In this document: one piece after another, positions 1-61,783 of the stretch
Layout of the letters: each line of letters begins with the position of its first letter
How positions within the stretch are numbered: position 1 is the stretch's first letter
From: a virus
Lineage: Duplodnaviria > Caudoviricetes
IMG/VR virus record: IMGVR_UViG_3300030102_000228
Coordinates: 1 to 61,783 of that record
Direction: 5' to 3' (one strand)
Length of the DNA: 61,783 nt
Made by a program: the position numbers and the translations under genes
Notes under the pieces: model-generated
Told to the model about the DNA's origin: nothing
The model's database searches: none
The model's input: the letters and a program-made list of their open reading frames with translations, nothing else

Positions 1-1213
1 TACCTGTTCCACCCACGCCTACGTTAACCACATAGTCTTGGAAACCGTCACTATTGATTACGTTTCGTACTGTTTCGCTGTTGTCGTATATTAGCTCTGC
101 TAATTCTATAAACGGCTCTGTATAGAAGTCATAGACTGCACTACCTGCTTCTTGGGCAAGCTGTCCAACTGTAGACGCAAACCCTACTTGATCCTCACGC
201 TGCAGGTCAGCTAGAGATAAACCACCATTATTTTGTACTTCATCCGCAATCTTAACACGACCTGTAATCGTAAGATTTCCTGGTTTACCATCGTCACCAA
301 AACTACCCTCACTATCCGTAGGAATAAGAGGAATAAACTCTCCGTCCCGTGTTACGTCACTAGCAGCTTGCCATATTTGGTAGTATCTTCCGTCAACCTC
401 ATCTTGCTGAATACCTGCATTCTCAAAAGTACCTTCGTTAATAACTTTACCATCAACAGAGGTTTCTCTTATTACTCTAGTACCATCGTCATCGATAAAA
501 TCACTTTTCAGAGTAAACATACCTAGCTTGTCATTGTAGGTTGGCTGCGGCACGGAAAACTTTACGTTTTCCCATTTGATCAGACCATCATCTTGTGGTT
601 TTAATCTTGCCCGCCCTGCAACAATATCTGCATCTGATACGCCCTCTACACGCCCTATTTCATTAGGACCAGATGCAACGTTTTTGCTAAAGCTCATTTC
701 AAATATGTCTTGTTCAGAAACTCCCTCTTTAACAAGCTCTTTTCTTATTTCTGGGTTTATAGTTTTTTCTAACTCTGCTCGCACCTCAGTTGCCATGTCA
801 GAAATATCTGCGGCTTTGAGTTCATCCAGCGACATATTTTTATAGTAGCTAGTAAGTGCTTTCTGCTGATCTGTGTTCAGTTTCGTTACAGATATGCCAA
901 GTTCTTTTAACGTGCCAGTTATGGCTCTATTCTGCTCAATTTCTAGCTGTTTAGCGTGTTGTTCTGCATTGATCGGTGCATTAGTAGCACGGCCTTCATT
1001 TATGTAATGGCTAAACGCATCAGTATCCGCACCAAGATTATTTAATTTTTTGTATTCTTCTTCGTTAAATACGCCCTGACCACCAGTAAGAGCTTCGGTT
1101 ATTACTTTGTTTTGGAACTCATATAATGGTTTTAGGTCTTCAGACAGTTTATCTGAGTCTTGGCGTAGGTTATCTATAGCTTCTTCGTATGCTTTTTGGT
1201 TGTCTTCTAAATT
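1..1213. repeat. Left copy of imperfect terminal redundancy (circular genome overlap)
   Basis: 1-1213 aligns to 60617-61783 with scattered substitutions and indels of 12, 3 and 37 bp. Confidence 0.95.
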
Positions 1214-2401
1214 ATTGTACCGCCCGTTCAACATAGCTTCGACATTCTTAAACTCATTTTCATAAGTTTGAAACTTATTGTTGAACGCAACAAGCGCACC
1301 TGTGTAACGTGATCTAGCTGCCATAGCTGCGTTGTACGTGGCTTCGCTCGGCTGTATTTGATTAGCTTCGTAAGCATCCAGATAGTCTTGGTATGCTGCA
1401 TCTCGCGCTTCCATCTCTGGACGAAACTTATCTACTACCTCGTTATATTCTTTTATGCCTAGATCTATGAATTGACGGCTACCGTCTACACGGTCTGCGG
1501 CTTCTTCTGCTTTTTTATACGCCCCAGTAACTCGATCTATGCCTTTGTTTACTAGATTCTTTCCGTCACTATCCATCCATTCTTTCATCTGTATCGCGCC
1601 ATAGTTTGATATGGCAGTCATCACAGACTTTTCGACATTTCCACCTGTCATGGCAGCAGATAGAGTGCGGGTAAACCCAGAAGTTATAGCCGCTAACTCG
1701 GCGTCAGACATAGAACTATCTTTGTCTATATACTCCCGCATCAAATCAGATGTTATAGCACCTGAAAGAGCAGCATTTGCCATCATCTCATTGGTTACAT
1801 CTTGATTGTTAGCTTCAGCTTTTACATAAGTAGTAATGACATTCTTTACTGATGGATTTAAATCTTTAAATGTGCCTGATTTGCTATCCATAAAGGCAAA
1901 GGCTTCATCTACCCCTGCTGATATCCCACCTGTTATAAAGGATTGTTTTACAGCATCTAACTCACCACCTGTCATAACAGCTGTAGATGCAGCTCGTCCT
2001 GTTGCTTGTGCTGCTATTCTAGCTGCTACTTCACTGTCTATGGCTGAAGATACATAGGCATTAGTTGCTTCTCCCGCTGCAGCTCCTATTTTACCTGCAA
2101 CATATGCTTTAGCAGAAGCTTCTGCGATATCACGCCAGTCTCCGCCATTATTGGCTACTTTAGCTCCATCTATAAGAGGTAACGCCCAAGAATTGCCTGT
2201 GGCTACCGCAGTAATTTTTGCAATGTTGTATAGCGGATCATCTTCGATAGCTTTATATACATCCTCAACACCTTCAACTACAGGATCGAGAATATCATCA
2301 ATAAGAAAGTCAGATACATCAGCTCCGATATCAACGATGTCATCTACAATATCTGATATTGTATCCCCAGGATTTCTTATAATGTCTATGGGTTTACACA
2401 T
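1..2401 (-). CDS. N-terminal part of a large internal virion/ejection protein; runs off the window and continues in 58452-60616 (about 1520 aa in total)
   Basis: ATG at 2401 (MCKPIDIIRNPG...) just after the stop of 2404-2820; in frame with the ATG at 796 that corresponds to the 983-aa ORF start at 61403; absent from the ORF track, presumably because no stop occurs in the window. Confidence 0.8.
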   Translation of the reverse strand, partial: MCKPIDIIRNPGDTISDIVDDIVDIGADVSDFLIDDILDPVVEGVEDVYKAIEDDPLYNIAKITAVATGNSWALPLIDGAKVANNGGDWRDIAEASAKAYVAGKIGAAAGEATNAYVSSAIDSEVAARIAAQATGRAASTAVMTGGELDAVKQSFITGGISAGVDEAFAFMDSKSGTFKDLNPSVKNVITTYVKAEANNQDVTNEMMANAALSGAITSDLMREYIDKDSSMSDAELAAITSGFTRTLSAAMTGGNVEKSVMTAISNYGAIQMKEWMDSDGKNLVNKGIDRVTGAYKKAEEAADRVDGSRQFIDLGIKEYNEVVDKFRPEMEARDAAYQDYLDAYEANQIQPSEATYNAAMAARSRYTGALVAFNNKFQTYENEFKNVEAMLNGRYNNLEDNQKAYEEAIDNLRQDSDKLSEDLKPLYEFQNKVITEALTGGQGVFNEEEYKKLNNLGADTDAFSHYINEGRATNAPINAEQHAKQLEIEQNRAITGTLKELGISVTKLNTDQQKALTSYYKNMSLDELKAADISDMATEVRAELEKTINPEIRKELVKEGVSEQDIFEMSFSKNVASGPNEIGRVEGVSDADIVAGRARLKPQDDGLIKWENVKFSVPQPTYNDKLGMFTLKSDFIDDDGTRVIRETSVDGKVINEGTFENAGIQQDEVDGRYYQIWQAASDVTRDGEFIPLIPTDSEGSFGDDGKPGNLTITGRVKIADEVQNNGGLSLADLQREDQVGFASTVGQLAQEAGSAVYDFYTEPFIELAELIYDNSETVRNVINSDGFQDYVVNVGVGGTG

Positions 2402-2403
2402 CG

Positions 2404-2820
2404 TTACAGCCTTTTAATCTTATCTTCGCCAATCCGTATAAGAACTAACTGCGATCCATCTTCCTGTGGACGACCTATACCTACAAACGTATCAGTTCCT
2501 TGAAAGTACTTCTTTATCACTTCCATCATTCTAACTTGTGGAGGGTCTGCAAGCACTGTTGCGTGCGTTACTCCTTCTTTTTGCAGATGCCATAAAAACT
2601 TTATTTGATTTTTAAACGCTTCACGCCCTGTATCTTGTATATAACCTTCTATGAGGACGGCGTTTTTCTTCCTGTAGTATACAAAAAAGCTATTGCCTAT
2701 TTGCACAGAACTCGCATTTTTCATACCAGACTTAGCTACAATCGCAGGTAACACAGTGCGGTAATCTACATCTCCACCTTGATCACGTAGGGTGCGCATA
2801 ACTATCTCGTTTGCTTCCAT
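2404..2820 (-). CDS. Hypothetical protein (possibly GNAT-like fold)
   Basis: 138-aa ORF tightly coupled in the late operon; fold guess from position and alpha/beta pattern only. Confidence 0.6.
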   Translation of the reverse strand: MEANEIVMRTLRDQGGDVDYRTVLPAIVAKSGMKNASSVQIGNSFFVYYRKKNAVLIEGYIQDTGREAFKNQIKFLWHLQKEGVTHATVLADPPQVRMMEVIKKYFQGTDTFVGIGRPQEDGSQLVLIRIGEDKIKRL

Positions 2821-3428
2821 TACGCATTCCCCACAAAAGTAACATTTATTTCGGTTGCAGGTATGCCTGAACCTGAAGAAGAGTCTGCTGTCAATGTAGC
2901 GCTAGCGCTAGGGTTCATCAACACAGATATGTTATCGCCAGCACCCAGCTCAACTATGTAGCTGGTTACTATTTGTATCTTACTATTTACAGACTCAAAC
3001 TTGTTTGTGGTATCTGCTATATAGTTACTAGCGCTAGTGCCATTCTTAGACAGCCATACAAGCACCGTACCTGCCGTGGCTACATTAGCTTTTACGTCAA
3101 CTCGGTAAGCGCCTCTGTAAGTAACTTGTATAGAGTCGTTACCAGAAAGAAGCTCTACACCTTGTGTTATATGTCTGGTGTCAGGAACATCTATGGCATT
3201 GACTGATGTTGCGTTGAGAACCTGATTAGCGTCATTGTAAAGAACAGCATATGGAAAATGTAAAAATCTACCCCCAGAGTCTTGGTTCATCAGGGCATCA
3301 AAGTTAGCAGAGATTCTTGTAAAGAAAAAACGCAGAACGTTATTCAGTTGATCAAAGTATTTAACTGAATAGTCATCAGTAGCTAATGGTAATGCTGGTG
3401 GTTCTGGTCTATCTATTTCGTTTGCCAT
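2820..3428 (-). CDS. Virion protein with C-terminal C1q/BclA-like beta-sandwich
   Basis: IQVTYRGAYRV...VWLSKNG...IVELGAGDNISV pattern; lies in the tail module. Confidence 0.55.
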   Translation of the reverse strand: MANEIDRPEPPALPLATDDYSVKYFDQLNNVLRFFFTRISANFDALMNQDSGGRFLHFPYAVLYNDANQVLNATSVNAIDVPDTRHITQGVELLSGNDSIQVTYRGAYRVDVKANVATAGTVLVWLSKNGTSASNYIADTTNKFESVNSKIQIVTSYIVELGAGDNISVLMNPSASATLTADSSSGSGIPATEINVTFVGNA

Positions 3429-5296
3429 TACCGCCGTCCATCAGGTCTTATGTTAAATCTAGGTATTCCTAACTGCCATGTAACTCCTAAAGCTGTAGAC
3501 TCTATTTTAAAAGACATCTGCCTGCCACGCACTCGTAAGTCTAGTCGTTCGGTAAATGCTTCAATAGGTGCAGTAGCACTTCTTGTCACAGAACCACTAC
3601 TATTTCCACCTACAGAAGCAGGTGAGGTTCTACCAGACCCAGAGTTATCTGCGGGGGTTATAGTAAACGTAGCTTGCGGTGATCCAGCTGTAGAGCCATC
3701 AAAAGTTACATCAGGTAATACTCTATTTATAAAAGTAAACTTATCACCATCACCTATATCATATTGCGCAGAGGTTATTGAGGCAGTGATAGCAGTGGGG
3801 GTAGAAGTTTCTTGGTCATCCACACCAACTTCATGTTCTACAATATTATTGCTGTAAGTCGCTGCAATAGGTTTAGTGCGAGTGCCAGACTCTAACCATG
3901 CACTTCTTGTAAGATTTCCATAGTACCAGATGTTTTCAATATAATTGTATACAACGTAACGGTCTGCAGTTTCAGATCCTGCGCTACAGTAAAACCACCA
4001 TATCTCGTTAAACTGTTCGTTAGTGCCTGCAAAAACCTGTCTAAACTGTTCGTTGTTAAAGTCGTTAAATACATAACGTTTTACGTCACATTTAAGAGGA
4101 CGCACACGACCATCATAGATGTAGAAGCTATCAGCCCCCATCCAGAATGCGGTGTTTGCAGCAAATGCCATAGAGTTTTGCGAGGCTACAGAAATATTCT
4201 CACCAACAAGCTGTGCGCCCCATACAATAGGTGCGCCTTGATACTGTAAAGAATACAACGCAGAATCGGTCCAAACCAACACTTCCTGACGAGACTGCCT
4301 ACCTGCTACAATCTCTGTGCCTACTGATAAGCGTAAGGAGCCTGCTTGGTTGGTAGCTGCAGGTGTCCAGTTAGTAACATCTTCTTGATCTGACCAACGT
4401 ATTAACATTGTGTCCTGCGTTGCACTACCTAATGGGTTTGCACCAAAACAAAATACAAAACGACTGACATCAGACACTAGCACTTGATTTTGCACAGTTG
4501 GTACGTTTGACGCACCGCCAAGCGATGATACTTCTACAGCCCTAGTCTCAAGCCCTGCAGATGAGTCCCAGTAGTATAATGAACCACCTCTTGGTCCAAA
4601 TACTAAGTCTTCCCCAAAATTACTTTGACTCCACAATCTAAGTTGTGCCACACCGCCACCGCCAGTGCCCCATGTGCCAGTACTCCATGAGCCAAAACCC
4701 CAACCAGTGCTGGGTACAGAGTATGCTTCCCCACTAGTTACCTCATACTTACCAACTACGTTTGATCCACCATTACCCGTATCGGAACTGTTTGCGGCTA
4801 CAGAAGCTTCTATCGTATACGAATCATCATCTATAATAGTGGCTATTTGGAAGTTTGCGTTTAGTACGTTGTTTGTGATTGCGCCCCCAAGAGTTTGCGC
4901 ACCAGAAAAGGTAACGAAATCTCCTGCAATAGCTCCATGAGCAGTGTCGCTTACTGTTATTGTAGCATCGCCATTTGTAGCGGAAAAAGTAATATCCCCT
5001 GCAGCGGTAGTGCTTCTTAGCGGAGTAACGTCACTGTACGAACCACCCTGCTCTATATAAAACTTTAGATTAGTGCCAACTCCTACAAAAGCACCGCCAT
5101 CTAAAGAACTCCAACCATGAAGAGATCTAGCAATACCTAGAAACGTGTTTTCAGATATACGTTGCCAACCACCTATCTTTTCAGGATAGCCCTGCCTAAA
5201 ACGCACCTTATCGCTTTCGTACCAGTTGCCTTCGCTAGCGTACCTCGTGCGTTCTCTATTTATTCCTGGCTTGAAAGCCAACTTTGTCATAGGCAT
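3428..5296 (-). CDS. Tail nozzle / DNA stabilisation protein (P22 gp10-like, beta-rich)
   Basis: 622 aa; IRWSD and FWMG motifs; C-terminal RGRQMSFKIES...RPDGRR; typical position in podovirus tail module. Confidence 0.7.
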   Translation of the reverse strand: MPMTKLAFKPGINRERTRYASEGNWYESDKVRFRQGYPEKIGGWQRISENTFLGIARSLHGWSSLDGGAFVGVGTNLKFYIEQGGSYSDVTPLRSTTAAGDITFSATNGDATITVSDTAHGAIAGDFVTFSGAQTLGGAITNNVLNANFQIATIIDDDSYTIEASVAANSSDTGNGGSNVVGKYEVTSGEAYSVPSTGWGFGSWSTGTWGTGGGGVAQLRLWSQSNFGEDLVFGPRGGSLYYWDSSAGLETRAVEVSSLGGASNVPTVQNQVLVSDVSRFVFCFGANPLGSATQDTMLIRWSDQEDVTNWTPAATNQAGSLRLSVGTEIVAGRQSRQEVLVWTDSALYSLQYQGAPIVWGAQLVGENISVASQNSMAFAANTAFWMGADSFYIYDGRVRPLKCDVKRYVFNDFNNEQFRQVFAGTNEQFNEIWWFYCSAGSETADRYVVYNYIENIWYYGNLTRSAWLESGTRTKPIAATYSNNIVEHEVGVDDQETSTPTAITASITSAQYDIGDGDKFTFINRVLPDVTFDGSTAGSPQATFTITPADNSGSGRTSPASVGGNSSGSVTRSATAPIEAFTERLDLRVRGRQMSFKIESTALGVTWQLGIPRFNIRPDGRR

Positions 5297-5307
5297 GGCG
5301 GCTACCT

Positions 5308-5523
5308 TTATTCAAGTGTTTCACCAAATACAGTTGGTAGAGTCGTAACTTCTATAGCTACGTTTCTACGTAAATTAAGAGTTGCACCACAGTCGGCACA
5401 TTTGTCTGCATCAAGCTCGGACTCATCAAGGTCATAACCACAAGCCTGACAAACTATTTCTATAGTGTGCTTTGGCTCTACGGTTGTCTCGTCAAGGTTT
5501 TTAGCTTCTACTTCTGTCTTCAT
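5308..5523 (-). CDS. Small zinc-ribbon protein
   Basis: CQAC...CADC. Confidence 0.7.
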   Translation of the reverse strand: MKTEVEAKNLDETTVEPKHTIEIVCQACGYDLDESELDADKCADCGATLNLRRNVAIEVTTLPTVFGETLE

Positions 5524-5963
5524 TGTACTTCCCTCATACGTTTACATAAACGCTTTGCGCGGTTGGGTACTTGATCAAACCACTTCGAGTCTTCCATCTG
5601 ATTTGCACATTCAAGCCAGTCTCTTGACTCAACAGCTTTACGTAACAGTTTGAATTTACTCATTCTTGGATAACCAAGGTTAAACATCATGTTTGCTAGG
5701 ATAAGCTGTACTTCTTCAGGAAGATCATCAAAGTTGTCATACATACGATTACAGTCTTCTATTGTGATCGCAACATCTCTACGAAATAACATAGAAACAC
5801 GTTCTTCAGACACAGCAGTGCCTACAGACATACCATGCTCTTCATCAGCTTCAGTGATTAAATGACCCACACCTACGGTTGGTAGAGCAAGATGATCTAA
5901 ATAAATTTCGTACTTGCAGCCCTCGTCTTCTGCAAGTTCTATCCGTAACTGATCTAAGTTCAT
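5520..5963 (-). CDS. Endolysin, T4-lysozyme-like (GH24)
   Basis: EDEG...YLDHLALPTVGVGHL, NMMFNLG, SKWFDQVPNRAKRL. Confidence 0.9.
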   Translation of the reverse strand: MNLDQLRIELAEDEGCKYEIYLDHLALPTVGVGHLITEADEEHGMSVGTAVSEERVSMLFRRDVAITIEDCNRMYDNFDDLPEEVQLILANMMFNLGYPRMSKFKLLRKAVESRDWLECANQMEDSKWFDQVPNRAKRLCKRMREVQ

Positions 5964-6355
5964 TTTGTAATACCTTTATACTTTTCAAAGCTACGGAGGC
6001 CACCAAGACCGAGCATACCTAATAATACAGTCATAAGAGTATCCATGTCAAAGGCAGGATACGGCACTGGTTCTTGCCCTAAGTAAGCCATAACAACGTC
6101 TGCAAGTGGGATGAGAAGAAAATGCACCATTAGGGCCAAACTACAGACCCACCCACAACAGGGACGCCAACCTGCCACAAAGATGCTTCTGTGCTTGGCT
6201 TCCGCAGCATTAACTGCCATTTGCCCTTTTGCAAGCTCCATAGCGTGTTTTTCTGCCATAGTAGCTATCTCGTGAGCCAACTCATTCTTCTTGTCTTTAT
6301 CTTCGACAAACTTACCAATCAGCTCTGTAGCTGGTCCTATCAATGCTTGTAACAT
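5960..6355 (-). CDS. Holin, 3TM GTA-holin-like family
   Basis: FVAGWRP..GW and LLGMLGLGGLRSFEK motifs; hydrophobic helices; adjacent to lysozyme. Confidence 0.85.
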   Translation of the reverse strand: MLQALIGPATELIGKFVEDKDKKNELAHEIATMAEKHAMELAKGQMAVNAAEAKHRSIFVAGWRPCCGWVCSLALMVHFLLIPLADVVMAYLGQEPVPYPAFDMDTLMTVLLGMLGLGGLRSFEKYKGITK

Positions 6356-6358
6356 CTG

Positions 6359-6568
6359 TTACTCCTCAATGAAGTCTAGGATTTCTCCGTTTAATACCAT
6401 AACCTTGAGTTCTTTACACGACCACTTTTGGTCAAAGTTGTTTGTGTGTCCTACATTACGTTTTATCTTCCGCCGTACAGATAAACACTCAGACAACGAC
6501 TTATAGGGTGTGTATTCTACTTTTTCGCCACCCATAACCAGTAATAAAACAAACGTAAGCTCAACCAC
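6359..6568 (-). CDS. Hypothetical small protein, hydrophobic N-terminus, two Cys
   Basis: 69-aa ORF overlapping its neighbour. Confidence 0.6.
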   Translation of the reverse strand: MVELTFVLLLVMGGEKVEYTPYKSLSECLSVRRKIKRNVGHTNNFDQKWSCKELKVMVLNGEILDFIEE

Positions 6569-6956
6569 CGTTTCGTATCTTCTCTATACTTTCTTCTAAG
6601 CTAGTTATTCTCTTCTCATAAAACTCAAGTGTAAGTTTTTGTTGTTGATCATAAGGTGCTTTGCCACCTTCTATTTCGTTCTGTAGTTTTTCTAACTCAC
6701 TAGCTATATGTTCTATAAGCATGAACTGTTCGGAATCTGCTGGCAGACTACCCATCTCGCCCCTAGGCCATTTAATGCGAAACTCAGTGTTCTGCTCTAA
6801 GTCAGCTTGCATCATAGTCTGGTTAGTCTCTAACGTGTTCAGCCTTTCTATCAGACCAAAGTAGGCCCAGGTTGCAAGACTAGCAGCCGCAACCATGCTT
6901 ATGATATTTCGTAGCGGTAGTGCTACTTCTGTGTTTTCATTCAGCTTTGCTGGCAT
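6561..6956 (-). CDS. Membrane-anchored coiled-coil protein (possible spanin-like)
   Basis: N-terminal TM followed by coiled coil; in the lysis cluster. Confidence 0.55.
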   Translation of the reverse strand: MPAKLNENTEVALPLRNIISMVAAASLATWAYFGLIERLNTLETNQTMMQADLEQNTEFRIKWPRGEMGSLPADSEQFMLIEHIASELEKLQNEIEGGKAPYDQQQKLTLEFYEKRITSLEESIEKIRNGG

Positions 6957-7163
6957 TTACTTCTCTGAGTTTAACCAAACTGCCAGACTGCCTGTCATAG
7001 CACCCGTGACCACCGATATTAACGAAGCCTGCTGTGTTGTTAAATCAGGCTGTGAAAGCGCCCACTCAATACAACGTATGTATACACCAGTCATACATAA
7101 CATCATGAAACGTGGTAATATCTTTAGTTCTAACAGCTTTCTTGCTACATCTTCTGCACTCAT
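6957..7163 (-). CDS. Small two-TM membrane protein
   Basis: Two hydrophobic segments in 68 aa. Confidence 0.65.
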   Translation of the reverse strand: MSAEDVARKLLELKILPRFMMLCMTGVYIRCIEWALSQPDLTTQQASLISVVTGAMTGSLAVWLNSEK

Positions 7164-7606
7164 TCAAACCATCCTTTTAGCCATAAAACCCAAGCAACAA
7201 GCCCTGCCACCATCGAAGCGACTAAGAGACCTGCTGCACCTAAACCTAATGCTTCTGCGATTTCAGCTCTTCTGCGTTTAGCCAACTCTTCTCGAACTCG
7301 TCTTTCTTTTCTTGCTTGTGCTTGAAATTTTTGCCAGTCATGCCATAGCCCAGCCCTGCCGCTGTAGATCATAAACTGCTTCAATTCTTGTTCTTGTTGT
7401 CGGATTTTTTCAAGGGCCATAAACTCTTCTAGATCTGAAGAGCGAACACCAGACTTTTTTCTTTTGTTGGCTTTACGCTGTAACTCTTCTTTTGCAATTA
7501 CAAAATCAGAGATGGCGCGACCTGCCTTAGCCAAATCGCCTGTATTCTGCACGGCCTTCTTGATAATACTAAAGGCGGCATTTGCTGCGGCGAGCTCGGC
7601 AAGCAT
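7160..7606 (-). CDS. Hypothetical protein with C-terminal TM helix
   Basis: 148 aa; charged helical core plus hydrophobic tail. Confidence 0.7.
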   Translation of the reverse strand: MLAELAAANAAFSIIKKAVQNTGDLAKAGRAISDFVIAKEELQRKANKRKKSGVRSSDLEEFMALEKIRQQEQELKQFMIYSGRAGLWHDWQKFQAQARKERRVREELAKRRRAEIAEALGLGAAGLLVASMVAGLVAWVLWLKGWFE

Positions 7607-7758
7607 TAGTCTTTATCCCAATACAACCGCCATAGCTTCCAACCTACATAAATAATGGACATCACTCCAAGAACTAGAGCTACCCATTGATTCATGGCTG
7701 GAAGCCATAGAGGAGCAGATATACCCCCTGTGGCTATGGCTACGTCATTAGCATCCAT
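7606..7758 (-). CDS. 50-aa membrane protein (holin-like), not in ORF track
   Basis: MDANDVAIATGGISAPLWLPAMNQWVALVLGVMSIIYVGWKLWRLYWDKD; stop overlaps the next ATG (TAATG). Confidence 0.7.
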   Translation of the reverse strand: MDANDVAIATGGISAPLWLPAMNQWVALVLGVMSIIYVGWKLWRLYWDKD

Positions 7759-7770
7759 GACCTATCAGCC

Positions 7771-10140
7771 TCACTTTCTGGACCAGTTGTAATCATCAGC
7801 GTTTGTCGAAGCGCTAGAACCGTAGTATGTTCCTATCCACGTAGCTGCGTCCCACTGTGCAGTTGTAGGATTTGTGTAGAAGGTACGAGTAGGTTCATCA
7901 AAAGTATGAGTTGTGCCTGAACCAAAATAAATTCGCAGCTGTGAAAAACGATAATCAACATCAAGATAGTTAGCATGGCTACCACCATCCCAGTGCCCCA
8001 TACTAAGTGTTATACCATTTGTTGTTGTAAGGGTTGCTGTGTTTTGAAATCCAGCTTTGGTAAAGGTGATAGTGCCAGTTGACCCAGATGTGCTAAGAGT
8101 CTGCGAAAAACTAGCTATTTGAGAATTACCTATTCTAACTTCGGGCTGCAAATAAATAAACCCGCTGCTTCCAATATTAACAATTTCAAGATCAATTTCT
8201 ACACGACCATTACCACTATTTGTTAGTGTAATGTTACTGCCAGTCTTTGACTGCGCTGAGAAACAGAAGTACTCAGAGAGAGACGTGTTATTTGGCGCCC
8301 CTTTGTATACGGGAGCATTAAAATCGAAAGTGCCTTCGCCATTGTTAAGTGTGTAATTTTGCCCAGTCCAACCGTCTCTACTAGAAAAGTTTAGCCCTGA
8401 GTTAGTCGCCCAAGTACGTGGGTTAAAGGTCTGCTTATCAAAATCAACAATGAGAGCATCAAATGGGTTATCACCACTACCTACAGTTTCGACTAGAACA
8501 GCGAAGTGTACTTGACTACCTCCACCGCCACCACCTGATTGGTCTACAAACGATAAGTTACCTGAACCATCTGTTTTAAGAACTTGGTCCGCACTACCAT
8601 CTGAATTTGGAAAACTAAGTCCGTCAATAACAACATTTCCTGATCCATTTGGTGTAAGCGAAATGTCTCCATTTGCACCATCAGCGATAGAAATAGACCC
8701 AGAATTTGTACCGTTATTAGTGTTGAGTGTTAAATCTCCAGTACCTTGTGTTGTAATGGTAGCATTTTCATTGTTACTACCAACCTGAACTGTATCAGCT
8801 GTAAGATTAACATCGCCCGTGCCATTTGGTTCAATGGTGATATCAGCGTTTGATGTAGATACAATCGAGTTACCGTTAACATCTAAGTTGCCACCAAGCT
8901 GAGGAGAACTATCCGCTGATACAGACGCAATACCGCCAGATGACTGGTTTACAAATGATAAGTTACCTGAACCATCTGTTTTAAGAACTTGATCTGCGGA
9001 GCCATCTGCTTGTGGGTAGGACAGCCCATCCAAAATAACAGAACCAGTGCCGTTTGGAGTAACACTTATATCACCGTTTGCACCATCGGCTATTACGATA
9101 GAACCAGAGTTTGTGCCGTTGTTTGTATTTATTGTTAGGTCGCCAGTGCCTTGTGTTGTAACAGTGGCATTCTCGTTGTTACTGCCGATTTGAACTGTAT
9201 CAGCTGTAAGGTTAACGTCACCTGTGCCATTTGGTTCGATAGTAATATCGGCATTTGATGTAGAGACAATAGAGTTGCCATTAACATCTAGATTGCCACC
9301 CAACTGAGGAGAAGTATCGTCTACTACATCGCCACCAACATCTCCAAAAGAAAAAGTACCAGACCCGTTTGTTATAAGTGCCTGTCCGTTTGATCCGTCA
9401 GCTGCTGGTAACACCCATATCTGATTAGAAGATACAGTGGCAGGGGCTTCAAAACCTACATAGTTACTAGTGTCAGAATCGCCAAAACGTAGTTCGCCTT
9501 GGGCGTTCAATGTCAACGCAGTTCCTACCGCAGGGCTAGTCAGTGTTTTATTCGTGAATGTTTCTGTGCCTGCAGTTGTAGCCAGTGTGCCAGTAGTTGG
9601 CAGTGTTACGTTGGTTGTACCTGTTGTTGTAAGAGTAAGTGCATTTGCACCTGAAGTGGTGAAAGCACCAGCAGTTGTAACCGCCCCACCGATGGAGAAA
9701 GCAAAACCATCAACATTTAATGAACTGATGTTTGTAACCGCCTGCTCTACATTTGTACCATCACAGAACACAAACATGGTCTCGCCGTTAGGAATAGCTA
9801 CACCAGTGCCGCTAGAAGTTTTTATTGTAACAGTCTGCCCAGCGCTGTTTTTACAAATGTAAATTTTTGATTGAGCAGGGCAAATAACGGTAGCTGCGCC
9901 TGATAACTGACTTCCAGTATCTGTAAACGCAAGCATCGCTGCTCTAGATTCAGATGTTGTTCCGTCTGCTGTGGACAACGTAGCGGAGTTTGTTGACCAT
10001 GTGTTGATTACTTTTCGGCCTGCAATAGCTTCTTCTATCATAGAAGTGATGTTGTTATTTACAACAGTACCCCATGATCCGCTTAACTCACCCTGAGCAG
10101 GCAGTGCTAATTTAAGTATTGTGGTAAAACTAGTAGCCAT
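7771..10140 (-). CDS. Tail fiber protein
   Basis: 789 aa, G/S/T/N-rich; SPQLGGNLDVNG and QVLKTDGSGNLSF fiber repeats; distinct C-terminal domain after a poly-Gly linker. Confidence 0.85.
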   Translation of the reverse strand: MATSFTTILKLALPAQGELSGSWGTVVNNNITSMIEEAIAGRKVINTWSTNSATLSTADGTTSESRAAMLAFTDTGSQLSGAATVICPAQSKIYICKNSAGQTVTIKTSSGTGVAIPNGETMFVFCDGTNVEQAVTNISSLNVDGFAFSIGGAVTTAGAFTTSGANALTLTTTGTTNVTLPTTGTLATTAGTETFTNKTLTSPAVGTALTLNAQGELRFGDSDTSNYVGFEAPATVSSNQIWVLPAADGSNGQALITNGSGTFSFGDVGGDVVDDTSPQLGGNLDVNGNSIVSTSNADITIEPNGTGDVNLTADTVQIGSNNENATVTTQGTGDLTINTNNGTNSGSIVIADGANGDISVTPNGTGSVILDGLSYPQADGSADQVLKTDGSGNLSFVNQSSGGIASVSADSSPQLGGNLDVNGNSIVSTSNADITIEPNGTGDVNLTADTVQVGSNNENATITTQGTGDLTLNTNNGTNSGSISIADGANGDISLTPNGSGNVVIDGLSFPNSDGSADQVLKTDGSGNLSFVDQSGGGGGGSQVHFAVLVETVGSGDNPFDALIVDFDKQTFNPRTWATNSGLNFSSRDGWTGQNYTLNNGEGTFDFNAPVYKGAPNNTSLSEYFCFSAQSKTGSNITLTNSGNGRVEIDLEIVNIGSSGFIYLQPEVRIGNSQIASFSQTLSTSGSTGTITFTKAGFQNTATLTTTNGITLSMGHWDGGSHANYLDVDYRFSQLRIYFGSGTTHTFDEPTRTFYTNPTTAQWDAATWIGTYYGSSASTNADDYNWSRK

Positions 10141-10152
10141 TTTCGACCTCTA

Positions 10153-12660
10153 TTATGCAACTTTTGTCCATGTAGTATTACCAGACGGAGTGATTTCTGT
10201 CCACGTAGTTCCGCTGGGATCTGGTACTGCCTGCCAATTAGCATCTTGCGATGGAACTATTTTGCTCCAAACAACAGCTTGACCTACACTACCTTGAGAG
10301 GACACACCAGTTGGGAATACGTTTACACCAAATATTACGGTAACGTTCCCGACTTGTCCTGCAGCCGATGCACCCGTTGGTTCAACGTTAGCATGGGCGT
10401 TTACTGTTACTGATCCTACACCAGATGTACCAGATAGTCCAGTAACAGTAGTATTACTAACACCTGTTATAATAACTGAGCCAATAGTGCCTGTAGCTGA
10501 CGTTCCACTATTGCTAGGCTCTGGTATTACAGCAGTGCCTGTTACAGTAACTGATCCAAGAGTAGATGTACCTGAGACTCCAGTAACCTCAGCTGTGGTT
10601 ACTGATGTTACGTTTGCTGTACCTAGCACACCTGTGGCTTCTAAACCAGAAGGTTGTAACGTGGCAGCACCAGATATGGTTGTTGTACCTACACTTCCTG
10701 TGCCTTCTTGTCCAGCAGGTTCCACCCGTGCAGCTGCATCTGACAGAACATCTCCTTCAGATACGGTAGCAGATACTCCTGTAAGAGCTACAACCGCACC
10801 AGCTACTACTGTTTCGTCTCCTAATGTGCCAGTGCTCTCTACTCCTGTAACTTCAACAATCTTTGGAATAGATGCTACTACATCACCAAGAGCAGATGTG
10901 CCTGCAACGCCTGTTACATTTAGATTTGCAACGCCTGTTACAGTAACAGAACCTATGCTTCCTGTAACTTCAAGGCCAGAAGGCTGTAGAGTGGCGGCTC
11001 CAGATATGGATACTGAACCTAGACTTCCTGTAGCTTCTTCCCCTGTAACAGCAACATTTGCGCCTGCTGATACAGTCTCATCGCCTAGTGTGCCAGTGCC
11101 TGCAACGCCCGTAGGAGCTACAAGTGCGGTTCCAGTTACTGTAGTTGTGCCTACTCCTCCAGTGGCAGATACTCCTGTAGGGGCTACATTTGCATCAGCT
11201 GTTACTGTTTCATCACCTAATGTGCCTGTAGCAGATACTCCTGTAACTTCTTCTACGATACCGTGAGCAATAAATACTGTGCCCACTCCTCCTGTAGCTT
11301 CTAGTCCAGAAGGCTGTATGGTAGCAGCGCCAGACACAGTTACGCTTCCAAGAGTGCCTGTACCAGAATTACCTGTAGGAGCTACAATAGCCGCTGCAAC
11401 TACTGTGGTTGTGCCTGTTCCACCCGTGCCTGCTACACCAGTGGATTGCGATACAGCACCGCCAGTAGCAGTAACCACTGTTGGGGTGTTTGCCTGTCCA
11501 CCCATACCGCTGTGGACTGCACAATAGTAGTAGAGGGTAGGTGCGCCTGTAGCTACAGTTATTTCTGTATAAGCACCTGAATTACCTGCCGTACCGTTAG
11601 TTGTTACACCTGTAGTATATTCTGATCCACTAGCGTGCGTACCGTCTGAGGTTGTAGAAAGTCGTAACGGGTGTCCTGAGTTACTAGAATCACTCTGATC
11701 AAATCTATATGTACCACCTTCATACAGAGTGAGTGTGTCCTGCTGCACACCATCTATAAAATATTTATTACCAGAACCAGTGCTAACTACTGTAACTGCA
11801 AATACTACTGTGTCGCCTGTATTAGCAAGTCCTGCAACTGCGGATACACCCGTAGATGTAACATTCGCAACACCTGTTACGGTAACAGAACCTATGCCTC
11901 CTGTGGCTTCTAGCCCAGATGGTTGGATTGTTCCTGCACCAGATATGGTTACTGAATTTAAGTTACCTGTGGCAGATACGCCTGTTACAGCTGTGTTTGA
12001 ATCGGCTGTAGGAGTTACTGAACCTAGAGTTCCTGTGCCAGATACCCCTGTTGCAGACACGTTTGCAATAGCGCCTGCGGTAGCCGTTCCAGTAGCACCT
12101 GTGGCAGATACGCCTGTTACAGATACTACATTCTCAGCATTAACAGTCTCATTTCCTAACGAACCTGTAGCGGATACACCTGTTACAGATAAAATTGAAT
12201 CGCCAGTTACGGTTAGGCTACCTAGTCCTCCTGTGCCAGCCACACCTGAAGGTAACGCTATCGATTCAGTATCAATGATTTCAGATCCTAGTGTGGCTGT
12301 AGCAGCTACACCTGTTACGGATACATCTACATCTACAAAAGTTATTACGGTAACTGAACTTAGAGATGTCGAGGCTGACAGCCCTGTTACTGAAACTATG
12401 GTTTCGGTATTTACGGTAACAGACCCAAGAGAGCCTGACATACCTATGTTAGCAGCTATGCCGCCCCAGTTACCTGACGCCCAAGTACCACCACCCCAGC
12501 CTACAGCTGTTTGAGGTAGTGGTTCAGCGTTAACATCAACAACACCACCCCAAGTGCCTTCACCCCAACTGGTGACGCCCCAAGCAGTATTAGCATCTCC
12601 CCAGTTACCTGACCCCCAAGTACCAGATCCCCAGGTTGTATCTTCGTATTCTTCTGTCAT
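10153..12660 (-). CDS. Repetitive virion structural/fiber protein with embedded cupredoxin-like domain
   Basis: 835 aa of VTGVSATGxLG repeats; internal GHP...YYYCAVHSGM. Confidence 0.75.
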   Translation of the reverse strand: MTEEYEDTTWGSGTWGSGNWGDANTAWGVTSWGEGTWGGVVDVNAEPLPQTAVGWGGGTWASGNWGGIAANIGMSGSLGSVTVNTETIVSVTGLSASTSLSSVTVITFVDVDVSVTGVAATATLGSEIIDTESIALPSGVAGTGGLGSLTVTGDSILSVTGVSATGSLGNETVNAENVVSVTGVSATGATGTATAGAIANVSATGVSGTGTLGSVTPTADSNTAVTGVSATGNLNSVTISGAGTIQPSGLEATGGIGSVTVTGVANVTSTGVSAVAGLANTGDTVVFAVTVVSTGSGNKYFIDGVQQDTLTLYEGGTYRFDQSDSSNSGHPLRLSTTSDGTHASGSEYTTGVTTNGTAGNSGAYTEITVATGAPTLYYYCAVHSGMGGQANTPTVVTATGGAVSQSTGVAGTGGTGTTTVVAAAIVAPTGNSGTGTLGSVTVSGAATIQPSGLEATGGVGTVFIAHGIVEEVTGVSATGTLGDETVTADANVAPTGVSATGGVGTTTVTGTALVAPTGVAGTGTLGDETVSAGANVAVTGEEATGSLGSVSISGAATLQPSGLEVTGSIGSVTVTGVANLNVTGVAGTSALGDVVASIPKIVEVTGVESTGTLGDETVVAGAVVALTGVSATVSEGDVLSDAAARVEPAGQEGTGSVGTTTISGAATLQPSGLEATGVLGTANVTSVTTAEVTGVSGTSTLGSVTVTGTAVIPEPSNSGTSATGTIGSVIITGVSNTTVTGLSGTSGVGSVTVNAHANVEPTGASAAGQVGNVTVIFGVNVFPTGVSSQGSVGQAVVWSKIVPSQDANWQAVPDPSGTTWTEITPSGNTTWTKVA

Positions 12661-12824
12661 TGTTCAGTCCCTTGAGGTTCTGTCTCGCAGGTTTCACCTT
12701 GACAGCAATCATAAATAACTTGTCCACAGACAACACATTGTTCGTGTCCGTGTACAAAAACTGTTTTTAGATTACCCTGACAACGGGGACAGCGGGGTGC
12801 GCAGTGTTCTTTGTGTGTCTCCAT
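12657..12824 (-). CDS. 55-aa Cys/His-rich zinc-finger protein, not in ORF track
   Basis: METHKEHCAPRCPRCQGNLKTVFVHGHEQCVVCGQVIYDCCQGETC...; ATGA overlap with the next gene. Confidence 0.7.
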   Translation of the reverse strand: METHKEHCAPRCPRCQGNLKTVFVHGHEQCVVCGQVIYDCCQGETCETEPQGTEQ

Positions 12825-12858
12825 CTGTCAACACCCCGTGCGTGCGTAACCCCGTATT

Positions 12859-13287
12859 TTATGCAATCCGAATAATAGCGTTTGATGCGTCTGCTGTTGG
12901 GAACTGAATTGTAAAGTCACCTGCTGTAGATGTCTTATCAGCACCAAAATCCAGAACTGCTACAGCTGGATCACCACCGCCTGACTTATAGATAAGCGCA
13001 CCACGAGCAGTGATAGTTGCTGTACTAAAAGTAACGTCATTGAAATCAAGCAACGCAGTAGTTCCAGAAGTTGTTGGTGCAACTACGGTAAGTGTAGCTC
13101 CGCCAGCAGTATATCCAGTACCAGATACTTCGTTGCTTGTACTATATGCAGTTGTTGCTGCACCGAGACTCGCTGAACTTGTAAACAACGCAATTTTGTA
13201 TGTTGCGCTCGTGTCTGAGCTGAAGTCCATCTCACCATCGAGAAGGGCTTTTTTAAATGATGTGCACATCGCTTGTGATATAGCCAT
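12859..13287 (-). CDS. Virion (tail) structural protein
   Basis: 142 aa beta-rich (KIALFTS...EVSGTGYTAGG...ITARGALIY); GGAG RBS. Confidence 0.7.
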   Translation of the reverse strand: MAISQAMCTSFKKALLDGEMDFSSDTSATYKIALFTSSASLGAATTAYSTSNEVSGTGYTAGGATLTVVAPTTSGTTALLDFNDVTFSTATITARGALIYKSGGGDPAVAVLDFGADKTSTAGDFTIQFPTADASNAIIRIA

Positions 13288-13298
13288 TTTTCTACTCC

Positions 13299-13928
13299 TT
13301 AGCTAACAGGGTTACGCACTTGTCCTGAACGGTAGGCATCTTCTCTTAATTTACCATCCGCCAGATTCTTAAGCAAACTGAGAGACTGCATATACATTTT
13401 TTCATACATAGCAACCATATCTTGTTCGCCTTTCATGAAGCGTATTGCTTCAACTAACGCACCATTTAACAATGCGCTATCAAACTCGTCCCCAAGCCAT
13501 GTAGTGCCTGCTGTAACAATAGTCTCTGGGTAATACCCATAGTGAAGTTCTACTGAGTACACAGCATCTGGAGTGGGTCCGAGAATAAAATTATCCTCAT
13601 CAAAATATCCGTAATGTTTTGGCAACCCTGTGGAAGTTACTTTAGGGTATGCCTCACGAATAAAATTTACGTCCTTATTTATCAGATAATGATAATTACT
13701 ACTACCATCTATAACTGCTAAAGAGTACGAATATAAAAAATCAGTTGGTACTGAAAGATACTGTCCGTTAGCAGATGTTGCTCCTGTAGCGTTCTTTCGT
13801 AACGCAGGAAACTGAACACTGTTATAAATCTTTTGCTCTGCCTGATCTGTAAACAAAGCAAGTTGCGCATCTGTGAATGTAGTTTCACAGATATCTTGTA
13901 TATTTGTTTTTAGGTCAGCATAATTCAT
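13299..13928 (-). CDS. Head-tail adaptor-like protein
   Basis: 209 aa; GLPKHY...ILGPTPDAVYSVELHY...ALLNGALVEA pattern. Confidence 0.65.
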   Translation of the reverse strand: MNYADLKTNIQDICETTFTDAQLALFTDQAEQKIYNSVQFPALRKNATGATSANGQYLSVPTDFLYSYSLAVIDGSSNYHYLINKDVNFIREAYPKVTSTGLPKHYGYFDEDNFILGPTPDAVYSVELHYGYYPETIVTAGTTWLGDEFDSALLNGALVEAIRFMKGEQDMVAMYEKMYMQSLSLLKNLADGKLREDAYRSGQVRNPVS

Positions 13929-13931
13929 AAC

Positions 13932-14048
13932 TTACTTCTTTTTCTTAATTAAAGACTTTAAGGTTTTAGCTTGTTTTGCGTGTGTTCTTGACGCTTTTCC
14001 TAGCCCCTTCATTACCTTTTTTATCTTAGCTTTTGTGCTATTTTTCAT
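13932..14048 (-). CDS. 38-aa Lys-rich protein, not in ORF track
   Basis: MKNSTKAKIKKVMKGLGKASRTHAKQAKTLKSLIKKKK; fills the operon gap. Confidence 0.55.
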   Translation of the reverse strand: MKNSTKAKIKKVMKGLGKASRTHAKQAKTLKSLIKKKK

Positions 14049-14051
14049 GTT

Positions 14052-14228
14052 TTACCCCATTGGTCCTCTTGCAAGATTGCCTTGTGTAGCCGCACCTGCA
14101 CCACGAATCTTAACTCCGCCGCCACTAGAAAGCGTTACTTTCTTTTTGTTAGGCTTCTTAGTTTTTAATTTAGTGCCAATCTTCCGCATCTTCTTAGTTC
14201 TTGGCGGTTTTATCATACTGCGCAACAT
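14052..14228 (-). CDS. 58-aa Lys-rich protein, not in ORF track
   Basis: MLRSMIKPPRTKK...SSGGGVKIRGAGAATQGNLARGPMG; AGGAG RBS. Confidence 0.65.
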   Translation of the reverse strand: MLRSMIKPPRTKKMRKIGTKLKTKKPNKKKVTLSSGGGVKIRGAGAATQGNLARGPMG

Positions 14229-14237
14229 TGCTAACTC

Positions 14238-14585
14238 CTACGAAATACTTACCGTTACTTGCCCTACAAACACAGTTCCAACCACGGTTGGTTTTATCGA
14301 TCCTAACTGAGTTACATCTGGGCTACCAGCAATAATTATAATCGCTCTACTGCCAGCAAATTGAGTTGTATCTGGCCTAGGATCACGTAAAGCTTGAGGA
14401 TCATCTACAGGAAACTCACCCAACCTGTTCTGTGGATGATCTCCATTCCAACACTCAGGACAAGCTTTTATGTTAACAAGTTGTCCTTTCTTTACTAACT
14501 TACGGAGCTCACGTAGTAGGAAAGTGAACCCACATATGTCACATACACCTAAAGCTCTTTTACCAGATGCAAACCTATCGCCCAT
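14238..14585 (-). CDS. Hypothetical zinc-binding virion-module protein
   Basis: CDIC...CPEC; DPQALRDPRPD. Confidence 0.7.
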   Translation of the reverse strand: MGDRFASGKRALGVCDICGFTFLLRELRKLVKKGQLVNIKACPECWNGDHPQNRLGEFPVDDPQALRDPRPDTTQFAGSRAIIIIAGSPDVTQLGSIKPTVVGTVFVGQVTVSIS

Positions 14586-15271
14586 TATAACCTCGTTGCT
14601 GTAGGTACAAACCTAAACGGTGTTTTCTCTCTGTCTTCACCTGCAGCAAGTATAAACTGTGCTTCATACTCTTGCTTAAGAAGCTCTATGCGGGGAGCTA
14701 AATTTGGGTCTTTCATAGCGATATGATACGCTAATCCTGCCACCAGACACGGTAAGAAACGGAAGTTCATATCTGCTGTTTCTACACCGCTACCTGCGTC
14801 TTGTATCCTGCGTAGTCTCCAGTATACGAAAGTGTAATCATTGGAGTCAGGCACAGGCCAAACGTTTACTGTAGGATTGTCACGTTGCCTGTCGATCCAT
14901 ACTTGAATCGGCCTACCTCGTGTAAGTTTGTTAGGGATTGTGGCAAAAGTGCTAACACTAATACGTGTTATACTTAAATCAGCCTGCGTAGTAACATTCC
15001 CTGCATCCGTACGAATAACTTGTTCAAGCAAGTCTATAGTATCTGCAGGTAGATTATATGTTTGTGAACCTGTAGTAAGTGCTACTGAACCTTCGGCAAT
15101 AGTCCATAGGTTTATCCCACGGTTTTGCCATTCAATAGTCATAAGATTCATAGATCTGCGAGCGGTCCGTAAATCGTAACCGCTACGCATCTCTCTACCA
15201 GCGCGGGCCCAAGCCTCTTCCGCTATTTCGGTAAAGTCCATATCAAAGGCTGTGGTTCCGCTAGTAGTCAT
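14585..15271 (-). CDS. Head completion / adaptor protein
   Basis: 228 aa; ARRSMNL...EWQNRGINLW...WPVPD...RFLPCLVAGLAY pattern. Confidence 0.65.
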   Translation of the reverse strand: MTTSGTTAFDMDFTEIAEEAWARAGREMRSGYDLRTARRSMNLMTIEWQNRGINLWTIAEGSVALTTGSQTYNLPADTIDLLEQVIRTDAGNVTTQADLSITRISVSTFATIPNKLTRGRPIQVWIDRQRDNPTVNVWPVPDSNDYTFVYWRLRRIQDAGSGVETADMNFRFLPCLVAGLAYHIAMKDPNLAPRIELLKQEYEAQFILAAGEDREKTPFRFVPTATRL

Positions 15272-15574
15272 TTACTTTGCCTTCTTCTTTTTCTTAGTTT
15301 TAGTAGCCTTCTTCGGTGGTTCGTAATCATAAGATGGAGCTGATACAGAAGATACCTTACCGTTAATTTCTTCAGATTCAACTGCCACTGTTTCTGCAAT
15401 AATTGCAGGTTTACCCATGATTGCGTCTAACTCCGCTTCAGCTTCTGCTTTTGTCATAATCTTTGGGACAATAACAGTATATGTACCATCCCCATTGTTT
15501 ATACCTATTTGATATACAGGTTCATTTGTTTTAGATATCACTCCATTCTGGAATACTTCATATACAGCCATCAT
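15272..15574 (-). CDS. Hypothetical protein with Lys-rich tail
   Basis: GGAGG RBS; contiguous in operon. Confidence 0.7.
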   Translation of the reverse strand: MMAVYEVFQNGVISKTNEPVYQIGINNGDGTYTVIVPKIMTKAEAEAELDAIMGKPAIIAETVAVESEEINGKVSSVSAPSYDYEPPKKATKTKKKKKAK

Positions 15575-15594
15575 AACCTCCTCTGGCTCCTTCC

Positions 15595-15876
15595 TTATTT
15601 TTTCTTTTTCCTCGTCACACTCTTAACACGGCGAGGCTTACCTGCGGGTTGTCCCAATCGTTTCTTTTGGGCAATCCGAGATCTCTTTTCGGATGAAGTA
15701 AGCTCACTGGCAGTTTTTGGGGTTTTGGAAGAAACCCTTTTGCTGGGGCGACAATATGGAGTACCCCGTTTTTCACCTTTGCGTCTGCCACAGGCTTTAC
15801 CCGTCCTAACGTCTTTCCAGTCTTCTTTAAACCATCGTTTGAGAGCAAGACCAGATTTTGTTTTTCTAACAGCCAT
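15595..15876 (-). CDS. Basic protein (DUF5872-like)
   Basis: LKRWFKEDW...CGR...PYCRPSKRVSSKTP. Confidence 0.6.
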   Translation of the reverse strand: MAVRKTKSGLALKRWFKEDWKDVRTGKACGRRKGEKRGTPYCRPSKRVSSKTPKTASELTSSEKRSRIAQKKRLGQPAGKPRRVKSVTRKKKK

Positions 15877-15886
15877 ATTCTTCCCA

Positions 15887-16159
15887 TCACACGTATTTTG
15901 TAACTTTACGCCTGTCTTCTCTTACAATCCCGCAGCCCCTAGCGATATTAGGGTTTTTAGCAGCACGTTTTCTTCTGGCGAGACCTCCACCACTTAACTG
16001 CACAATGCCACCAGCTGCCTTCTTCTTTTTCTTTTTACTGCTATTGCCGTAGTTAGCAGCACCAACTTTTCTACACTTGGCGATGGCGCCACTAGCATAT
16101 GCGCTCGGAAAAACTTTATAGCGAGCCTTAACTTTATGATAACAAGCGTCTTTAGGCAT
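15887..16159 (-). CDS. Basic hypothetical protein
   Basis: DACYHKVKARYKVFPSAYASGAIAKCRK. Confidence 0.65.
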   Translation of the reverse strand: MPKDACYHKVKARYKVFPSAYASGAIAKCRKVGAANYGNSSKKKKKKAAGGIVQLSGGGLARRKRAAKNPNIARGCGIVREDRRKVTKYV

Positions 16160-16442
16160 CTTTTCTAGCCCTCCTTATGCTTTCCTTACCTTGACGAAAG
16201 ATCTTTGCAACCTCGGTCTTACCCATAACTTTGGCTCTCTGTTCACCAACCGTAAGTATCTGTATCTTCCTTGCAAAAGGTTTATTTACCTTCTTTACCT
16301 TTGCTACTGTAGCTCTGGCATCAGAAGGAGTGGCGAACTTTATACCGACAGTATCTTTAGGATTCTCATCGGTATAAAGTCTACGACCTGATCCTTTAGG
16401 TTTTTTTCCTGTACCTACTTTTGGATCTCTACGTTTTGCCAC
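16152..16442 (-). CDS. Basic hypothetical protein
   Basis: GSGRRLYTDENPKDTV; overlaps neighbours. Confidence 0.65.
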   Translation of the reverse strand: MAKRRDPKVGTGKKPKGSGRRLYTDENPKDTVGIKFATPSDARATVAKVKKVNKPFARKIQILTVGEQRAKVMGKTEVAKIFRQGKESIRRARKDA

Positions 16443-16867
16443 TATTTTTTACCGCCTTTTTTATTGCCTTTGGACATTGAGACCATTTTAACAGGGCGGA
16501 AACCTCTAGCTGCAATACCTACACCACGAACTTTACCACCAGCTTTATAGCCTTTGGACTTCATAGCCCCACCAGCTTTCATACCTTTAGTTTTCTTTTT
16601 ATCTACGTTTTTAATTGCAGCTGTTAAACCACCAGCCATCATACCTTTAGGCTTCATAGCTCCACCAGCTTTCATACCTTTAGGCTTCATAGCTCCACCA
16701 GCTTTGTAACCCTTAGATTTTGTCATGCCACCAGCTTTCATGAAACCCATTTTGTTTCTTACGTCTTTTGGTAACTTTCTTAATCCTGGGTTGTCAGGCT
16801 TTTTTAGCCCACCTTTTGCCTTCATCTTATTTTTCATCATCATCTTGCTCCGCATAGAGATTATCAA
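16442..16867 (-). CDS. Lys/Gly/Met-rich repeat protein
   Basis: Seven (M/Y)xAGG-type repeats; exact start uncertain. Confidence 0.7.
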   Translation of the reverse strand: MIISMRSKMMMKNKMKAKGGLKKPDNPGLRKLPKDVRNKMGFMKAGGMTKSKGYKAGGAMKPKGMKAGGAMKPKGMMAGGLTAAIKNVDKKKTKGMKAGGAMKSKGYKAGGKVRGVGIAARGFRPVKMVSMSKGNKKGGKK

Positions 16868-17528
16868 ACACTTGATTTACGTCCAACGTGTAATCCAAAT
16901 CAGACTTGCTGTAGTGGATATGTTGTGACGGCCTGAAGTCGGGAGCACCATCTCCCATTTCAAACCATGCAGGGTGAGACACCCGTACACGATTATTTGG
17001 AAGAGCAACGATGTTACCCGTCCAGCTACCTGCATCTAACAACTCAAGTACGTGTGCTTGTTTGTGTTGTGCAGGGTCGTCCGCTATTTCAGAATCGGTG
17101 TAGTCAACAGTAAAATAATACTTTGCTGGGTACATCTCACCGTTAATTTTTGCCATCCACGGACAGGGAGTACAGCGTTCAAGCACATAAACACTATGTG
17201 TTCTTGAAGCACAGTCCCAAGGTTGTGCAGCCCATACGGGCATAGGATCGGGCCATTCATCGAAAGGCGTGTCTCCTACAAGTGCAGTTATGGGCATTCT
17301 TGCCCACATCGCTCCGCCATGCGGGTTAGGATCATCGGTGTCGTATGTTTCGGCACCAGTGAATATTATTTGGAATGAAAGACAACGATTAGGAATTGTG
17401 GTTACTGCAATAGCCATAGCGTGTAAGAACTCGCCATGATACTTATCATGATTATGAGTATACTCTCTACGTACCCAACATTTAAAATGTGGTATGTTGG
17501 ACTGTAAAAAGGCCATTAGCAGTTCCAC
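16827..17528 (-). CDS. Hypothetical protein (likely start 17516)
   Basis: 233-aa ORF rich in His, Trp and Cys; TAATG coupling at 17516. Confidence 0.75.
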   Translation of the reverse strand: MELLMAFLQSNIPHFKCWVRREYTHNHDKYHGEFLHAMAIAVTTIPNRCLSFQIIFTGAETYDTDDPNPHGGAMWARMPITALVGDTPFDEWPDPMPVWAAQPWDCASRTHSVYVLERCTPCPWMAKINGEMYPAKYYFTVDYTDSEIADDPAQHKQAHVLELLDAGSWTGNIVALPNNRVRVSHPAWFEMGDGAPDFRPSQHIHYSKSDLDYTLDVNQVFDNLYAEQDDDEK

Positions 17529-17815
17529 TTCCTCAAGCTTTTGTTAATACGGCTATTTGGATCTCTAGCCGTCTTCGCACTTGTTAAACGTTTCTTCATG
17601 CCCTTCATCCGTGCGCAAAATGATTTACGCCGTTTTGCAGCTTTAGAGCCTTTCTTTAGCTTACTAGGTTTGGTAGTAACCGCAGTCTGTAACTTACTTC
17701 CTGGGTTTGCTCTCCTATAGCTTTCAACGCCTTTCTTGTTCAGACCACCTTTGGGGTCTTTACCTTCCTTGCGAGTCCAAGCTGGAGAACCACCTTTTTT
17801 GTAGTAATGCCGCAT
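17516..17815 (-). CDS. Basic protein (DUF6321-like)
   Basis: RRKSFCARMKG...DPNSRINKSLRKWNC. Confidence 0.65.
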   Translation of the reverse strand: MRHYYKKGGSPAWTRKEGKDPKGGLNKKGVESYRRANPGSKLQTAVTTKPSKLKKGSKAAKRRKSFCARMKGMKKRLTSAKTARDPNSRINKSLRKWNC

Positions 17816-17824
17816 AATAAGCTC

Positions 17825-18100
17825 TTAACAGTAAAACACTGTAATAGCAGTGATATTTGTAATGACAGATATGAAGATATCATCCACACGAATACCATCT
17901 GCTGGTATATTTACAGAGTGAGTGTCAGAAGCATTGAAATCTAAATCCAGCACAGTGGCCCCACCACTACCGTTAGTAATAGTAAGACGAGGTGAACCAG
18001 AAGCAGTTTTCAGTTGTATCTGACGGATGCGAGCAGGACCAACACCAGCAGAACCAGTGCCAGTCAAACGCTTCGTTTGTATGTCTGATGAATGAGACAT
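17825..18100 (-). CDS. Small beta-rich virion protein
   Basis: 91 aa; follows capsid genes. Confidence 0.6.
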   Translation of the reverse strand: MSHSSDIQTKRLTGTGSAGVGPARIRQIQLKTASGSPRLTITNGSGGATVLDLDFNASDTHSVNIPADGIRVDDIFISVITNITAITVFYC

Positions 18101-18112
18101 TCTAGCCCCCTA

Positions 18113-18568
18113 TTACTGAGCGCCAGCTTCAGCCATTACATACGTTAAAACGCCAGTAAACGTACCACCAGAAGCGGCAGAAGAGCCTACCATGCCTGTA
18201 ACTGTTGCATCAGCAGCAAGACCACCAGCAACTGCAAGTGCGCCGTTAGCGCCCACGATTGTACCAGCTGTATCTGCGTCAACTTCATTAAACAATCCAT
18301 CTGGATCAGCAGATGTACCAATATCAACAGTTGGGTTTGTACCACCAGTTGCGCCACCGATAACCATAATCGAAATAGGAATCGCACCTGCAGGAAGAGT
18401 CAATGTCTCTCCAGAGGATGATGATGTACCAATACGAACATTAGTAGCACCACTAGCAGTTGGATCGAACGAAATTTGCACACTTTGAGTCATTGGGGCG
18501 GGCGTATGCGTGCCTTTTGCGCCTCCGCCGTATGAGCGGACGACACCTTGGAAGGTTGTGTTTGCCAT
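18113..18568 (-). CDS. Capsid-associated/decoration-type protein
   Basis: Start MANTTF at 18568 with AGGAG RBS; G/T/A-rich. Confidence 0.6.
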   Translation of the reverse strand: MANTTFQGVVRSYGGGAKGTHTPAPMTQSVQISFDPTASGATNVRIGTSSSSGETLTLPAGAIPISIMVIGGATGGTNPTVDIGTSADPDGLFNEVDADTAGTIVGANGALAVAGGLAADATVTGMVGSSAASGGTFTGVLTYVMAEAGAQ

Positions 18569-18666
18569 GTTCATCTCCTGTCTAGGCAAATGTCAGCCAC
18601 ACCGTGCGGCTGTCAGGGATAAACACAGTATAATACAGAAATATATAAAAAGAAAGTGATACGCTT

Positions 18667-18736
18667 AAAAAGGCAGGAGGGAGGCAGTTTATTACCCCCC
18701 TCCCTAGCTCGGCAGTTTATTACCTCACCGAAGCCT
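18667..18736 (-). terminator. Branched RNA structure with U-tract downstream of major capsid gene
   Basis: AGGC/GCCT closing stem plus TTTTT enclosing two hairpins with identical loops. Confidence 0.55.
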
Positions 18737-18742
18737 GTGCGC

Positions 18743-19651
18743 TTAAGCCCCAGGCGACCCGAATATTCCGAGTGGATCGGAAACACCGAATGAGTAACGC
18801 TCACGAGCCTTGTAGCGGCTGTTACCTGTGTCAAAGTCTGCATCCATAGATGTAGCCATTGGTGAACGGGTAAAGTGCTTAAGACCGTTAGGAACGTCAG
18901 TCATTAAGAACCATGCGTCTGTGTCTGTCAGATAGTGGTTAATTGCATAACCCTCTGGAATTGACCCGTTGTTGCGGATCGCATTCAGATCATTATCTGC
19001 AGTTCCAACACGACCTTCAGTTTCAAGCAAACGAGTTGCCACGAACTGAAGTGCTGGTGGGATGATCAACTTACGAGGTCTCGCAGCGATCAACAGACCA
19101 CGCTCATCTGTCCAAGCAGCAATCTGAATAACTGAAGCTTCAAGTGAAGTTTCGTTAAGGTCAGCTGCAACTGCAGGACGGTTTGAGTTTGTACCGCCGC
19201 TCACCAATGGGTGGTCAGTAGCACAAAGGGTCTTGCCGTCACCATATGTAGTGCCAGCAGCGAAAGCATTGTTCAGGATTGACGCAGCTTTAACCTGCTT
19301 GGTGTACGCCATAGCACGAGCCAGAGCTTTTGTGTAACGAGCAGACAGAGAATCGTAGAGGTTGTCCTCGATTGCTTCTTCTGTGATGCTGAAACCCATA
19401 GCAACTGTTTCGTGGTTGTAGCGTGCAGTAAATGCTTCTTGCGCTGCATCGTATTCGATAGCAGAACCTTCAGCCTTTACAGGTGCAGCTGAGAAACCTG
19501 ACAATTTGGTTTCTTCCTCAAACGAGCGATCTGAGGTTTCTGATTCAAAGATTTCGGCGTGCTCTTCGCCGTATTTTGCGTACTCCAGTCCGAACAAAGC
19601 GTTTAGCCCTGGAAGGAGTTCTTTAAGTAGTTGTGCTCTTGAAATAGCCAT
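18743..19651 (-). CDS. Major capsid protein (HK97 fold, Mu gpT-like family)
   Basis: MAISRAQLLKELLPGLNALFG...KLIIPPALQ...DFDTGNSRYKARERYSFGVSD; follows scaffold. Confidence 0.9.
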   Translation of the reverse strand: MAISRAQLLKELLPGLNALFGLEYAKYGEEHAEIFESETSDRSFEEETKLSGFSAAPVKAEGSAIEYDAAQEAFTARYNHETVAMGFSITEEAIEDNLYDSLSARYTKALARAMAYTKQVKAASILNNAFAAGTTYGDGKTLCATDHPLVSGGTNSNRPAVAADLNETSLEASVIQIAAWTDERGLLIAARPRKLIIPPALQFVATRLLETEGRVGTADNDLNAIRNNGSIPEGYAINHYLTDTDAWFLMTDVPNGLKHFTRSPMATSMDADFDTGNSRYKARERYSFGVSDPLGIFGSPGA

Positions 19652-19664
19652 AACCAATCACTCC

Positions 19665-20258
19665 TTATATACCAGTTAAGTTGTTAAACGCATGGCCTGC
19701 ATTCCACTTGACATACGCTTCTGTAAATCCGCCAGAAGAGTTCTTGGTTTCTTCAACCAACTCAACAATACGGAAAGGAAGTGTATTAGTGGTAGCAGAG
19801 GTATCAGAGATAGCGCACTTAGAATTACCAGTGACTGTGCTACCTGTGTTGTCCACACCTGCAACGTTCGCACCAATATCGGTGATCGCAAGATCGCCAA
19901 TAGTTGTGCCTGATGAAACAACAGCCACTTTATACAGTATGTCTGTAGCGTCAGCTACGTAAGCAACAATGTCACTTGCGGCTGTGCTAGCAGGATAATA
20001 CTGCCTGAAAGTTAACTGTGAAGTGCTTGGATCTGTGAAAGAACAGCCCAAAAAGACACCGATAGGTGTCATAGCAGCATCAAACGTATCACGTTCGACA
20101 GTGCCCCCAGTAACGAGTTTCACGGCATCACCGTTGAAAATGTCAGTGGCATAACCACTGGCAATAGAATACTGACGAGTAACGCCAGCAAATGGAGTAC
20201 CGCTCAACAATTTTACTGGAACAAGCCCATAAGGGGCATCAACAGTTGGATATGCCAT
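19665..20258 (-). CDS. Capsid cement/decoration protein
   Basis: 197 aa; IFNGDAV...IGVFLGC; immediately upstream of MCP. Confidence 0.6.
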   Translation of the reverse strand: MAYPTVDAPYGLVPVKLLSGTPFAGVTRQYSIASGYATDIFNGDAVKLVTGGTVERDTFDAAMTPIGVFLGCSFTDPSTSQLTFRQYYPASTAASDIVAYVADATDILYKVAVVSSGTTIGDLAITDIGANVAGVDNTGSTVTGNSKCAISDTSATTNTLPFRIVELVEETKNSSGGFTEAYVKWNAGHAFNNLTGI

Positions 20259-20278
20259 CTTTGTATGTCCTTATTGAT

Positions 20279-20728
20279 TTAAGTTCCATTACCAAAAGTG
20301 ACCTTAGATTTTCTGTCGTTAAACAGAGGCATCCGTGGGTCATTTTCTCTCATAAGGTTGTTATCTACAGATTCCATCTGACCACGGGTTTGCGCTTCAA
20401 AATACGCAGTCCGTTCTTCAGCTAGTTCCTTTGGAGCTTTACAAAGCATCAAACCACCGATGACTATGTTGTCTTTAAACTTTTCGTTCTCAACTGTAAC
20501 CATAGTAATCTCAGGATGATCAGAGGCTTTTACAGGCTCCCAACCTTGTCTTAATTTTGAGGAAACGTTAGTGGCATCTACCGTTCCTTGAGTTGCTACA
20601 CGGACCCAGTGAAAGTCATACCCTGGCTGGGGTGTAGGATTTGGCAGTGTTTCTGGCCTCATCCAAGCCCTAGTGCGGGTGTTTTTATCTCTAGATTCCA
20701 GCTCTCTATCTAAACGATTTTCAGCCAT
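20279..20728 (-). CDS. Hypothetical head-module protein
   Basis: 149 aa; GWEPV...GGLMLCK. Confidence 0.7.
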   Translation of the reverse strand: MAENRLDRELESRDKNTRTRAWMRPETLPNPTPQPGYDFHWVRVATQGTVDATNVSSKLRQGWEPVKASDHPEITMVTVENEKFKDNIVIGGLMLCKAPKELAEERTAYFEAQTRGQMESVDNNLMRENDPRMPLFNDRKSKVTFGNGT

Positions 20729-21752
20729 TTTCTTTCCTCATATCTAGTGCAACCTGTTTGGCGTATTGTTCGGGGGTAAGCCCCAATCTCTTTGCGAGAT
20801 TCAATTGTGTTTGCGTAAGCCTAATTTTCTTAGGTGCTGTGCTCCGCGTAGCGGGGGCAACCACATTTGTTGTTCGCTGAGGCTGGGTATCATCCTCGAA
20901 TTGTTGATCGGTATCCTCAAAATTATCTGGGAATACCTGTCGCATACGCGCATCAATGCGCTCGTAGTAATCATCGCTCGAGGGATTTATGCCCTCTTTG
21001 ACAAGTTTGTTATGCAACCCCAGCGCAAAACTTGTCATTTCATCGTCAGATCCAAACCAAGTATTGGTTTCTGCCCATTTCTGAACTCTTGGATCAACTG
21101 GTTCCGCTGGAGCGGGTTGTTCTTCTTGTTGTACCGCGCTTTCTTCTTCTTGTAAAGCGGGTAGCTTAAAATTAGCTAGCTTATCAGCACGTAGCTTGGC
21201 GGATGTTAAACTTTCCTGTGCAGTAAGTACCGCATCAGAATCACCAGACTCGTACGCTTGTTTATAAGCCTGTTTACTATTAGCTAGTTCTGCTTCGACT
21301 TGTTTCTTAGCTTGTTCTAGTAAAGCCTGTTGATTCTTAGTAACATCAGCTTTTAGCTTTTTGTTTTCCTCAAGAACTTTTTGAGACAGTGATTCAAGCT
21401 CCGCACGCTCACGTTGAGCAGCTTCTTTAGCACGCCGCTCATCGTGATACCCCTTACTAAAGTGCTGAATTCTTTTGCGTACCTTTTCAGAGTAATCTTC
21501 CAACTCCTCATCCGTGATATCAGCGGGTGGCTCAGACGCTTTACGTCCTCTGTCAGCTTTTGGAGTATCATCGACCACTTCAATTTCTGGTTCACTCTCA
21601 ACAGGGTCAGGTTCACTCTTAGGTTTGTAATCATCCTCTGACTTCTTACCTGACACATCGATTTCAACTGCGCTAGAAGATTCAATTTCTATCTCCTTCT
21701 TCTCTCCCTCATTCTCATGAGGAAACTCAAATTCGACCTTTTGGAACGGCAT
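20721..21752 (-). CDS. Capsid scaffolding protein
   Basis: Acidic coiled coil; C-terminal LTQTQLNLAKRLGLTPEQYAK; lies between portal and MCP. Confidence 0.75.
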   Translation of the reverse strand: MPFQKVEFEFPHENEGEKKEIEIESSSAVEIDVSGKKSEDDYKPKSEPDPVESEPEIEVVDDTPKADRGRKASEPPADITDEELEDYSEKVRKRIQHFSKGYHDERRAKEAAQRERAELESLSQKVLEENKKLKADVTKNQQALLEQAKKQVEAELANSKQAYKQAYESGDSDAVLTAQESLTSAKLRADKLANFKLPALQEEESAVQQEEQPAPAEPVDPRVQKWAETNTWFGSDDEMTSFALGLHNKLVKEGINPSSDDYYERIDARMRQVFPDNFEDTDQQFEDDTQPQRTTNVVAPATRSTAPKKIRLTQTQLNLAKRLGLTPEQYAKQVALDMRKENG

Positions 21753-21762
21753 TCTACTCTCC

Positions 21763-22140
21763 CTATACAGTCATGATTCCTGAAGGGTCTGGAATAACCG
21801 CTTCAATAGAATCATCGTTCATTAACCTAAACTCTTTACCGTTTACCTTGAAACGAGTTCCTGTGTTCATACGAAACATTACGTAATCCCCAGGTTTACA
21901 CCATGCACCATCAGGAAAACGTTCCTTGTCAGTGTATGCTGACTCGCCCATGTCTAACACAATCCCCATGATAGACATGATGTATTCACGGTGTTTCTGT
22001 GTATCGGTTTTTAGAATACCTGTATCCTTAAAATGTTCGTCCACATCAGGAAGTGCTACCAACACACGGTAGCCTACAGGTTTAGGAAGTTGCGCTTCCC
22101 AAGCGTCTTCGGTAATTTTCTGAGCTGCCTCAGTCATCAT
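21763..22140 (-). CDS. groES: GroES/Cpn10-like co-chaperonin
   Basis: PVGYRVLV...GIVLDMG...KPGDYVMF...GKEFRLMNDDSIEAV. Confidence 0.85.
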   Translation of the reverse strand: MMTEAAQKITEDAWEAQLPKPVGYRVLVALPDVDEHFKDTGILKTDTQKHREYIMSIMGIVLDMGESAYTDKERFPDGAWCKPGDYVMFRMNTGTRFKVNGKEFRLMNDDSIEAVIPDPSGIMTV

Positions 22141-22327
22141 CTAGCTCCAAATAGTTTTTCGCAAGGTCTTCTACGTGATTGCGGCAGGAGTCCAGACCTC
22201 GTATAACTCCTACGACTTCCCTGTATGCAGCGAAGTCTTGCGCTCCGCCACCAACAAGATGCTGTTGTGCTGCTTCTTTATCTTCTTCAAGCTTTTCTAA
22301 CAGCACCTCAAATACTGTTTTTGCCAT
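22130..22327 (-). CDS. Hypothetical 65-aa protein
   Basis: Coupled to the portal stop; helical. Confidence 0.7.
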   Translation of the reverse strand: MAKTVFEVLLEKLEEDKEAAQQHLVGGGAQDFAAYREVVGVIRGLDSCRNHVEDLAKNYLELDDD

Positions 22328-24753
22328 TACTTACCTTTCGTCAAGCCCATCATATCCATTCCAGCTTTGTTCTTAATCTTGATCTGCTCGTTCCTTGAGG
22401 AAACACCAGCTTTCTTAGCTTCAAGTTTGATTTCAGCCTTATCAATGGCTTCATCTGCCTTGTCTTTATCGATCTTGCGTTTGAGTTCTGCGGCTTGCAG
22501 TTGTAACTCAGCCTGATCTTTTTGTGTCTTACGCTGCACTTCAGCCATTTTAGCCTGCGCTTCCATCTGTCTAATTTGCAGATTTGGATCTTGCGCCTGC
22601 TGTTGTGCTGCTTGTTGTGCGGCTTTTTGCTGGTTTTCCTGTTGGAGTTGTTGTCCTGCGTCAGAGACGAGGCGAGACAGTTGTACTTCGATTTGTTCAG
22701 GCAGCTGTTCGTTTGGTGGAGGCAGCTCAACGCCCAACCGTTCTTCAATCTGCTGTCTGTACTGGAACCCAAGGTGTTCAGCTATATGTGCTTGCAGTGA
22801 AGACATAATCTGATTTGCCTGTGGGTTTTGCCCAATCATTTGTGCGACCATAGGATCTTTCATAAATGACATATGGGCGGCGATATGTGCTTGGTGGTCT
22901 TGATAAAGGAATGCTTTGACTGGTTTGCCAGTAAGTGCATCCATATTCTCGCTTACAGGATCTGCAGGTTTTGCATCGTCCGCTGTAGGAACAAGTTTAT
23001 CTGCGTTCTTGATTCCAAGAACTTCAATCATTTGCCTATGAAGCTGTGGTAAGTCGTATATCTGAGGCGCTTGTTGTGCCATTTGTAGCACGGCCTGATA
23101 CTGTACGACACGCTGTGCCATAGTTGAGCTGTTAGGATCACTAACGGGTATTACGTCAACCATCATATAGTCAGATTGGCGTGCGCTGATTTCGCCCCTA
23201 ATAGGTTCGTAATCGTAATCTATGGGTGCGTACTCAGACATAATTGCCTTGAGTAGTTTAAACTCCTGCTTCATGGCAAAGTGTACACGAGATTGTACAG
23301 CTGCCATTGGTTTCAGAGTGCGCTCTAATAGGGCCAGTGTTGTACCCACAGGAGCGTTTGCGGACATATCTGATATGTTCATGTCCGAAATAGCGCCAAG
23401 TCTACGTCCTTCTTGCGTGATTCTATCAAGCAAAGATAGCAAAGTTTGGCTTGGTTCTTTGTATGGCATGGGCATGATGTTGTCACGGATACTACCAGAC
23501 GGTACATCAACGTCTTTCCATTCCCCAGGTTCAATGGGACGATCGTCCCCCTTGATACGGAGTCCTCTGGACTTCAAACCCCCAGGGAGGTTGGAAAGGG
23601 TTCCAGCATCTACTAGCTGACGTATCAAGGAGGTTCCCGCCCGCGCGTACCCCCCAATGATGTGGATCAAGCCCAATCCATAGAACCCAAAACCTGGGAC
23701 GTATGGATAGTGGACAAAATGCTGACGCTTCAGCATTAGGGGATCAGCAGGGTTCCAATTTCTTCGGATACCCAGCACTTCTCCCGATCCAACTTCAATG
23801 GTGACTACGTACGGTTTAGCAATTTCATCTTCGGAATCATCGATGCCATCAATAACTAGATCTGCATGAACTTCGTATATAGCGAAGCGGTCATCGTCAG
23901 TTAACGAATACCCGCCTTCTTCCGCTTTTCTTTTTTCGATATCTGAATGGTACGGTTGCGGCTCCCCGATATCTACATCTCTGTAGAATCCAACAGACTG
24001 TAACTTCTTCAGTTCGTTTTTAGTTTTCCGCATAACGTGAGTTACACGCTCTGCGGTTTCGATATGTGTCGCACCGTAAGGTACGATTACATCTTCAGCT
24101 GGGATAAACAGAGCAACCTGTCTACCCAAATTAGGATCATAATAAACTTTCTTAAACGCAGACCCTGCTAGTCCTAGACTGTACAGCAACCGCTCATGTT
24201 CTGGACGGTACTCAACCATGTTCTCAGTCAACTGATAGTTCATATCAGCTTTGACTCGTAAGGATGCGTCTATTTTTTCTTGTGTCTCATCACCTAAAAT
24301 TTTTACTTTTACGGGACCATTAGCAGGAAATGTCTCTGACATTGTTTCAGCTTGGAAACGAATAGCAGCTTCTGCCAGCACAGTAGAGTATACCCCACAA
24401 GCTCCTTCCCATGGTTCTGTACGCTCTTCATACTTAAAGCCCAGTACGTCCAGACCCTTTACAAAGGTGTCTGCCCATTCTTTACGACTGTCCTCATCGC
24501 TTTCAATAAGGCCCATAAGCTCATCGGCTATGTAGCTAAGATCTCCCTCATCCAGCACTTCTGCTAGGTTAGCGTCAAAAGAAGTAGCATCACCTACATC
24601 CGCATCAGGGATGATGGTGATTTCCATGCTGCCGTCATCAAGAGTAACAGACTCAGGATTTACGATCTCTATTTCGAGTTCTTCTGGAGCTGCCGCTCCT
24701 TGTTCCTCGTCCATACCCACTGGGGCTTGATACACGCTTTTTTCTACTGCCAT
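22327..24753 (-). CDS. Portal protein (P22-like, with C-terminal barrel coiled coil)
   Basis: 808 aa, directly downstream of TerL; GSAFKKVYYD; Gln-rich helical C-terminus. Confidence 0.85.
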   Translation of the reverse strand: MAVEKSVYQAPVGMDEEQGAAAPEELEIEIVNPESVTLDDGSMEITIIPDADVGDATSFDANLAEVLDEGDLSYIADELMGLIESDEDSRKEWADTFVKGLDVLGFKYEERTEPWEGACGVYSTVLAEAAIRFQAETMSETFPANGPVKVKILGDETQEKIDASLRVKADMNYQLTENMVEYRPEHERLLYSLGLAGSAFKKVYYDPNLGRQVALFIPAEDVIVPYGATHIETAERVTHVMRKTKNELKKLQSVGFYRDVDIGEPQPYHSDIEKRKAEEGGYSLTDDDRFAIYEVHADLVIDGIDDSEDEIAKPYVVTIEVGSGEVLGIRRNWNPADPLMLKRQHFVHYPYVPGFGFYGLGLIHIIGGYARAGTSLIRQLVDAGTLSNLPGGLKSRGLRIKGDDRPIEPGEWKDVDVPSGSIRDNIMPMPYKEPSQTLLSLLDRITQEGRRLGAISDMNISDMSANAPVGTTLALLERTLKPMAAVQSRVHFAMKQEFKLLKAIMSEYAPIDYDYEPIRGEISARQSDYMMVDVIPVSDPNSSTMAQRVVQYQAVLQMAQQAPQIYDLPQLHRQMIEVLGIKNADKLVPTADDAKPADPVSENMDALTGKPVKAFLYQDHQAHIAAHMSFMKDPMVAQMIGQNPQANQIMSSLQAHIAEHLGFQYRQQIEERLGVELPPPNEQLPEQIEVQLSRLVSDAGQQLQQENQQKAAQQAAQQQAQDPNLQIRQMEAQAKMAEVQRKTQKDQAELQLQAAELKRKIDKDKADEAIDKAEIKLEAKKAGVSSRNEQIKIKNKAGMDMMGLTKGK

Positions 24754-26315
24754 TAGTAATACCCGCCACGCTTCTGCTTAAAATACTGTATCTCGTCAGG
24801 TTCATCAGTTGGCAGGCGGATAAATCCTCCCTGCCTAAATCTCATGAGTGCCATTACGGTAGAGTCTACCAAGTCATCGTGACTCATGAAAGGAAAACCT
24901 GCGATCTCCTCCACAACCTCTTCTGCCCATCGTGTCTGAGGTATCCATACCATACCCGATGCCACTATGTCAGCTACAGAATTAAGTCTTGCTAATTTAT
25001 CCCCTGTACCTCTATGAGGTGTGTATTCCTGCACAGGCAGGCCACTACGCCGCATTTCTTGGTAAATCGCCGTACCTGCGCTTTTCTTTTCCACTATAAA
25101 CGCATCTGGTTCCCACTCGTCATACTCTTCCATACACAGTTGTTTTAGTTCAGGGAACTCAAATCTGTCCTTTATACTATTCAACAGTATGATGTGATGC
25201 CCACCCTCACTCTCGTTTAGGAACACACCCCAAGTTGTCAACGCTGTATAGTCAGCTCGATTGTGTTTTTCAGCAGCGGCATCAAGAGACATGATAATAT
25301 ATTCACACGAAGGTGGACTTTCTGCTGTCCACGCATTCCACCATTCACGTTTAATAATAGAAGCTTCTTCTGCTGTAGGTGTCTGTTGATACTGTGCATT
25401 CCACTGAAACGCAGGCATTGACGCTTTAGTTCGTAGCAGTGCCTCCATGTCAAAGAACTCAGGCCACAGCGGTTTTTCTGTTGTCTTGCCCTTATTCTCA
25501 ATACTCAGTATAGCGGGGAACTCAACCACATCATATTGGTCAGCGAGGGCGTTCTGAGCTTGGTCTTTAACCACTCTTCCTGTGAGGTCGTCCATGTGCC
25601 AGCGGGTCTGAATGATTGCCACCTTACCCCCTGGCATAAGTCGAGTTCTGGCCCCGAATGTAAACCACTCGTAGGCTTTATCAAACACTTCAAAGTTTCC
25701 GTTGATGACATCTTGTTCGGAATGGGGATCGTCCACGAGCAAGAGGTGAGCACCACGACCAGCAAGAGCTGAACCAATACCACACGCATAGTATTCTCCT
25801 CCCATGTTTGTGTTCCATCTACCCGCAGACTTACTGTCAGAGGCTAGTGCTACAGTAGGAAATATCTCCTTATAACTATCAGATGCTATCATGTTTCGGA
25901 CTTTACGCCCAAAATCCACCGCTAAATCAGTAGTATGTGACACCATCATGACCTTTTTGTCAGGGTTTCTACCCAAAAACCATGCTGGGAACATGATAGA
26001 CACTAGTTGCGACTTACCATGTCGTGGTGGTATATTAACGCATATTCGGTCTTTTTTACCGAGTTCAATATCCATAAGCATATCTGCCAGCATTCTGTGG
26101 TGTTTGCCCACAATGTAATCTGGCTGCATATGTTTACAGAACTCAATGAGGTCATCATATGCTTTCTTATATTGTTGCCGTGTACTTATCTCCCCAGCAA
26201 GCTTGTCAATCTCAGCAATCTCTTCAGGAGAAAAAGAGTCCAAGTTGGCTAACATATGCTCTATGTCGGCTTCGGAAAATGAAAAGTCCTGTCTATCGCT
26301 GTCCAACGTGCTCAT
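24753..26315 (-). CDS. terL: Terminase large subunit
   Basis: Walker A PPRHGKS; Walker B LLLVDDP; QTRWHMDD; RNase H-like SLD...HDDLVD. Confidence 0.95.
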   Translation of the reverse strand: MSTLDSDRQDFSFSEADIEHMLANLDSFSPEEIAEIDKLAGEISTRQQYKKAYDDLIEFCKHMQPDYIVGKHHRMLADMLMDIELGKKDRICVNIPPRHGKSQLVSIMFPAWFLGRNPDKKVMMVSHTTDLAVDFGRKVRNMIASDSYKEIFPTVALASDSKSAGRWNTNMGGEYYACGIGSALAGRGAHLLLVDDPHSEQDVINGNFEVFDKAYEWFTFGARTRLMPGGKVAIIQTRWHMDDLTGRVVKDQAQNALADQYDVVEFPAILSIENKGKTTEKPLWPEFFDMEALLRTKASMPAFQWNAQYQQTPTAEEASIIKREWWNAWTAESPPSCEYIIMSLDAAAEKHNRADYTALTTWGVFLNESEGGHHIILLNSIKDRFEFPELKQLCMEEYDEWEPDAFIVEKKSAGTAIYQEMRRSGLPVQEYTPHRGTGDKLARLNSVADIVASGMVWIPQTRWAEEVVEEIAGFPFMSHDDLVDSTVMALMRFRQGGFIRLPTDEPDEIQYFKQKRGGYY

Positions 26316-26316
26316 G

Positions 26317-26532
26317 TCACACTCTTGACCCTGCCTGACCTTTTACACAAGCGGTATCTACAACCCTGTAGGGCATATCAAGCTTGTCCCATATCGCTCT
26401 AGCGGTCATGATCATCTCTGTAATACGTGTTTCACACTCAATGCTAGTCTTATATGGGCCTCTTGTGTCCGTAACTTGTATACAAGGCTGTGCTGTACCC
26501 ATCCAACAAGCCAATACAAGTGCGCTATACAT
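26317..26532 (-). CDS. Small Cys-containing hypothetical protein with hydrophobic N-terminus
   Basis: 71 aa; four Cys. Confidence 0.6.
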   Translation of the reverse strand: MYSALVLACWMGTAQPCIQVTDTRGPYKTSIECETRITEMIMTARAIWDKLDMPYRVVDTACVKGQAGSRV

Positions 26533-27115
26533 CTTTTAGCCCTAGTTCTTTATCAACATCTACAGGTTCTCCGTCTAAAACCACTGCATCTTCTACTTCT
26601 TCGGGGTTTATTAGCTTAGAAAGCTTGGCTCGGAGGCTTTCACGCAGCTCATCCGTAGTTTTATGGGTTACAGTGACCTCTGTTTTGTCTGAAAACAGCC
26701 CAACATCGGAAATTTTGCCTAAAAGTTCCAACGCACGTATGCGAACACGCGGATCAGGGTTGTCAGTCTCTAAAATTAGCTTGTTTGTGACCATATGACG
26801 GACCTGCATTGCAGAGTTTGCCACAGATTGCCCAAATTCTTGTAAAATATTGCTGGTCAACACCAAAGATGCGGGGGTCAGAGTCGCCGCCCGCTTGTTT
26901 GTGACCTTTTTTGATGTCTTTTCAGGGTCTTCTGCGTACGCCATGGACAATTTAGACGCAATATCTTGGTCTTCTTTGTCAGGTTTGACCTCAAGACCGT
27001 GCGCCGAAAGTTCTTGTACGGTGTTACAAGCTGCCTCTGCACGAATCTTAAGATCCATGTAGGGTTCGTTGGGGGCGTAGGGTACGCCTATCTCAGGTTC
27101 TATCAGTAAAGTCAT
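26525..27115 (-). CDS. terS: Putative terminase small subunit
   Basis: Position upstream of TerL; IRALELLGK...LF motif. Confidence 0.6.
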   Translation of the reverse strand: MTLLIEPEIGVPYAPNEPYMDLKIRAEAACNTVQELSAHGLEVKPDKEDQDIASKLSMAYAEDPEKTSKKVTNKRAATLTPASLVLTSNILQEFGQSVANSAMQVRHMVTNKLILETDNPDPRVRIRALELLGKISDVGLFSDKTEVTVTHKTTDELRESLRAKLSKLINPEEVEDAVVLDGEPVDVDKELGLKDV

Positions 27116-27168
27116 AGCATCTTACGCAGGTTGTTAACCGATAGTTATTTTTTATACGCTATAATGAG

Positions 27169-27537
27169 TTATTCTGCAACACCGTGGTGTTCTTGCCAAT
27201 GTAGCTTGCGATGACAGTTAGCACACAGCGGTATACATTTCTCTTGCACTTCTTTCATTGCAGCTCCATACCGCCCTGCACCAATAAGCTCCCATATATT
27301 TTGTTTGCCCTCTTTTATAACGTGATGGAAATCTATGATGGCAGGATGCTTCTCTCCGCAGTGTGCGCATTTTAGCTTCGCTTTAAACTCAGCCCACTCC
27401 TGTTTGTACCTGCGCCGATTCCGTTTGGAGTCAGCTTTGTGTTTTTCTTTGTTACGCTGATACCATTCTTTTTGGTAGTTACGCTGATACTCGGTAGCCA
27501 TGTGGTCTTCCCCCCGATAGGAAGACCTCCCTTTCAT
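27169..27537 (-). CDS. HNH endonuclease (start may be 27501)
   Basis: CAHCGE...DFHH...KCIPLCANCHRKLH. Confidence 0.85.
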   Translation of the reverse strand: MKGRSSYRGEDHMATEYQRNYQKEWYQRNKEKHKADSKRNRRRYKQEWAEFKAKLKCAHCGEKHPAIIDFHHVIKEGKQNIWELIGAGRYGAAMKEVQEKCIPLCANCHRKLHWQEHHGVAE

Positions 27538-27544
27538 GCAAAAT

Positions 27545-27574
27545 ATTACATAGTGCGAAAAAAATTTTTGTCAA
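27545..27574 (-). promoter_or_regulatory. Possible sigma70-type promoter for the late arm
   Basis: TTGACA at 27574-27569 followed by an AT-rich -10 region (TATGTAATAT); spacing imperfect. Confidence 0.4.
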
Positions 27575-27842
27575 AAGAAGTTTAGGAGTCCCTATAGGGG
27601 GGTGTTCCCTGTGAGAGGGGGGTGGGGTAAGCCGAACGTAAATATGAACTCATAATTCGTGTAAAATAGTATTACATACAGCATATAGTAACAGACTATG
27701 ACAAGCGGCCTATGGGGAGGGGGTGGGATGTCAGAAAGTTGTAAACAATAACGTATTATGTCAAAACATCCATTGTAATTATTTTTAATTGATGCCATAA
27801 AGGGGGCGTCTTCAGGGCAACTCCGCCCTGTTGATTAACTCG

Positions 27843-27860
27843 GTTAGGGAATTCCCTAAC
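27843..27860. repeat. 18-bp palindrome copy 1 (GTTAGGGAATTCCCTAAC)
   Basis: Exact; degenerate 14/18 copy adjacent at 27863-27880. Confidence 0.95.
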
Positions 27861-27912
27861 TTGTTAGGGGATTGTCTAGCCTTAACTTCTTTTGTCATGA
27901 AAGGAAAAAGCT

Positions 27913-28464
27913 ATGACAAACTCTATCATTACAGACGGTATCTTGAACGCAATCCCTGTTGAAGTGAAGAAAGCATATCACGCCGACCAGTCGGCTGAGA
28001 AAGCTTTTGTCAAAAAACGGGGCGCGTTTATTGACTTGTGTTACTCTCTCAACATTCGGTCAAACATGGTTCAGTCTCCAAAGACTGGCGGCATGATTAC
28101 CGAAGAGGCATTCGAGGAACTGAATGCTATGATTGTTAGCGAATTTCCAGCTAATGAACAGAAGCTATTGGCTATGCCTGCCAAGGCGGTTCCAGAAGGT
28201 CGTAAAGATGTGAGGAAACAACTTCAGCAGAAGATTGGTTCCAAGCGGAAAGACCTAAAGAATGCTCTCAAGAGGCGTGAAGAGTTACACGCCCAAGGCA
28301 AAGGGGCGGACACTATCCGCACCAGAACATCTGAAGAGATATTGGCAAACTCTCTCACAGATGCCTTGAAGAGAGTGCAAACTCTTGAGGAACCGACTTT
28401 CGATGTTGAGGCTTTTGTTGAACACATCGAGGCGGCTCAGGAAGTCATGAAACAAGGTCTGTAA
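27913..28464 (+). CDS. First early gene, hypothetical helical protein
   Basis: 183 aa; RBS GAAAGGAAAAAG. Confidence 0.8.
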   Translation: MTNSIITDGILNAIPVEVKKAYHADQSAEKAFVKKRGAFIDLCYSLNIRSNMVQSPKTGGMITEEAFEELNAMIVSEFPANEQKLLAMPAKAVPEGRKDVRKQLQQKIGSKRKDLKNALKRREELHAQGKGADTIRTRTSEEILANSLTDALKRVQTLEEPTFDVEAFVEHIEAAQEVMKQGL

Positions 28465-28473
28465 ACAACTTAG

Positions 28474-28509
28474 GGCGAGGCAGTCAGACTGCCTCGCCTG
28501 TCTCTTTTT
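28474..28509 (+). terminator. Stem-loop, possible terminator
   Basis: GGCGAGGCAGT/ACTGCCTCGCC stem followed by TCTCTTTTT. Confidence 0.55.
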
Positions 28510-28523
28510 GGAAAGGAAAAATC

Positions 28524-28850
28524 ATGAAACTATCTGACAGTGAAAATCAACTTGCAACTTCTGGTATTACTCAAGAGGAATTGGAAGATTGGTTATCTAA
28601 ATCTGAAGAGACTGGCTCTTACCGAGGCTACGGTCGTCATACTATTGCTATGGCACTGCTAGCTAAGATTGAGGCTAACCAAAGAATAGCTGATATGAAC
28701 AAGGCAATGGCTGAGTCACTAGAAGAGATTGACCTAGCCGAATTGGATAAGGTCAACGAAAAATGGAAACGTGCTAACTCTAGTTGGTTAGAACGGTATA
28801 AGACTGTTGATGAGAAACGAAAGAAGTTGATGTACTACTTATCTCTATAA
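28524..28850 (+). CDS. Second early gene, hypothetical
   Basis: 108 aa; RBS GGAAAGGAAAAA. Confidence 0.8.
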   Translation: MKLSDSENQLATSGITQEELEDWLSKSEETGSYRGYGRHTIAMALLAKIEANQRIADMNKAMAESLEEIDLAELDKVNEKWKRANSSWLERYKTVDEKRKKLMYYLSL

Positions 28851-28857
28851 CAAATTT

Positions 28858-28887
28858 AGGCAGGGCTTTTTAGTCCTGCCTTTTTTT
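28858..28887 (+). terminator. Rho-independent terminator
   Basis: AGGCAGGGC-ttttta-GTCCTGCCT plus T-run. Confidence 0.85.
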
Positions 28888-28904
28888 GTGCCAAAATTTT
28901 GGCT

Positions 28905-29064
28905 GAAGCCAGTTCCCAGTGCCGCGTTGAGTCCAGGCGGATTCGGTATTGCCCACGCACACAAAGAAGTTAGGGAATTCCCTAACCCACAACGAAGCCA
29001 GTTCTCAGTGCCGCGTGGAGTCCATGCCTGTGGCGATGCCAGTTCTCGATGCCGCGTGTAGCCA
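28905..29064 (+). repeat. Three ~31-bp direct repeats GAWGCCAGTTCYCRRTGCCGCGT
   Basis: Copies at 28905, 28994 and 29035. Confidence 0.85.
28969..28986. repeat. 18-bp palindrome copy 2
   Basis: Exact. Confidence 0.95.
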
Positions 29065-29396
29065 ATGTTCTAAATGTTCCGTTGAATGTTCCAGAATGTT
29101 CTTTTTTATTTCAGCAAAAACGTACATTATGTTTTCGTGGTAAATCGTGACAAGGCGTGTTGGGCAAAGGTTTCCTGTGTTAGGGAATTCCCTAACTCGT
29201 AGGTGTATATATATAATGTTCTTTTTTTAAATTATTACTATCCCAGATTAAATTGACCAGAACAAGTTATGGTATGTACGCTTTTCTGTTCACCTACCTG
29301 TGGCGAGGTATCTACTTCTTAAATCACGGAACATTAGAACATTGTAAGTTTTACAGTGAGTTACTCAGCTACATTTTACGAACAATAGCGAACAAT
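29064..29396. other. Putative replication origin: converging AATGTTC/GAACATT iterons around AT-rich DNA
   Basis: AATGTTC at 29064, 29073, 29085, 29095, 29215; GAACATT at 29329, 29337; GAACAAT at 29380, 29390. Confidence 0.45.
29179..29196. repeat. 18-bp palindrome copy 3
   Basis: Exact. Confidence 0.95.
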
Positions 29397-29433
29397 ACAC
29401 AGCTTGGCACTATATACCACCATTTGTTATTAT

Positions 29434-29462
29434 TTGACATTTAATCACACTTGTAGTATAAT
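29434..29462 (+). promoter_or_regulatory. Consensus sigma70 promoter
   Basis: TTGACA (29434-39), 17 bp spacer, TATAAT (29457-62). Confidence 0.9.
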
Positions 29463-29468
29463 ATAAAG

Positions 29469-29516
29469 ATAGTGAGAGATTGGCTCGTTTTTTCCTTTCA
29501 TGGCCTCTCTCACTAT
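29469..29516 (+). ncRNA. Leader hairpin with anti-Shine-Dalgarno loop (candidate antisense RNA)
   Basis: 11-bp stem ATAGTGAGAGA/TCTCTCACTAT; loop TTTTTCCTTTCATG complementary to 27896-27909. Confidence 0.6.
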
Positions 29517-29549
29517 ACACCACAACACGTTGTCAAGAGGAGACATACA

Positions 29550-30485
29550 ATGACATCGCAAACAAACACACTGGTTACAACACCAACCAATGTTAGGGAA
29601 TTCCCTAACTCCACCGAAACTGCACCGACACTATCTTCTAGTGCCATGCTTGTTGAGTTATCCGTCTCATGTTGGACAGGACGCAAGAAAGACAAGCGTG
29701 CGTCACAAGACGTTACTGCAAGCAACGGTGCGGATGATGGCGTTGCTAATGTTCACAAGAAGCTACTTGCTGATTGCGAAGAATTGGTAGCGATACAAAA
29801 GTTTGTCGGTAACGTGCGTAACATACATTACGCATCTACACTGGCATGGTCAGACACTGGACTGCGCCTGTTACCAACAACAGCGTACTTTAAGTATCAC
29901 CAACAGATGACCGAATTGCAGACAGAGTTCTTCCGTTTGGAAAACATCTTTTCCTCTGGATACGATTGGGTTGTTACTCAAGCACAGGCCAAGCTAGGTA
30001 GCTTATGGGTTGCTGACGACTATCCAACTGTTGAAAGCATACGCAAGAAGTTTGGTTTCCGTCTGTCGTACATACCGTTGCCCGAAGCTGGTGACTTCCG
30101 TATTGATGTCGGTAATGAGGCCATGACACAAATCAAGTCTGAGTATCAGGCATTTTACGAGCGCACTTTCAACACAGCTATGAAGGACGTATGGCAACGT
30201 GTTTATGACGCATTGTCTCGTATGTCTGAGCGATTGGATTATTCTGACACTGAGAAGAAGCGTGTGTTTCGTGATACGCTAGTCAGCAACGCAACCGACT
30301 TGATTGACCTATTGGATATTTGCAACGTGTCACAAGACACACAAATGTCTGCACTGAAACTACAGTTAGAGGAGACACTATCTGGTGTCACACCTGATGG
30401 CTTGCGTGATGACGAGTACCTACGCAAGCAGACCAAAGCCAACGTGGACAGCATCATCGCAAACCTTCCCTCGTTGGATATATAA
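29550..30485 (+). CDS. DUF3150-like protein
   Basis: Start MTSQTN with AAGAGGAG RBS; LSVSCWTGRKKD...KKLL...YPTVESIRKKFGF pattern; upstream of AAA/vWA pair. Confidence 0.55.
   Translation: MTSQTNTLVTTPTNVREFPNSTETAPTLSSSAMLVELSVSCWTGRKKDKRASQDVTASNGADDGVANVHKKLLADCEELVAIQKFVGNVRNIHYASTLAWSDTGLRLLPTTAYFKYHQQMTELQTEFFRLENIFSSGYDWVVTQAQAKLGSLWVADDYPTVESIRKKFGFRLSYIPLPEAGDFRIDVGNEAMTQIKSEYQAFYERTFNTAMKDVWQRVYDALSRMSERLDYSDTEKKRVFRDTLVSNATDLIDLLDICNVSQDTQMSALKLQLEETLSGVTPDGLRDDEYLRKQTKANVDSIIANLPSLDI
29592..29609. repeat. 18-bp palindrome copy 4 (inside CDS)
   Basis: Exact; read as VREFPN. Confidence 0.95.
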
Positions 30486-30503
30486 GTTAGGGAATTCCCT
30501 AAC
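30486..30503. repeat. 18-bp palindrome copy 5
   Basis: Exact; immediately after TAA. Confidence 0.95.
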
Positions 30504-30530
30504 ATCAACCTTTGTCAAATGGAGAACAAA

Positions 30531-31625
30531 ATGACAAATCAAGCAATCCAAATGTATGCACTTAACCTTGACCAAATCACACAGGCTATCAAGGCCAACG
30601 GTCACAAACGCACAATGCTTGTGCAAGGCCACATGGGTACAGGTAAGTCATCAATCCTTAACGTGTTATCACAAGAGTTACCTAATCATATACCGTGTTA
30701 CTTTGATTGTACCACCAAAGATTTGGGTGACGTTATGATACCGAAGATGAGCGAAGCCGAAGGCAAAGACTATGTGGCTTTTGCGCTCAACGAAGAACTT
30801 GGTGTACATCATGGCAAGCCAGTCATCCTCATGATTGATGAGTATGGCAAGGCAAACCCTGCGGTCAAGAACGCACTGTTACGTCTTATGTTGGAGCGCA
30901 AGACAGGCGGTCACACACTACATCCAGACAGCATCGTGTTTGCTACAACAAATTTGGGTGCAGAGGGTGTCGGTGACTTGTTACCACCTCATGCTCGTAA
31001 TCGTATCGCTGTCGTTACTTCACGCAAGCCAAGCAATACCGAATGGATTGAATGGGGTATCAACAACGAGATTGACCACAGCTTGCTCGGTTGGTGTAAA
31101 GACAACCCACAACTGTTTGCATCTTTTGATGAGGTCAAAGACCCTGACGAAAACCCGTACATCTTTCATCCAAAGACACAACGTGCGGCATTCGTTACAC
31201 CTCGCTCATTGGAAGCTGCATCTGATTGGTTGAAACAACGTGCCTCTTATGATGACCAGACACTTACGGCTGTTCTCATGGGTACGATTGGTGAGCGTGG
31301 CGCAATGGACTTGATGGCGTTTGTCAAGATGTCTGACCAACTACCAACTTTGGAAAGCATCAAGACTGACCCGAAAAATGCCAAAGTGCCTGACAGTGCC
31401 GCCGCAGTTTGTATGGTTGTGTATCGCACACTAGCAAGTTTGGACAAGGATTGGGTCAATCAATGGATGGACTATCTTGTTCGTCTCGACAAAGAGGCAC
31501 AGGGTATGTTTGCCAATGGCGTACGCAATCCGAAGTATTCCAAGCAGTCACTTGTTATGACCAACAAGAAGTTTACTGAATGGGCTATGCAGAACAACTA
31601 TATGTTTGCGGCAGACAAAGCATAG
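30531..31625 (+). CDS. MoxR-like AAA+ ATPase
   Basis: Walker A GHMGTGKS; Walker B ILMIDE; sensor ATTN; TPRS. Confidence 0.85.
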   Translation: MTNQAIQMYALNLDQITQAIKANGHKRTMLVQGHMGTGKSSILNVLSQELPNHIPCYFDCTTKDLGDVMIPKMSEAEGKDYVAFALNEELGVHHGKPVILMIDEYGKANPAVKNALLRLMLERKTGGHTLHPDSIVFATTNLGAEGVGDLLPPHARNRIAVVTSRKPSNTEWIEWGINNEIDHSLLGWCKDNPQLFASFDEVKDPDENPYIFHPKTQRAAFVTPRSLEAASDWLKQRASYDDQTLTAVLMGTIGERGAMDLMAFVKMSDQLPTLESIKTDPKNAKVPDSAAAVCMVVYRTLASLDKDWVNQWMDYLVRLDKEAQGMFANGVRNPKYSKQSLVMTNKKFTEWAMQNNYMFAADKA

Positions 31626-31642
31626 TTAGGGAATTCCCTAAC
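31625..31642. repeat. 18-bp palindrome copy 6
   Basis: Exact; overlaps the stop codon. Confidence 0.95.
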
Positions 31643-31661
31643 TCAATCAATGGAGAATGAT

Positions 31662-32858
31662 ATGTTAGCAATAGGAAAAAATCTTACCACGGAACAACGG
31701 CTGTCAAAGGCCGTTGTCGATATCATGGCAAATCCAAAGTACATCGCACTCGCTGGTGTCCTCATGATTGGCAACCGTAGTATTGACAACACCAAAGCAC
31801 CGACAGCTTGCACCAACGGCAGAGACGAATGGTACAATTCCGAATTCGTTGACAAACTGTCTGACCCTCAACTGCGGTTTCTTGTCCTGCACGAAGTGTA
31901 CCACAAATTGTACAAGCACTTGATTACGTGGCAACATCTTTACAAGGACAACCCGAAGAAGGCCAACATCGCGTGTGACTATGTAATCAACATCAAGATT
32001 ACTGATGACAACAAAGATGGTTGGGCTGTCATGCCTGACGGTGGTTTCATCAACGAGAAGTATCGTGGCTGGGATAGTGCGGCAGTTTACGCTGACCTCG
32101 ATGACAACTGCGGTGGCGATGACAACGATGGTGATGACAGTGGCAATGGTCATGGTGGTTTCGATGAACACGATTGGGATGGCGCACAAGAACTGTCTGA
32201 CGCAGAAAAGCGTGACCTTTCTCGAGACTTGGATGAAGCAATCCGACAAGGTGCGCTCGTTGCTGGCAAGACTGGTTCTGGTGGTGACAGAGAACTTGCC
32301 GAGTTACTGCAACCACAAGTCAACTGGCGTGAGGTGTTACGTGAATTCGTGACAACAACTTGTCAGGGAAGCGACTATAGTACCTGGGCCAGGCCTAATC
32401 GTAGATACATAGCAACAGGTTATTATATGCCAAGCGGTATCAGTGAGAAGGTAGATGAACTTGTCATCGCTGGTGATATGTCTGGGTCAATCGGACAGCA
32501 CGAAATATCTGTCATACTCACTGAGGCCAAGTCAATATGTGACACTGTGAAACCTGACAAGGTACGCATCTTGTATTGGGATACCAAAGTCTGTGCTGAT
32601 GAAGTCTACGAACAGCACGAACTGGATGATATGGTAAACTCCACCAAACCTGCTGGCGGTGGCGGTACAACTGTGTCTTGTGTTCCTGAATACATGACAG
32701 ACAAGAACATCACACCACAAGCTGTTATCGTGATTACTGACGGTTATCTTGGTAGCGACTGGGGTAGCTGGTCTTGTCCTGTCCTGTGGGTAATCATCGA
32801 CAACAACACGATTGCACCGTCTGGTGTGACGCTTCATGTCAAAACCACTGACCTGTAA
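31662..32858 (+). CDS. DUF2201-type metallopeptidase + vWA-like protein
   Basis: PTACTNG; HEVYH (HExxH); NIACDYVIN; MIDAS DMSGS; GGGGT; ITDG. Confidence 0.85.
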   Translation: MLAIGKNLTTEQRLSKAVVDIMANPKYIALAGVLMIGNRSIDNTKAPTACTNGRDEWYNSEFVDKLSDPQLRFLVLHEVYHKLYKHLITWQHLYKDNPKKANIACDYVINIKITDDNKDGWAVMPDGGFINEKYRGWDSAAVYADLDDNCGGDDNDGDDSGNGHGGFDEHDWDGAQELSDAEKRDLSRDLDEAIRQGALVAGKTGSGGDRELAELLQPQVNWREVLREFVTTTCQGSDYSTWARPNRRYIATGYYMPSGISEKVDELVIAGDMSGSIGQHEISVILTEAKSICDTVKPDKVRILYWDTKVCADEVYEQHELDDMVNSTKPAGGGGTTVSCVPEYMTDKNITPQAVIVITDGYLGSDWGSWSCPVLWVIIDNNTIAPSGVTLHVKTTDL

Positions 32859-32862
32859 CAAA

Positions 32863-32880
32863 GTTAGGGAATTCCCTAAC
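32863..32880. repeat. 18-bp palindrome copy 7
   Basis: Exact; intergenic. Confidence 0.95.
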
Positions 32881-32899
32881 TTCACCTATGGAGGACGTA

Positions 32900-33406
32900 A
32901 TGGGCTATCGCTCAGAAGTATTCATCGCTGTCGCACTGCCAACCATTCCTGTTTTGTCGGAACTGGTTTCTGTGTATGCCATCGACCCTCGAGTTCAAAA
33001 ATGTCAGACCGTTGAGGACTGGTTGTTGAAAGAACAGGAATATCCAAACGGAAGTCGGTACGGTGGGCCATTTTACACCATGACTTATCACCACGAACAT
33101 ACCAAATGGTATGACGCATACGATGACGTTGGGGCTTTCATGCACCTCGGCAAACTATGTTCAACCTTTGCAGAAGAACGTGGTGATATGTTCTCATACG
33201 CATACAGATTTTGTCGCATCGGAGAGGAGCATGGCGACATAGAAGTAGACTCGCATGAGTCAGAAGATGGTCTGGGTCAAGCCATGTCTGATGAACTAAA
33301 TGACCTAGTGTATCCTGTGCAGATGTTGGAGATTGTCAACAGAGGTACAGATTGTCGACTAAACATAACCCCAAGTGGGTCTTTGCAAATCCAAAGAGGA
33401 GAATAA
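32900..33406 (+). CDS. Hypothetical protein
   Basis: MGYRSEV...KWY...FCRIGEE; GGAGG RBS. Confidence 0.75.
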   Translation: MGYRSEVFIAVALPTIPVLSELVSVYAIDPRVQKCQTVEDWLLKEQEYPNGSRYGGPFYTMTYHHEHTKWYDAYDDVGAFMHLGKLCSTFAEERGDMFSYAYRFCRIGEEHGDIEVDSHESEDGLGQAMSDELNDLVYPVQMLEIVNRGTDCRLNITPSGSLQIQRGE

Positions 33407-33408
33407 AA

Positions 33409-34458
33409 ATGGCATTATATTATTTCAACCACATCAAATTTTCTGAGGTGGAAAGACTTTATGACAGCACCAAGCCTGTCGTATCCAAGAACCACAGTAA
33501 GGCTGATGACGTTAGACCCATCGGGGACAGGAGACGTAAGTGGGAACGTGTAAAGAAGATATCACCTGACTGCTATCTGTTTCTTGATGGTTGTTACGGT
33601 GATGATGTATTCGGAGTGAGCGTGTGGAATCCTGACTACAAGGGAGCAACCCAAGAAGAAGTGGTTGCCTTTGCACCTATCAAGTGGGAGCGCAAATCAT
33701 GTGGTAACGAGTTTGTATCAATACGCAACGGTATTGGAGACTACGCACACACTGGACGCTATCAATTCATAAGTCGCAACCTACCAACAGGTTTGAGATT
33801 TATTGTACGGAATGGCAAGCAATTCGTATGTAACGACAGCAACTCGTATTATCTGCCCAAAGGCAAAGACATACCGAAGTCTTTGTATGAATACCGAAAG
33901 TCGCAAGGATATCGAAATGCTGAGAATGTGGAAACGTACACTCACGACCCACGAAACGCAGAGCTAGTATTCATGCGTGTAAACAACTCATGGCGTCTTG
34001 CACAAGACGAACACGCTCTGCCGAAACCACCTCGTACCTTGGTCAACAAACAACTCAAGGACAAATACAAGAAGGACATCGAGAAGTTTCGTGAGTACGT
34101 GTTTTCTATTGCACCTATGTTTGACACATCATCGGGGCAGGTTGGTTGGCACAACTACAACTGGGAGCAGAACAGGCAGATGAACACGGACTACCGTGAA
34201 GCGTGTGTAGAGGAGTTTCCAGATGTTGTCACACCAAACACGGGCAATATGCAACTAGACACCATTCCTGCAGAACTTGCAATACGTGTGATAAAGGACT
34301 ATAATAGTAAGATAAGATATTATCTTGCCTACCAGTTTGCGATACATTCTGATATTAGAAGTATCCAGACACAAGAAGATAGTAACAGAGTGAAGTCACA
34401 ATTCAATCGCTGGATAAACAAAATGTGTGGCTTTACCTACGTTGAAGACCGTAGTTAG
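33409..34458 (+). CDS. Hypothetical protein
   Basis: Start MALYYF with AAAGAGGAG RBS. Confidence 0.8.
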   Translation: MALYYFNHIKFSEVERLYDSTKPVVSKNHSKADDVRPIGDRRRKWERVKKISPDCYLFLDGCYGDDVFGVSVWNPDYKGATQEEVVAFAPIKWERKSCGNEFVSIRNGIGDYAHTGRYQFISRNLPTGLRFIVRNGKQFVCNDSNSYYLPKGKDIPKSLYEYRKSQGYRNAENVETYTHDPRNAELVFMRVNNSWRLAQDEHALPKPPRTLVNKQLKDKYKKDIEKFREYVFSIAPMFDTSSGQVGWHNYNWEQNRQMNTDYREACVEEFPDVVTPNTGNMQLDTIPAELAIRVIKDYNSKIRYYLAYQFAIHSDIRSIQTQEDSNRVKSQFNRWINKMCGFTYVEDRS

Positions 34459-34471
34459 GGAATTCCCTAAC
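34454..34471. repeat. 18-bp palindrome copy 8
   Basis: Exact; supplies the TAG stop of the upstream gene. Confidence 0.95.
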
Positions 34472-34492
34472 TACTACAAAGAGGAGACTAAA

Positions 34493-35356
34493 ATGGCTAA
34501 TTACGAACCAATCCCTGTGAGCAGTGCAAAGAAAATGCACAGCAACACACCCGACAGTGTATTACCAGACGAACTTGTTGTGCTGTGTGACAGACTGCAA
34601 CGCGCGATGCGTGGCATAAAGTTTGCGAACAAAAGCAAAAACAAAATCTGGTGTTACTTACCTAATCATCCGTTGACCATTGGTTACATTACATACGGTC
34701 AGCTACAGGATGACACAACCAATCGCTTGTGGGGTATTGTCTCGCATACCATAGACAATGGTAAGTATTCCGAATACAGAGTGGAGCGCAGAACTAAAAT
34801 GACTAGCAAGCTGGAGACAGCAGTGAAGCTGGCTAAGAAGTTTATGCGTCCTCACACTCTGCTTGAACTCAACAAGTACGCAAAGTCTGATATGACTTAC
34901 GAACTGTCGAAGTTGGCAAGCGATGCTAGAGACACCGCCACTACCGCTATACGCACTATCGGTGAGGATACTTTGTGGGCAGAGTTAAAGCGTCTATACC
35001 AGACTGACCATGAGTTTCATGACCCAACACTGCGTGACAAGTTAACACAAATGTACGAAGCTGAAGCACGAGCATCTCAGATAAAAGAAAAGTACAAGAC
35101 AGGTAACGGACTGCGTATGGCATTTGTCAACATATCGGAGTCTGTGTCGGGTCAACGGTTTGAATGTGCTGAAGTCAAACGCCCCACAAGTAGTTGGGAA
35201 CATGAGTTTGAGGACACCCATGTTTACTATGGCAGTGACTTACCAGAACATCTTACTGGTGCAATCGCTGTTCTAAGTATGCTTGGAGACAAAGAGTTTG
35301 TTGAGGGTGTCGGTTTCAAATGCAGTGACACTATGTACTATGTCGAACTACCTTAG
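34493..35356 (+). CDS. Hypothetical protein
   Basis: Start MANYEP with AAAGAGGAG RBS. Confidence 0.8.
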   Translation: MANYEPIPVSSAKKMHSNTPDSVLPDELVVLCDRLQRAMRGIKFANKSKNKIWCYLPNHPLTIGYITYGQLQDDTTNRLWGIVSHTIDNGKYSEYRVERRTKMTSKLETAVKLAKKFMRPHTLLELNKYAKSDMTYELSKLASDARDTATTAIRTIGEDTLWAELKRLYQTDHEFHDPTLRDKLTQMYEAEARASQIKEKYKTGNGLRMAFVNISESVSGQRFECAEVKRPTSSWEHEFEDTHVYYGSDLPEHLTGAIAVLSMLGDKEFVEGVGFKCSDTMYYVELP

Positions 35357-35630
35357 TATATCGGATGACAACATATATCGTGTATCAATAGACCCTGACA
35401 CCAAACTAGTCGAAATGGTATCTCTTGGTATGTTTAATGTTGACCCACAGCTGGAAGGGTTCTATGATGATGTAGATGACCTTCCAGTATGGGCGCAGGA
35501 AAAGTTGTCAGTGCTTATGTTATGCGATGCAGTGCCACCAACGCAAGAGATTGATGGTGTGGGTAAGCGAATAAGCACTCACGTTTACTGGCTGTACAAA
35601 TTGGAGATGGAAAATGAGAATGATGGATAG
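35340..35630 (+). CDS. Hypothetical protein
   Basis: DDLPVWAQEKLSVLML...IDGVG resembles the C-terminus of the preceding gene (SDLPEHLTGAIAVLSML...VEGVG). Confidence 0.7.
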   Translation: MSNYLSISDDNIYRVSIDPDTKLVEMVSLGMFNVDPQLEGFYDDVDDLPVWAQEKLSVLMLCDAVPPTQEIDGVGKRISTHVYWLYKLEMENENDG

Positions 35631-35805
35631 AGTAAAAAACAGAGCAAGAGTTACAAGCGTTATTCTGGGTGGGGCATTAGTTTATTTTCTAATTGCCATG
35701 ACAGCCCTGTTTTGGTTTGACTGGCTCTGGATGTTGGGTGTCGAAGAAAGTCAACGCTACACATGGTGGGGCGTGATTTATGGATTATCCAACGGTGGTT
35801 GGTAG
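35614..35805 (+). CDS. Small membrane protein
   Basis: Long hydrophobic, Trp-rich segment. Confidence 0.65.
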   Translation: MRMMDRVKNRARVTSVILGGALVYFLIAMTALFWFDWLWMLGVEESQRYTWWGVIYGLSNGGW

Positions 35806-35822
35806 TTAGGGAATTCCCTAAC
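35805..35822. repeat. 18-bp palindrome copy 9
   Basis: Exact; overlaps the stop codon. Confidence 0.95.
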
Positions 35823-35831
35823 TTTTGAATA

Positions 35832-35951
35832 GAGGTCAGGTTTTTGTGTTTCCTTTCCCCTGACCTCGAAGTGGCGGTTAGAGTGTAGTGTGTGCCGCCA
35901 CAAAAAGTGGGTGACAGCTTTGCCAAGTGGTGTTGTTGGGGCTGTCACCCA
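35832..35951 (+). ncRNA. Array of three large-loop hairpins (candidate sRNA)
   Basis: Stems 35832-40/35859-67, 35871-77/35895-901, 35908-18/35941-51. Confidence 0.55.
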
Positions 35952-36211
35952 TGATACCAGTTTTTACAAATGTAAGGTTTGAGGAAGTGATAGACACAAA
36001 AAAGATTGCTAATTTTTTCTGGGCGCATAGGCATAGGGATTTCTACCCCTTAGACGCACATAACGAAATCGATCCAGATTTTGATGAGTACCATGTATGT
36101 AAAGATGTTTTCATAGAAGAACCATATCGCTGTAAATCAACGGTTCTTTCAGAGAAGGTAGTGCGTGGCTTCAAGAAAGCGGAGAACGGAGAGGACGATG
36201 AGAGTAAATAA
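35951..36211 (+). CDS. Hypothetical protein
   Basis: ORF; start uncertain. Confidence 0.55.
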   Translation: MIPVFTNVRFEEVIDTKKIANFFWAHRHRDFYPLDAHNEIDPDFDEYHVCKDVFIEEPYRCKSTVLSEKVVRGFKKAENGEDDESK

Positions 36212-36608
36212 TCATCAGGGCTTGTGGGAAAAAGGTAACAAGAAATGCCTTTGCTGTAACAAAACTATTGCTGAGTTAAAAGAAGACTACAAAAAATTTA
36301 ATGACTTCAGAAAGGCCGCAGAACTCACCGCACAAACAAGAGCGATGCTTCTTAACGGCTTCTATGATTACATCAGTATTGAAACACATGGTAATCACTT
36401 TTGGTATACTTGGATGGGCAATACCTGTAGGTCTTGTAGCGGTGCGCCTCAGACGGTAGGGGAGATGTTTCTGGCGGTATATTCTGAAGGCGATTGGCTA
36501 TGCGACAAATGTTATGCTCGTAATCCACAAGACACGAAAGGCCGCTGGAAGTTTGCGCCATTGCCTGATGACGAAGAAATTGACGAAGACTACTTGACAA
36601 TGCCATAA
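36198..36608 (+). CDS. Cys-rich hypothetical protein
   Basis: CLCC, CRSC, CDKC; GAGAGG RBS. Confidence 0.65.
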   Translation: MRVNNHQGLWEKGNKKCLCCNKTIAELKEDYKKFNDFRKAAELTAQTRAMLLNGFYDYISIETHGNHFWYTWMGNTCRSCSGAPQTVGEMFLAVYSEGDWLCDKCYARNPQDTKGRWKFAPLPDDEEIDEDYLTMP

Positions 36609-36644
36609 ACTATCGTCAACTATCTAATGGTGAGGTAGGGTTCT

Positions 36645-37055
36645 ATGACACCAGAAGCAAAAGTAAAAAAGAAAGTAGTGGGTATTCTGAAGCGTTTAGG
36701 TGCGTACTACTTTTATCCTGTAACAGGTGGCTATGGCAGAAGCGGTGTGCCTGATGTTGTTGGATGTTATGAAGGTAAATTTTTTGGAATAGAATGTAAG
36801 GCAGGTACAAACACACCAACTGCATTACAAGAAAAGAACTTACGAGATATAGAACACAATATGGGTATTGCTCTTGTCATAAACGAAGATAACATTGATG
36901 AGGTTGAAATAGAGCTAACCCAAAGCGCTGCAGCACGTAGCAAACGTAACACACAGAAAGACGTTATACCTGATATCGACAACATGACTGACGAAGAATT
37001 AGAAGATTGGATATTTTCTGGTTCTGCTAATCCAGAAGATTTTGATGATAAATAA
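36645..37055 (+). CDS. VRR-NUC domain nuclease (Holliday junction resolvase-like)
   Basis: TPEAKVK...GVPDVV...FFGIECKAG...TALQ. Confidence 0.85.
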   Translation: MTPEAKVKKKVVGILKRLGAYYFYPVTGGYGRSGVPDVVGCYEGKFFGIECKAGTNTPTALQEKNLRDIEHNMGIALVINEDNIDEVEIELTQSAAARSKRNTQKDVIPDIDNMTDEELEDWIFSGSANPEDFDDK

Positions 37056-37218
37056 AGTCACTATAAAAGAAAAAGGTTTCTTTCAAAAAGCATACGAGAA
37101 TGGGGTATGCCCCAAGTGTAGTTGTAAAGTTGATTACACAAAAGAACCAATAGTCTGTTCAGTATGTAGCTTACAGATTTCTTATGGAGTGAAGGATGAC
37201 AGAACGAGAGAAACTTAA
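37045..37218 (+). CDS. 57-aa zinc-ribbon protein, not in ORF track
   Basis: CPKC...CSVC. Confidence 0.55.
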   Translation: MINKVTIKEKGFFQKAYENGVCPKCSCKVDYTKEPIVCSVCSLQISYGVKDDRTRET

Positions 37219-37354
37219 AGAGTGGCTAAAAACGTCACCCTTTATGTGGACTATCATTGACAGCGTTAGTGACAACAACGCTATAGTCGTTGAATTTGAG
37301 GTAGTCCAAAATAACCGAGACGGACAACAGGAGTTGCCTCTCGAAACAACCTAG
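37196..37354 (+). CDS. 52-aa hypothetical protein, not in ORF track
   Basis: MTEREKLKEWLKTSPF...QQELPL; GGAG RBS. Confidence 0.55.
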   Translation: MTEREKLKEWLKTSPFMWTIIDSVSDNNAIVVEFEVVQNNRDGQQELPLETT

Positions 37355-37371
37355 CCAAAATGGAGAATAAC

Positions 37372-37815
37372 ATGGCAAGAAAAAAGATGACTAAACAAGA
37401 GAAGGTTTGGAAGTATTTAATAAAAAATCCACTGGCCTCTACAAAAGACATAGCAGAGAAAGTGGGGTGTACACCTAAATATGTTTACTCACTCAGGAGT
37501 AAGACAGGTACGCCTAAAGAAATACTTGCGAAAGATATTAAACCACTAATGCCGCCACGCACAAAGGTGTTGACACAAGCAGACAAGCTGGTCAATGGCG
37601 CAAGGGCGGCTGAGTACGGTGACGCAAAGCAGAACTTTGAAGACATAGCAAAGTTATGGTCTGTGTTATTGGAGACAGAAGTGACCGCCCAACAGGTAGC
37701 ACTGTGCATGATTGCAGTAAAATCAGCTAGGCTGATGAAGTCAGCCAGTCACGATAGCTGGGTAGACATTTGCGGTTACGGTGCGCTCGGTGGCGAGTTG
37801 CATGAAAAAGTGTGA
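37372..37815 (+). CDS. HTH + DUF6378-like protein
   Basis: N-terminal HTH (TKDIAEKVGCTPKYV); LVNGARAAEYGD...NFEDIAKLW...DSWVDICGY. Confidence 0.75.
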   Translation: MARKKMTKQEKVWKYLIKNPLASTKDIAEKVGCTPKYVYSLRSKTGTPKEILAKDIKPLMPPRTKVLTQADKLVNGARAAEYGDAKQNFEDIAKLWSVLLETEVTAQQVALCMIAVKSARLMKSASHDSWVDICGYGALGGELHEKV

Positions 37816-37972
37816 CGAATGTAACAAGGATGCCATTGTGGAGAGCGGTGGCATCCTTATTTGTGCAGAATGTTACATGAGAAAAGTGAAAGAGGAACAA
37901 CGTGGATTTAATCACTCTAGATTTCGAGACATACTACAGCCAAGATTTCAGTCTGAGCAAAGCAACGACTGA
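37802..37972 (+). CDS. Small zinc-ribbon protein
   Basis: CDEC...CAEC; overlaps the polymerase start. Confidence 0.45.
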   Translation: MKKCDECNKDAIVESGGILICAECYMRKVKEEQRGFNHSRFRDILQPRFQSEQSND

Positions 37973-39728
37973 AGAATATGTGCGTGACCCTAAATTTCAA
38001 GTCATTGGCGTAGGTATAAAAGTAAATGACAATCCGTGCGAGTGGGCAAGTGGTACACACGAACAAGTTAAGGAATACTTATCAACCTTTGCCTGGGATC
38101 AATCAATGTTGTTGTGTCATAACACTATGTTTGATGGGGCAATCTTAAATTGGATTTTTGATATTAGACCAAAAGCGTATGCAGACACTATGTGTATTGC
38201 CAGAGCGATACATGGTGTGGAGACAAGCGCAAGTCTGAGAGCCATAAGTGAAAAGTATGGCGTGGGCGAAAAAGGTTTTGAAGTTATAAATGCGAAGGGC
38301 AAAAGACGAGAGGACTTCACACCAGAAGAACTTTCTCGTTACGGAGACTACTGCGTAAATGACGTAGACCTTACTTGTAAGCTGTTCAAGATGATGGCAA
38401 AAGGTTTCCCAAAAACAGAACTAAAACTTATTGACCTGACCCTGCGTATGTTCATAGAGCCTACGCTGGAACTAGACCTTGGATTGCTAGAGCAACACCT
38501 AATCGAAACTAGAGACCGTAAAGACGAACTGTTAGAAGAAGTAGGGGTATCGAAAGAAGAACTGATGAGCAACCAAAAATTTGCTGAGTTGCTACAGAAC
38601 TTAGGAGTAGAGCCGCCTACAAAAATAAGTCTAACCACAGGCAAAGAGACATTTGCATTTGCCAAAACAGACGAAGCGTTCAAGGCACTAGCGGAACATG
38701 AGAATGACAAGGTACAATCGCTTGTATCAGCTAGGCTTGGAACTAAGAGTACGTTAGAGGAAACACGCACACAGAGGTTTATAGATATAGCCAAGCGTGG
38801 GAAGCTACCCGTACCTATTCGTTACTATGCCGCACACACTGGCAGATGGGGTGGCGATGACAAAATTAATCTGCAAAACCTACCAAGCCGTGGAGTAAAC
38901 GGCAAAAAACTAAAGCGTGGCATCATAGCCCCCGAAGGCTACACTCTTATCGATGCTGACTCTGCACAAATCGAAGCGAGAGTATTGGCATGGTTGGCTG
39001 AACAGGACGACCTGACACAAGCGTTTGCCAAAGGAGAAGATGTTTATGTGAAGATGGCTTCTCGTATCTACGGCGTGCCAGAAGAAGATGTTACAAAAGA
39101 CCAGAGATTTGTAGGAAAGACTACAATTCTTGGTGCTGGTTATGGCATGGGCGCAGTCAGATTTACAGAACAGCTAAAGAACTTTGGGTTTGACATGGAA
39201 CTGCATGAGGCCCGCAGAGTTATAAATATATACCGTGACGCCAACTGGAAGATAAAACATTTGTGGCGAGACGCACAGAATATGTTGATAAACCTGACCC
39301 GTGGTGACACGTACGAATTTGGTAGGGCAGGTGTCATAGGTATCAGCAGCTTACACAAGGCTTTGATATTACCGTCTAACTTGTTATTACACTACACCGA
39401 CCTTAGAGCTACCCCCACCGACAAGGGTGTAGATATGGATTACCAGACAAGGAAGGGTAGGACTAGGATTTACGGTGGTAAAGTTATAGAGAACGTGTGC
39501 CAAGCAATAGCACGTTGTATTATTGGCGAACAGATGTTAAAAATAGCTAGTAAATACAAAGTTGTAATGACGGTGCATGACAGCATAGTGTGTTGCGTAC
39601 CTGATGATGAAGTCTTTGAAGCCCAGCAGTACGTGGAAACTTGTATGCGTTGGTGTCCAGATTGGGCAGAAGGACTACCAATTAACTGCGAAAGCGGTGC
39701 AGGCAAGTCTTACGGAGATTGTGAGTGA
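37902..39728 (+). CDS. polA: DNA polymerase, family A, with 3'-5' exonuclease
   Basis: Exo I DFETY; HNTMFD; motif A DSAQIEAR; motif B RFVGKTTILGAGYG; motif C VHDS. Confidence 0.95.
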   Translation: MDLITLDFETYYSQDFSLSKATTEEYVRDPKFQVIGVGIKVNDNPCEWASGTHEQVKEYLSTFAWDQSMLLCHNTMFDGAILNWIFDIRPKAYADTMCIARAIHGVETSASLRAISEKYGVGEKGFEVINAKGKRREDFTPEELSRYGDYCVNDVDLTCKLFKMMAKGFPKTELKLIDLTLRMFIEPTLELDLGLLEQHLIETRDRKDELLEEVGVSKEELMSNQKFAELLQNLGVEPPTKISLTTGKETFAFAKTDEAFKALAEHENDKVQSLVSARLGTKSTLEETRTQRFIDIAKRGKLPVPIRYYAAHTGRWGGDDKINLQNLPSRGVNGKKLKRGIIAPEGYTLIDADSAQIEARVLAWLAEQDDLTQAFAKGEDVYVKMASRIYGVPEEDVTKDQRFVGKTTILGAGYGMGAVRFTEQLKNFGFDMELHEARRVINIYRDANWKIKHLWRDAQNMLINLTRGDTYEFGRAGVIGISSLHKALILPSNLLLHYTDLRATPTDKGVDMDYQTRKGRTRIYGGKVIENVCQAIARCIIGEQMLKIASKYKVVMTVHDSIVCCVPDDEVFEAQQYVETCMRWCPDWAEGLPINCESGAGKSYGDCE

Positions 39729-40387
39729 GTGAAAAGTGGTCTTTCAGCAGGCTTAAATCTTTTGAGCAATGTCCGAAACAGTTTTATCATGTCAAGGTTG
39801 CTAAAGAATATGAAGAACCTGAGACTGAAGCTATGCTTTATGGTTCTGAGTTTCACAAGGCTTGCGAAGATTACGTCAGGGATAGAGTATCTATCCCAAA
39901 GAAATTTGCTTACATAATAAATACCTTAGACGCTTTGATTGCCAAACAAGGTGAGAAGCTGTGTGAATATAGGATGGGAGTAACGAAAGATTTAGAGCCT
40001 TGTTCTTTCTTTGCCGAAAATGTCTGGTGGCGTGGCATAGCAGATTTGGTTATACTTAACGGAGAAGAAGCTACCGTCATAGATTATAAAACGGGAAAGT
40101 CTACTAGGTACGCAGACAAAGGACAGCTAGAACTTATGGCTCTGGCTACATTCAAACACTTCCCTGTAGTTAAGAAAGTAAAAGCAGGGCTTTTGTTTGT
40201 TGTCTGTAACGAGTTAATACGTGATAGCTACACTGCGGATCAGCAGCCAGACCTTTGGAAGAAGTGGATTAATAAATATGGTGTGCTGGAAGCGGCTTTT
40301 AAAAATAACGTATGGAACCCAAATCCTAGTGGGCTATGCCGCAGACACTGTGTAGTATTAGAATGTCCACATAATGGGAGAAGCTGA
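39725..40387 (+). CDS. PD-(D/E)XK (Cas4-like) exonuclease
   Basis: SFSRLKSFEQCP...GIADL...IDYKTG...QLELM...C-terminal Cys cluster. Confidence 0.85.
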   Translation: MSEKWSFSRLKSFEQCPKQFYHVKVAKEYEEPETEAMLYGSEFHKACEDYVRDRVSIPKKFAYIINTLDALIAKQGEKLCEYRMGVTKDLEPCSFFAENVWWRGIADLVILNGEEATVIDYKTGKSTRYADKGQLELMALATFKHFPVVKKVKAGLLFVVCNELIRDSYTADQQPDLWKKWINKYGVLEAAFKNNVWNPNPSGLCRRHCVVLECPHNGRS

Positions 40388-40644
40388 TGCCCTATACAAA
40401 ATCAAAACGCCCGTACAAGAAAGAGTACCAACAGCAGAAGGCTAGGGGCGAACATGAAAACAGAATGGAACGTCAGCGAGCAAGACGTAAGCTGGACAAG
40501 AAGGGTGTCAAGCGTAAAGGCAAAGACGTAGCCCACAACAAAGCGTTGAGTAAAGGTGGTTCTAACAAAGATGGGGTAAGACTGCAAAGCCGAAAGAGGA
40601 ACAGGGCGGCTGGCGGTAGAATGAGTAGCCCGAAGAAAGCTTAG
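40387..40644 (+). CDS. Small basic HNH-like protein
   Basis: GKDVAHNKALSKGGSN...NR. Confidence 0.6.
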   Translation: MPYTKSKRPYKKEYQQQKARGEHENRMERQRARRKLDKKGVKRKGKDVAHNKALSKGGSNKDGVRLQSRKRNRAAGGRMSSPKKA

Positions 40645-40657
40645 GGAATTCCCTAAC
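40640..40657. repeat. 18-bp palindrome copy 10 (17/18)
   Basis: CTTAGGGAATTCCCTAAC; supplies the TAG stop. Confidence 0.9.
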
Positions 40658-40671
40658 ACTTGGAGATAAGA

Positions 40672-42207
40672 ATGGAATTGTATCAAGATAAAGCTGTTGT
40701 GTTACGACTTCGGCATCCAGAGAAAGTTACGACACTACTGCCAGAAAGCACACCTCTACTCGATGGACGGTTGGCTGTAAAGTGGGGTGTTGAAGAAACG
40801 CAGACCCTAAATTATTTAGGTATAAACGTACCTTCACCTATTATAAAAAAGTATGCGTGGACTGGTAAGCATAAACCATTTGTGCATCAGCGAGATACGT
40901 CAGCTTTTCTTACACTCAACAAACGAGCCTTTTGTTTCAACGAACAGGGTACTGGCAAGACAGCCAGTGCTATCTGGGCGGCTGACTTTTTAATGAAGCA
41001 GGGAGCCGTACGCAGAGTTTTAGTTGTATGCCCTCTGTCTATAATGCACTCCGCATGGAAAGATGATTTGTTTACTTTTGCCATGCACAGAAAGGTTGAC
41101 ATAGCCCACGGTGCGCCAGCAAAGCGTAAGAAGATTATAGAGTCTGATGCTGAGTTTGTTATCATAAATTATGATGGTGTAGAGATAGTCGAAGATGCCG
41201 TAGCTTCTGGTAACTTTGATTTGATAATCGTTGACGAGGCTACACACTATAAGAATGCACAAACAAAAAGGTGGAAGACCTTAAACAGATTGGTCACACC
41301 TGATACTTGGCTGTGGATGTTGACAGGCACACCTGCCGCACAATCACCTTTGGATGCTTATGGCATAGCAAAACTTGCTAATCCTAATTCTGTGCCACGG
41401 TTCTTTGGTTCTTTCAGAGACATGGTGATGTGGAAGATATCGCAATTTAAATGGATACCGAAAGAGAACGCCACAGACATTGTGTTTCATGCGTTACAAC
41501 CAGCCATACGATTTACAAAAGACCAGTGCCTAGATTTACCACCTATGACTTATGTGAAGCGGCAAGTCGAACTGACACGACAGCAAAAGAAGTATTACGA
41601 AACACTCAGAAAGAAGTTGATAGTACAGGCCGCTGGCGAAGAGATAACAGCCGCTAATGCAGCAGTGCAGATGGGTAAACTCCTACAAATATCTTCTGGT
41701 GCGGTATATACGGACGGCGGAGAAGCATTGGAGTTTGACATCAAAAACCGTTACCAAGTGTTACGAGAAGTGATTGACGAAAGCAGTAAGAAAGTTCTGG
41801 TGTTTGTGCCTTTCAAACACACTATCGATGTGCTGACTGAAAAACTACGTAAGGACGGCATAACCACTGAGGTCATCCGAGGTGATGTATCCGCCAACAA
41901 ACGCACAGAAATATTCGACCACTTTCAAAACAAAGAAGACCCGAAAGTTTTGGTTATTCAACCACAGTCTGCGGCTCATGGTGTTACGTTAACAGCTGCC
42001 AACACTGTTGTATGGTGGGGGCCGACAAGTTCTTTAGAGACGTATGCACAAGCGAATGCCAGGGTGCATCGATCTGGGCAGACACATAAATGTACTGTGG
42101 TGCAGTTACAAGGTTCTGCCATCGAGAAACGTGTTTACGCATTATTAGATAATAGAATAGACGTACACACAAAAATGATTGATCTTTACAAAGAAATACT
42201 TGACTAG
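40672..42207 (+). CDS. SNF2-like superfamily 2 helicase
   Basis: EQGTGKT; IVDEAT; LTGTP; HGVTLT; QANARVHRSGQ. Confidence 0.9.
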   Translation: MELYQDKAVVLRLRHPEKVTTLLPESTPLLDGRLAVKWGVEETQTLNYLGINVPSPIIKKYAWTGKHKPFVHQRDTSAFLTLNKRAFCFNEQGTGKTASAIWAADFLMKQGAVRRVLVVCPLSIMHSAWKDDLFTFAMHRKVDIAHGAPAKRKKIIESDAEFVIINYDGVEIVEDAVASGNFDLIIVDEATHYKNAQTKRWKTLNRLVTPDTWLWMLTGTPAAQSPLDAYGIAKLANPNSVPRFFGSFRDMVMWKISQFKWIPKENATDIVFHALQPAIRFTKDQCLDLPPMTYVKRQVELTRQQKKYYETLRKKLIVQAAGEEITAANAAVQMGKLLQISSGAVYTDGGEALEFDIKNRYQVLREVIDESSKKVLVFVPFKHTIDVLTEKLRKDGITTEVIRGDVSANKRTEIFDHFQNKEDPKVLVIQPQSAAHGVTLTAANTVVWWGPTSSLETYAQANARVHRSGQTHKCTVVQLQGSAIEKRVYALLDNRIDVHTKMIDLYKEILD

Positions 42208-42228
42208 CTAGCCAAACGTCACTATCTA
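42200..42228 (+). promoter_or_regulatory. Possible sigma70-like promoter
   Basis: TTGACT, 17 bp spacer, TATCTA. Confidence 0.4.
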
Positions 42229-42258
42229 TTAAGTATTAATGACAATTTGGAGAGCGTC

Positions 42259-42666
42259 ATGAGTAAAGAGCAAGGTGGTATTCCTATCGATAAACTAACA
42301 AAAACATTCATTAAGATTAGAACTAAACGTGCTGAGTTGGTTGCTAATTTTAAGGAAGAAGAAGAAATTCTTGTCCAGCAAATGGATAAGATTAAGAAGG
42401 CTCTTTTAGCCTATTGCAAAGAGCATGGGGTAGAGAGCGTTAAGACTTCTGAAGGTGTGTTTTATAGAACGACTAAAGCTAGATACTGGACTAATGACTG
42501 GGAGCAGATGCACAAGTTTATCCTTGAGCATCAAGTGCCTGAGTTATTAGATAAGCGTCTAAATCAGTCCAACATGAAACAATTTTTGGAAGAAAACCCA
42601 GAAGTAGTACCCAAGGGTCTAAACGTGGACTCTGAGTACGTAGTATCAGTGAGGAAGAAATCATGA
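42259..42666 (+). CDS. Hypothetical replication-module protein
   Basis: Coiled coil then SVKTSEG...DWEQMHKFI. Confidence 0.75.
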   Translation: MSKEQGGIPIDKLTKTFIKIRTKRAELVANFKEEEEILVQQMDKIKKALLAYCKEHGVESVKTSEGVFYRTTKARYWTNDWEQMHKFILEHQVPELLDKRLNQSNMKQFLEENPEVVPKGLNVDSEYVVSVRKKS

Positions 42667-42938
42667 ACGCAGGTCCGTATGTGCCGATTGAAGAACTGGC
42701 AAAACATTTTTCTGTGTCCATATCCACTATTAGAATGTGGGTAAGGAACGGACACATACCAAAAGATACCTATGTAAACATAGGAAACACTTATCGATTT
42801 AATATTGATAATGTGGCTTCTGCTCTAACGAAATCAAATGCAAAAGAAGATAGCAATGATGACGTTGGTGAAAACGTAGTAGATTTTAAACCTGCTATGG
42901 CAGGGTTTCAACAATCTGAAATAGATGACGATATGTAG
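42663..42938 (+). CDS. Excisionase-like winged HTH DNA-binding protein
   Basis: IEELAKHFSVSISTIRMWVRNGHIP...IGNTYRF. Confidence 0.8.
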   Translation: MNAGPYVPIEELAKHFSVSISTIRMWVRNGHIPKDTYVNIGNTYRFNIDNVASALTKSNAKEDSNDDVGENVVDFKPAMAGFQQSEIDDDM

Positions 42939-42947
42939 GTAAACAAA

Positions 42948-43610
42948 TTGTTTAGTCGCATTAGTTTAAATGGTAACAAGTTCACCCAGTATGAGGATGG
43001 GAAAAGGACGCCCGTGGCAGACGATAGCATAAATGTAGTTATCGTTAGTTCGGCTCCTGTGTCTCGCACTTACTACAAAGGTGAATATGACCCTGATAGA
43101 ACAAGCCCACCTACTTGTTGGTCTGCAACTAATGCCAGCCCCTCTCCTGATGTGCCACCAGAGCAACGACAGTCTATTCGTTGTTTGGACTGTGTGCATA
43201 ATCACAAAGGTTCTGGTAGCGGTGGTGGTCGAGCGTGTAGGTTTGTTATGCGACTAGCTATAGCTTTAGAAGATGATTTGGATAAGATACATCAACTACA
43301 GTTACCAGCTACTTCAGTGTTTGGTGATGCAAAGAACGGTAATATGCCCATGCAAGCGTACTCTCGTCATCTACGCACTCACAAGACACCAGCCATATCT
43401 GTGGTAACAAATGTATATTTTGATGCTGATAGTTATGCACCAAAATTATTCTTCAAACCAATTCGTCCTCTAGAAGAAAATGAGTTGGGTCTCGCTCATG
43501 AGTTGGCTAGCCAACAACAAACTACTGAGGCCATATCAATGTCAATGCCTGTAAAAAGGCCAAACTTTGCGGAAGTAAATGGGTTTGTTTACACCGCAAA
43601 TGCAAACTAG
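42948..43610 (+). CDS. Hypothetical Cys-containing replication protein
   Basis: PTCWS...CLDC...GSG..GRACRF. Confidence 0.7.
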   Translation: MFSRISLNGNKFTQYEDGKRTPVADDSINVVIVSSAPVSRTYYKGEYDPDRTSPPTCWSATNASPSPDVPPEQRQSIRCLDCVHNHKGSGSGGGRACRFVMRLAIALEDDLDKIHQLQLPATSVFGDAKNGNMPMQAYSRHLRTHKTPAISVVTNVYFDADSYAPKLFFKPIRPLEENELGLAHELASQQQTTEAISMSMPVKRPNFAEVNGFVYTANAN

Positions 43611-43621
43611 GAGAGACTTAA

Positions 43622-44278
43622 ATGTCTGAAACATATTTTATAAGTAATGTATCTGCTTTGTACCCTAAGATAGATAAAACATATAAGTTTGACCGTAAGA
43701 CAAATCGGTCAGTGGGGTGCAAGCCAACGGATGATGGTTCTGAATATTCTGTCAGCTTCAAGATGGATAAGGCAACGGCTAAGTCTTTGTGGGCGTATAT
43801 GAAAGAAGCATACGCTGAAGAAAGAAAAGAAGATTGGCCCGAAGATATAACTCGCCCATTCAAAGAAGAAGATGGTTTGTTTATACACAAAGCCACTTTG
43901 AAGGGGGCTTATAACGGAGAGGCAACAAGGAAGCCCACACAGGTTGATGCCAAAACAAATCAGCTTCCTGATGATTTTCAGTTAACTACAGATAGCATCA
44001 TTAATGTAGCTGTAGCTGGCAAGCCATATAGCGGTGACATGGGAGCAGGTGTTTCATTACGCTTGCAGGGTGTGCAGGTTGTAAAACTTGAGCCAATGAA
44101 AGCTAGATCACCGTTTAGTGCAGTAGACGGATTTGACTCCAAAGAGGGTAACGTGTTTGCACAAAGCCAACCTGATTCCACTGAGGTGGAAGAACCAAAG
44201 AAGGTCGTCAAAAAGTCCTCGCCAAAACCTGATGATAATGACGACTTGAGTAGTATTGTTGACGATTGGGATGACTAA
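43622..44278 (+). CDS. Single-stranded DNA-binding protein (T7 gp2.5-like)
   Basis: GVSLRLQGVQVVKL; acidic C-terminus ending DDWDD. Confidence 0.7.
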   Translation: MSETYFISNVSALYPKIDKTYKFDRKTNRSVGCKPTDDGSEYSVSFKMDKATAKSLWAYMKEAYAEERKEDWPEDITRPFKEEDGLFIHKATLKGAYNGEATRKPTQVDAKTNQLPDDFQLTTDSIINVAVAGKPYSGDMGAGVSLRLQGVQVVKLEPMKARSPFSAVDGFDSKEGNVFAQSQPDSTEVEEPKKVVKKSSPKPDDNDDLSSIVDDWDD

Positions 44279-44297
44279 TCTATAAAGTACTACTCTG

Positions 44298-44335
44298 CCA
44301 CGGCATGGTTTTTTATCATTTTCTCCATGCCGTGG
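44298..44335 (+). ncRNA. Hairpin with anti-SD/anti-AUG loop
   Basis: 11-bp stem CCACGGCATGG/CCATGCCGTGG; loop TTTTTTATCATTTTCT(CC). Confidence 0.45.
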
Positions 44336-44355
44336 TATCTTTTGGCGAGGATATT

Positions 44356-47163
44356 ATGGACACAAACGAATTTTTTCACAGAGTACTTGCCCCTGATGGG
44401 TATTACTGTCTGTTCGCTATCGACACAAACAACGATAAGCGTGTGCAGAAGTTTTATCCAACTAAGGCAGACATATTAGATGCGGCACATAACTTAGACC
44501 AAAACGGATATGACGCATACTTTGCACTCGCTACCTTTGAAGAGGACAACTCTCGTAAGGTAGACAACGTAAAACAACTTAAGTCTTTCTTTCTTGATTT
44601 GGACTGCGGTCCTAGCAAAGATTTTGCGACACAGCATGAAGCTGTTATGGCGTTACGTAGCTTCTGTTCACAGAATAATTTACCTAAACCTACTTTGGTT
44701 AACTCTGGGCGTGGGGTACACGTATACTGGTTCTTAAAGGACGCAGTGAGCCTCTCTGAGTGGCTACCTGTTGCTGAGAGGCTAAAGAAGTTATGCGCAG
44801 AGTGTAACTTGTTAGCTGACCCTGCTGTGACCTCTGACGGGGCTAGAGTTTTAAGAGTACCCTTTACTCATAATCATAAGGCTGACCCACCTGCTTTGGT
44901 ACAGTTTTTCGGTAGAGAGCCGTCAAAACCTGTAGATGTAGATTATTTTTCTGGGTTGCTTGGTTTGGATACGATACCAGTTCCGAATGCCATCGGACAT
45001 TCTAGTAGCAGTGCGCTCATGGATGCGCTCAATAGCAACAAGAAATGTGTGTTTAAAGATATTTTGGTAAAGACACAAGCTGGCAAAGGTTGCGCGCAGT
45101 TAAAATACCTAGTCACAAATCAGGAAGAAACTAGCGAACCATTATGGAGAGCGGGGCTTTCAATAGCCAAGTTCTGTGAAGACGGCGACAAGGCTGCTCA
45201 TGCAATATCTAAACATCATTCTGAGTATTCTCCTCATGCTACCATAAAAAAGCTAGACCTTATAAAAGGTCCGTATACCTGTGTTAAGTTTGATGAGTTT
45301 AATCCTGACGTATGTCAAGACTGTCCAAACTGGGGTAAAATTAAATCACCGATCACGCTTGGGCAGAAAATAAGAGAGTCCGAACCAAACGCTGTAGTGT
45401 TTGAAGATGTATCTGAGGAACCAAAACAGTATGACATACCCGCATTTCCTCGACCATATTTTCGTGGTGCAAAGGGCGGAGTGTATATGCGCACAGTAAA
45501 CGCTGACGGGGACGCGGATGAGAAGATGGTGTATCATAACGACTTATATGTTATGCGCAGACTCCGAGATCCTGAGCTGGGAGAAGCTGTAGTAATGCGG
45601 TTGCACCTACCACAAGATGGTATGCGAGAGTTTACTATACCTCTTACATCTGTAACTTCTAAGGAAGAGTTTCGCAAAGCTATGGCTATGGAAGGCGTAG
45701 CACTAACTAGGATGGATGAACTTATGACGTATGTCACCTCATGGGTAAACGAACTACAAACCACAACTAAGGCCGAAAAAGCACACAGGCAGTTTGGTTG
45801 GGCAGACGAAGATTGCTCATCGTTTGTATTAGGAGACAAAATAATATTTGCTGATAAGGTAGAACAGAACCCACCTACATCTCATACAGCAGGCTTGATA
45901 CCGTCTTTTAGCCCGAAAGGTGACATGGACACTTGGAAAGAGATGTTAAATTTCTATAACAAAGATGGGTTTGAGCTTCATCAGTTTGTCGTTGGGGCCG
46001 CATTTGGCTCTGTTTTAATGGAGCTGTCACCAATACACTGTGCTGGCATACATCTGTACGGCAAGTCAGGGGTAGGTAAAACTACAGCCATGCAAGCTGG
46101 GCTTAGTCTATGGGGTAATCCAGAGACGTTACTGACCGACAGAAACGATACGCACAATACTCGTATGCACAGAGGTGAGGTATATCATAGTCTGCCTTTG
46201 TATATGGACGAACTTACTAACGCAAAGCCGTGGGAGTTATCTGATTTAGTTTACCAGCTAACAGGTGGCAAACAACGTGGGCGTATGACAAGCGGTAGTA
46301 ACACAGAACGCTATCGTGGAGAGCCATGGAAGTTGCTAGCCGTGACTTCAGCTAATGCTAGTATGTGGGAAAAGATAAGCATGGCTAAATCTATGCCGAC
46401 AGCAGAGGCACAGAGAGTCCTCGAGTGCAACGTGCAGAAGGTAGCATTGCCGCCCAAAGAAGACACAGACATACATATAGACAGAGTGAAGTCTAACTAC
46501 GGGCTCGGCGGACTAACGTACATACAACACATAATAAAAAATTTAGACGAAGTACGTCAGCTGATAAGCCAGGTACAGTCACGTATTGATGATAAAGCTG
46601 GGCTTGAAGCAGAAAATAGGTTCTGGTCTGTGGCTGGCACTATGCCAATCGTAGGAATACTTATAGCAAAACAGCTGGGCTTCGTTGACTACGATGTAAA
46701 GAAGTTGTTTGCGTGGGTAGTTGCGCTGCTTGAGCAGAACAAGCGTGGCGTAAATGATATGGACGCATCTGTTGAGCAGACTTTGAATGACTACATACAT
46801 GAGCATTGGGGTAATGTCCTGTGGATTAAAAGCACTGACGATTTACGTGGTAAGAGTGTAGATAACGGTGGGCTAGATACGTTGATCACGCCAGAGATAC
46901 TTCCAAGGGGCAAGCTGGTAGCACGATACGAAACAGATGTGAAGCGGGCATACCTTCTGCCAAAACCATTGAAAGCGTGGTGCGTAGACCAACAGATACA
47001 CTACGGTATGTTTTTGGCTGACTTAAAAAACAAATTAGGTGCAGAACGTAAGAAAGTTCGGTTGAGTAAAGGTACGAATATGAGCCTTCCACCTACAGAG
47101 TGCTATGTCGTTCATTGTGATATTGAGGGTGTAGATGAGACAGGGAGTGCTGAAGAAGCATGA
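44356..47163 (+). CDS. Primase-helicase (AEP/RepB-like primase + Cys-rich CTD + DUF927 helicase)
   Basis: FLDLD; SGRGVHVYW; RVLRVP; Walker A GKSGVGKTT; MDE. Confidence 0.85.
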   Translation: MDTNEFFHRVLAPDGYYCLFAIDTNNDKRVQKFYPTKADILDAAHNLDQNGYDAYFALATFEEDNSRKVDNVKQLKSFFLDLDCGPSKDFATQHEAVMALRSFCSQNNLPKPTLVNSGRGVHVYWFLKDAVSLSEWLPVAERLKKLCAECNLLADPAVTSDGARVLRVPFTHNHKADPPALVQFFGREPSKPVDVDYFSGLLGLDTIPVPNAIGHSSSSALMDALNSNKKCVFKDILVKTQAGKGCAQLKYLVTNQEETSEPLWRAGLSIAKFCEDGDKAAHAISKHHSEYSPHATIKKLDLIKGPYTCVKFDEFNPDVCQDCPNWGKIKSPITLGQKIRESEPNAVVFEDVSEEPKQYDIPAFPRPYFRGAKGGVYMRTVNADGDADEKMVYHNDLYVMRRLRDPELGEAVVMRLHLPQDGMREFTIPLTSVTSKEEFRKAMAMEGVALTRMDELMTYVTSWVNELQTTTKAEKAHRQFGWADEDCSSFVLGDKIIFADKVEQNPPTSHTAGLIPSFSPKGDMDTWKEMLNFYNKDGFELHQFVVGAAFGSVLMELSPIHCAGIHLYGKSGVGKTTAMQAGLSLWGNPETLLTDRNDTHNTRMHRGEVYHSLPLYMDELTNAKPWELSDLVYQLTGGKQRGRMTSGSNTERYRGEPWKLLAVTSANASMWEKISMAKSMPTAEAQRVLECNVQKVALPPKEDTDIHIDRVKSNYGLGGLTYIQHIIKNLDEVRQLISQVQSRIDDKAGLEAENRFWSVAGTMPIVGILIAKQLGFVDYDVKKLFAWVVALLEQNKRGVNDMDASVEQTLNDYIHEHWGNVLWIKSTDDLRGKSVDNGGLDTLITPEILPRGKLVARYETDVKRAYLLPKPLKAWCVDQQIHYGMFLADLKNKLGAERKKVRLSKGTNMSLPPTECYVVHCDIEGVDETGSAEEA

Positions 47164-47362
47164 TCTAAACCCTGACGGGGTAAGGATTGTGATAAATTGG
47201 GATAATATGACTGTAGGCTCATCTGTATTCGTACCGTGTGTTGATACCGAAAAGGCTACAAAACAAGTTGATAAGGTCGTTGCCGAAATGGGTTGGGATG
47301 TAAAATATAGAGTCCGAATAGAAGATAATAAATTAGGACTTCGTATATGGAGGTTTTTGTGA
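47135..47362 (+). CDS. Small hypothetical protein
   Basis: WDNMTVGSSVFVP...GLRIWR. Confidence 0.7.
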   Translation: MRQGVLKKHDLNPDGVRIVINWDNMTVGSSVFVPCVDTEKATKQVDKVVAEMGWDVKYRVRIEDNKLGLRIWRFL

Positions 47363-47380
47363 TAACTTTACGTTGACAGC

Positions 47381-47420
47381 ACCTATCCTCCTCTTTTAGG
47401 TCATGTCGTTCTCCAAGTGG
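47381..47420 (+). ncRNA. Candidate anti-SD small RNA at 3' end of the replication operon
   Basis: Loop TCCTCCTCTTT and segment TCATGTCGTTCTCCAAGTG complementary to several phage RBS-ATG regions. Confidence 0.55.
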
Positions 47421-47455
47421 CCCCCTACTGTTTTGCGATGGCAGTAGGGGGTTTT
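47421..47455 (+). terminator. Terminator at the convergence of the two arms
   Basis: CCCCCTACTG/CAGTAGGGGG stem plus TTTT. Confidence 0.8.
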
Positions 47456-47457
47456 CC

Positions 47458-50400
47458 TTAGCCCCACCGATCGGAGAGTTCTTGTATATATCTTCTGTTT
47501 GTAGGGCTTATAGTGACCCCGTTGTGCATTTTTGCAGAAGATTTTCTATGCTGTTTGATAGACCGAATAACCATATTCATGTCAATAACAGCATCAGGGT
47601 TTTTACGGCTAAACTTTCTATTAAATTTACCTATTTCTTCTATGGCTTTGAGCCGCCCAGAGTGATCCCCTCTACGTATCGCTATGTACAACCTACGTAA
47701 AAGCTTTGTGCGTTGAGTTACAATTTTACGGTCTATGTTTTTTAAGACCTGATTACGTTCTTGCTCAAAAGTATACCTAGTTGGAGCAAACCCAAACAGT
47801 TGACCTAAAAGTTCTCCTGCTGTGATATCATCAACTATAGGATCACCTCGTCTGGTAAGTATCTCTCCATCTCTAGCATATCTGCCAAAAGTACTTTTGA
47901 GTGCATTTGCAACGGCTGGAGGCAGTAAGTTTTCGATACCACGTTCAAACTCCCCTTCAGATAAGTCTTCAGCGGCTCGTTCAAACCTTTTGTATGTGCT
48001 GCCAGCAGGGCCAAACAATACTCTAAACAAAAACTCTTCTGTACTTTCGTTTTGTGCAAACCTGTTCTCTTGAAATATAAGACCTGATAGCTTCGTACGT
48101 GTAGCTACGTCTACTGGCACTCCTACAGCCGCCAATAGTTGGTTAAGTCCACCTTTGTAAAATCCTTCTCCGATATAATTTCTAACTATTGTATCGAAGT
48201 CTTCATCGTCATCTTCTCCAAACAAAAAGTCAAACAGCCCAAATATAGACTTAACAACTCCGTATATAGGCACTCCATGTATGCCTGAGAATAGTGCAGC
48301 AGAGCCGTGTACAGCTATTAGCTGTTTGAAAGCCTGACTTCGTAATTGTGGGTCTATGTCAGAATCCAGCACACGAGCCAAACTTTTTAGCATCGTGTAG
48401 TACATATTTGCACCGTAAGTCTTATACATAAGTGCTACACGACCAATATTTTGTTGAGTTATTCTAGGTGCAGTTTCGATTGCCAGCCCACCATTCAGTT
48501 GCTCTGCTTGATAAAGAGCTTCTTGTGCGGCTAGTGTATCTTTTTGTGCATCAGTTAAATCTTTAGTGTTAAAGAACTTACCTTGTGTTTCAGAATATAT
48601 CCTAGCTTCTGAGTCCATAGCGTCTCTGTTTAACTTATAGTTGGAAAACAGAACTGTCTGACGGTTATATTTTTCTACGAAATTAAAGCCCATGGCAGAG
48701 ACTTGTGTAATCTTATCAGGAAGATTGGCTTCTCTACCGCCTTCATTTACACCGAGAACATCTAGTAGGTAAGAACGCCCAAGATACCCACGCTCTGCGG
48801 CTTCTTTTACTGCTGGTATGAAATACTGCAACCTTTCACGCATCTCAGGTGTTAGGTTCAAACCTTCTTTGAGCGTATAGTTACCGTTTTTATCAATATT
48901 ATAAAAGTCGTTTACCTGTTCTACACCACCTACCCCTGGCAGGAGTGTGTTAGCTAAAGATGCACCTTGTTTGAGAGCTGCTGTGGATGCAGACCAACCA
49001 TGTTTTACAGCCATGTATGGCAAGGCAAACAGTGGTATCTGTGAAGAGTTAACAACGGCAGAAGATATGTTAAATCCAATAGTATAGTTAAACGCAAATT
49101 GGTTTGCGCCTACAGCTAACCTTTCAAGAAACGGGAAGCTAGCTCCGTAGTTTGCAAAGTACAGCCGCTTCTGAATCTCGTTTATCATCTCTAGTTCGTT
49201 AACAAATCTGTCTTTTGCTTTGCCCGCTAGAGTAGTGCCACCTCTGCCTTGTTGACGAGGTAGTTTTTCTATGTCTGATAGCATAGACTCTAACTCACGG
49301 TATTTAGCTGCATATTCTAGCTTTACTGCTTGTCTGCCTATATCAAAAGCTTTTGTTTTAACCCCTATTAACGAGTCTTCTATATATCCTGTGACGTTTT
49401 TACGTTTTTGTAAGGATTTAGCAAATGAAGATTCTGGCAGTGCGTCCAAGAACAGCCGCATAAATGCTTCTCTTGCTTCTGCGCTAACGTTATTAGCGTC
49501 TAGCACTTGCAGTGTTTCCCCTACAAAACTAGCTGGCGGTGCATCTTTAAAGCTTTTACCAAGTCTATCCCCACTATCTATGTTTAAAGTTGTTACACCT
49601 TCTTTTTCTTCTGCCAACTGTTTGGCACGTTCTCTTGCGCTAGGACTATCAAATGCAACAACCACACGAGCTTCTGACGGGTCCGCTGGTTGTGAGTCTG
49701 TAATCTCTAGTATGTACTTGCCCTTACGCACCAACGGGAAATATACCTCCAACTTGCTTTTTTGAAACAGTTGCTGGTACACGTTTTTCTTAAGTCTTTT
49801 GTTACTTTTGCTGTCAGGTACGAGTCTATCAATCTCACCATATATGGCTTTGCGTAGCTTCTCGTACTGCCCTTCGTAGAGTTTACGCATCTCGTTAAAA
49901 TATTTGTGTCCGTCTGGCCCCATGTCTCGCCAATCTTTACGCTGACTTTTCCAAATCTGTTGCAGATTATTACCGCTCGAATCAAACTTGGGCTTGCCAT
50001 CTTTTTTAGTTGTGTAGTGTGATTCTGGCTTGTTTGGGTCTACTTGGAATATAGTCGCACCGTATTGCGTGCTATATATTAGTCTGTCCATAGCTGCTTT
50101 CTTGTTGGGGTTATTTGTACTCCAATTAGCAAACCTTTCTGTAAAGTCACGTACTTCTTTGTCAGAGGCTTGGATAGCTCCTCTCTGTCTTTCAATTGTT
50201 TCATGCGCCATCCTTGCTACTTTACCCAACCGTTCACTTACTCTAGACGCTACGTCTCCTATAGATTTAGTGCCAAGAGTGCTTAGTAAGAACCTGTTGA
50301 CCATCTTATTGCCTTCGTACAGGAACTTAGCAATATTATCAGCGTGTCTCTGGCGTGTTACGGAAGGCTTGGAGTTTATGTTCTGTTGTGCATCACGCAT

Positions 50401-53400
50401 TTCATTCAGAATTTGACGTACTCCATTCGGCCCAGAGGCCATAGATAAAGCTCCTGCATCTCTAGTATCAGGAGATGGAGCAAGTAAAGCATCTGATATT
50501 TTGTCAAAATTATCTTTTGCAGACTCGATGGATTTGGAGTCCAGACCAATTATGTTACGTAAGAGGTTAGTAACAGTGTTTATAAACCGCTGTAATGCTG
50601 TTATCGGAGAGCCGTTTGGATTTATACCTGCTAACTTGGATTGAAACTTAGCATTTGCAAAAGCTTCTGCGACAAATTCATCCACATTTTGCCCGCCATA
50701 ATATGAATCTAAACTATCCTTTACCTCGTTGAACAACTTGGTCAGTTGTTTTGTGACTGGATGTGATTTGTTTGCTAGCGTGGCACTAGTAGCAGCGTGC
50801 GCCATTTCATGTAGTAGTGTATGCGTGTTCAAGCCCGCTTCTGAATCTAGAGTTATGGTATTTGTTTTGGGGTCAAACTGCCCTGCTGACATAAAGCCTT
50901 GGTCATCTAAAAGAATATCGGTGACTTCTAGCTTTGTTGTGCCAACATATCTGGCTAGCTTTGATGCTAGCTGCCTAACATCTTTTGATGAGGTAGTTAC
51001 ACTCAGTGCTCTAAGCGCCTCAAGAAGTTTACCTTGTGCAAGTAAGTTTTTCACTTGTGGATGCAATGGTGTATCTAGCTCTACTGAGTCTACACGCAAC
51101 GCATCAGGTAAGAAATCCTCAATAGCTTGCTCAGTTACGTTAAAATCTATGTCTGGGTTTTCAGCACGTAAAGCCCTTAGTGCATCTCTGTCAGCTTTGC
51201 TTAGAGCAGCTTCGTCCTCCGCAGTTTCTTTTTCCGTCTGCGCTTGATCCGCAGCAAATATTTTCTGTTCTCGTACCTGCTGGTCTCTGCTGCGTTCTAC
51301 ATCAATAGCACCTGCTTCTGATTTGTCTATACGCTGCTGTCCACGTAGTAAGCTTCGATTGACTTCTATAAGCCCTCTTAATTGAGCTTTTACTTCTGGG
51401 CTTAAATTAGTAAGTACCCACCTAATCGCATTTCTTGCTGTCTTGCCGCCTTTTTGGTCAAAGTATTCACGCTCGCCTTTGGACATATTTGGTTCAGCAC
51501 GGAATGTAGGATCTGCAAACACAGCTTCCTGTGCCATAGCATCAAGAGCATCGGCAGGGTCTTGTTGCCTACTAAAATATATTTTAGCGGCTCTTGCTCT
51601 TTCATCTGCTTCAGTTCCTTTTGCGCTGCCTTTGGCTTGCTTACTTCTCTTTTCCTTTAGTTTTGTTGTAATTAACCTTAAAATTTTAAAGTTATCGTCT
51701 GCACTCAGAGCCTTATCAAAATTAACTGTTTGCTCTTCGCCAGTTTTTTGATCTACATAAGAGGCTTTTTGTTTGGATTTATCCGCAAACGGAGCAGTAT
51801 AAAACTCTAGCTTACCTGTGTCATCTCTAACTTCTTTAGTGGCTACACTTGCTTCTAGCTGTTCTCTGCCTTCTTTCAGTCTTTTAGCCTTCTTTACGCC
51901 CTCCTTTATACCTGACAGTGCCTGCACTTCAGATCTTAGTTTCTGCTTTGAGGTGCGTTTGTTAGCTTTTTCTTGTTTTTCTTGTAGTTTTTTCGAGGCT
52001 TCTTTAACGTCTGGCTGTGTTATTTCTTCTCTGTATGGAGTTTTAGCGGTTGTTTCTTTTATCTTCCTTAATTTAGGAGCTGGAGTTGCTTTTACAGTTT
52101 CAGCTATTTGTTTCTCAAGAGATATTTGCTCAGGTGTTTTAGGTGCAGTGTCTTCTCTTTGATCTGCAGGGAATCGTATTGCATCCATTTCGGTAAACAC
52201 TTTGTCTACCTGTTCTATGGTTTTAGCTTTATTCCATTTATTCTGCCAGAATTGGAGTTGTGTCTGGTCTTTATCTGCTGGCATCTCTCGCTTGGCTACT
52301 TGAAACTCTTCTTCTAGTGCAGCTTTATACCCATCAACATTCTTAGTTTGACGCAAACGGTTTATATCTGCATCTGCCTGTCTATCTTGTCGAATAGCTT
52401 CTGGGCTACCTGCAATCGGATCGCCGCTTTCTTTCCGCTCTTGTATTTGTTCAGCGGTTGGGCGTTCTTGTGTAACATCTTTTGGTGTAGTTGGTGTAGT
52501 TATGGGCACCTGGGGTTCACGTTGTTGCTCTACAGCTTCTGGTTGTTTGGCTGCGGCTACTGGTGTTTCGGGCTGAGGCACTCCTAATGCTTGAGCTAAA
52601 TCTTTATCCACGTTTAGTGGAGTTGTGTCGATTCTTTCTCTTCCATCAATTCGCTCAGGAGGTGGTTCAAGGCGATCCAATCGCAAATCTTGAGGTGCTT
52701 CAGGTGTTTCGGGAACCTCCGTAGCGGGGGTAGTCCGTTCCACGCCCAGTATATCATCTTCAGTGCTAACTCTAGGTCTTTCTTCGGTAGGTCTGGTACG
52801 TAGAGGATCTCCTCCTCTATCTCCATCATCTCGTCCTGTGGGTCGTACATCTGTATCTCCTTCGCGAGTTTCGGCAGCAGTGAGCCTCTGTATAGCTTCG
52901 AGGGCGTCCTCTTCTCTTTGCGGTGATATGGTAGATGCTTGTGCGCTAGGCGAAAGAATATCAGTTACGAGATCTACAAACGATGGTTCTCCTGCTACTT
53001 GTTCAGGTGTAGCTGGTGTTTCAACTGTGGGCGTAGCAGCTACCTCTTGAGTAATCTGCTCGATTGTGGGTGCGGCTACACCTTTTGCATTGAGGCGGTT
53101 TATTGCCTCTAATGTTGTTTGTTGTGCTTTTTCTGCATCTTCTGTAAGTGGTGCAGGTGTAGGTGTTTCTGTGACAGGTGTAGTGGGTGGAGTATCTAGT
53201 GTTGGTTCTTGTCTAGTATCTTCTGTTACATCTGCGCTACGAGTTCTACCTTTTATAAACAGGTCAGCAACTGCTTGAACTATAGCACCAGATCCACCTC
53301 CAGCTATGCCTTCATCAATTAACCCTGCATCTGTCAGTGCTTTTGTAGGGTTGTAGCCCTGTTCGACTGCGTTTTGTAATATGCCCGCAGTCATCTCTTG

Positions 53401-54198
53401 CGCTGCTTCCATACCACCTGTAGCACCTGCACTACGTATTCTCTGTCCTATATTACGTAAAAATGTGTCTGCATTTATGTCACCACTTATGGCTTCAGCA
53501 AACTTATTAAGGCCAGGAATTTTAAGTATTCTAGCAAACGGCAGCGCTTCTAATACGCCTATGCCCATACCTTTTAGTTCTGCTAGACCTTCTTGCTCAT
53601 TTGAAACGTCAAAGCCAGCTTTTCTTGCTTCTCTGACTCTTTGGCTAGCCTCACCAGCACCAGCAGCCATGCCGAGGGCTGTGCCACCAATTAATGTAGC
53701 TGCCGTTGCCGAAACTGGAGCAAAGAGTGCTAATACTGCAGGAGTAAAAAATGCACCGATAGAGCCAAGACCTGACCCAATCAGATACTCTATATCATCG
53801 CGTCTAGCGGTATCGTATCTAGTAGCCTCTCTAGCTTCATCTATTATCTGCTCCATCTTCCGCTCTGCGTCTTCGGGCAGTAGAGAAGCTGCACCTTCAG
53901 CAGCTGTTAAACCTGTGCCAAGATAACCTTCTACAATGCCTTTTTTAGCTGTAGAAAAGAAACCTTCTTCGTCTAACAGGCGTTTACGTTTAGCAGCTTC
54001 AGCAAGTCGCAGGTCTGTAGCTAACTGATCTTCAAAAGCTTTGTCTTCATCTATTCTACTTTGTGCAACTGAGGCAGCGGCAGTTTCCGCTAAATAGCCT
54101 TGTAAAGCATCTATTAGATCTGATTCTCGTGCGTTTTCTGGCCCTTCAATTTCGTAAATTTCACCATCTGGACCCTCTAGTTCGTATATACGATCCAT
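47458..54198 (-). CDS. Giant internal virion/ejection protein with zincin-like peptidase and PLxRxG motifs
   Basis: 2246 aa; TLLHEMAH...DEFVAEA; YFPLVRKG; last late gene. Confidence 0.75.
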   Translation of the reverse strand: MDRIYELEGPDGEIYEIEGPENARESDLIDALQGYLAETAAASVAQSRIDEDKAFEDQLATDLRLAEAAKRKRLLDEEGFFSTAKKGIVEGYLGTGLTAAEGAASLLPEDAERKMEQIIDEAREATRYDTARRDDIEYLIGSGLGSIGAFFTPAVLALFAPVSATAATLIGGTALGMAAGAGEASQRVREARKAGFDVSNEQEGLAELKGMGIGVLEALPFARILKIPGLNKFAEAISGDINADTFLRNIGQRIRSAGATGGMEAAQEMTAGILQNAVEQGYNPTKALTDAGLIDEGIAGGGSGAIVQAVADLFIKGRTRSADVTEDTRQEPTLDTPPTTPVTETPTPAPLTEDAEKAQQTTLEAINRLNAKGVAAPTIEQITQEVAATPTVETPATPEQVAGEPSFVDLVTDILSPSAQASTISPQREEDALEAIQRLTAAETREGDTDVRPTGRDDGDRGGDPLRTRPTEERPRVSTEDDILGVERTTPATEVPETPEAPQDLRLDRLEPPPERIDGRERIDTTPLNVDKDLAQALGVPQPETPVAAAKQPEAVEQQREPQVPITTPTTPKDVTQERPTAEQIQERKESGDPIAGSPEAIRQDRQADADINRLRQTKNVDGYKAALEEEFQVAKREMPADKDQTQLQFWQNKWNKAKTIEQVDKVFTEMDAIRFPADQREDTAPKTPEQISLEKQIAETVKATPAPKLRKIKETTAKTPYREEITQPDVKEASKKLQEKQEKANKRTSKQKLRSEVQALSGIKEGVKKAKRLKEGREQLEASVATKEVRDDTGKLEFYTAPFADKSKQKASYVDQKTGEEQTVNFDKALSADDNFKILRLITTKLKEKRSKQAKGSAKGTEADERARAAKIYFSRQQDPADALDAMAQEAVFADPTFRAEPNMSKGEREYFDQKGGKTARNAIRWVLTNLSPEVKAQLRGLIEVNRSLLRGQQRIDKSEAGAIDVERSRDQQVREQKIFAADQAQTEKETAEDEAALSKADRDALRALRAENPDIDFNVTEQAIEDFLPDALRVDSVELDTPLHPQVKNLLAQGKLLEALRALSVTTSSKDVRQLASKLARYVGTTKLEVTDILLDDQGFMSAGQFDPKTNTITLDSEAGLNTHTLLHEMAHAATSATLANKSHPVTKQLTKLFNEVKDSLDSYYGGQNVDEFVAEAFANAKFQSKLAGINPNGSPITALQRFINTVTNLLRNIIGLDSKSIESAKDNFDKISDALLAPSPDTRDAGALSMASGPNGVRQILNEMRDAQQNINSKPSVTRQRHADNIAKFLYEGNKMVNRFLLSTLGTKSIGDVASRVSERLGKVARMAHETIERQRGAIQASDKEVRDFTERFANWSTNNPNKKAAMDRLIYSTQYGATIFQVDPNKPESHYTTKKDGKPKFDSSGNNLQQIWKSQRKDWRDMGPDGHKYFNEMRKLYEGQYEKLRKAIYGEIDRLVPDSKSNKRLKKNVYQQLFQKSKLEVYFPLVRKGKYILEITDSQPADPSEARVVVAFDSPSARERAKQLAEEKEGVTTLNIDSGDRLGKSFKDAPPASFVGETLQVLDANNVSAEAREAFMRLFLDALPESSFAKSLQKRKNVTGYIEDSLIGVKTKAFDIGRQAVKLEYAAKYRELESMLSDIEKLPRQQGRGGTTLAGKAKDRFVNELEMINEIQKRLYFANYGASFPFLERLAVGANQFAFNYTIGFNISSAVVNSSQIPLFALPYMAVKHGWSASTAALKQGASLANTLLPGVGGVEQVNDFYNIDKNGNYTLKEGLNLTPEMRERLQYFIPAVKEAAERGYLGRSYLLDVLGVNEGGREANLPDKITQVSAMGFNFVEKYNRQTVLFSNYKLNRDAMDSEARIYSETQGKFFNTKDLTDAQKDTLAAQEALYQAEQLNGGLAIETAPRITQQNIGRVALMYKTYGANMYYTMLKSLARVLDSDIDPQLRSQAFKQLIAVHGSAALFSGIHGVPIYGVVKSIFGLFDFLFGEDDDEDFDTIVRNYIGEGFYKGGLNQLLAAVGVPVDVATRTKLSGLIFQENRFAQNESTEEFLFRVLFGPAGSTYKRFERAAEDLSEGEFERGIENLLPPAVANALKSTFGRYARDGEILTRRGDPIVDDITAGELLGQLFGFAPTRYTFEQERNQVLKNIDRKIVTQRTKLLRRLYIAIRRGDHSGRLKAIEEIGKFNRKFSRKNPDAVIDMNMVIRSIKQHRKSSAKMHNGVTISPTNRRYIQELSDRWG

Positions 54199-54207
54199 AG
54201 TAGCTCC

Positions 54208-55794
54208 TTATGGTTTTTTACGTACTTTGAAATTGCTCTGTAAAATGTTTTTACGCATCCCTGTTAAGAACGCGAGTTCTTTATCCAGCTCTCGTGTTAC
54301 AGCTTTTTCTTTTTCTCTAAATCTTCTTTTTAGTTCATTAATAGCTTCTGTCTGCTTAGTTTCATCACCGCCGATTGTTGTAACATTTGCTATTTGCACT
54401 TCTAGATCTTCTTGAATACCTGCTAGAATTATACCTTTTCTTTGTGCTAAGTCATTTATACCGTTAGTTATGACTTGTAGCCTTCTAGATTTATCTTCTA
54501 TTCGGTTAGCTTCTTCTCTTATGTCGTTGAATCTCTGTTGGTATATGACTGTTTGATTGCCAATAAGTAATTTGTTTTGGTCTGAAACCCCATCCAAAAT
54601 TACTCTTAGCTGGTTAGCACGTTCCGCATCTTTTGACTCAGCGTTTCTTACATCAATCCTAAGCAGTCTTTCCATGTCTGCATTTGCATTCTCATCAAAC
54701 TGCTTCTGCATTGTGCTTAGAGCGTTAATTGATGTTCGTCTATCTGCAGCGGCATCACTTGCAGCGGCGCCAGCTTGTGCATCAGCAGCTTCTCTAATGT
54801 CTTGGCTTTTAGCTATAACATCTTTAAACGCTTTATCTCGTCTATTAAACAGCTCTGATGCACCTTTTTGCTGTGCAAGAGCTTCATTCAATGAGCCTGC
54901 AGCATATCCTGCACCAGTCAGACCTATTGTAGATTTACCAGCTCCCCCTATAAGACCCTTTTTTAGTCTGTTTTGGCGTAGTAATTCTGGGTCTAAGAAC
55001 TGCTCTTCTAACGCTTTACGCTCCCTGTTTAGGTCACTTATAGTTTTTGCTTCGGTAGGAGTGTAACCTATTCTAGACAGAGACTCATCGTATCTATCTG
55101 CGCTCGCCTGCTTTGGATCTGTCTGAAGAGCTGCTATGCCTGTTTTCAACTGCTCTGTAAAAGGATTTGCACTACGATCAATACTGTAGTTCTTTGCATC
55201 TAGTTGATCTGCTCCTTTTGGAAGTTGATCTAAATTAGGTTTAGCTAGCATATCAGGTGTAAGTATACCTGTTTCTAAAAACTGCTGAGTATCTATGTTT
55301 TTCTTAGCAGATCGTTGATCTAGCCTTTGCAGCAGCGCCAGTTTTTGTTCTCTAGGAATGTCTAAGTTTTGTATGCGTTCTACTTCTGCTTGGTAATCAT
55401 CTCCAAAACCAACAGACCCAGCAGTAGCAAAACCTACGATACCACCTTCTGCCATACCCATAGTTGGAGCGCGACCTGCAATACCTGTTTGAGCTACTCT
55501 CCGCAAATTACTTTGTTGTTGGGCTTGTTTTTGCCGCAGTGCGCTCCCTACACCTTGCGCCACTTGGTTCTGAGTAAGCCCCATTACCTCTCGTTCACGC
55601 TGTTGTTTTATGGTTGCAGGGTTCATCTGCAAAGACATATTAATCTGTTTAACAGCTTGTTCTTTTTCAGCTTTCAGTTGTTGCAGTGCAATAAGGTCTA
55701 TCAGATCTTTACTCATCTGATATCTGCGCTGAAGCAAATTAGGGTTGCTGCGGAATCTGTCTTTAAGATTGTTTACTTGTTGTGTTAACTGCAT
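54208..55794 (-). CDS. Internal virion protein (helical)
   Basis: 528 aa; MAEGGIVGF motif; coiled coils. Confidence 0.65.
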   Translation of the reverse strand: MQLTQQVNNLKDRFRSNPNLLQRRYQMSKDLIDLIALQQLKAEKEQAVKQINMSLQMNPATIKQQREREVMGLTQNQVAQGVGSALRQKQAQQQSNLRRVAQTGIAGRAPTMGMAEGGIVGFATAGSVGFGDDYQAEVERIQNLDIPREQKLALLQRLDQRSAKKNIDTQQFLETGILTPDMLAKPNLDQLPKGADQLDAKNYSIDRSANPFTEQLKTGIAALQTDPKQASADRYDESLSRIGYTPTEAKTISDLNRERKALEEQFLDPELLRQNRLKKGLIGGAGKSTIGLTGAGYAAGSLNEALAQQKGASELFNRRDKAFKDVIAKSQDIREAADAQAGAAASDAAADRRTSINALSTMQKQFDENANADMERLLRIDVRNAESKDAERANQLRVILDGVSDQNKLLIGNQTVIYQQRFNDIREEANRIEDKSRRLQVITNGINDLAQRKGIILAGIQEDLEVQIANVTTIGGDETKQTEAINELKRRFREKEKAVTRELDKELAFLTGMRKNILQSNFKVRKKP

Positions 55795-55805
55795 CTCACA
55801 AACCC

Positions 55806-56765
55806 CTAAGTAATAAGTTTATTAATATCAAATGTGTCTTCCTGTGGTTCGTCATCACTAAACAAACCTGTCACAAAGTCATAACCTTTACCAAACAGAT
55901 CATTTACAAACTCACTACCACCAAGCTGATCATACAAATCCATCAAACCACCAGCAGTACCTGATATTTCAGACAGTAAGCTAGGCTGTTGATAGCTATA
56001 ATTTTGCGCTGCAAGTGGTAGCCCCTGCAACAGAGACTGCATATACTGAACCTGTTTGTATGGAAAATCACGCTCTTCTTCAAACTGTCCACGGTCTGCT
56101 TTAATACCTTCGCTTTCAATACCACGCTGTATACCACCCAGATTTGACAGAGCAGATAATGCTGCTAGACCTTGATTTAGTTGTTGTCCTGATGCTGTCT
56201 GAAGTCTGTTTTGCTCAGTATTAAACTGCTGCTGCGCACGATTGAAGGCATCTCTATACCCCTGCCCTGTTATGCCAGCTAGATTAGACGCTAAGTTTCT
56301 AGCACCTTCAGATTCCATTATGGCTTGCCGAGAACCACCAAATGCACCTGCTCTAGTCAGCCTACCTGCATCCTGTACACGTTGTATTTCTGCTTGACGG
56401 CGAGCTTCATCAATCTGTGGCTGTAAAGCAGCAGTCAGATACGGGTTCATATACTGTGCAGCAACCCCTTCGTCTGTAAACGACTGTGGAGTGTAAGATA
56501 TATTTTCTGTTGGCATGGCTAGTGATGCAAGACCTGACGCAGCGTCAAAGGCTTGTTGCTGTAAGTCAGATGCTCCTGCAGTAAGAGGCCCAAGATAAGC
56601 TTGATATCCTTCGTTAGCCAAAGCCTGCCCACGCCCAAGCATATCGGTGACGTATGGACCAACATAATTTGATAGAGCGGATTCAGTACTCGTCTGCTTC
56701 CCGATTAAAGGATCAGTTACTGTTACTTCTTCGCCTACTTCAGTGCCTGTTGCTGTATCTGCCAT
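55806..56765 (-). CDS. Internal virion/DNA transfer protein
   Basis: QYMNPY...AGAFGGSRQ; Gln/Ala-rich. Confidence 0.7.
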   Translation of the reverse strand: MADTATGTEVGEEVTVTDPLIGKQTSTESALSNYVGPYVTDMLGRGQALANEGYQAYLGPLTAGASDLQQQAFDAASGLASLAMPTENISYTPQSFTDEGVAAQYMNPYLTAALQPQIDEARRQAEIQRVQDAGRLTRAGAFGGSRQAIMESEGARNLASNLAGITGQGYRDAFNRAQQQFNTEQNRLQTASGQQLNQGLAALSALSNLGGIQRGIESEGIKADRGQFEEERDFPYKQVQYMQSLLQGLPLAAQNYSYQQPSLLSEISGTAGGLMDLYDQLGGSEFVNDLFGKGYDFVTGLFSDDEPQEDTFDINKLIT

Positions 56766-56772
56766 ATCTACC

Positions 56773-58452
56773 TCACACTGGCATTACAGATTGTGGTTTA
56801 ATCTGCTTGCCTTGTTTAGTTGTGCCTGTTCGTGCTTTTCTAACTCTGTCCATCATATTGTAAAGCTGCTGCGCACCTGCATTTGAGTTACCATTACCCA
56901 AACCACTTACAACATCTGCAGCTACGACAAACTCCCCACCAGAAAGTGCAGCAGGATCTTTATTGTCAATACTGCTTGGAATCGAGTCTGCCATACCGTC
57001 AGCCATACTATTTAAATACCTAGAAGGCATCATACCAGCTAACCCCCCAGGTGCATAGGCATAGCCACCTCTAGCCATTGGTTGTTCTACTGGCTGTGTT
57101 CTTACTGGTGGTTGATTCAAAGGATTAGCTTGGTTCATCTGTTGTAAAGCTAAAGCATCCTGCGCCGCGTTTGTAGCTGCTATACCAGCATTTTCTGGAG
57201 TAGTGTACCGCATATCAGTAAAATAACGTCTACCACCTGACCCAGGGCGGCGGTCAGTAGCATAGTCTACAGGAACTTGTCTACGTGTGCCTACGTAGGT
57301 AGGTATTTTACCTTGATATCCTGCTTTAGGATCGCCGCCTGCAGGTGCGCCTAGTTTATCAAAAAGATCAAGTCCTAAAGCCTGTCCTACACCTACACCT
57401 GCTGTCAGTGCCTGTTTCCAATCTATTTCTCCGTCCCCAAGAACCGCATCAAGAGCGGCAGTACCTAGCACTGGTAACGCAGCTTCTCCTATATCTCCTA
57501 AATTTATATTAGCGTCTTTTGGATCGGGTTGTGTGCCTGTTGTTGTAGCAGTGGTAGTTGCTATATTTTCTGCAGCTACATCCGATGTGGTGGCATTTGG
57601 ATCAAAAGTTTGATCTACAGGCTGAGTTGTAGCTACTGTTGATACTTTTTCTGGATCTGCACTTTTTCCCAAGCCCCTATCATCAGCTACAAGACCTGCA
57701 TCTATTAAGTCATCAAGTGTGAATTTTCCGTCTTCACCACCAAACCGTTCTACAAACTCTTCCATTGTACCGCCAGTTGGTGGAGGAGCTGCGTCTGTTT
57801 TAGGTTTGTCGGCTGGTGGCATAAACTTTGGAGCGTCTGTATCAAAATAAGTTTTTGGAACGCTGTATCTTTCACCTTCAGAATCATACGCATACATAAA
57901 CCCAGGCTGAGGCTCTACCGCAGCATATGCCTTTGGAAAACCTTTATAGCCCGCCTCTTCGGGGCTTTTAGATAATCCTTTTGGCACATCATCCATGTAA
58001 TCTGCTTTTGGGTTGCCCCCTATTCTTTTTACATACGCTTCGTATGCTGCATCATCTTTACCGATTGCGGTGCTACCAGCCATACCAAAGTATGGAGAAT
58101 AGGTCATAGCCATACCAGCAAGTTCACCAGCCTCTTTTTCCTTCTGTCTTTTTTTGTACTCTGGAGAATCGTAGTATCGTGGGTCTATTCTATACTTTGG
58201 AGCTTGCCCGCCAAAAAGGTTTACCATATCACCGTTTGCAAAACCTACGATGCCACCTTTTGCTTTGAATTCTTTACCTAAATTTTGTTTTCCTGCCTGT
58301 TGACGATCTAGCAGCCGCTTACCGAGGTCATACCGTTCGCCTACCATGTTATTTAACCCAGTGACAGCTGAATTAAGTAGGGCTTTTCTGTCGGCAATAC
58401 TCATACTACGTAGTTTAGCATCTAATGCTGCTATGTCTTTGATACCGCTCAT
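56773..58452 (-). CDS. Internal virion protein
   Basis: 559 aa; C-terminal DGMADSIP...LSGGEFVVAADVVSGLGNGNSNAGA. Confidence 0.65.
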   Translation of the reverse strand: MSGIKDIAALDAKLRSMSIADRKALLNSAVTGLNNMVGERYDLGKRLLDRQQAGKQNLGKEFKAKGGIVGFANGDMVNLFGGQAPKYRIDPRYYDSPEYKKRQKEKEAGELAGMAMTYSPYFGMAGSTAIGKDDAAYEAYVKRIGGNPKADYMDDVPKGLSKSPEEAGYKGFPKAYAAVEPQPGFMYAYDSEGERYSVPKTYFDTDAPKFMPPADKPKTDAAPPPTGGTMEEFVERFGGEDGKFTLDDLIDAGLVADDRGLGKSADPEKVSTVATTQPVDQTFDPNATTSDVAAENIATTTATTTGTQPDPKDANINLGDIGEAALPVLGTAALDAVLGDGEIDWKQALTAGVGVGQALGLDLFDKLGAPAGGDPKAGYQGKIPTYVGTRRQVPVDYATDRRPGSGGRRYFTDMRYTTPENAGIAATNAAQDALALQQMNQANPLNQPPVRTQPVEQPMARGGYAYAPGGLAGMMPSRYLNSMADGMADSIPSSIDNKDPAALSGGEFVVAADVVSGLGNGNSNAGAQQLYNMMDRVRKARTGTTKQGKQIKPQSVMPV

Positions 58453-61403
58453 TATTTAGTCCTCATAATTTTTAGTATCTCGTCTGTGGCATCCACACTT
58501 CCGCCCTGTTTATAGGGACTTGGAAACTTTCTTTCCTGTGACGGGTTAGCAAATATGCTGCTAAAATCATAGAAGTAATCTATTTGTGCAGGATCTGGAG
58601 TTTTTACGTCCACTCTTTGATTTGCAGCTATAACCCCTCTTAGATAATCTTCTTGTTGTTTTTTAGCACGTTGTCTACCAGCTCTTAATAACTCGTCCTG
58701 TATTGTTTGTACCAGATTTGTGGTTACATTTGTATCTATATTTTGCGTTGGGTCTATTTTCGTGTCAACCGTTGCATCTGGCTGTATATTTGTGTCAGGT
58801 GTTGGATCAACTACAGGATCAACTACAGGATCAGGTGTAGGTTCAACTACAGGATCAACTATAGGATCAACCACTGGGTCAGGTGTAGGATCAGGTGTTG
58901 GATCAACGATAGGATCAGGTGTTGGATCTGGTGTTGGATCAACTATAGGATCAGGTGTTGGATCAACTATAGGATCAGGTGTTGTATCAACAGGATCAGG
59001 TGTAGGGTCGGGTGTTGTATCGACAGGATCAGGTGTGGGATCAGGCTGCTGGTTTAACAGTATATTTCGTGTGGCATCAGGAATGTAATCTAACACTAAC
59101 TGATACAAATCCTGATTAGGGTCTACAACACCTGTAAACTTCTCTATGTCACTTGTAACTACAGTATCTGGATTAAGACCCGCTCTTCTATAGGCATCCC
59201 TTACATCCTGTGTTGAGTTTGTAAACGGGTCTAAGAAATCAATAATCTCTTGTGTTTTATCTTTTTTGGTCTGCTCGTCTACTATAAACCCAGAGTTTAT
59301 CAGTGCATCTATCTGATCTTGTGAAGCCTCAAACCCGTATCCATACTCTCCTAGTTGATCTGCTACAAAATCTGCCGTTACTCGCTGCCCTGCATAGTTT
59401 GCAACTGATGTATCTAAGTCAGTTTCTGGGGTTGCACCCACAAAAGTATTTATATCTTTTTGAGTAAATTTATACGGTATTTCACTGTTTTGTGAATAGT
59501 TCACAGCAGCGTCATAAGCCTCAGTAGGAGACACATAACCTTCGTCATAAACTGCATTTAGCAGGGTAGTCTGTGTCCCTGTGTCTGTAATACCAGCATT
59601 GGCTAGCTGCTGTTGTGCTACTGCCGCACCTTCTGCCGTACTAGGAGCAGAACTAAGAATGGTTCTAACTTCTGGGTTAAATATAGACACTGCATTAGCA
59701 ACAGCATCTCCAGTAGATACTACGCCTGTTACTGACGTTGAAGTACCTGCCCCAGCTATCATACCCAAGATAGCGTTAGCAGTTACATTACCAACTGAAT
59801 CTCGGCTTGGGTCTAGCTTTACTAGTTCAGTCTCAAGGTATACTTGAGGAAGAGCTTCTTCTAAGCCTTCTGAAGCAGTTTCTCTAAATACAATTTCTAC
59901 AGCTTCTTCAAACCCAGAGTTTTTATTACCCCCAAACAACTTTCTATTTAGAGTGCTAGCATTAACGCCAGTATTTATGCTTGTAAATGTAAGTAAGGCG
60001 ATATTACCAGCTACAATAGCTTTATCTCTAGCGAAGTTCTGTGCGTCTGCATCGCTGTATCCTGCTTTTTTAGCTACTTCATACGCTTCATTGTATGCTG
60101 AGTTTGCCGTGCCACCCCAAGACTCTGCAGCATCTGCCATTGTAGCGGTAGCAAACCCAACCTTTTTCCCATATTCTTCTGCTATTTCTTTACCCGCAGC
60201 TTTAAACCCTGCTTTTGTTAGGTTAGCGGCTCCTCCACTAAGGAGGAATAGCGGCAATTCTTCTACAATTTCTTTGCCTATGACTTCTGCAGCAAACACT
60301 GCTTTATTATCCCAAGCTGCCCCTGCAATAGCTTTTGCGGTACGCCACATTCGATCCATACCAGACAGAGGAGAACCGTCTTTGTTGGTAGCCATTACTG
60401 GATTGCCATTTTCGTCTAAGACGGGGTTGCCCTCCTCATCTAGTTCAAAGTTGGCATTTGCTACCCTGTCTCTTATATTTTCTACACTCTGCTGATAGCC
60501 TTCTGACTGTGCGCCCTTTGCGATAGTTTTTAAATCGTCTGCTATTTCTGCTAACGGAGTGCTGCTAGGGTCTATGCCAAACAAGATTGCTAGACCATTC
60601 ATGTTTTCAAGAAGCGTACCTGTTCCACCCACGCCTACGTTAACCACATAGTCTTGGAAACCGTCACTATTTATTACGTTTCGTACTGTTTCGCTGTTGT
60701 CGTATATAAGCTCTGCTAATTCTATAAACGGTTCTGTGTAGAAGTCATAAACTGCACTGCCTGCTTCTTTAGCTAACTGCCCAACTGTAGACGCAAATCC
60801 TACCTGATCCTCACGCTGCAGGTCGGCTAGAGATAAACCACCATCATTTTGTACTTCATCTAAAATCTGAACACCCGCTGTAACTCTAAGCTTTGCTGGT
60901 TTACCATCGTCACCAAGACTACCCTCACTATCCGTAGGAATAAGAGGAATAAACTCTCCGTCCCGTGTTACGTCACTTACAGCTCGCCATACTTGGTAGT
61001 ATTTTCCGTCACCATCGATACTTTGTTGAATACCCCTACTTGCATAAGTACCTTCGTTAATAACTCTCCCGTCAACAGAGGTTTCTTTTATTATTCTAGT
61101 GCCGTCATCATCGATAAAATCACTCTTTAGAGTGAACATACCCAGCTTGTCATTGTAGGTTGGTGTAGGCACGGAAAACTTTACGTTTTCCCATTTGATC
61201 AGACCGTCATCTTGTGTTTTTAGTCTTGCCCGCCCCGCAACGATGTCTGCATCTGATACGCCCTCTACACGCCCTATTTCATTAGGGCCAGATGCAAAGC
61301 TCATTTCAAATATGTCTTGTTCAGAAACTCCCTTGTCAACAAGATCTTTTCTTATTTCTGGGTTTATAGTTTTTTCTAACTCTGCCCGCACCTCAGTTGC
61401 CAT
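58452..61403 (-). CDS. C-terminal portion of the large internal virion protein (true start at 2401 via circular overlap)
   Basis: 983-aa ORF; in this copy it is cut from its upstream part by a 37-bp deletion near 61436. Confidence 0.75.
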   Translation of the reverse strand: MATEVRAELEKTINPEIRKDLVDKGVSEQDIFEMSFASGPNEIGRVEGVSDADIVAGRARLKTQDDGLIKWENVKFSVPTPTYNDKLGMFTLKSDFIDDDGTRIIKETSVDGRVINEGTYASRGIQQSIDGDGKYYQVWRAVSDVTRDGEFIPLIPTDSEGSLGDDGKPAKLRVTAGVQILDEVQNDGGLSLADLQREDQVGFASTVGQLAKEAGSAVYDFYTEPFIELAELIYDNSETVRNVINSDGFQDYVVNVGVGGTGTLLENMNGLAILFGIDPSSTPLAEIADDLKTIAKGAQSEGYQQSVENIRDRVANANFELDEEGNPVLDENGNPVMATNKDGSPLSGMDRMWRTAKAIAGAAWDNKAVFAAEVIGKEIVEELPLFLLSGGAANLTKAGFKAAGKEIAEEYGKKVGFATATMADAAESWGGTANSAYNEAYEVAKKAGYSDADAQNFARDKAIVAGNIALLTFTSINTGVNASTLNRKLFGGNKNSGFEEAVEIVFRETASEGLEEALPQVYLETELVKLDPSRDSVGNVTANAILGMIAGAGTSTSVTGVVSTGDAVANAVSIFNPEVRTILSSAPSTAEGAAVAQQQLANAGITDTGTQTTLLNAVYDEGYVSPTEAYDAAVNYSQNSEIPYKFTQKDINTFVGATPETDLDTSVANYAGQRVTADFVADQLGEYGYGFEASQDQIDALINSGFIVDEQTKKDKTQEIIDFLDPFTNSTQDVRDAYRRAGLNPDTVVTSDIEKFTGVVDPNQDLYQLVLDYIPDATRNILLNQQPDPTPDPVDTTPDPTPDPVDTTPDPIVDPTPDPIVDPTPDPTPDPIVDPTPDPTPDPVVDPIVDPVVEPTPDPVVDPVVDPTPDTNIQPDATVDTKIDPTQNIDTNVTTNLVQTIQDELLRAGRQRAKKQQEDYLRGVIAANQRVDVKTPDPAQIDYFYDFSSIFANPSQERKFPSPYKQGGSVDATDEILKIMRTK
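58795..59045 (-). repeat. Tandem Pro/Asp/Thr/Val repeats (DPTP/DPIV/DPVV)
   Basis: 12-bp-based units such as GGATCAGGTGTT and GGATCAACTATA. Confidence 0.9.
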
Positions 61404-61783
61404 GTCAGAAATATCTGCGACTTTGAGTTCATCCAGTGATCTTCGTTCAGCTTCGTTACAGATATGCCAAGTTCTTTTAGCGTGCCAGTTATGGCTCTAT
61501 TCTGCTCAACTTCTAGCTGTTTAGCGTGTTGTTCTGCGTTGATCGGTGCATTAGTAGCACGGCCTTCATTTATGTAATGGCTAAACGCATCGGTATCCGC
61601 ATCAAGATTATTTAATTTTTTGTATTCTTCTTCGTTAAATACGCCCTGCCCACCAGTAAGAGCTTCGGTTATTACTTTGTTTTGGAACTCATATAATGGT
61701 TTTAGATCTTCAGACAGTTTATCTGAGTCTTGGCGTAGGTTATCTATAGCTTCTTCGTATGCTTTTTGGTTGTCTTCTAAATT
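60617..61783. repeat. Right copy of imperfect terminal redundancy
   Basis: Aligns to 1-1213. Confidence 0.95.

Follow-up and report, generated by a model that had tools for sequence, protein, structure and literature searches.

The window, by which we mean the whole stretch of DNA analysed, is a complete virus record of 61,783 bp (CheckV 100% complete) that carries an 18-bp palindrome, GTTAGGGAATTCCCTAAC, in nine exact copies and one 17/18 copy. An exhaustive scan of both strands at up to three mismatches recovered all of the positions given in an initial annotation, including the 17/18 copy at 40640, and placed all ten within the plus-strand early arm, between 27843 and 40657. As that annotation had also noticed, the 40-kb late arm is free of copies: the full window, on both strands, holds no match at up to three mismatches outside 27843-40657, and because the record is complete this absence is real for this genome. 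The chance expectation is 0.01 matches per dinucleotide shuffle, and ten matches were reached in none of 100 shuffles. Widening the search to six mismatches added one degenerate copy (14/18), which starts 2 bp past the end of copy 1, and seven further matches, each with six mismatches, that look like chance. The copies and the features discussed with them are as follows.

27843..27860: copy 1, exact, in the gap between the divergent late arm (leftward) and first early gene (rightward, ATG 27913)
27863..27880: degenerate copy GTTAGGGGATTGTCTAGC, 14/18, in tandem with copy 1
27913..28464, plus strand: first early gene, 183 aa, of no known family and fast-evolving (20-28% identity across the alignment)
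28969..28986: copy 2, exact, in a non-coding gap behind two terminator-like hairpins
29179..29196: copy 3, exact, about 290 nt upstream of the main early promoter's predicted start
29404-29433: second promoter-like site
29434..29462, plus strand: sigma-70 consensus promoter TTGACA-17-TATAAT, 12/12 matches in a scan for the consensus only
29592..29609: copy 4, exact, in the DUF3150-like gene at codons 15-20, at about +123 of the predicted transcript
30486..30503: copy 5, exact, at the DUF3150/AAA(MoxR) junction; TAA stop ends at 30485; GGAG 17 nt downstream
31625..31642: copy 6, exact, at the AAA/DUF2201 junction; TAG stop 31623-31625 ends on its first G; GGAG 9 nt downstream
32863..32880: copy 7, exact, 4 nt after the DUF2201 TAA stop (32856-32858); GGAGG 9 nt downstream
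34454..34471: copy 8, exact; its left arm contains TAG stop 34456-34458 of gene 33409-34458; GAGGAG 9 nt downstream, then ATG 34493
35805..35822: copy 9, exact; its G is common to TAG stop 35803-35805 of gene 35614-35805; then a 9-bp stem-loop at about 35832-35867
40640..40657: copy 10, CTTAGGGAATTCCCTAAC, 17/18, first base C; its left arm contains TAG stop 40642-40644 of gene 40387-40644; GGAG 4 nt downstream, then the SNF2 helicase gene (ATG 40672)
42663..42938, plus strand: excisionase/MerR-like helix-turn-helix protein gene

These coordinates confirm that six sites touch, contain or closely trail stop codons; five of the six stop-codon-associated sites are followed by GGAG or GAGG 4-17 nt downstream and then by an ATG, the exception being the site at 35805 with its stem-loop. 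Copy 1 and its degenerate neighbour together form a larger inverted repeat of 40 nt, and the first early gene is followed by a terminator-like hairpin at 28473-28499. Copy 2 lies about 500 nt upstream of the main early promoter's predicted start, and TATATATATAAT is found 9 nt past copy 3, as it is at 7433 in the closest relative, L007. The promoter at 29434..29462 is predicted to drive the DUF3150/AAA/VWA early operon, in which the DUF3150-like gene has its true start at ATG 29550, preceded by the ribosome-binding sequence AGAGGAGA.

The initial annotation was correct that most copies are not at promoters, yet the sites keep a fixed relation to them: 12 of the 13 strong sigma-70 promoters predicted in early arms have a site at +37 to +139. 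No site overlaps a strong promoter itself, and some lie upstream of one behind terminator-like hairpins, among them those at 28969 and 29179 in the window; the 5221 site of L050 is at -87 from a 12/12 promoter. The sites themselves contain neither a promoter nor a run of T.

A clade-wide cis-element, of which the 18-mer is the form present in this phage, consists of a loosely constrained centre flanked by two invariant 6-8-bp inverted arms; it keeps its early-arm positions while its sequence shifts lineage by lineage. The initial annotation had raised the question of whether relatives carry palindromes of their own, and they do: a single inverted repeat with 7-bp arms is present three or more times in 44 of 80 related IMG/VR loci, and in 37 of the 54 loci of at least 10 kb, with a recurring arm in 0 of 80 shuffled controls. 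About 22 arm types are represented, the majority beginning GTTA. This uncultured marine phage and dozens of relatives each have their own palindrome of 17-19 bases, in 8-15 copies among the earliest-expressed genes. Its confinement to the early arm holds in all five complete genomes (window 10/10, G001 13/13, G002 8/8, G003 15/15, G004 9/9; 45/45 for the four relatives combined), and in the marine clade the majority of sites stand in transcribed DNA, immediately 5' of a ribosome-binding site. Rhizobium phage RHph_TM3_14A, which is cultured and distantly related, has 27 (A/G)TTACC-N4-6-GGTAA(C/T) sites, of which the GTTACC-N6-GGTAAC form measures 18 bp; about half of the 27 fall inside coding sequences when the site list is read against the annotation table.

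Orthologous junctions are occupied in 11 mapped loci, and L007 has a positional counterpart for nine of the ten window sites. Copy 1 has its counterpart 5' of the first early gene in L007, L029, L033, L021 and L009; the place of copy 4 is filled within the N-terminal coding part in L007, L009, L021 and L062, and 5' of the ribosome-binding site in L047, L022, L050, L033 and L070. Of 47 distinct upstream sequences from relatives, about 38, as we read them, have a palindrome at the junction of copy 5, and at that of copy 10 each lineage's own palindrome is present in L007, L029, L033 and L021.

Within one genome the arms are invariant and the centre differs in sequence, orientation and sometimes length. 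The outer GTTA-to-TAAC span clusters at 17-19 bp, with arms of 6-8 bp and centres of 2-6 nt. Over 75 oriented GTTAGGG-type sites the consensus centre is the symmetric AATT, which is also the commonest (14 sites); 18 centres are self-complementary, 58 have A at position 1 and 47 have T at position 4, and asymmetric centres are found in both orientations (for example AGTT 5, AACT 4).

Our leading reading, which we hold tentatively, is that the palindromes are duplex-DNA sites for a co-evolving dimeric phage protein that silences or roadblocks early transcription; we infer that a protein reads the sites, as DNA and not as RNA, with early shut-off as the result. Under this model the specificity of a dimeric phage-encoded protein would co-evolve with the arms. 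Host sigma-70 polymerase would initiate at the consensus early promoters, and an early-made factor would accumulate until it occupied the site that follows each promoter by 40-140 bp, as well as those at successive gene junctions, where it would block or silence transcription of the early arm, functionally like stoperators or KorB operators. The initial annotation had argued for a dimeric protein from near-invariance that included the centre. That argument stands for this genome, where all ten copies share AATT, and fails in L007, where the same arms enclose nine different 4-nt and two different 3-nt centres at 13 sites; a dimeric-protein DNA site is partly supported and remains the leading reading. 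Judged from sequence, the concerted and lineage-specific evolution of the sites, their confinement to the early arm, the symmetry of the centre, the 17-19 bp span and the 12/13 promoter relation all point to duplex DNA, as do the sites upstream of promoters and the intragenic sites of the Rhizobium phage.

The main competitor is an RNA stem-loop, a possible but somewhat doubtful account in which every cistron of the early polycistronic mRNA has a 7-10-bp hairpin immediately before its ribosome-binding site. A phage-encoded protein that recognises the stem sequence would read it, for instance an endoribonuclease that processes the message or a repressor of translation; alternatively, the hairpin would act alone as a stabiliser or insulator. 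In both cases the outcome would be class-specific control of early messages, comparable to T4 RegB or RegA. The hairpin has a predicted folding energy of about -10 kcal/mol and does not occlude the ribosome-binding site, five window sites precede GGAG and ATG by 4-17 nt, and the predicted 5' leaders of 12 of the 13 strong promoters contain a site; such positions 5' of ribosome-binding sites in transcribed DNA are equally compatible with an RNA role. The element is fused with the ribosome-binding site and start codon in both the L077 lineage and the Rhizobium phage. The arms, moreover, keep pairing while the centre differs in sequence and, within a genome, in length by 1 nt (4 nt at 11 sites and 3 nt at two in L007; 5 nt at 16 and 6 nt at two in L051, which has 6-bp arms; three sites against one in L038), a change that a rigid dimer would disfavour. 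Compensatory arm variants occur as a hairpin would predict: GTTATGC..GCATAAC twice in L040, GTATGCC..GGCATAC in L042/L051 and GTGTAAC..GTTACAC in L062. All nine centres of G004 are C on the sense strand, which also tells against duplex DNA, as do the lack of avoidance of lone arms elsewhere in the genomes (40 observed vs 39.8 expected) and the fact that sites never overlap strong promoters.

Other evidence weighs against RNA. Self-complementary, orientation-free centres favour DNA because an RNA loop needs neither property, and sense-strand G-U mismatches are not in excess among arm mismatches (GT/TG 12 vs AC/CA 28, counted before removal of about nine register artefacts). Some copies sit behind terminators and upstream of strong promoters, and about half of the Rhizobium-phage sites are intragenic. 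In GC-rich relatives the upstream flank pairs over 6-8 bp with the centre at 15 of 48 sites (shuffled flanks: mean 5.2, maximum 11 in 1000 shuffles), so that a putative alternative G+C-rich hairpin would compete with the arm-arm hairpin in RNA; we count this pairing in favour of duplex DNA. A role for structure alone fails to explain arms that are identical within a genome yet different between lineages, and it is rare for a protein to read the sequence of a stem.

Some features of the centres suggest instead a palindrome that is self-homogenising or mobile and lacks a dedicated reader; its copies would be kept identical by hairpin-mediated template switching or short-patch recombination, and its role at junctions would be at most generic (a hairpin, a stop codon). 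The same centre, or its reverse complement, recurs within L021 (CTA/TAG, GCT twice with AGC, CTT/AAG) and within L007 (TATT twice with AATA, AACT/AGTT, TTT/AAA), and the 70 orthologous sites aligned between close relatives include three multi-base flips of the whole centre. In L012 and L013 a second palindrome is inserted where the right arm should be, and L040 has two arm types and one hybrid site. We nevertheless consider this explanation unlikely: some ten junctions are alike occupied across lineages whose palindromes are barely similar, the early-arm confinement holds in five of five complete genomes, no transposase or HUH family of Pfam or PHROG matched the scanned ORFs, and host genomes show no pile-up of copies. 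The fixed promoter relation, too, argues for selection.

The hybrid site in L040 would also fit a proposal of the initial annotation, that the palindromes are gene-cassette recombination points; like the PeSL cassettes discussed below, they would then guide modular gene shuffling between co-infecting relatives. Some indels and replacements adjoin sites (L042/L051 at 2281 and 5029), and two deletions between repeats are described in Cluster O phages (PMC4351075). The breakpoint comparison speaks against it: across 13 pairs with a common arm type, in a crude test on ORFs that we called ourselves, alignment breakpoints fell at 12 of 49 site junctions and 44 of 157 site-free ones (odds ratio 0.83, p = 0.71). 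As the sites, unlike PeSLs, also contain neither promoter nor T run, cassette exchange is very improbable.

Duplex-DNA sites for a co-evolving dimeric protein require a binder, and we found no arm-co-varying protein of the helix-turn-helix, ribbon-helix-helix or ParB family, which counts against that reading. The product of 27913..28464 is a possible candidate for the factor binding the sites, and the DUF3150-like protein, likewise named in the initial annotation, may be another. Two proteins named in the initial annotation drop out: the recognition helix of the 42663 helix-turn-helix protein is invariant across 14 lineages with different arms, so this protein cannot set specificity, and neither can the 37360 protein (annotated as a helix-turn-helix protein at 37372), since its N-terminal part is absent from five palindrome-bearing relatives. 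A T7-like RNA polymerase had no match in the genome, and no integrase or repressor family was matched among the ORFs scanned.

The initial annotation's suggestion of parS-like loading sites fares poorly as well. A sliding or condensing protein of the parS, KorB or Noc kind might organise, segregate or protect the early arm, or a host factor might use the sites. The genome has several operator-sized palindromes, some near promoters and others distant or intragenic, and the KorB operator classes on RK2 show a similar spread, near promoters, far away and inside genes. The outer bases resemble the ends of the KorB and KorA operators (TTTAG..CTAAA and GTTTAG..CTAAAC). A six-frame search of the genome, however, gave no ParB N-terminal domain, with the control detected in 11 of 14 genomes; ParA was not found, the AAA protein being of the MoxR type. 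About 22 lineage-specific versions speak against a single host factor, and among 185,579 species genomes the 18-mer occurs in four, once each and at about chance level, with no host genome repeating it; the known host repressor operator that the initial annotation had envisaged did not turn up. We regard both variants as highly unlikely.

Similar repeats have already been described in a few other phages and never explained. T4-type PeSL cassettes (Arbiol et al., 2010, PMC2839356) are likewise repeated intergenic hairpin elements of early-gene regions, but each has its own sigma-70 promoter and functional terminator, and they mediate shuffling, whereas our sites have neither promoter nor T run and breakpoints are not enriched at them. 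The stoperators of Cluster A mycobacteriophages (L5, Bxb1) share the many copies in intergenic gaps downstream of promoters; their specificity co-evolves with a phage protein, and blocked transcript elongation is the working model (PMC4351075, PMC4319613). As described there, they are asymmetric 13-bp sites, oriented with transcription and dispersed genome-wide, and are bound by the monomeric immunity repressor of temperate phages, in contrast to the palindromic, early-arm sites here, where no repressor or integrase family appeared among the ORFs scanned. The start-associated sequences of Cluster K mycobacteriophages, with their extended form (SAS/ESAS; Pope et al., 2011, PMC3203893), are, like ours, found solely in the non-structural genome half and associated with translation starts, with an inverted-repeat consensus that differs between subclusters while positions are kept; they differ in that the SAS is an asymmetric 13-mer containing the ribosome-binding site and the ESAS arms are 17 bp long, imperfect and 4-13 bp apart.

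The nearest described analogues are the inverted repeats of actinobacteriophage Clusters O and EG. Cluster O mycobacteriophages carry a dispersed 17-bp inverted repeat, 5'-TGTTCGGNNNCCGAACA (Cresawn et al., 2015, PMC4351075), which shares with our element 7-bp invariant arms, a short, variable, A/T-rich centre without meaningful orientation, many copies in short intergenic gaps with some near gene 5' ends or intragenic, and tens of copies, densest in the non-structural arm, in a phage that is not obviously temperate. Its authors prefer a dimeric DNA-binding protein as the reader. Phages, hosts and sequence are unrelated to ours, and the 34 copies are genome-wide, one third of them intragenic; the published description of the repeat reports no cross-lineage comparison of differing arm sequences. 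Microbacterium Cluster EG phages have an 18-bp inverted repeat, 5'-GATCAACCNNGGTTGATC (Jacobs-Sera et al., 2020, PMC7302621), that matches ours in length, in its 8-10 copies in short intergenic gaps 14-22 bp upstream of starts, and in its restriction to one genome end with non-structural genes. In that report all three phages have the same sequence, whereas here the arms differ by lineage and the positions are kept.

Scanning both strands with up to three mismatches, we recovered the ten copies of the 18-bp palindrome claimed in the initial annotation, nine of them exact and one, at 40640, matching at 17 of 18 positions; ten or more matches were reached in none of 100 dinucleotide shuffles (mean of 0.01 per shuffle). 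A scan with up to six mismatches added a degenerate 14/18 copy at 27863-27880, 2 bp past the first site, and the remaining seven matches of that scan, with six mismatches each, are chance-like. The window's site is a perfect palindrome spanning 18 bp, with 7-bp arms that lengthen to 9 bp if the central AATT is counted. The record is rated 100% complete by CheckV, and strand skews and open reading frames (ORFs) divide it into a rightward arm at ~27.9-47.4 kb and a leftward arm comprising the rest. The rightward arm encodes a DUF3150-like protein, a MoxR-type AAA ATPase, a DUF2201 peptidase-VWA protein, a family A DNA polymerase, a PD-(D/E)XK exonuclease, an SNF2 helicase, a gp2.5-like single-strand-binding protein and a DUF927 primase, and the leftward arm encodes terminase, portal, head, tail-fibre and lysis proteins together with a 2246-aa protein that has a DarB-like C-terminal part. 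Given the gene content of the two arms, all ten copies therefore lie inside the early/replication arm, as had been claimed.

Features of the window to which the text refers
29434-29462: perfect sigma-70 consensus promoter, the sole 12/12 match within 27000-42000, lying away from the sites
29550-32858: trio of DUF3150, MoxR AAA and DUF2201 peptidase-VWA genes that opens the early operon
47458-54198, minus strand: 2246-aa protein with no Pfam or PDB sequence match

Gene junctions hold six of the copies, which touch, supply or closely follow a stop codon as described before, and five copies have GGAG or GAGG 4-17 nt downstream with an ATG after that. The copy said to be kept intact inside a coding sequence occupies codons 15-20 of the DUF3150-like gene, whose start ATG at 29550 stands behind a strong ribosome-binding site. 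A search for sequencing runs that contain this phage listed none of RNA. Among the listed differences in contigs of four DNA runs, no variant falls within any site. Two contigs from one marine DNA run join 29139 to 29206, omitting 66 bases (29140-29205), among them the palindrome at 29179. Of the 14 GAATTC occurrences in the window, ten are the sites; the centres of relatives lack GAATTC, and the EcoRI site is therefore incidental.

The palindrome belongs to a family of lineage-specific repeats whose places are shared. A search of IMG/VR with the DUF2201 protein retrieved 161 sequences, from which 80 loci at 46-69% identity were kept (here numbered with the prefix L), and 44 of these (37 of the 54 that reach 10 kb) carry three or more copies of one inverted repeat with 7-bp arms; in shuffled controls a recurring arm appeared in none of the 80. 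There are about 22 arm types, the majority beginning with GTTA or a near variant, and a partial list includes GTTAGGG, GTTAGTC, GTTAGTG, GTTATAC, GTTATAG, GTTATAA, GTTGGTC, TTTAGGG, ATTAGGT, GGTAGTG, GTATGCG, TTATGCG and GTCTACA. In gene maps of 11 loci the palindromes occupy the same places as in the window: ahead of the first early gene, in the gap before the DUF3150 gene (two to four copies), at the 5' end of that gene, at the DUF3150/AAA, AAA/DUF2201 and subsequent junctions, and ahead of both a small endonuclease gene and the SNF2 helicase. The closest relative, L007, has a positional counterpart for nine of the ten window sites, and in four complete relatives with 8-15 copies each, every site (13/13, 8/8, 15/15 and 9/9) lies in one 7-19 kb stretch matching the early arm. 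The GTTAGGG type by itself was met again elsewhere among viral contigs, in no fewer than 185 additional stretches. The 17 long loci that lack a 7-bp-arm repeat family include some with other motifs at equivalent places; the L077 lineage, for example, has TTAACAGGAGTTCATAAATG where other lineages have palindromes. We also observed in L077 (6875-11230), and likewise in L071-L076, that TTATTAACAGGAGTTCATAAATG, a start-associated word with the ribosome-binding site inside it, is repeated at the same junctions in loci devoid of 7-bp-arm palindromes. Identical arms that keep fixed places and change jointly between lineages call for either a sequence-specific reader or constant homogenisation.

Within a genome the arms are near-invariant: of the sites counted across 47 genomes, 211 are exact, 33 have a single mismatch and 42 have two mismatches, this last group taking in some chance hits and register artefacts. 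A few of the arm variants are compensatory. The centres of relatives vary, from 1 to 6 nt, between invariant arms; L007, which has the window's arms, carries nine different 4-nt and two different 3-nt centres over 13 sites, and L021 has seven different 3-nt centres over nine. Centre length differs by one at a minority of sites (11+2 in L007, 3+1 in L038, 16+2 in L051 and 10+1 in L070), and the outer GTTA-to-TAAC span is concentrated at 17-19 bp. A downstream ribosome-binding site oriented 75 GTTAGGG-type sites, with 126 showing no such signal and one showing it on both sides; among the oriented sites AATT is the commonest centre (14 of 75), 18 centres are self-complementary, the first centre position is A in 58 and the fourth is T in 47. 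Asymmetric centres were found in either orientation, and in 99 site comparisons between close relatives the centre of the orthologous site was kept in 44, different in 21 and flipped in five (three of these flips involving more than one base), the site was lost in 11 and 18 were unalignable. Elsewhere in five complete genomes there is no avoidance of isolated arms, with 40 observed against 39.8 expected.

Several relatives carry further symmetric motifs at or near their sites. In L012 (694-710) and L013 (1095-1111) a second palindrome of GGTTAGCC/GGCTAACC stands where the right arm of the lineage's own palindrome would be, and in L009 (9904-9920) the GGTTAGCC/GGCTAACC palindrome is everted and directly adjoins the main site, an arrangement absent from L008. 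A composite motif, GACAAAAAGACA-N4-TGTCTAAATGTC, recurs four times in L054 (395-4800) and has four GACA/TGTC half-sites at 8-bp spacing.

Site 29592 lies at about +123 from the predicted start of the consensus promoter at 29434-29462, sites 28969 and 29179 lie ~500 and ~290 nt upstream of the same start, and a terminator-like hairpin follows each of the first two early genes. Nine of 16 scanned early arms contain predicted promoters with 11 or 12 of 12 consensus positions, 13 in total, and for 12 of these 13 a site lies at +37 to +139, the exception being in L050, where the site is at -87. On the plus strand no run of T follows any window site, and a search of 27500-41500 with Rfam returned nothing credible, its three matches each falling far under the gathering score.

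A non-coding gap of ~590 bp (28882-29470) separates the main early promoter from the second early gene. It carries a 34-nt direct repeat in three copies (28905, 28994 and 29035) and, in either orientation, no fewer than seven AATGTTC/GAACATT words; L007 matches it at 76% identity, GAACATT arrays occur in L050 too, and the gap may serve as an origin of replication or as another regulator array. Directly 3' of the consensus promoter, at 29469-29516, an 11-bp perfect inverted repeat (ATAGTGAGAGA and TCTCTCACTAT, 26 nt apart) is therefore predicted to form a stem-loop at the extreme 5' end of the early transcript. The divergent early/late gaps of the window and of L009, L008, L033 and L010 share a conserved word, TGTCAAAACAT (27757-27775 in the window), which lies on either side of the first palindrome and contains TTGACA if read leftward; a 68-aa ORF that overlaps it (27592-27798) may not be a gene.

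We tentatively read the sites as putative duplex-DNA sites of a dimeric protein that would silence or roadblock early transcription, a reading that may well prove wrong. A dimeric protein on duplex DNA is favoured because the symmetry extends into the centre, the centres have no orientation, the span is constant at 17-19 bp, some copies lie upstream of promoters and within genes, and GC-rich lineages have a competing hairpin. In these GC-rich relatives the upstream flank pairs over 6-8 bp with the centre at 15 of 48 sites, against a mean of 5.2 and a maximum of 11 in 1000 flank shuffles. Covarying 8-bp stems such as CGGCTCGC/GCGAGCCG between upstream flank and centre were seen in L039, L040, L042 and L051 (for example, L051 6840-6870), and this pairing would give an alternative hairpin with the left arm as part of its loop.

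That the element acts instead as an RNA stem-loop is, in our estimation, somewhat less likely than the DNA reading, and other readings share the remaining weight. As RNA, the element is predicted to fold into a hairpin of 7-10 bp at about -10 kcal/mol without occluding the ribosome-binding site, and the one-nucleotide changes in centre length, the compensatory arm variants, the close link to ribosome-binding sites and the centres of one complete relative (G004), all C on the sense strand, speak for such a structure. A sense-strand test based on G-U mismatches found no bias. Still less probable is a specific version in which an unrecognised early protein would recognise the stem sequence and, at each boundary between cistrons, cleave or silence the polycistronic early mRNA, thereby retiring it in a Cas6- or RegB-like manner. 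On that version, one marine phage clade would contain about 22 co-evolved specificities of protein for hairpin, a naturally occurring collection of orthogonal RNA tags with their readers.

A candidate for the putative reader protein, chosen by position only, is the 27913 family, the fast-evolving first early gene. A profile search of 5.8 billion proteins with this family found solely unnamed proteins of ~160-185 aa, and its members have no Pfam match. NCBIfam searches of 22 early proteins and protein-atlas searches with 27913 and 33352 returned nothing useful, and profile searches of the fast-evolving early families 33352 and 34493 against the PDB gave nothing credible. Two other proteins were rejected as determinants of the specificity: the helix-turn-helix protein 42663 has a recognition helix that is unchanged across 14 lineages, and the protein 37360 lacks its N-terminal part in five relatives that bear palindromes. 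If the factor is found, the clade would offer a ready-made series of orthogonal site-and-reader pairs, of use in synthetic circuits and in predicting cross-regulation or exclusion among co-infecting relatives.

A megablast search of 27000-41000 against cultured phages found no match, and judged by DNA polymerase no cultured phage is close, the nearest being Rhizobium RHph_TM3-like phages and Pseudomonas phage KPP25 at 32-34% identity. Rhizobium phage RHph_TM3_14A shares the window's genome plan and carries 27 (A/G)TTACC-N4-6-GGTAA(C/T) sites in the 50 kb covered by the scan, 14 of them exact GTTACC-N5-6-GGTAAC, with 21 of the 27 in its early arm. By our reading of its annotation table, about half of these sites lie within annotated genes and the rest at junctions, several of the latter ending 1-3 nt before an ATG with the ribosome-binding site in the centre. 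A repeat family of this kind was not found in the more distant KPP25, and literature searches found no published account of repeats in RHph_TM3 phages. The Rhizobium phages make a bench test of the question possible.

Known systems with which the sites might be identified were compared with them. In parS/ParB or KorB operator systems the element encodes a ParB-family protein with a ParB N-terminal domain; the suggestion of parS-like loading sites found no support, as six-frame searches of the genome yielded no candidate for this domain (PF02195) and the control was positive in 11 of 14 genomes. N4-type early promoters are hairpins with a conserved 3-nt purine-centred loop that are used by a virion RNA polymerase. 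In our material the loops vary, consensus sigma-70 promoters precede the sites, and the 2246-aa virion protein matches a DarB-like PHROG by its C-terminus only; a search for the T7-like polymerase family (PF00940) gave no match, nor did its control anywhere. The final ~800 residues of the 2246-aa protein are similar to this antirestriction PHROG and to large virion proteins of Erwinia, Rhizobium and Vibrio phages. The RNase III sites of T7 early mRNA have long (~20 bp or more), imperfect stems with an internal loop, unlike the predicted stems of 7-10 bp here. REP elements with RAYT proteins have a cognate HUH transposase and many host-chromosome copies; they were rejected, since the 18-mer is not repeated in any host genome and no HUH transposase family appeared in our ORF scans. 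A match to a host operator, named earlier as a possible refutation, likewise did not appear, the 18-mer occurring once each in four of 185,579 species genomes and repeated in none.

Phage repeats of other kinds have single features in common with the sites. As the available excerpts describe them, the stoperators of Cluster A mycobacteriophages are asymmetric, oriented with transcription and tied to an immunity repressor and a temperate life style (PMC4351075, PMC4319613), unlike the perfect palindrome here and the asymmetric centres that occur in both orientations. The ORFs scanned here (32 early-arm and flanking ORFs with Pfam, PHROG and NCBIfam; of the 41 remaining late-arm ORFs, 34 with PHROGs and seven with Pfam) gave no match to an integrase or repressor family, in contrast to stoperator systems, nor to a transposase family. 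The PeSL cassettes of T4-type phages, according to the excerpted report, each comprise a strong sigma-70 promoter and a terminating stem-loop and contain the breakpoints of gene gain, loss and replacement (PMC2839356), whereas here a single 12/12 promoter lies in 27000-42000, away from the sites, and the sites lack a downstream T run on the plus strand. The idea that the sites are cassette recombination points is also not supported, as gene gain/loss breakpoints are not enriched at them: in a crude test of alignment breakpoints between relatives with the same arm type, a breakpoint fell at 12 of 49 junctions with a site and 44 of 157 without (p = 0.71). Stoperators, PeSL cassettes and, in the excerpts available, the start-associated sequences of Cluster K (PMC3203893) are set apart by their defining tests.

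The closest published descriptions are the 17-bp repeat of Cluster O mycobacteriophages (PMC4351075) and the 18-bp repeat of Microbacterium Cluster EG phages (PMC7302621), both of unexplained function in the excerpts available; such dispersed inverted repeats form a descriptive class, not a homologous family. Those excerpts describe repeats of 17-18 bp with invariant 7-8-bp inverted arms and a variable centre of 2-3 nt, in at least eight copies that lie mostly in the non-structural arm, many in short gaps before start codons (PMC4351075, PMC7302621). Our sites are alike in their invariant inverted arms, in their 18-bp span and the variable centre of relatives, and in their ten copies in the non-structural (early) arm, five of them ahead of a ribosome-binding site and ATG; they differ in consensus, and their nearest cultured relatives are not actinobacteriophages. 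Our literature searches for a functional study or explanation of such palindromes found descriptive reports only. Short palindromes repeated in the non-structural arm, reported in passing and without explanation for Clusters O and EG, are now found, identical in anatomy, in cultured phages of Rhizobium and in a marine phage clade that is abundant and uncultured. Beyond those reports, our analysis shows that positions are kept while the sequence changes in concert, in about 22 versions, that the sites come after strong early promoters and that they mark one temporal gene class alone, which points to a general, unrecognised layer of early-gene control via a fast-evolving factor.

Follow-up and report, generated by a model that had tools for sequence, protein, structure and literature searches.

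Can a phage put its own early genes on a timer by encoding, among those very genes, RNAs that pair with their ribosome-binding sites (RBSs)? The question is raised by the marine phage of record IMGVR_UViG_3300030102_000228 (61,783 nt, the whole of which is the window analysed here), where four plus-strand hairpins (H1-H4) and further candidate RNA elements all lie within one early/replication block at 27.9-47.4 kb. An earlier note had read the four as a temporal RNA cascade of hairpins whose loops expose anti-Shine-Dalgarno (anti-SD) motifs, each hairpin silencing those earlier genes that share one RBS class. The parts for such a cascade exist: all four hairpins fold where they had been placed (folding against 200 shuffles), their 11-18-nt loops are rich in pyrimidines, and the RBS strings and classes attributed to the early genes stand immediately upstream of the ATGs at the coordinates given. 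The cascade itself is nonetheless very unlikely on the evidence below. We give about even chances to a different account, taken as a whole, in which H1-H4 are RNA elements of four different kinds within a single host-transcribed early/replication block and, among the candidate elements, only the linker beside H4 looks like a regulator pairing with the phage's own replication-gene RBSs.

No RNA polymerase or sigma factor was matched by Pfam among the 45 phage proteins scanned, in agreement with the earlier note, although a divergent one could be present. The only perfect sigma-70 promoter in 27600-47550 lies directly before H1, and the features that bear on this first hairpin are as follows.

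29434..29462, plus strand: consensus sigma-70 promoter TTGACA-17-TATAAT, 12/12 (promoter scan)
29469..29516, plus strand: H1, hairpin at the 5' terminus of the main early/replication transcript (fold, promoter position, relatives)
27891..27920, plus strand: start-region hairpin of gene 27913, 8-bp stem TTTGTCAT/ATGACAAA (fold, start-region inspection)
28511..28521, plus strand: RBS GAAAGGAAAAA of gene 28524, complementary over 11 nt to the H1 loop and over 10 nt to the H2 loop

H1 begins 7 nt past the -10 box, at the predicted first transcribed bases, and folds more stably than every one of 200 shuffles (-20.0 kcal/mol, z -5.18). Its unpaired loop UUUUUCCUUUC is 11 nt long (29489-29499) and all-pyrimidine. 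Loop complementarity was scored against 72 start regions, 25 early (plus strand) and 47 late (minus strand), with chance estimated from 2000 loop shuffles; for H1 the complementarity claimed by the earlier note holds beyond chance, with a 14-nt perfect complement at 27897-27910 (gene 27913) that 0/2000 shuffles reach. Both GAAAGGAAAAA RBSs are complementary to the H1 and H2 loops, and the one at 27899-27909 forms the loop of the start-region hairpin of gene 27913, a kissing-loop geometry that would suit the cascade. Among relatives, however, the pairing dissolves. Among 28 relatives whose promoter scores at least 10/12, 23 also carry a hairpin at the 5' start, with loops that are unrelated to one another; where a UUCCUUUC-like H1 loop is retained, the 27913 homologue has CUGGAG; and in a set of 16 relatives, own start regions are matched by the 5'-hairpin loops no better than under permutation (5.38 vs 5.48; 2248/3000 permutations as high). 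The 14-nt match is thus non-random, yet unique to this phage. Nor is the proposed order, with later transcripts silencing earlier genes, supported: H1 is transcribed first from the main promoter, and all four hairpins share one block.

Stem-loops at the 5' terminus stabilise bacterial and phage mRNAs. H1 resembles them in lying at the predicted transcript start and in being kept as a hairpin without its sequence, and differs from typical ones in its unusually large, all-pyrimidine loop and its match to the RBS of a different gene; on the mRNA from the sole consensus promoter it most likely serves as a leader or stability hairpin. A stabilising H1 is also what would be expected if the block held no RNA-RNA regulation at all, with H2 and H3 as local structures, H4 plus linker as a terminator region, and the complementarity produced wherever purine-rich Shine-Dalgarno regions meet unpaired pyrimidine-rich stretches. 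We regard this reading as possible though doubtful; the unconserved H1 loop favours it, and the H1 match itself, unreached by any shuffle, speaks against it.

35832..35867, plus strand: H2, 9-bp stem with 18-nt loop UUUUUGUGUUUCCUUUCC (fold)

H2 (-15.2 kcal/mol, z -2.40; 4/200 shuffles equally stable) is the first in a run of three hairpins inside a lineage-specific insert that is missing from relatives, a further point against the cascade. Its loop is complementary over 10 and 9 nt to genes 27913 and 28524, a length of 10 being reached by 207/2000 shuffles, so that its pairing with RBSs is not beyond chance, as an absence of regulation would have it.

The motif shared by these sites raises a further possibility. 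GAAAGGAAA occurs in 5 exact copies against 0.55 expected (0/100 shuffles reach 5), an excess that counts against an absence of regulation; copies stand at 27899, 28511, 29491(-) and 35849(-), and the enrichment extends to both strands. These copies, together with GGAGAAC/GTTCTCC, could be operators in double-stranded DNA, to which a protein of the phage or the host binds in either orientation. The H1 copy is found 28-42 bases downstream of where the -10 box ends (29462), an operator-like position; a 10-copy palindrome is among the DNA-level repeats of the block; and the small protein 42663 has weak helix-turn-helix matches. Operators are nevertheless unlikely: plus-orientation copies keep a fixed RBS distance from start codons, minus-orientation copies fall in predicted unpaired RNA between stems, the flanking inverted repeats are not needed by a DNA site, and the linker described below sits between a stop codon and a terminator.

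None of H1-H3 has the make-up of an intrinsic terminator. A scan for terminators picks out 28473-28499 and 28858-28881 and has none of the three among its entries, their loops are 11-18 nt long, and H3 is followed by UAUCUUUU.

H3 has a different neighbourhood, at the junction of an SSB-like gene and the primase gene.

44296..44337, plus strand: H3, 13-bp stem with 16-nt U-rich loop (fold, comparison with relatives)
44215..44227, plus strand: 5' strand GUCCUCGCCAAAA of a predicted 13-bp long-range helix, within the end of the SSB-like gene (fold)
44338..44350, plus strand: 3' strand UUUUGGCGAGGAU of that helix, the primase RBS region (fold)

H3 folds more stably than all of its shuffles (-23.7 kcal/mol, z -7.48; 0/200 as stable) and occupies the site of a structure that relatives conserve upstream of the primase gene, although its loop sequence is not conserved. 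It had been assigned to the TGGAGA class of RBSs, an assignment that fails: the true loop has no match there (1748/2000 shuffles do as well), and an 8-nt ATGGAGAA match arises only after adding 5 bases of the 3' arm, with CUCC partly in the stem. Both the chance-level match and the unconserved loop are in keeping with a purely structural role. Folding of the longer region (MFE -64 kcal/mol, z -8.15) instead makes H3 the core of a conserved cis structure predicted to bury the primase RBS, in which 44215..44227 would act in cis as the anti-SD of the primase gene. With the primase RBS paired in this helix to the end of the SSB-like gene, primase translation would need ribosomes reading the upstream gene, and we infer translational coupling of the two.

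The remaining hairpin closes the operon.

47375..47407, plus strand: H4, hairpin GACA..ACCUA[UCCUCCUCUUU]UAGGU..UGUC after the last plus-strand gene (fold, relatives)
47408..47420, plus strand: single-stranded linker GUUCUCCAAGUGG, candidate anti-RBS seed (consensus fold, complementarity, co-variation)
47421..47455, plus strand: intrinsic terminator, 10-bp GC-rich stem then UUUU (fold; junction with the convergent 2246-aa gene)

The order of p75 stop codon (47360-47362), H4, linker and terminator, the last with a run of only four U in this phage, is the stop-to-terminator placement of a 3'UTR-derived RNA. Downstream of the p75 homologue, hairpin, CU-rich linker and terminator recur in 37/39 distinct sequences; the element is wholly absent at 5 loci. 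H4 itself is modestly stable (-9.6 kcal/mol, z -3.10; 1/200 shuffles equally stable). Relatives conserve its GACAG/CUGUC stem and a CUCC-containing loop (CUCC kept in 20/24 variant-A sequences), and since the stem is nearly invariant it offers almost no structural co-variation.

The H4 loop seems at first to suit the cascade, with complements of 9 nt to genes 33409 and 34493 and 8 nt to 29550, three AAGAGGAG RBSs, and matches of at least 8 nt at 5 start regions, which 7/2000 shuffles reach. It matches late gene 15571 over 8 nt as well, and in relatives the CCUCC loop matches own and cross start regions equally, without co-variation. The H4 loop is a generic anti-SD without target-specific signal, and the class-specific targeting ascribed to it falls away. 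Among the observations that the earlier note had named as telling against its model were late-gene RBSs matching equally well, and loops not conserved or not co-varying with RBSs. Late RBSs match less often, the H4 match to 15571 aside; the second is what was found, and the cascade is weakened by it.

The linker behaves differently from the loops. In the consensus fold of 17 sequences its GUUCUCC stays unpaired and hardly varies, and no other noncoding motif is as well conserved in relatives, whose flanking proteins are only ~60% identical; this speaks against an absence of regulation. So does the early-late asymmetry of its matches: perfect complements of at least 7 nt occur at 7/25 early and 0/47 late start regions, the longest being 10 nt (6/2000 shuffles reach that maximum, 7/2000 that count). 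At 6 early starts, and at no late start, a GGAGAA has its first base 10-17 nt upstream. The best matches share the linker's plus strand and block:

40657..40666, plus strand: CACUUGGAGA, RBS region of the SNF2 helicase gene (ATG 40672), perfectly complementary over 10 nt to linker 47410-47419
30520..30527, plus strand: UGGAGAAC, RBS of the AAA-ATPase gene (ATG 30531), complementary to the linker over 8 nt

Across relatives, counted as unique start regions, linker and RBSs tend to change together. GGAGAAC occurs in 25/184 start regions of loci with a GUUCUCC linker, in 0/107 of those with a CCCUCUC tail and in 1/43 of those with an ACUCUCC linker; GGAGAGU occurs in 4/43 of the ACUCUCC clade, 0/184 (GUUCUCC) and 1/107 (CCCUCUC tail). 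In the ACUCUCC clade GGAGAGU stands on the SNF2 and gene-42259 homologues, the same homologues that carry GGAGAAC in the other clade, an exchange in two homologous genes that argues against an absence of regulation. The change between GUU and ACU probably happened only once. GGAGAAC in the C-terminal codons of p75 is unchanged where the linker is ACUCUCC, which counts against a purely local helix. On the 3' side of the linker, lineage-specific matches of 10-11 nt are found at SNF2 in L018/23/26/28 (UAGGAGAACG) and at SSB in L017/18/23/25 (CAUUAGGAGAA), with further ones at SSB in L004 (UAGGGAGAACG) and L016 (AUAGGAGAACG) and at SNF2 in L059 (AGGGAGAAC, 9 nt).

Pairing of a CUCC core with GGAG is expected from any anti-SD-like string. 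A flank-only permutation (21 flank types) gave 1.67 vs 1.18 +/- 0.14, with 17/10000 as high, again at odds with an absence of regulation, and an all-family permutation (17 linker types) gave 7.94 vs 7.16 +/- 0.25, with 9/5000 as high; phylogeny is ignored in these and in all the other co-variation tests. The four 'target' families were chosen after inspecting matches, a choice of which these two permutations are free. The reading without regulation draws on other results: the longest-match permutation inside the GUUCUCC clade alone is not significant (761/5000), no consistent target was found in the CCCUCUC-tail clade, and the whole element gives duplex energies that are alike for own (-14.57, n=312) and foreign (-14.11, n=1835) start regions. 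Ranking by duplex energy places no gene family consistently first.

Of the earlier proposal that plus-strand RNA pairs with an early RBS class of the same phage, the part with comparative support concerns the linker 3' of H4, which matches the TGGAGA class and appears to co-vary with RBSs in relatives, and not the loops. Read from sequence, H4, the CU-rich linker (GUUCUCC...) and the intrinsic terminator would form a conserved ~90-nt module at the operon 3' end, a candidate anti-RBS RNA that would exert delayed feedback on replication genes. The 5 loci without the element, the near-invariant H4 stem and the short U run of the terminator weigh against this. The linker, rather than the H4 loop, would pair with the 'GGAGAA(C)' RBSs of a subset of early genes: those for the SNF2 helicase, the SSB-like protein, the DUF6378 protein and gene 42259, joined in this phage by the AAA ATPase and the DUF2201 protein. 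Synthesis of the module would have to wait until RNA polymerase has read through the whole ~18-kb operon, so that its negative feedback on replication-gene translation would be delayed, and it may act as a processed 3' fragment or inside the long mRNA. Structure, conservation, complementarity and signs of co-variation are all seen in this module, and we infer from them that its RNA accumulates and represses translation by pairing.

Several known systems offer partial parallels. S. aureus RNAIII, RsaE and alphaproteobacterial CcsR carry CU-rich unpaired anti-SD motifs, repeated in loops, and in icaR a 3'UTR motif pairs with the RBS on the same mRNA (3'UTR-5'UTR). Unpaired CU-rich stretches that complement GGAG-type Shine-Dalgarno sequences are likewise present here, and H1, H2 and H4 expose C/U-rich anti-SD loops; none of the loops of H1, H2, H3 and H4 is conserved and target-matched across relatives. 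Unlike in RNAIII and CcsR, the target signal lies in the linker and not in the H4 loop; the likeness is one of motif type. The T4 RegB endoribonuclease shuts off early phage mRNAs via their GGAG ribosome-binding sites; here, too, a class of the phage's own early mRNAs would be recognised by GGAG sites, although by an RNA in place of a protein nuclease.

Bacterial sRNAs of the CpxQ, DapZ and SroC type are derived from 3'UTRs of host RNAs, are usually Hfq-dependent and have unlinked mRNA targets. The operon-end module shares their arrangement of stop codon, hairpin, single-stranded conserved seed and intrinsic terminator, with the seed best conserved. In virulent Pseudomonas phages, 5'- and 3'UTR-derived ncRNA candidates are reported without function in passages of PMC10914365. 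Unlike the CpxQ type, the module here belongs to a phage and its predicted targets lie in its own operon. Rfam, whose library we take to include the c4 model, gives no gathering-score match in the window and, for 27700-47600, no match even when E up to 1 is allowed, whether to c4 or to any other family, for any element.

The c4 RNA of phages P1 and P7 is cut out of its transcript. According to passages of PMC12197685, this antisense RNA comes from the strand and operon of its target, and blocks translation by pairing with the ribosome-binding region of the phage's mRNA. The candidate described here is similarly phage-encoded and shares strand and operon with the RBSs it complements, and differs from c4 as described in those passages (upstream of its target, pairing through loops) in that its seed is a single-stranded 3'-end linker. 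It also differs in having several upstream genes as candidate targets, and in belonging to what looks like a module for lytic replication and not to an immunity region.

Phages without an RNA polymerase of their own are usually thought to time gene expression by proteins such as repressors, anti-sigma factors and nucleases (T4 RegB). The phage considered here appears to belong among them, as the earlier note had held, with nothing resembling an RNA polymerase or a sigma factor among 45 proteins scanned in Pfam. The window is the entire 61,783-bp contig of this uncultured phage, which is present in marine metagenome runs, none of those listed being an RNA run. Its early/replication block encodes a DUF3150 protein, an AAA ATPase, a DUF2201 metallopeptidase/VWA protein and DNA polymerase A, together with a PD-(D/E)XK nuclease, an SNF2 helicase, an Enc34-like SSB and a DUF927 primase-helicase; the minus-strand flanks carry the terminase, a Mu-gpT-like capsid protein, SU10-type adaptors and a 2246-aa DarB-like protein. 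A DNA search of 50,697 phage records returned no match to the 27.9-47.4 kb region and a protein search with the primase reached only distant cultured relatives (best identity 28.7%), so that no annotated relative could serve as a guide. Near-identical contigs occur in four DNA runs with no change in loop or RBS, and therefore offer no micro-diversity for a test of co-variation. The earlier note had proposed that four anti-SD loops silence earlier genes by RBS class, and the features at issue are as follows.

27.9-47.4 kb, plus strand: early/replication block, the genes between these coordinates
29469-29516, plus strand: hairpin H1
35832-35867, plus strand: hairpin H2
44296-44337, plus strand: hairpin H3
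47375-47407, plus strand: hairpin H4, behind p75, the last plus-strand gene of the block (stop 47360-47362)
47408-47420: single-stranded linker
47421-47455: intrinsic terminator

The four-loop cascade was not borne out, though its anatomy was confirmed: H1 to H4 fold as described (z -5.18, -2.40, -7.48 and -3.10) and have large loops rich in pyrimidines, and the RBS strings lie directly 5' of the ATGs named. A search of Rfam found no family at any of the hairpins. Loops were compared with 72 start regions (25 early, on the plus-strand block, and 47 late, on the minus strand) from a rough gene call that leaves out three spurious ORFs and in its first version lacked a conserved gene at ~35298. 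The H1 loop is a perfect complement of two GAAAGGAAAAA RBSs over 14 and 11 nt, the former reached by 0 of 2000 shuffles; the H2 loop complements the same two over 10 and 9 nt, and 207 of 2000 shuffles reached 10 nt. The TGGAGA class, assigned to H3, is not matched by the true loop of that hairpin; an 8-nt ATGGAGAA match requires five bases of the 3' arm. Three AAGAGGAG RBSs are complemented by the H4 loop (9, 9 and 8 nt), as is late gene 15571 (8 nt), and GAAAGGAAA is enriched (5 exact copies against 0.55 expected). Across all loci searched, TCCTTTC lay in a hairpin loop in 5 of 72 distinct occurrences, which rules out this placement as a family feature; complements of H1/H3-like loops in the relatives' loci L128, L126, L045 and L052 are A/G-rich matches of 8-10 nt only.

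Three of the four hairpins have ordinary explanations. H1 lies 7 nt behind the end of the sole 12/12 sigma-70 promoter of the block so that the main transcript begins with it. A promoter scoring 10/12 or better is present in 28 of 50 non-redundant regions upstream of DUF3150 homologues, and in 23 of these 28 the transcript starts with a hairpin (by reading of folds), the loops being unrelated to each other and mostly not pyrimidine-rich. Co-variation of this loop with its targets found no support: the loops of 16 relatives scored 5.38 against their own start regions and 5.48 when permuted, with 2248 of 3000 permutations as high. Loci L127-L132 retain a UUCCUUUC-like loop, and their gene-27913 homologue bears CUGGAG. 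The 14-nt match is thus non-random but lineage-specific. The RBS of gene 27913, the putative target of H1, sits in the loop of its own predicted hairpin (27891-27920), a geometry that would suit loop-loop pairing. This hairpin and another at 30511-30538, at two early genes, share the form TTTGTCA-N14-TGACAAA, in which the loop contains the RBS and the stem the ATG; gene 29550 has a weaker version.

The ORFs of the stretch around H2 (35631-36644) lack homologues in loci having both neighbours, except gene 36198, with partial matches in 3 loci. Conservation of the H2 loop was not found, relatives bearing other hairpins at that place, none with CU-rich loops. In run X4, three contigs carry an additional CTT behind 35900, within the loop of the hairpin adjoining H2, and one long contig of that run stops at 35894, the next starting at 35901. 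After a hairpin, at 35953-35962, lies GATACCAGTT, which relatives carry in either orientation (ACTGGTATC) just 5' of the RBS of the next conserved gene.

For H3, an inverted repeat was present in 47 of 50 non-redundant regions upstream of primase homologues, most ending ~20-28 nt before the start codon, with 34 different 5' arms; structure at this position is thus kept while sequence varies. What relatives enclose in the repeat is usually another hairpin, with a pyrimidine fraction of 0.24-0.57 against 0.88 in this phage. The 158-nt H3 region folds to -64 kcal/mol (z -8.15), and a predicted 13-bp helix pairs 44215-44227, inside the SSB-like gene, with 44338-44350, at the primase RBS, enclosing H3. 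This predicted fold fits cis control of primase translation through translational coupling. Many relatives (loci L001-L079) have CCGAA(A/G), ~20-110 nt 5' of primase homologues, in an insert inside the H3-like stem, complementary to a conserved TCTYTCGG right after that stem; the complementarity suggests a pseudoknot before a primase start that in many relatives lacks a clear SD.

It is next to H4, rather than in its loop, that a candidate regulatory element lies. The region behind the p75 homologue yielded 39 distinct sequences from 74 loci; in 5 loci there is no space for the element. In 24 of the 39, GACAG-loop-CUGUC is followed by G(U)UUCUCC and then a terminator; in 10, a different stem carries a CUCCCC loop and is accompanied by a CCCCUCUC tail; GACAG-GAAAUAA-CUGUC and then ACUCUCC is the arrangement in 3; and 2 are of other kinds, one of them (L080) having a CU-rich stretch and a terminator without a hairpin. 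The linker is unpaired in the consensus fold. That of the window, GUUCUCCAAGUGG, finds a complement of at least 7 nt in 7 of the 25 early start regions and in none of the 47 late ones, the best being SNF2 (10 nt). As an RBS, GGAGAA is confined to early genes, preceding 6 early starts and 0 late ones. A scan of viral contigs for GACAG..CTGTCGTTCTCC gave 91 matches, an order that chance alone could yield (rough guess). A small ORF spanning H4 was ruled out, since it is not conserved on reading the relatives' sequences. At the p75 stop lies an invariant TGATA, which may be either a -10-like box, giving the 3' module its own promoter, or tandem stops.

Linker and RBS also differ together between clades. 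GGAGAAC is the commonest 7-mer in start regions of phages with a GUUCUCC linker (25 of 182 unique regions; 25/184 with slightly longer windows), against 0 of 107 with the CCCUCUC tail and 1 of 43 with an ACUCUCC linker; in the last clade GGAGAGU occurs in 4/43, on homologues of SNF2 and gene 42259, so that both sides have changed at two positions. Beyond the opposite end of the core, the match grows to 9-11 nt in several lineages. Permutation of the seven bases after CUCC only gave 1.67 against 1.18 +/- 0.14 (17 of 10000), and an unselected all-family permutation was as high in 9 of 5000; a within-clade permutation of longest matches was not significant (761/5000). All three ignore phylogeny. 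Whole-element duplex energies (RNAduplex) did not separate own from foreign start regions, RNAduplex ranking of 12-20 gene families as targets put no family consistently at the top, and one clade has no evident linker target. The H4 loop, the supposed effector, showed nothing comparable to the linker's signal. The conserved element adjoining H4 is thus a credible candidate for a new regulatory RNA, with odds that we put at about even.

The 3'UTR-derived sRNAs are a known class, and the architecture of the H4-linker-terminator module comes nearest to them. Its regulatory logic is nearest to the c4 RNA of P1 and P7, an antisense RNA from the same strand and operon that targets the RBS region of an mRNA of the phage itself (PMC12197685). 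For virulent Pseudomonas phages, UTR-derived ncRNA candidates have been reported with no known function (PMC10914365). In the literature searched, supplements aside, no lytic phage was described as having an anti-RBS element at the end of an operon.

Taken furthest, these observations would mean that a widespread uncultured family of ~60-kb marine phages times its replication programme by RNA alone, with a multi-tier RBS-class cascade, of the kind pictured in the earlier note, in the window phage, a joint reading that we consider quite improbable. Under it, a seed at the end of a long host-transcribed operon would pair with the phage's private 'GGAGAAC' RBS dialect and shut the replication genes down after a transcription-distance delay; in the window phage only, H1 and H2 would silence two immediate-early genes with GAAAGGAAAAA RBSs via loop-loop kissing. 

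A conserved RNA seed at an operon's end that matches a private RBS dialect of genes in that operon would amount to a compact means of timing and feedback without any protein, and would show that RBS sequence beyond the GGAG core can be shaped by a regulator, not the ribosome. Many marine viral contigs contain the operon-end element. Should it prove non-functional, a smaller lesson would stand: pyrimidine-rich loops matching Shine-Dalgarno sequences need comparative support before being called regulators.

The block also holds ten perfect copies of the palindrome TTAGGGAATTCCCTAA (16 bp each, 18 bp with flanks; 0.02 expected), most directly 5' of early-gene RBSs.

27844, 28970, 29180, 29593, 30487, 31626, 32864, 34455, 35806 and 40641: copies of TTAGGGAATTCCCTAA, 16 bp each

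Relatives have their own variants at the same places (e.g. GTTAGGGAGATCCCTAAC, TTTAGGGAAATCCCTAAA, ATTAGGTAATTACCTAAT, TGTATACATATGTATACA), a pattern suggesting either a dimeric DNA-binding protein that evolves along with its sites or a hairpin for RNA processing. A candidate binder is a 91-aa protein (42663-42938, +) that is conserved among the relatives; its helix-turn-helix matches (HTH_17, MerR, CI-repressor type) are weak and all fall short of the Pfam cut-offs. The ~550-bp noncoding region that separates two terminators from the main promoter (28888-29345) contains three ~30-bp direct repeats (GCCAGTTC.CAGTGCCGCGT.GAGTCCA.GC) and at least six AATGTTC/GAACATT repeats, and repeats of the GAACATTAC type precede that promoter in relatives; the region may serve as an origin or as an array of regulator-binding sites.

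At the contig ends, repeats at 554-572 / 61173-61191 and 1039-1071 / 61609-61641 have unequal offsets; these and 0 identical bases at offset 60619 rule out terminal redundancy, and the repeats probably reflect paralogous large genes. The C-terminal third of the 2246-aa protein (47458-54198, minus strand) matches the PHROG 'DarB-like antirestriction' (E 7.7e-44), with no Pfam hit. Elsewhere, at 18566-18618 (-), the Rfam Mu-gpT-DE RNA scores 68.8 bits (gathering score 49) and overlaps by 3 bases the first codon of the gene (start 18568) next downstream of the Mu-gpT-like capsid gene.

Follow-up and report, generated by a model that had tools for sequence, protein, structure and literature searches.

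Stem-loops that stabilize the messages carrying them are reportedly found at the 5' termini of bacterial mRNAs, the ompA and papA 5' UTRs studied by Belasco and colleagues among them. In phages, c4 and sar are discrete small RNAs whose action has genetic proof. PMC12197685 describes c4 of P1 and P7 as a regulatory antisense RNA and lists sar of P22 at 68/69 nt. Stem-loops next to phage promoters are also known from the PeSL cassettes of T4-type phages, which PMC2839356 describes as multi-copy elements of hyperplastic regions whose stem-loops are terminators or attenuators, often with G-run/C-run stems. RppH and RNase E require single-stranded 5' ends, and this requirement explains the long-known stabilization by 5' secondary structure, according to PMC3997798.

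We examined a promoter and hairpin of this general kind in the window, by which we mean the whole stretch of 61,783 bp, a complete IMG/VR virus record with a tailed-phage gene layout. Its main landmarks are listed below.

2 to 27537, minus strand: structural genes
22327-24753, minus strand: portal
24753-26315, minus strand: large terminase (terL)
27913 to 47163, plus strand: block with a DUF3150-like gene, an AAA ATPase, a DUF2201/VWA protein, DNA polymerase A, a helicase and a primase

After the plus-strand block comes a second minus-strand block, which encodes a 2246-aa DarB-like protein; a search for tRNA genes found none, and the phage looks virulent. By TerL, its nearest isolates are the Pelagibacter phages HTVC027P and HTVC023P, together with two uncultured phages (44-47% identity), and neither megablast nor blastn found a DNA-level match to 27700-30500 in the phage collection. 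The public runs that contain sequence of this phage are marine or aquatic metagenomes, and no RNA run among those listed holds it. The phage group is one of widespread, uncultured, marine, siphophage-like viruses. At the start of the plus-strand block we find the following features.

27913-28464, plus strand: gene 1, 183 aa, without known family
28473-28499: terminator-like hairpin and T-run after gene 1
28524-28850, plus strand: gene 2, 108 aa, without known family
28858-28881: terminator-like hairpin and T-run after gene 2
28905-29397, no strand assigned: repeat-dense intergenic region directly upstream of the promoter
29404-29433, plus strand: a second, weaker promoter-like site in tandem with the main promoter and abutting it, TTGGCA-18-TATTAT (10/12; TG precedes the -10)
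29434-29462, plus strand: sigma-70 consensus promoter TTGACA-17-TATAAT, 12/12, the sole 12/12 match in the window on either strand
29469-29516, plus strand: 5'-leader hairpin with an outer 11-bp stem, inner pairs and an 11-nt apical loop
29500-29553, plus strand: upstream frame of 17 codons, opening within the hairpin and overlapping the gene 3 start (ATGA), without an SD
29536-29543, plus strand: gene 3 SD, AGAGGAGA
29550-30485, plus strand: gene 3, DUF3150-like (below the Pfam cut-off), first in the promoter's operon

Genes 1 and 2, for which PHROG, Pfam and Atlas give no family, each end in a terminator-like hairpin with a T-run and thus appear to form their own short unit. Gene 3 is followed by the AAA ATPase and DUF2201/VWA genes and, later on the same strand, by the replication genes. 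The repeat-dense region contains three 34-nt direct repeats, four copies of AATGTTC (29064-29101), TATATATATA (29206-15), two inverted GAACATT (29329-43), two copies of CGAACAATA (29379-97) and an AT-rich run, and is a candidate origin or regulator-binding region. The 17-codon frame is probably not a gene; a leader peptide was rejected, the upstream frames in related loci differing in frame, length and peptide.

Promoters were scored against the sigma-70 consensus TTGACA/TATAAT with a spacing of 16-18 nt. The element ahead of gene 3, with its -35 hexamer TTGACA at 29434-29439, a 17-nt spacer and the -10 hexamer TATAAT at 29457-29462, is, as predicted from its sequence, the phage's main host-RNA-polymerase promoter; the remaining matches in the window are one 11/12 site at 6051 (minus strand) and 14 sites at 10/12, and no sigma-70-like promoter was visible in the scan ahead of gene 1 (27913). 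Since this is the only 12/12 promoter in the genome, the gene 3 unit more likely fires first than second, and its operon is probably the earliest.

Transcription is predicted to start at 29469, at the customary distance from the -10 hexamer (7 nt), and this position is the first base of an outer stem in which the 5' arm ATAGTGAGAGA (29469-29479) pairs with TCTCTCACTAT (29506-29516) over 11 bp. The minimum-energy fold adds the inner pairs GGC/GCC (29482-84 with 29503-05) and CGU/AUG (29486-88 with 29500-02), so that the open apical loop is only 11 nt, UUUUUCCUUUC (29489-29499). On its own the hairpin folds at -19.6 kcal/mol (z = -5.5), and none of 200 shuffles folds as well; over 92 nt the fold has -24.8 kcal/mol (z = -3.27). 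No Rfam covariance model matched 29434-29516 at E up to 1. The stem is followed by ACACCACAAC, without a U-run, and an intrinsic terminator was rejected given this absence and given that the site is not among the listed terminator-like sites. An RNase III site was set aside because the stems in relatives are only 5-14 bp long.

A search of IMG/VR with the gene 3 protein yielded 63 loci at 42-65% identity. Among loci with enough upstream flank, the common gene order has terL and a 196-aa gene on one strand and genes 1, 3 and 4 on the other, with exceptions that include L035, L039, L040, L046 and L057, in which gene 3 is preceded by the homologue of gene 4; the gene 1 homologues at the same place are weak, with 26-33% identity where detected. 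A promoter of at least 10/12 occurs at the same place, within 350 nt upstream of the gene 3 homologue, in 35 of the 63 loci (two of the 63 are without upstream DNA), and 20 of the promoters are 12/12. After 18 loci with identical or near-identical hairpins were dropped, 17 distinct hairpin regions were kept, and we scored as a hairpin a minimum free energy of at most -7 kcal/mol over 40 nt with a helix of at least 6 pairs and a first paired base at index 7 or lower, the index being counted from 0 and the folded segment beginning 3 nt after the -10. Such a hairpin is present in 10 of the 17 distinct relatives, as well as in the window, and the hairpin sequences are quite different; random 40-nt segments of the same loci score as hairpins in 776 of 2700 cases (29%; binomial P = 0.004). 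The other seven (L003, L018, L028, L034, L037, L038 and L063) fall short, L038 and L063 at -6.9 kcal/mol. With about twofold enrichment and 7 of 17 lacking it, a hairpin at the +1 is thus frequent, not universal.

L011, L013 and L055 have a homologous stem in which all 8 pairs are preserved despite substitutions, namely one compensatory double change and, at three pairs, four one-sided ones. A palindromic DNA site would likewise be expected to change symmetrically in its two arms. The outermost arms are separated by 26 nt in the window and by as little as about 3 nt in relatives, a variability more in keeping with an RNA stem than with a DNA site bound by a dimer. In L004, L005 and L020 the hairpin lies beside the promoter despite a gene 3 that starts 302-316 nt downstream, which associates the hairpin with the 5' end of the RNA rather than with the start site of gene 3. 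The window hairpin is much longer than those of its relatives and has an 11-nt all-pyrimidine loop.

These observations bear on an earlier note on this DNA, which had described a consensus promoter firing directly into a hairpin, with the predicted +1 on the first base of an 11-bp stem. The promoter reads directly as 12/12 and is found at the same place in the 35 related loci, the stem (29469-79/29506-16) does begin at the predicted start, and the promoter-to-hairpin arrangement holds in the window as in the 10 distinct relatives. The same note had treated the gene 3 unit as a second transcription unit that shuts off the first, an order that finds no support in a genome whose sole 12/12 promoter stands ahead of gene 3 and whose scan shows none ahead of gene 1.

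Because promoter and hairpin recur while the hairpin sequence varies, the most likely function is a structural one. We propose, with confidence that is about evenly balanced, that the hairpin protects the message as a stem-loop at the 5' terminus of the leader, in the main and probably earliest operon. In this model, host RNA polymerase would start the mRNA of the DUF3150/AAA ATPase/VWA operon at the 29434-29462 promoter, beside the origin-like region, and the first 48 nt of the transcript would fold, with pairing that sets in at the predicted first base or only a few nt away from it. The base-paired 5' end would then shield the mRNA of the operon with the strongest transcription from 5'-end-dependent decay enzymes of the RppH/RNase E type, where decay of this type in the phage's host is an assumption.

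The apical loop has a second property, its complementarity to the ribosome binding sites (RBS) of genes 1 and 2, for which three further features are needed.

27891-27920, plus strand: gene 1 start region, containing the 14-nt loop target 27896-27909
28511-28521, plus strand: gene 2 RBS 11-mer GAAAGGAAAAA, just behind the gene 1 terminator-like hairpin
24884-24897, minus strand: another 14-nt stretch complementary to the gene 1 start region, located within the terL mRNA (codons GFPFMS) and serving as a chance control

A protective role leaves the oversized pyrimidine loop, and its match to what amounts to a private RBS tag on genes 1 and 2, unexplained. The loop sequence TTTTTCCTTTCATG (29489-29502) is the exact 14-nt reverse complement of CATGAAAGGAAAAA (27896-27909), which ends 3 nt ahead of the gene 1 ATG at 27913, and the match reaches 18 nt through G27910-U29488, C27911-G29487, U27895-G29503 and G27894-C29504, two of these being G-U pairs. 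The gene 2 11-mer ends 2 nt ahead of its ATG at 28524, and the 11-nt apical loop (29489-29499) is the exact complement of the 11-mer common to both RBSs, with 27899-27909 and 28511-28521 as its pairing partners. When both strands of the window were searched, this 11-mer was present at three places only. At both genes the SD has normal spacing, its GGA standing 6-7 nt ahead of the ATG. The gene 1 start region has a predicted hairpin of its own, UUUGUCAUG/UAUGACAAA, in which the AUG (27913-15) is paired and AAAGGAAAAAGC is placed with the SD in a 12-nt loop, a weak fold whose energy is not significant (-6.7 kcal/mol, z = -0.57).

To what extent such a match is expected by chance depends on what is counted. 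The window contains 73 maximal inverted pairs of at least 14 nt, of which 18 lie outside the GTTAGGGAATTCCCTAAC palindrome family (a hand count from the listing), versus a mean of 8.3 (range 2-14) in 30 dinucleotide shuffles, and a bare 14-nt inverted match is not rare across 62 kb. We also compared 4299 control segments of 56 nt, drawn from both strands outside the hairpin, the palindrome family and the opposite strand of the region itself. A single control (1/4299) reaches 14 nt when set against the two start regions, and the next best reaches 10 nt; against the 2.3-kb region 27116-29423, 5 of 4299 reach at least 14 nt, most of them, by coordinates, on or beside a palindrome copy or the gene 2 terminator. 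Given that controls almost never match the start regions and that the 11-mer is confined to three places, the placement of the match is unlikely to be due to chance; we put its post hoc probability at roughly 1e-2 to 1e-4, which is an estimate and not a computed value, nor a proof of function. The sole 14-nt control match is the terL site, and relatives encode the conserved FPFM residues there by other codons. The FPFM codons explain this match, and accidental 14-nt complements of the gene 1 RBS therefore do occur in the genome.

We then looked for the complementarity in relatives, comparing the first 56 leader nucleotides of 22 distinct relatives with the full stretch of DNA (747-3820 nt) that separates the divergent gene from the promoter. 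None of the 22 has a non-palindromic leader complement of at least 12 nt, and only the window reaches 14 nt; with each locus's own intergenic palindrome set aside, the longest complement in relatives is 11 nt (L028 and L029), and none lies in the hairpin loop. The group L049-L054 plus L062 has in common with the window the palindrome TTAGGGA..TCCCTAA and the repeat layout upstream of the promoter. Read by eye, its hairpin has GAGATTGG, TTCCTTTC and CATG as in the window; MAFFT does not place GAGATTGG/TTCCTTTC of the window and L050 in register, and the homology of the hairpins rests on the visual reading. Gene 1 in this group has a good sigma-70 promoter and a GGAG-type RBS. The whole 58.9-kb genome of L052, with up to 3 mismatches allowed in 17 nt, contains nothing complementary to its loop besides the hairpin itself, showing that the pyrimidine motif exists without an RBS partner in a relative.

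The only close relatives found (gene 1 protein at 100% and 96% identity) are the metagenome contigs L072 and L073, which end before the promoter and hairpin. Over the 77 nt before the gene 1 ATG, L073 has no substitution in 76 aligned nt, compared with 50 differences in 507 positions of the coding part and 34 in 93 further upstream. At the coding-part rate an unchanged gene 1 leader has P ~4e-4, and these 77 nt are, judging from this alignment, under strong constraint. The gene 2 tag has changed in L073, A to T, and reads GAAAGGAAATA. In the contigs of 4 public DNA runs, the hairpin is covered by the window's own strain only, without a variant there, and a protein 95% identical to gene 1 (P0001) is encoded on a contig that is at most 28 kb long. 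Viral contigs scanned for the hairpin stems with any loop and for a 21-nt iteron stretch gave no match, and a search of viral contigs with the gene 1 protein gave no relative.

Of the claims made previously for the loop, the pairing itself is confirmed in the sequence, both as the exact 14-nt complement of the gene 1 RBS (18 nt with two G-U pairs) and as the 11-nt pairing with the gene 2 RBS at 28511-28521. The conclusion drawn from it, that the second unit shuts off translation of the first two genes, is not supported, with complementarity in 0 of 22 distinct relatives and no target in L052. The earlier note had itself proposed that loss of the complementarity in relatives would count against this idea, and it is absent at every distance available. 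The complementarity is real, confined to the phage's own lineage, and may be an add-on or a coincidence. A lineage-specific antisense function is possible because the contigs of the close relatives stop before the hairpin.

The complementarity nevertheless invites a reading in which the leader acts in trans, its loop pairing with the gene 1 SD loop and, more weakly, with the gene 2 RBS, so that pairing spreads to 14-18 bp, ribosomes are blocked and the output of the strong promoter turns down genes 1 and 2. We regard such an anti-RBS leader as unlikely, although it is the natural candidate for explaining the oversized loop and its RBS match, and it would be additional to protection, not a replacement for it. 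The exact 14-nt match with its extension to 18 nt, the fact that the apical loop complements an 11-mer shared by both RBSs and absent elsewhere in the window, and the single match in 4299 controls all speak for it. So do the energetics: the duplex of the loop region with the gene 1 start is the best of 72 start regions at -26.1 kcal/mol (next best -16.2, gene 2 -15.5 kcal/mol), the cofold net gain for gene 1 once the cost of unfolding is deducted, -5.4 kcal/mol, is likewise the best of 72, and the isolated 11-nt loop pairs at -11.8 kcal/mol with gene 1 and at -11.6 kcal/mol with gene 2. Both partners are predicted to be exposed in loops, the complementary bases in the apical loop of the leader and the target in that of the gene 1 start region, making a loop-loop contact between leader and gene 1 start region possible on paper, and the gene 1 leader is free of substitutions (0/76 nt) relative to L073. 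There is also a precedent in the c4 RNA of P1/P7, described in PMC12197685 as binding around the ant RBS through complementary sequences displayed in loops. Against the anti-RBS leader, however, the complementarity occurs in none of the 22 distinct relatives; the L049-54/L062 hairpin has GAGATTGG and TTCCTTTC and yet faces a GGAG-type gene 1 RBS, with L052 lacking a target; and the one 14-nt control match, in the terL mRNA, arose by accident through the FPFM codons. For gene 2, cofolding brings a net gain of 0.0; the pairing is rich in A/U, only 3 of its 11 pairs being G-C; the gene 2 tag is already altered (A to T) in L073, and the absence of a terminator-like site behind the hairpin leaves no discrete small RNA. 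Moreover, the promoter probably belongs to the earliest unit and not to a second one. A fuller version, in which the leader of the strongest operon doubles as a lineage-specific trans regulator whose loop kisses the gene 1 SD loop and the gene 2 RBS, is in our judgment similarly doubtful; in it, genes 1 and 2 would carry a private RBS tag, and a burst from the promoter would silence both without a dedicated small RNA gene.

The remaining explanations do without a distant target. Control of gene 3 translation in cis, which we consider improbable, could take the form of a pseudoknot between the pyrimidine loop UUUCCUUU and the gene 3 SD AGAGGAGA 37 nt downstream, of a pyrimidine-rich ribosome (S1) landing site, or of coupling of ribosomes into gene 3 by the 17-codon frame. 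The loop can form 8 bp (two G-U) with this SD at -7.9 kcal/mol, but weak pairing is expected between any pyrimidine tract and any SD; the L050 group has UUCCUUUC near a GAGGA-type SD, but most relatives have short or purine-rich loops such as GAGUUAU and GAGAGAUU; and the upstream frame does end in an ATGA overlap with the gene 3 start, but it has no SD and its counterparts vary in frame, length and peptide as described above. The hairpins about 300 nt from gene 3 in L004, L005 and L020 also count against cis control. An element acting at the DNA level, either a binding site for a phage regulator, formed by the inverted repeat over the +1 and/or by CATGAAAGGAAAA in either orientation, or an origin-linked single-strand hairpin signal, fits the abutment of the promoter on phased direct and inverted repeats and an AT-rich run, a layout kept in L049-54/L062. 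It also fits the three occurrences of the 13-mer CATGAAAGGAAAA in the duplex (24885, 27896 and, inverted, 29490), and the symmetric arm changes suit a palindromic operator equally. Such an element is nonetheless very unlikely in view of an outermost-arm distance that varies from about 3 to 26 nt among relatives, a hairpin that is always just downstream of the -10 and transcribed in the sense direction, a 24885 copy that is explained by terL codons, and a motif that stands at normal SD spacing at genes 1 and 2. Lastly, there may be nothing beyond the promoter, with hairpin and complementarity being by-products of local sequence history such as expansion of a T/C run in the loop. The excess of non-palindrome 14-nt inverted pairs in the window (18 versus 8.3 in shuffles), the 7 of 17 distinct relatives without a scored hairpin and the accidental second match in terL are all in line with this idea, which we give little chance of being correct: the window hairpin has z = -5.5, and +1 hairpins are enriched in relatives (P = 0.004) with pair-preserving changes.

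If the protective reading is true, the hairpin marks the main early promoter and leader in an uncultured marine phage group. A base-paired mRNA 5' end that recurs across the group would help to annotate the transcription units of metagenomic phages, and would be unsurprising. If instead the antisense reading is true, an mRNA leader regulates other phage genes through a private RBS tag, and a virulent marine phage joins a very short list of phage anti-RBS RNAs.

Each of the known systems resembles this locus in part. As in the PeSL cassettes, a strong sigma-70-like phage promoter adjoins a stem-loop, and in one PeSL subclass the stem-loop lies downstream of the -10, as given in PMC2839356; unlike PeSL, the arrangement here is present in a single copy per genome, lacks a U-run, belongs to another phage group and has no sign of cassette mobility. 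The likeness to c4 and sar is that of a phage RNA in which a loop-displayed complement covers the RBS of another phage gene, the blocking here being predicted, whereas the candidate here is an untrimmed mRNA leader without a terminator, and the match is kept in no relative examined. With the ompA and papA 5' stem-loops the locus would share, if the predicted start is right, a stable hairpin at or near the 5' end of an abundant mRNA, upstream of and separate from the RBS; it also shares with them a hairpin sequence that varies while the pairing is kept. It differs from them in that the window loop is unusually long (11-18 nt) and pyrimidine-only, and in a transcription start that is a predicted one.

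The 77 nt preceding gene 1 (27836-27912) carry no substitution relative to L073, a metagenome contig whose gene 1 protein is 96% identical, whereas 50 of 507 positions differ in the coding part of gene 1 and 34 of 93 in the sequence farther upstream. The leader of gene 1 is under strong constraint. No sigma-70 promoter is recognisable within these 77 nt.

The leader hairpin downstream of the promoter of gene 3, which encodes a DUF3150-like protein, has a loop complementary to the gene 1 ribosome-binding site, and the terL mRNA (minus strand, 24884-24897) shares 13-14 nt with this loop (UUUUCCUUUCAUGA). In terL this stretch codes for the conserved residues GFPFMS, which are encoded by other codons in the terL genes of relatives. 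We regard this second complement of the gene 1 site as accidental.

A perfect 18-nt palindrome, GTTAGGGAATTCCCTAAC, occurs in ten copies, all confined to the plus-strand early/replication block of the window. Most copies are directly preceded by stop codons, and one lies within the coding sequence of gene 3, at codons 15-20.

Copies of GTTAGGGAATTCCCTAAC in the window
27843-27860, copy 1
28969-86, copy 2
29179-96, copy 3
29592-609, copy 4
30486-503, copy 5
31625-42, copy 6
32863-80, copy 7
34454-71, copy 8
35805-22, copy 9
40641-57, copy 10

Relatives have their own, different palindrome at a similar kind of position (for example, TTAGGTAATTACCTAA, TGTATACATATGTATACA, TTCGGGCATCTGCCCGAA and TATGACCAAAGTTTGGTCATA). 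The palindrome of the window may form a hairpin in the RNA between cistrons or, alternatively, serve as the target of a co-evolving dimeric DNA-binding protein.

Between gene 2 and the promoter lies a gap of 700 nt that is likewise crowded with repeats, at 28905-29397.

Repeats upstream of the promoter
28905, 28994 and 29035, three 34-nt direct repeats
29064-29101, four copies of AATGTTC spaced 9-12 nt apart
29206-15, TATATATATA
29329-43, two inverted copies of GAACATT
29379-97, two copies of CGAACAATA

The related loci L049-54/L062 share this layout, and a further relative, L011, has three copies of GAACATTACA immediately upstream of its promoter. The repeat region resembles a replication origin or, alternatively, a stretch of closely packed regulator-binding sites. 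Behind gene 3 lie genes for a MoxR-like AAA ATPase and a DUF2201 metallopeptidase/VWA protein (30519-32858); in a comparison covering the ATPase gene, it stands directly 3' of the DUF3150-like gene in most relatives examined.

Reading by eye, we find GAGATTGG or GAGATTT/GAGATTG 8-15 nt after the -10 element in four otherwise different hairpins (window, 29474-29483; L050, 2650-2660; and the hairpin loops of L007 and L063), placed in the stem in some and in the loop in others. A 17-codon frame (29500-29553), which has no Shine-Dalgarno sequence, begins within the window's hairpin; its end overlaps the start of gene 3 in the sequence ATGA. The peptides of such upstream frames are dissimilar between the window and its relatives. 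In the leaders of four groups of relatives (L007, L063, L049 and L050), an ATG lies 7 nt after the -10 element, at the predicted first base of the transcript, an arrangement like that of leaderless messages.
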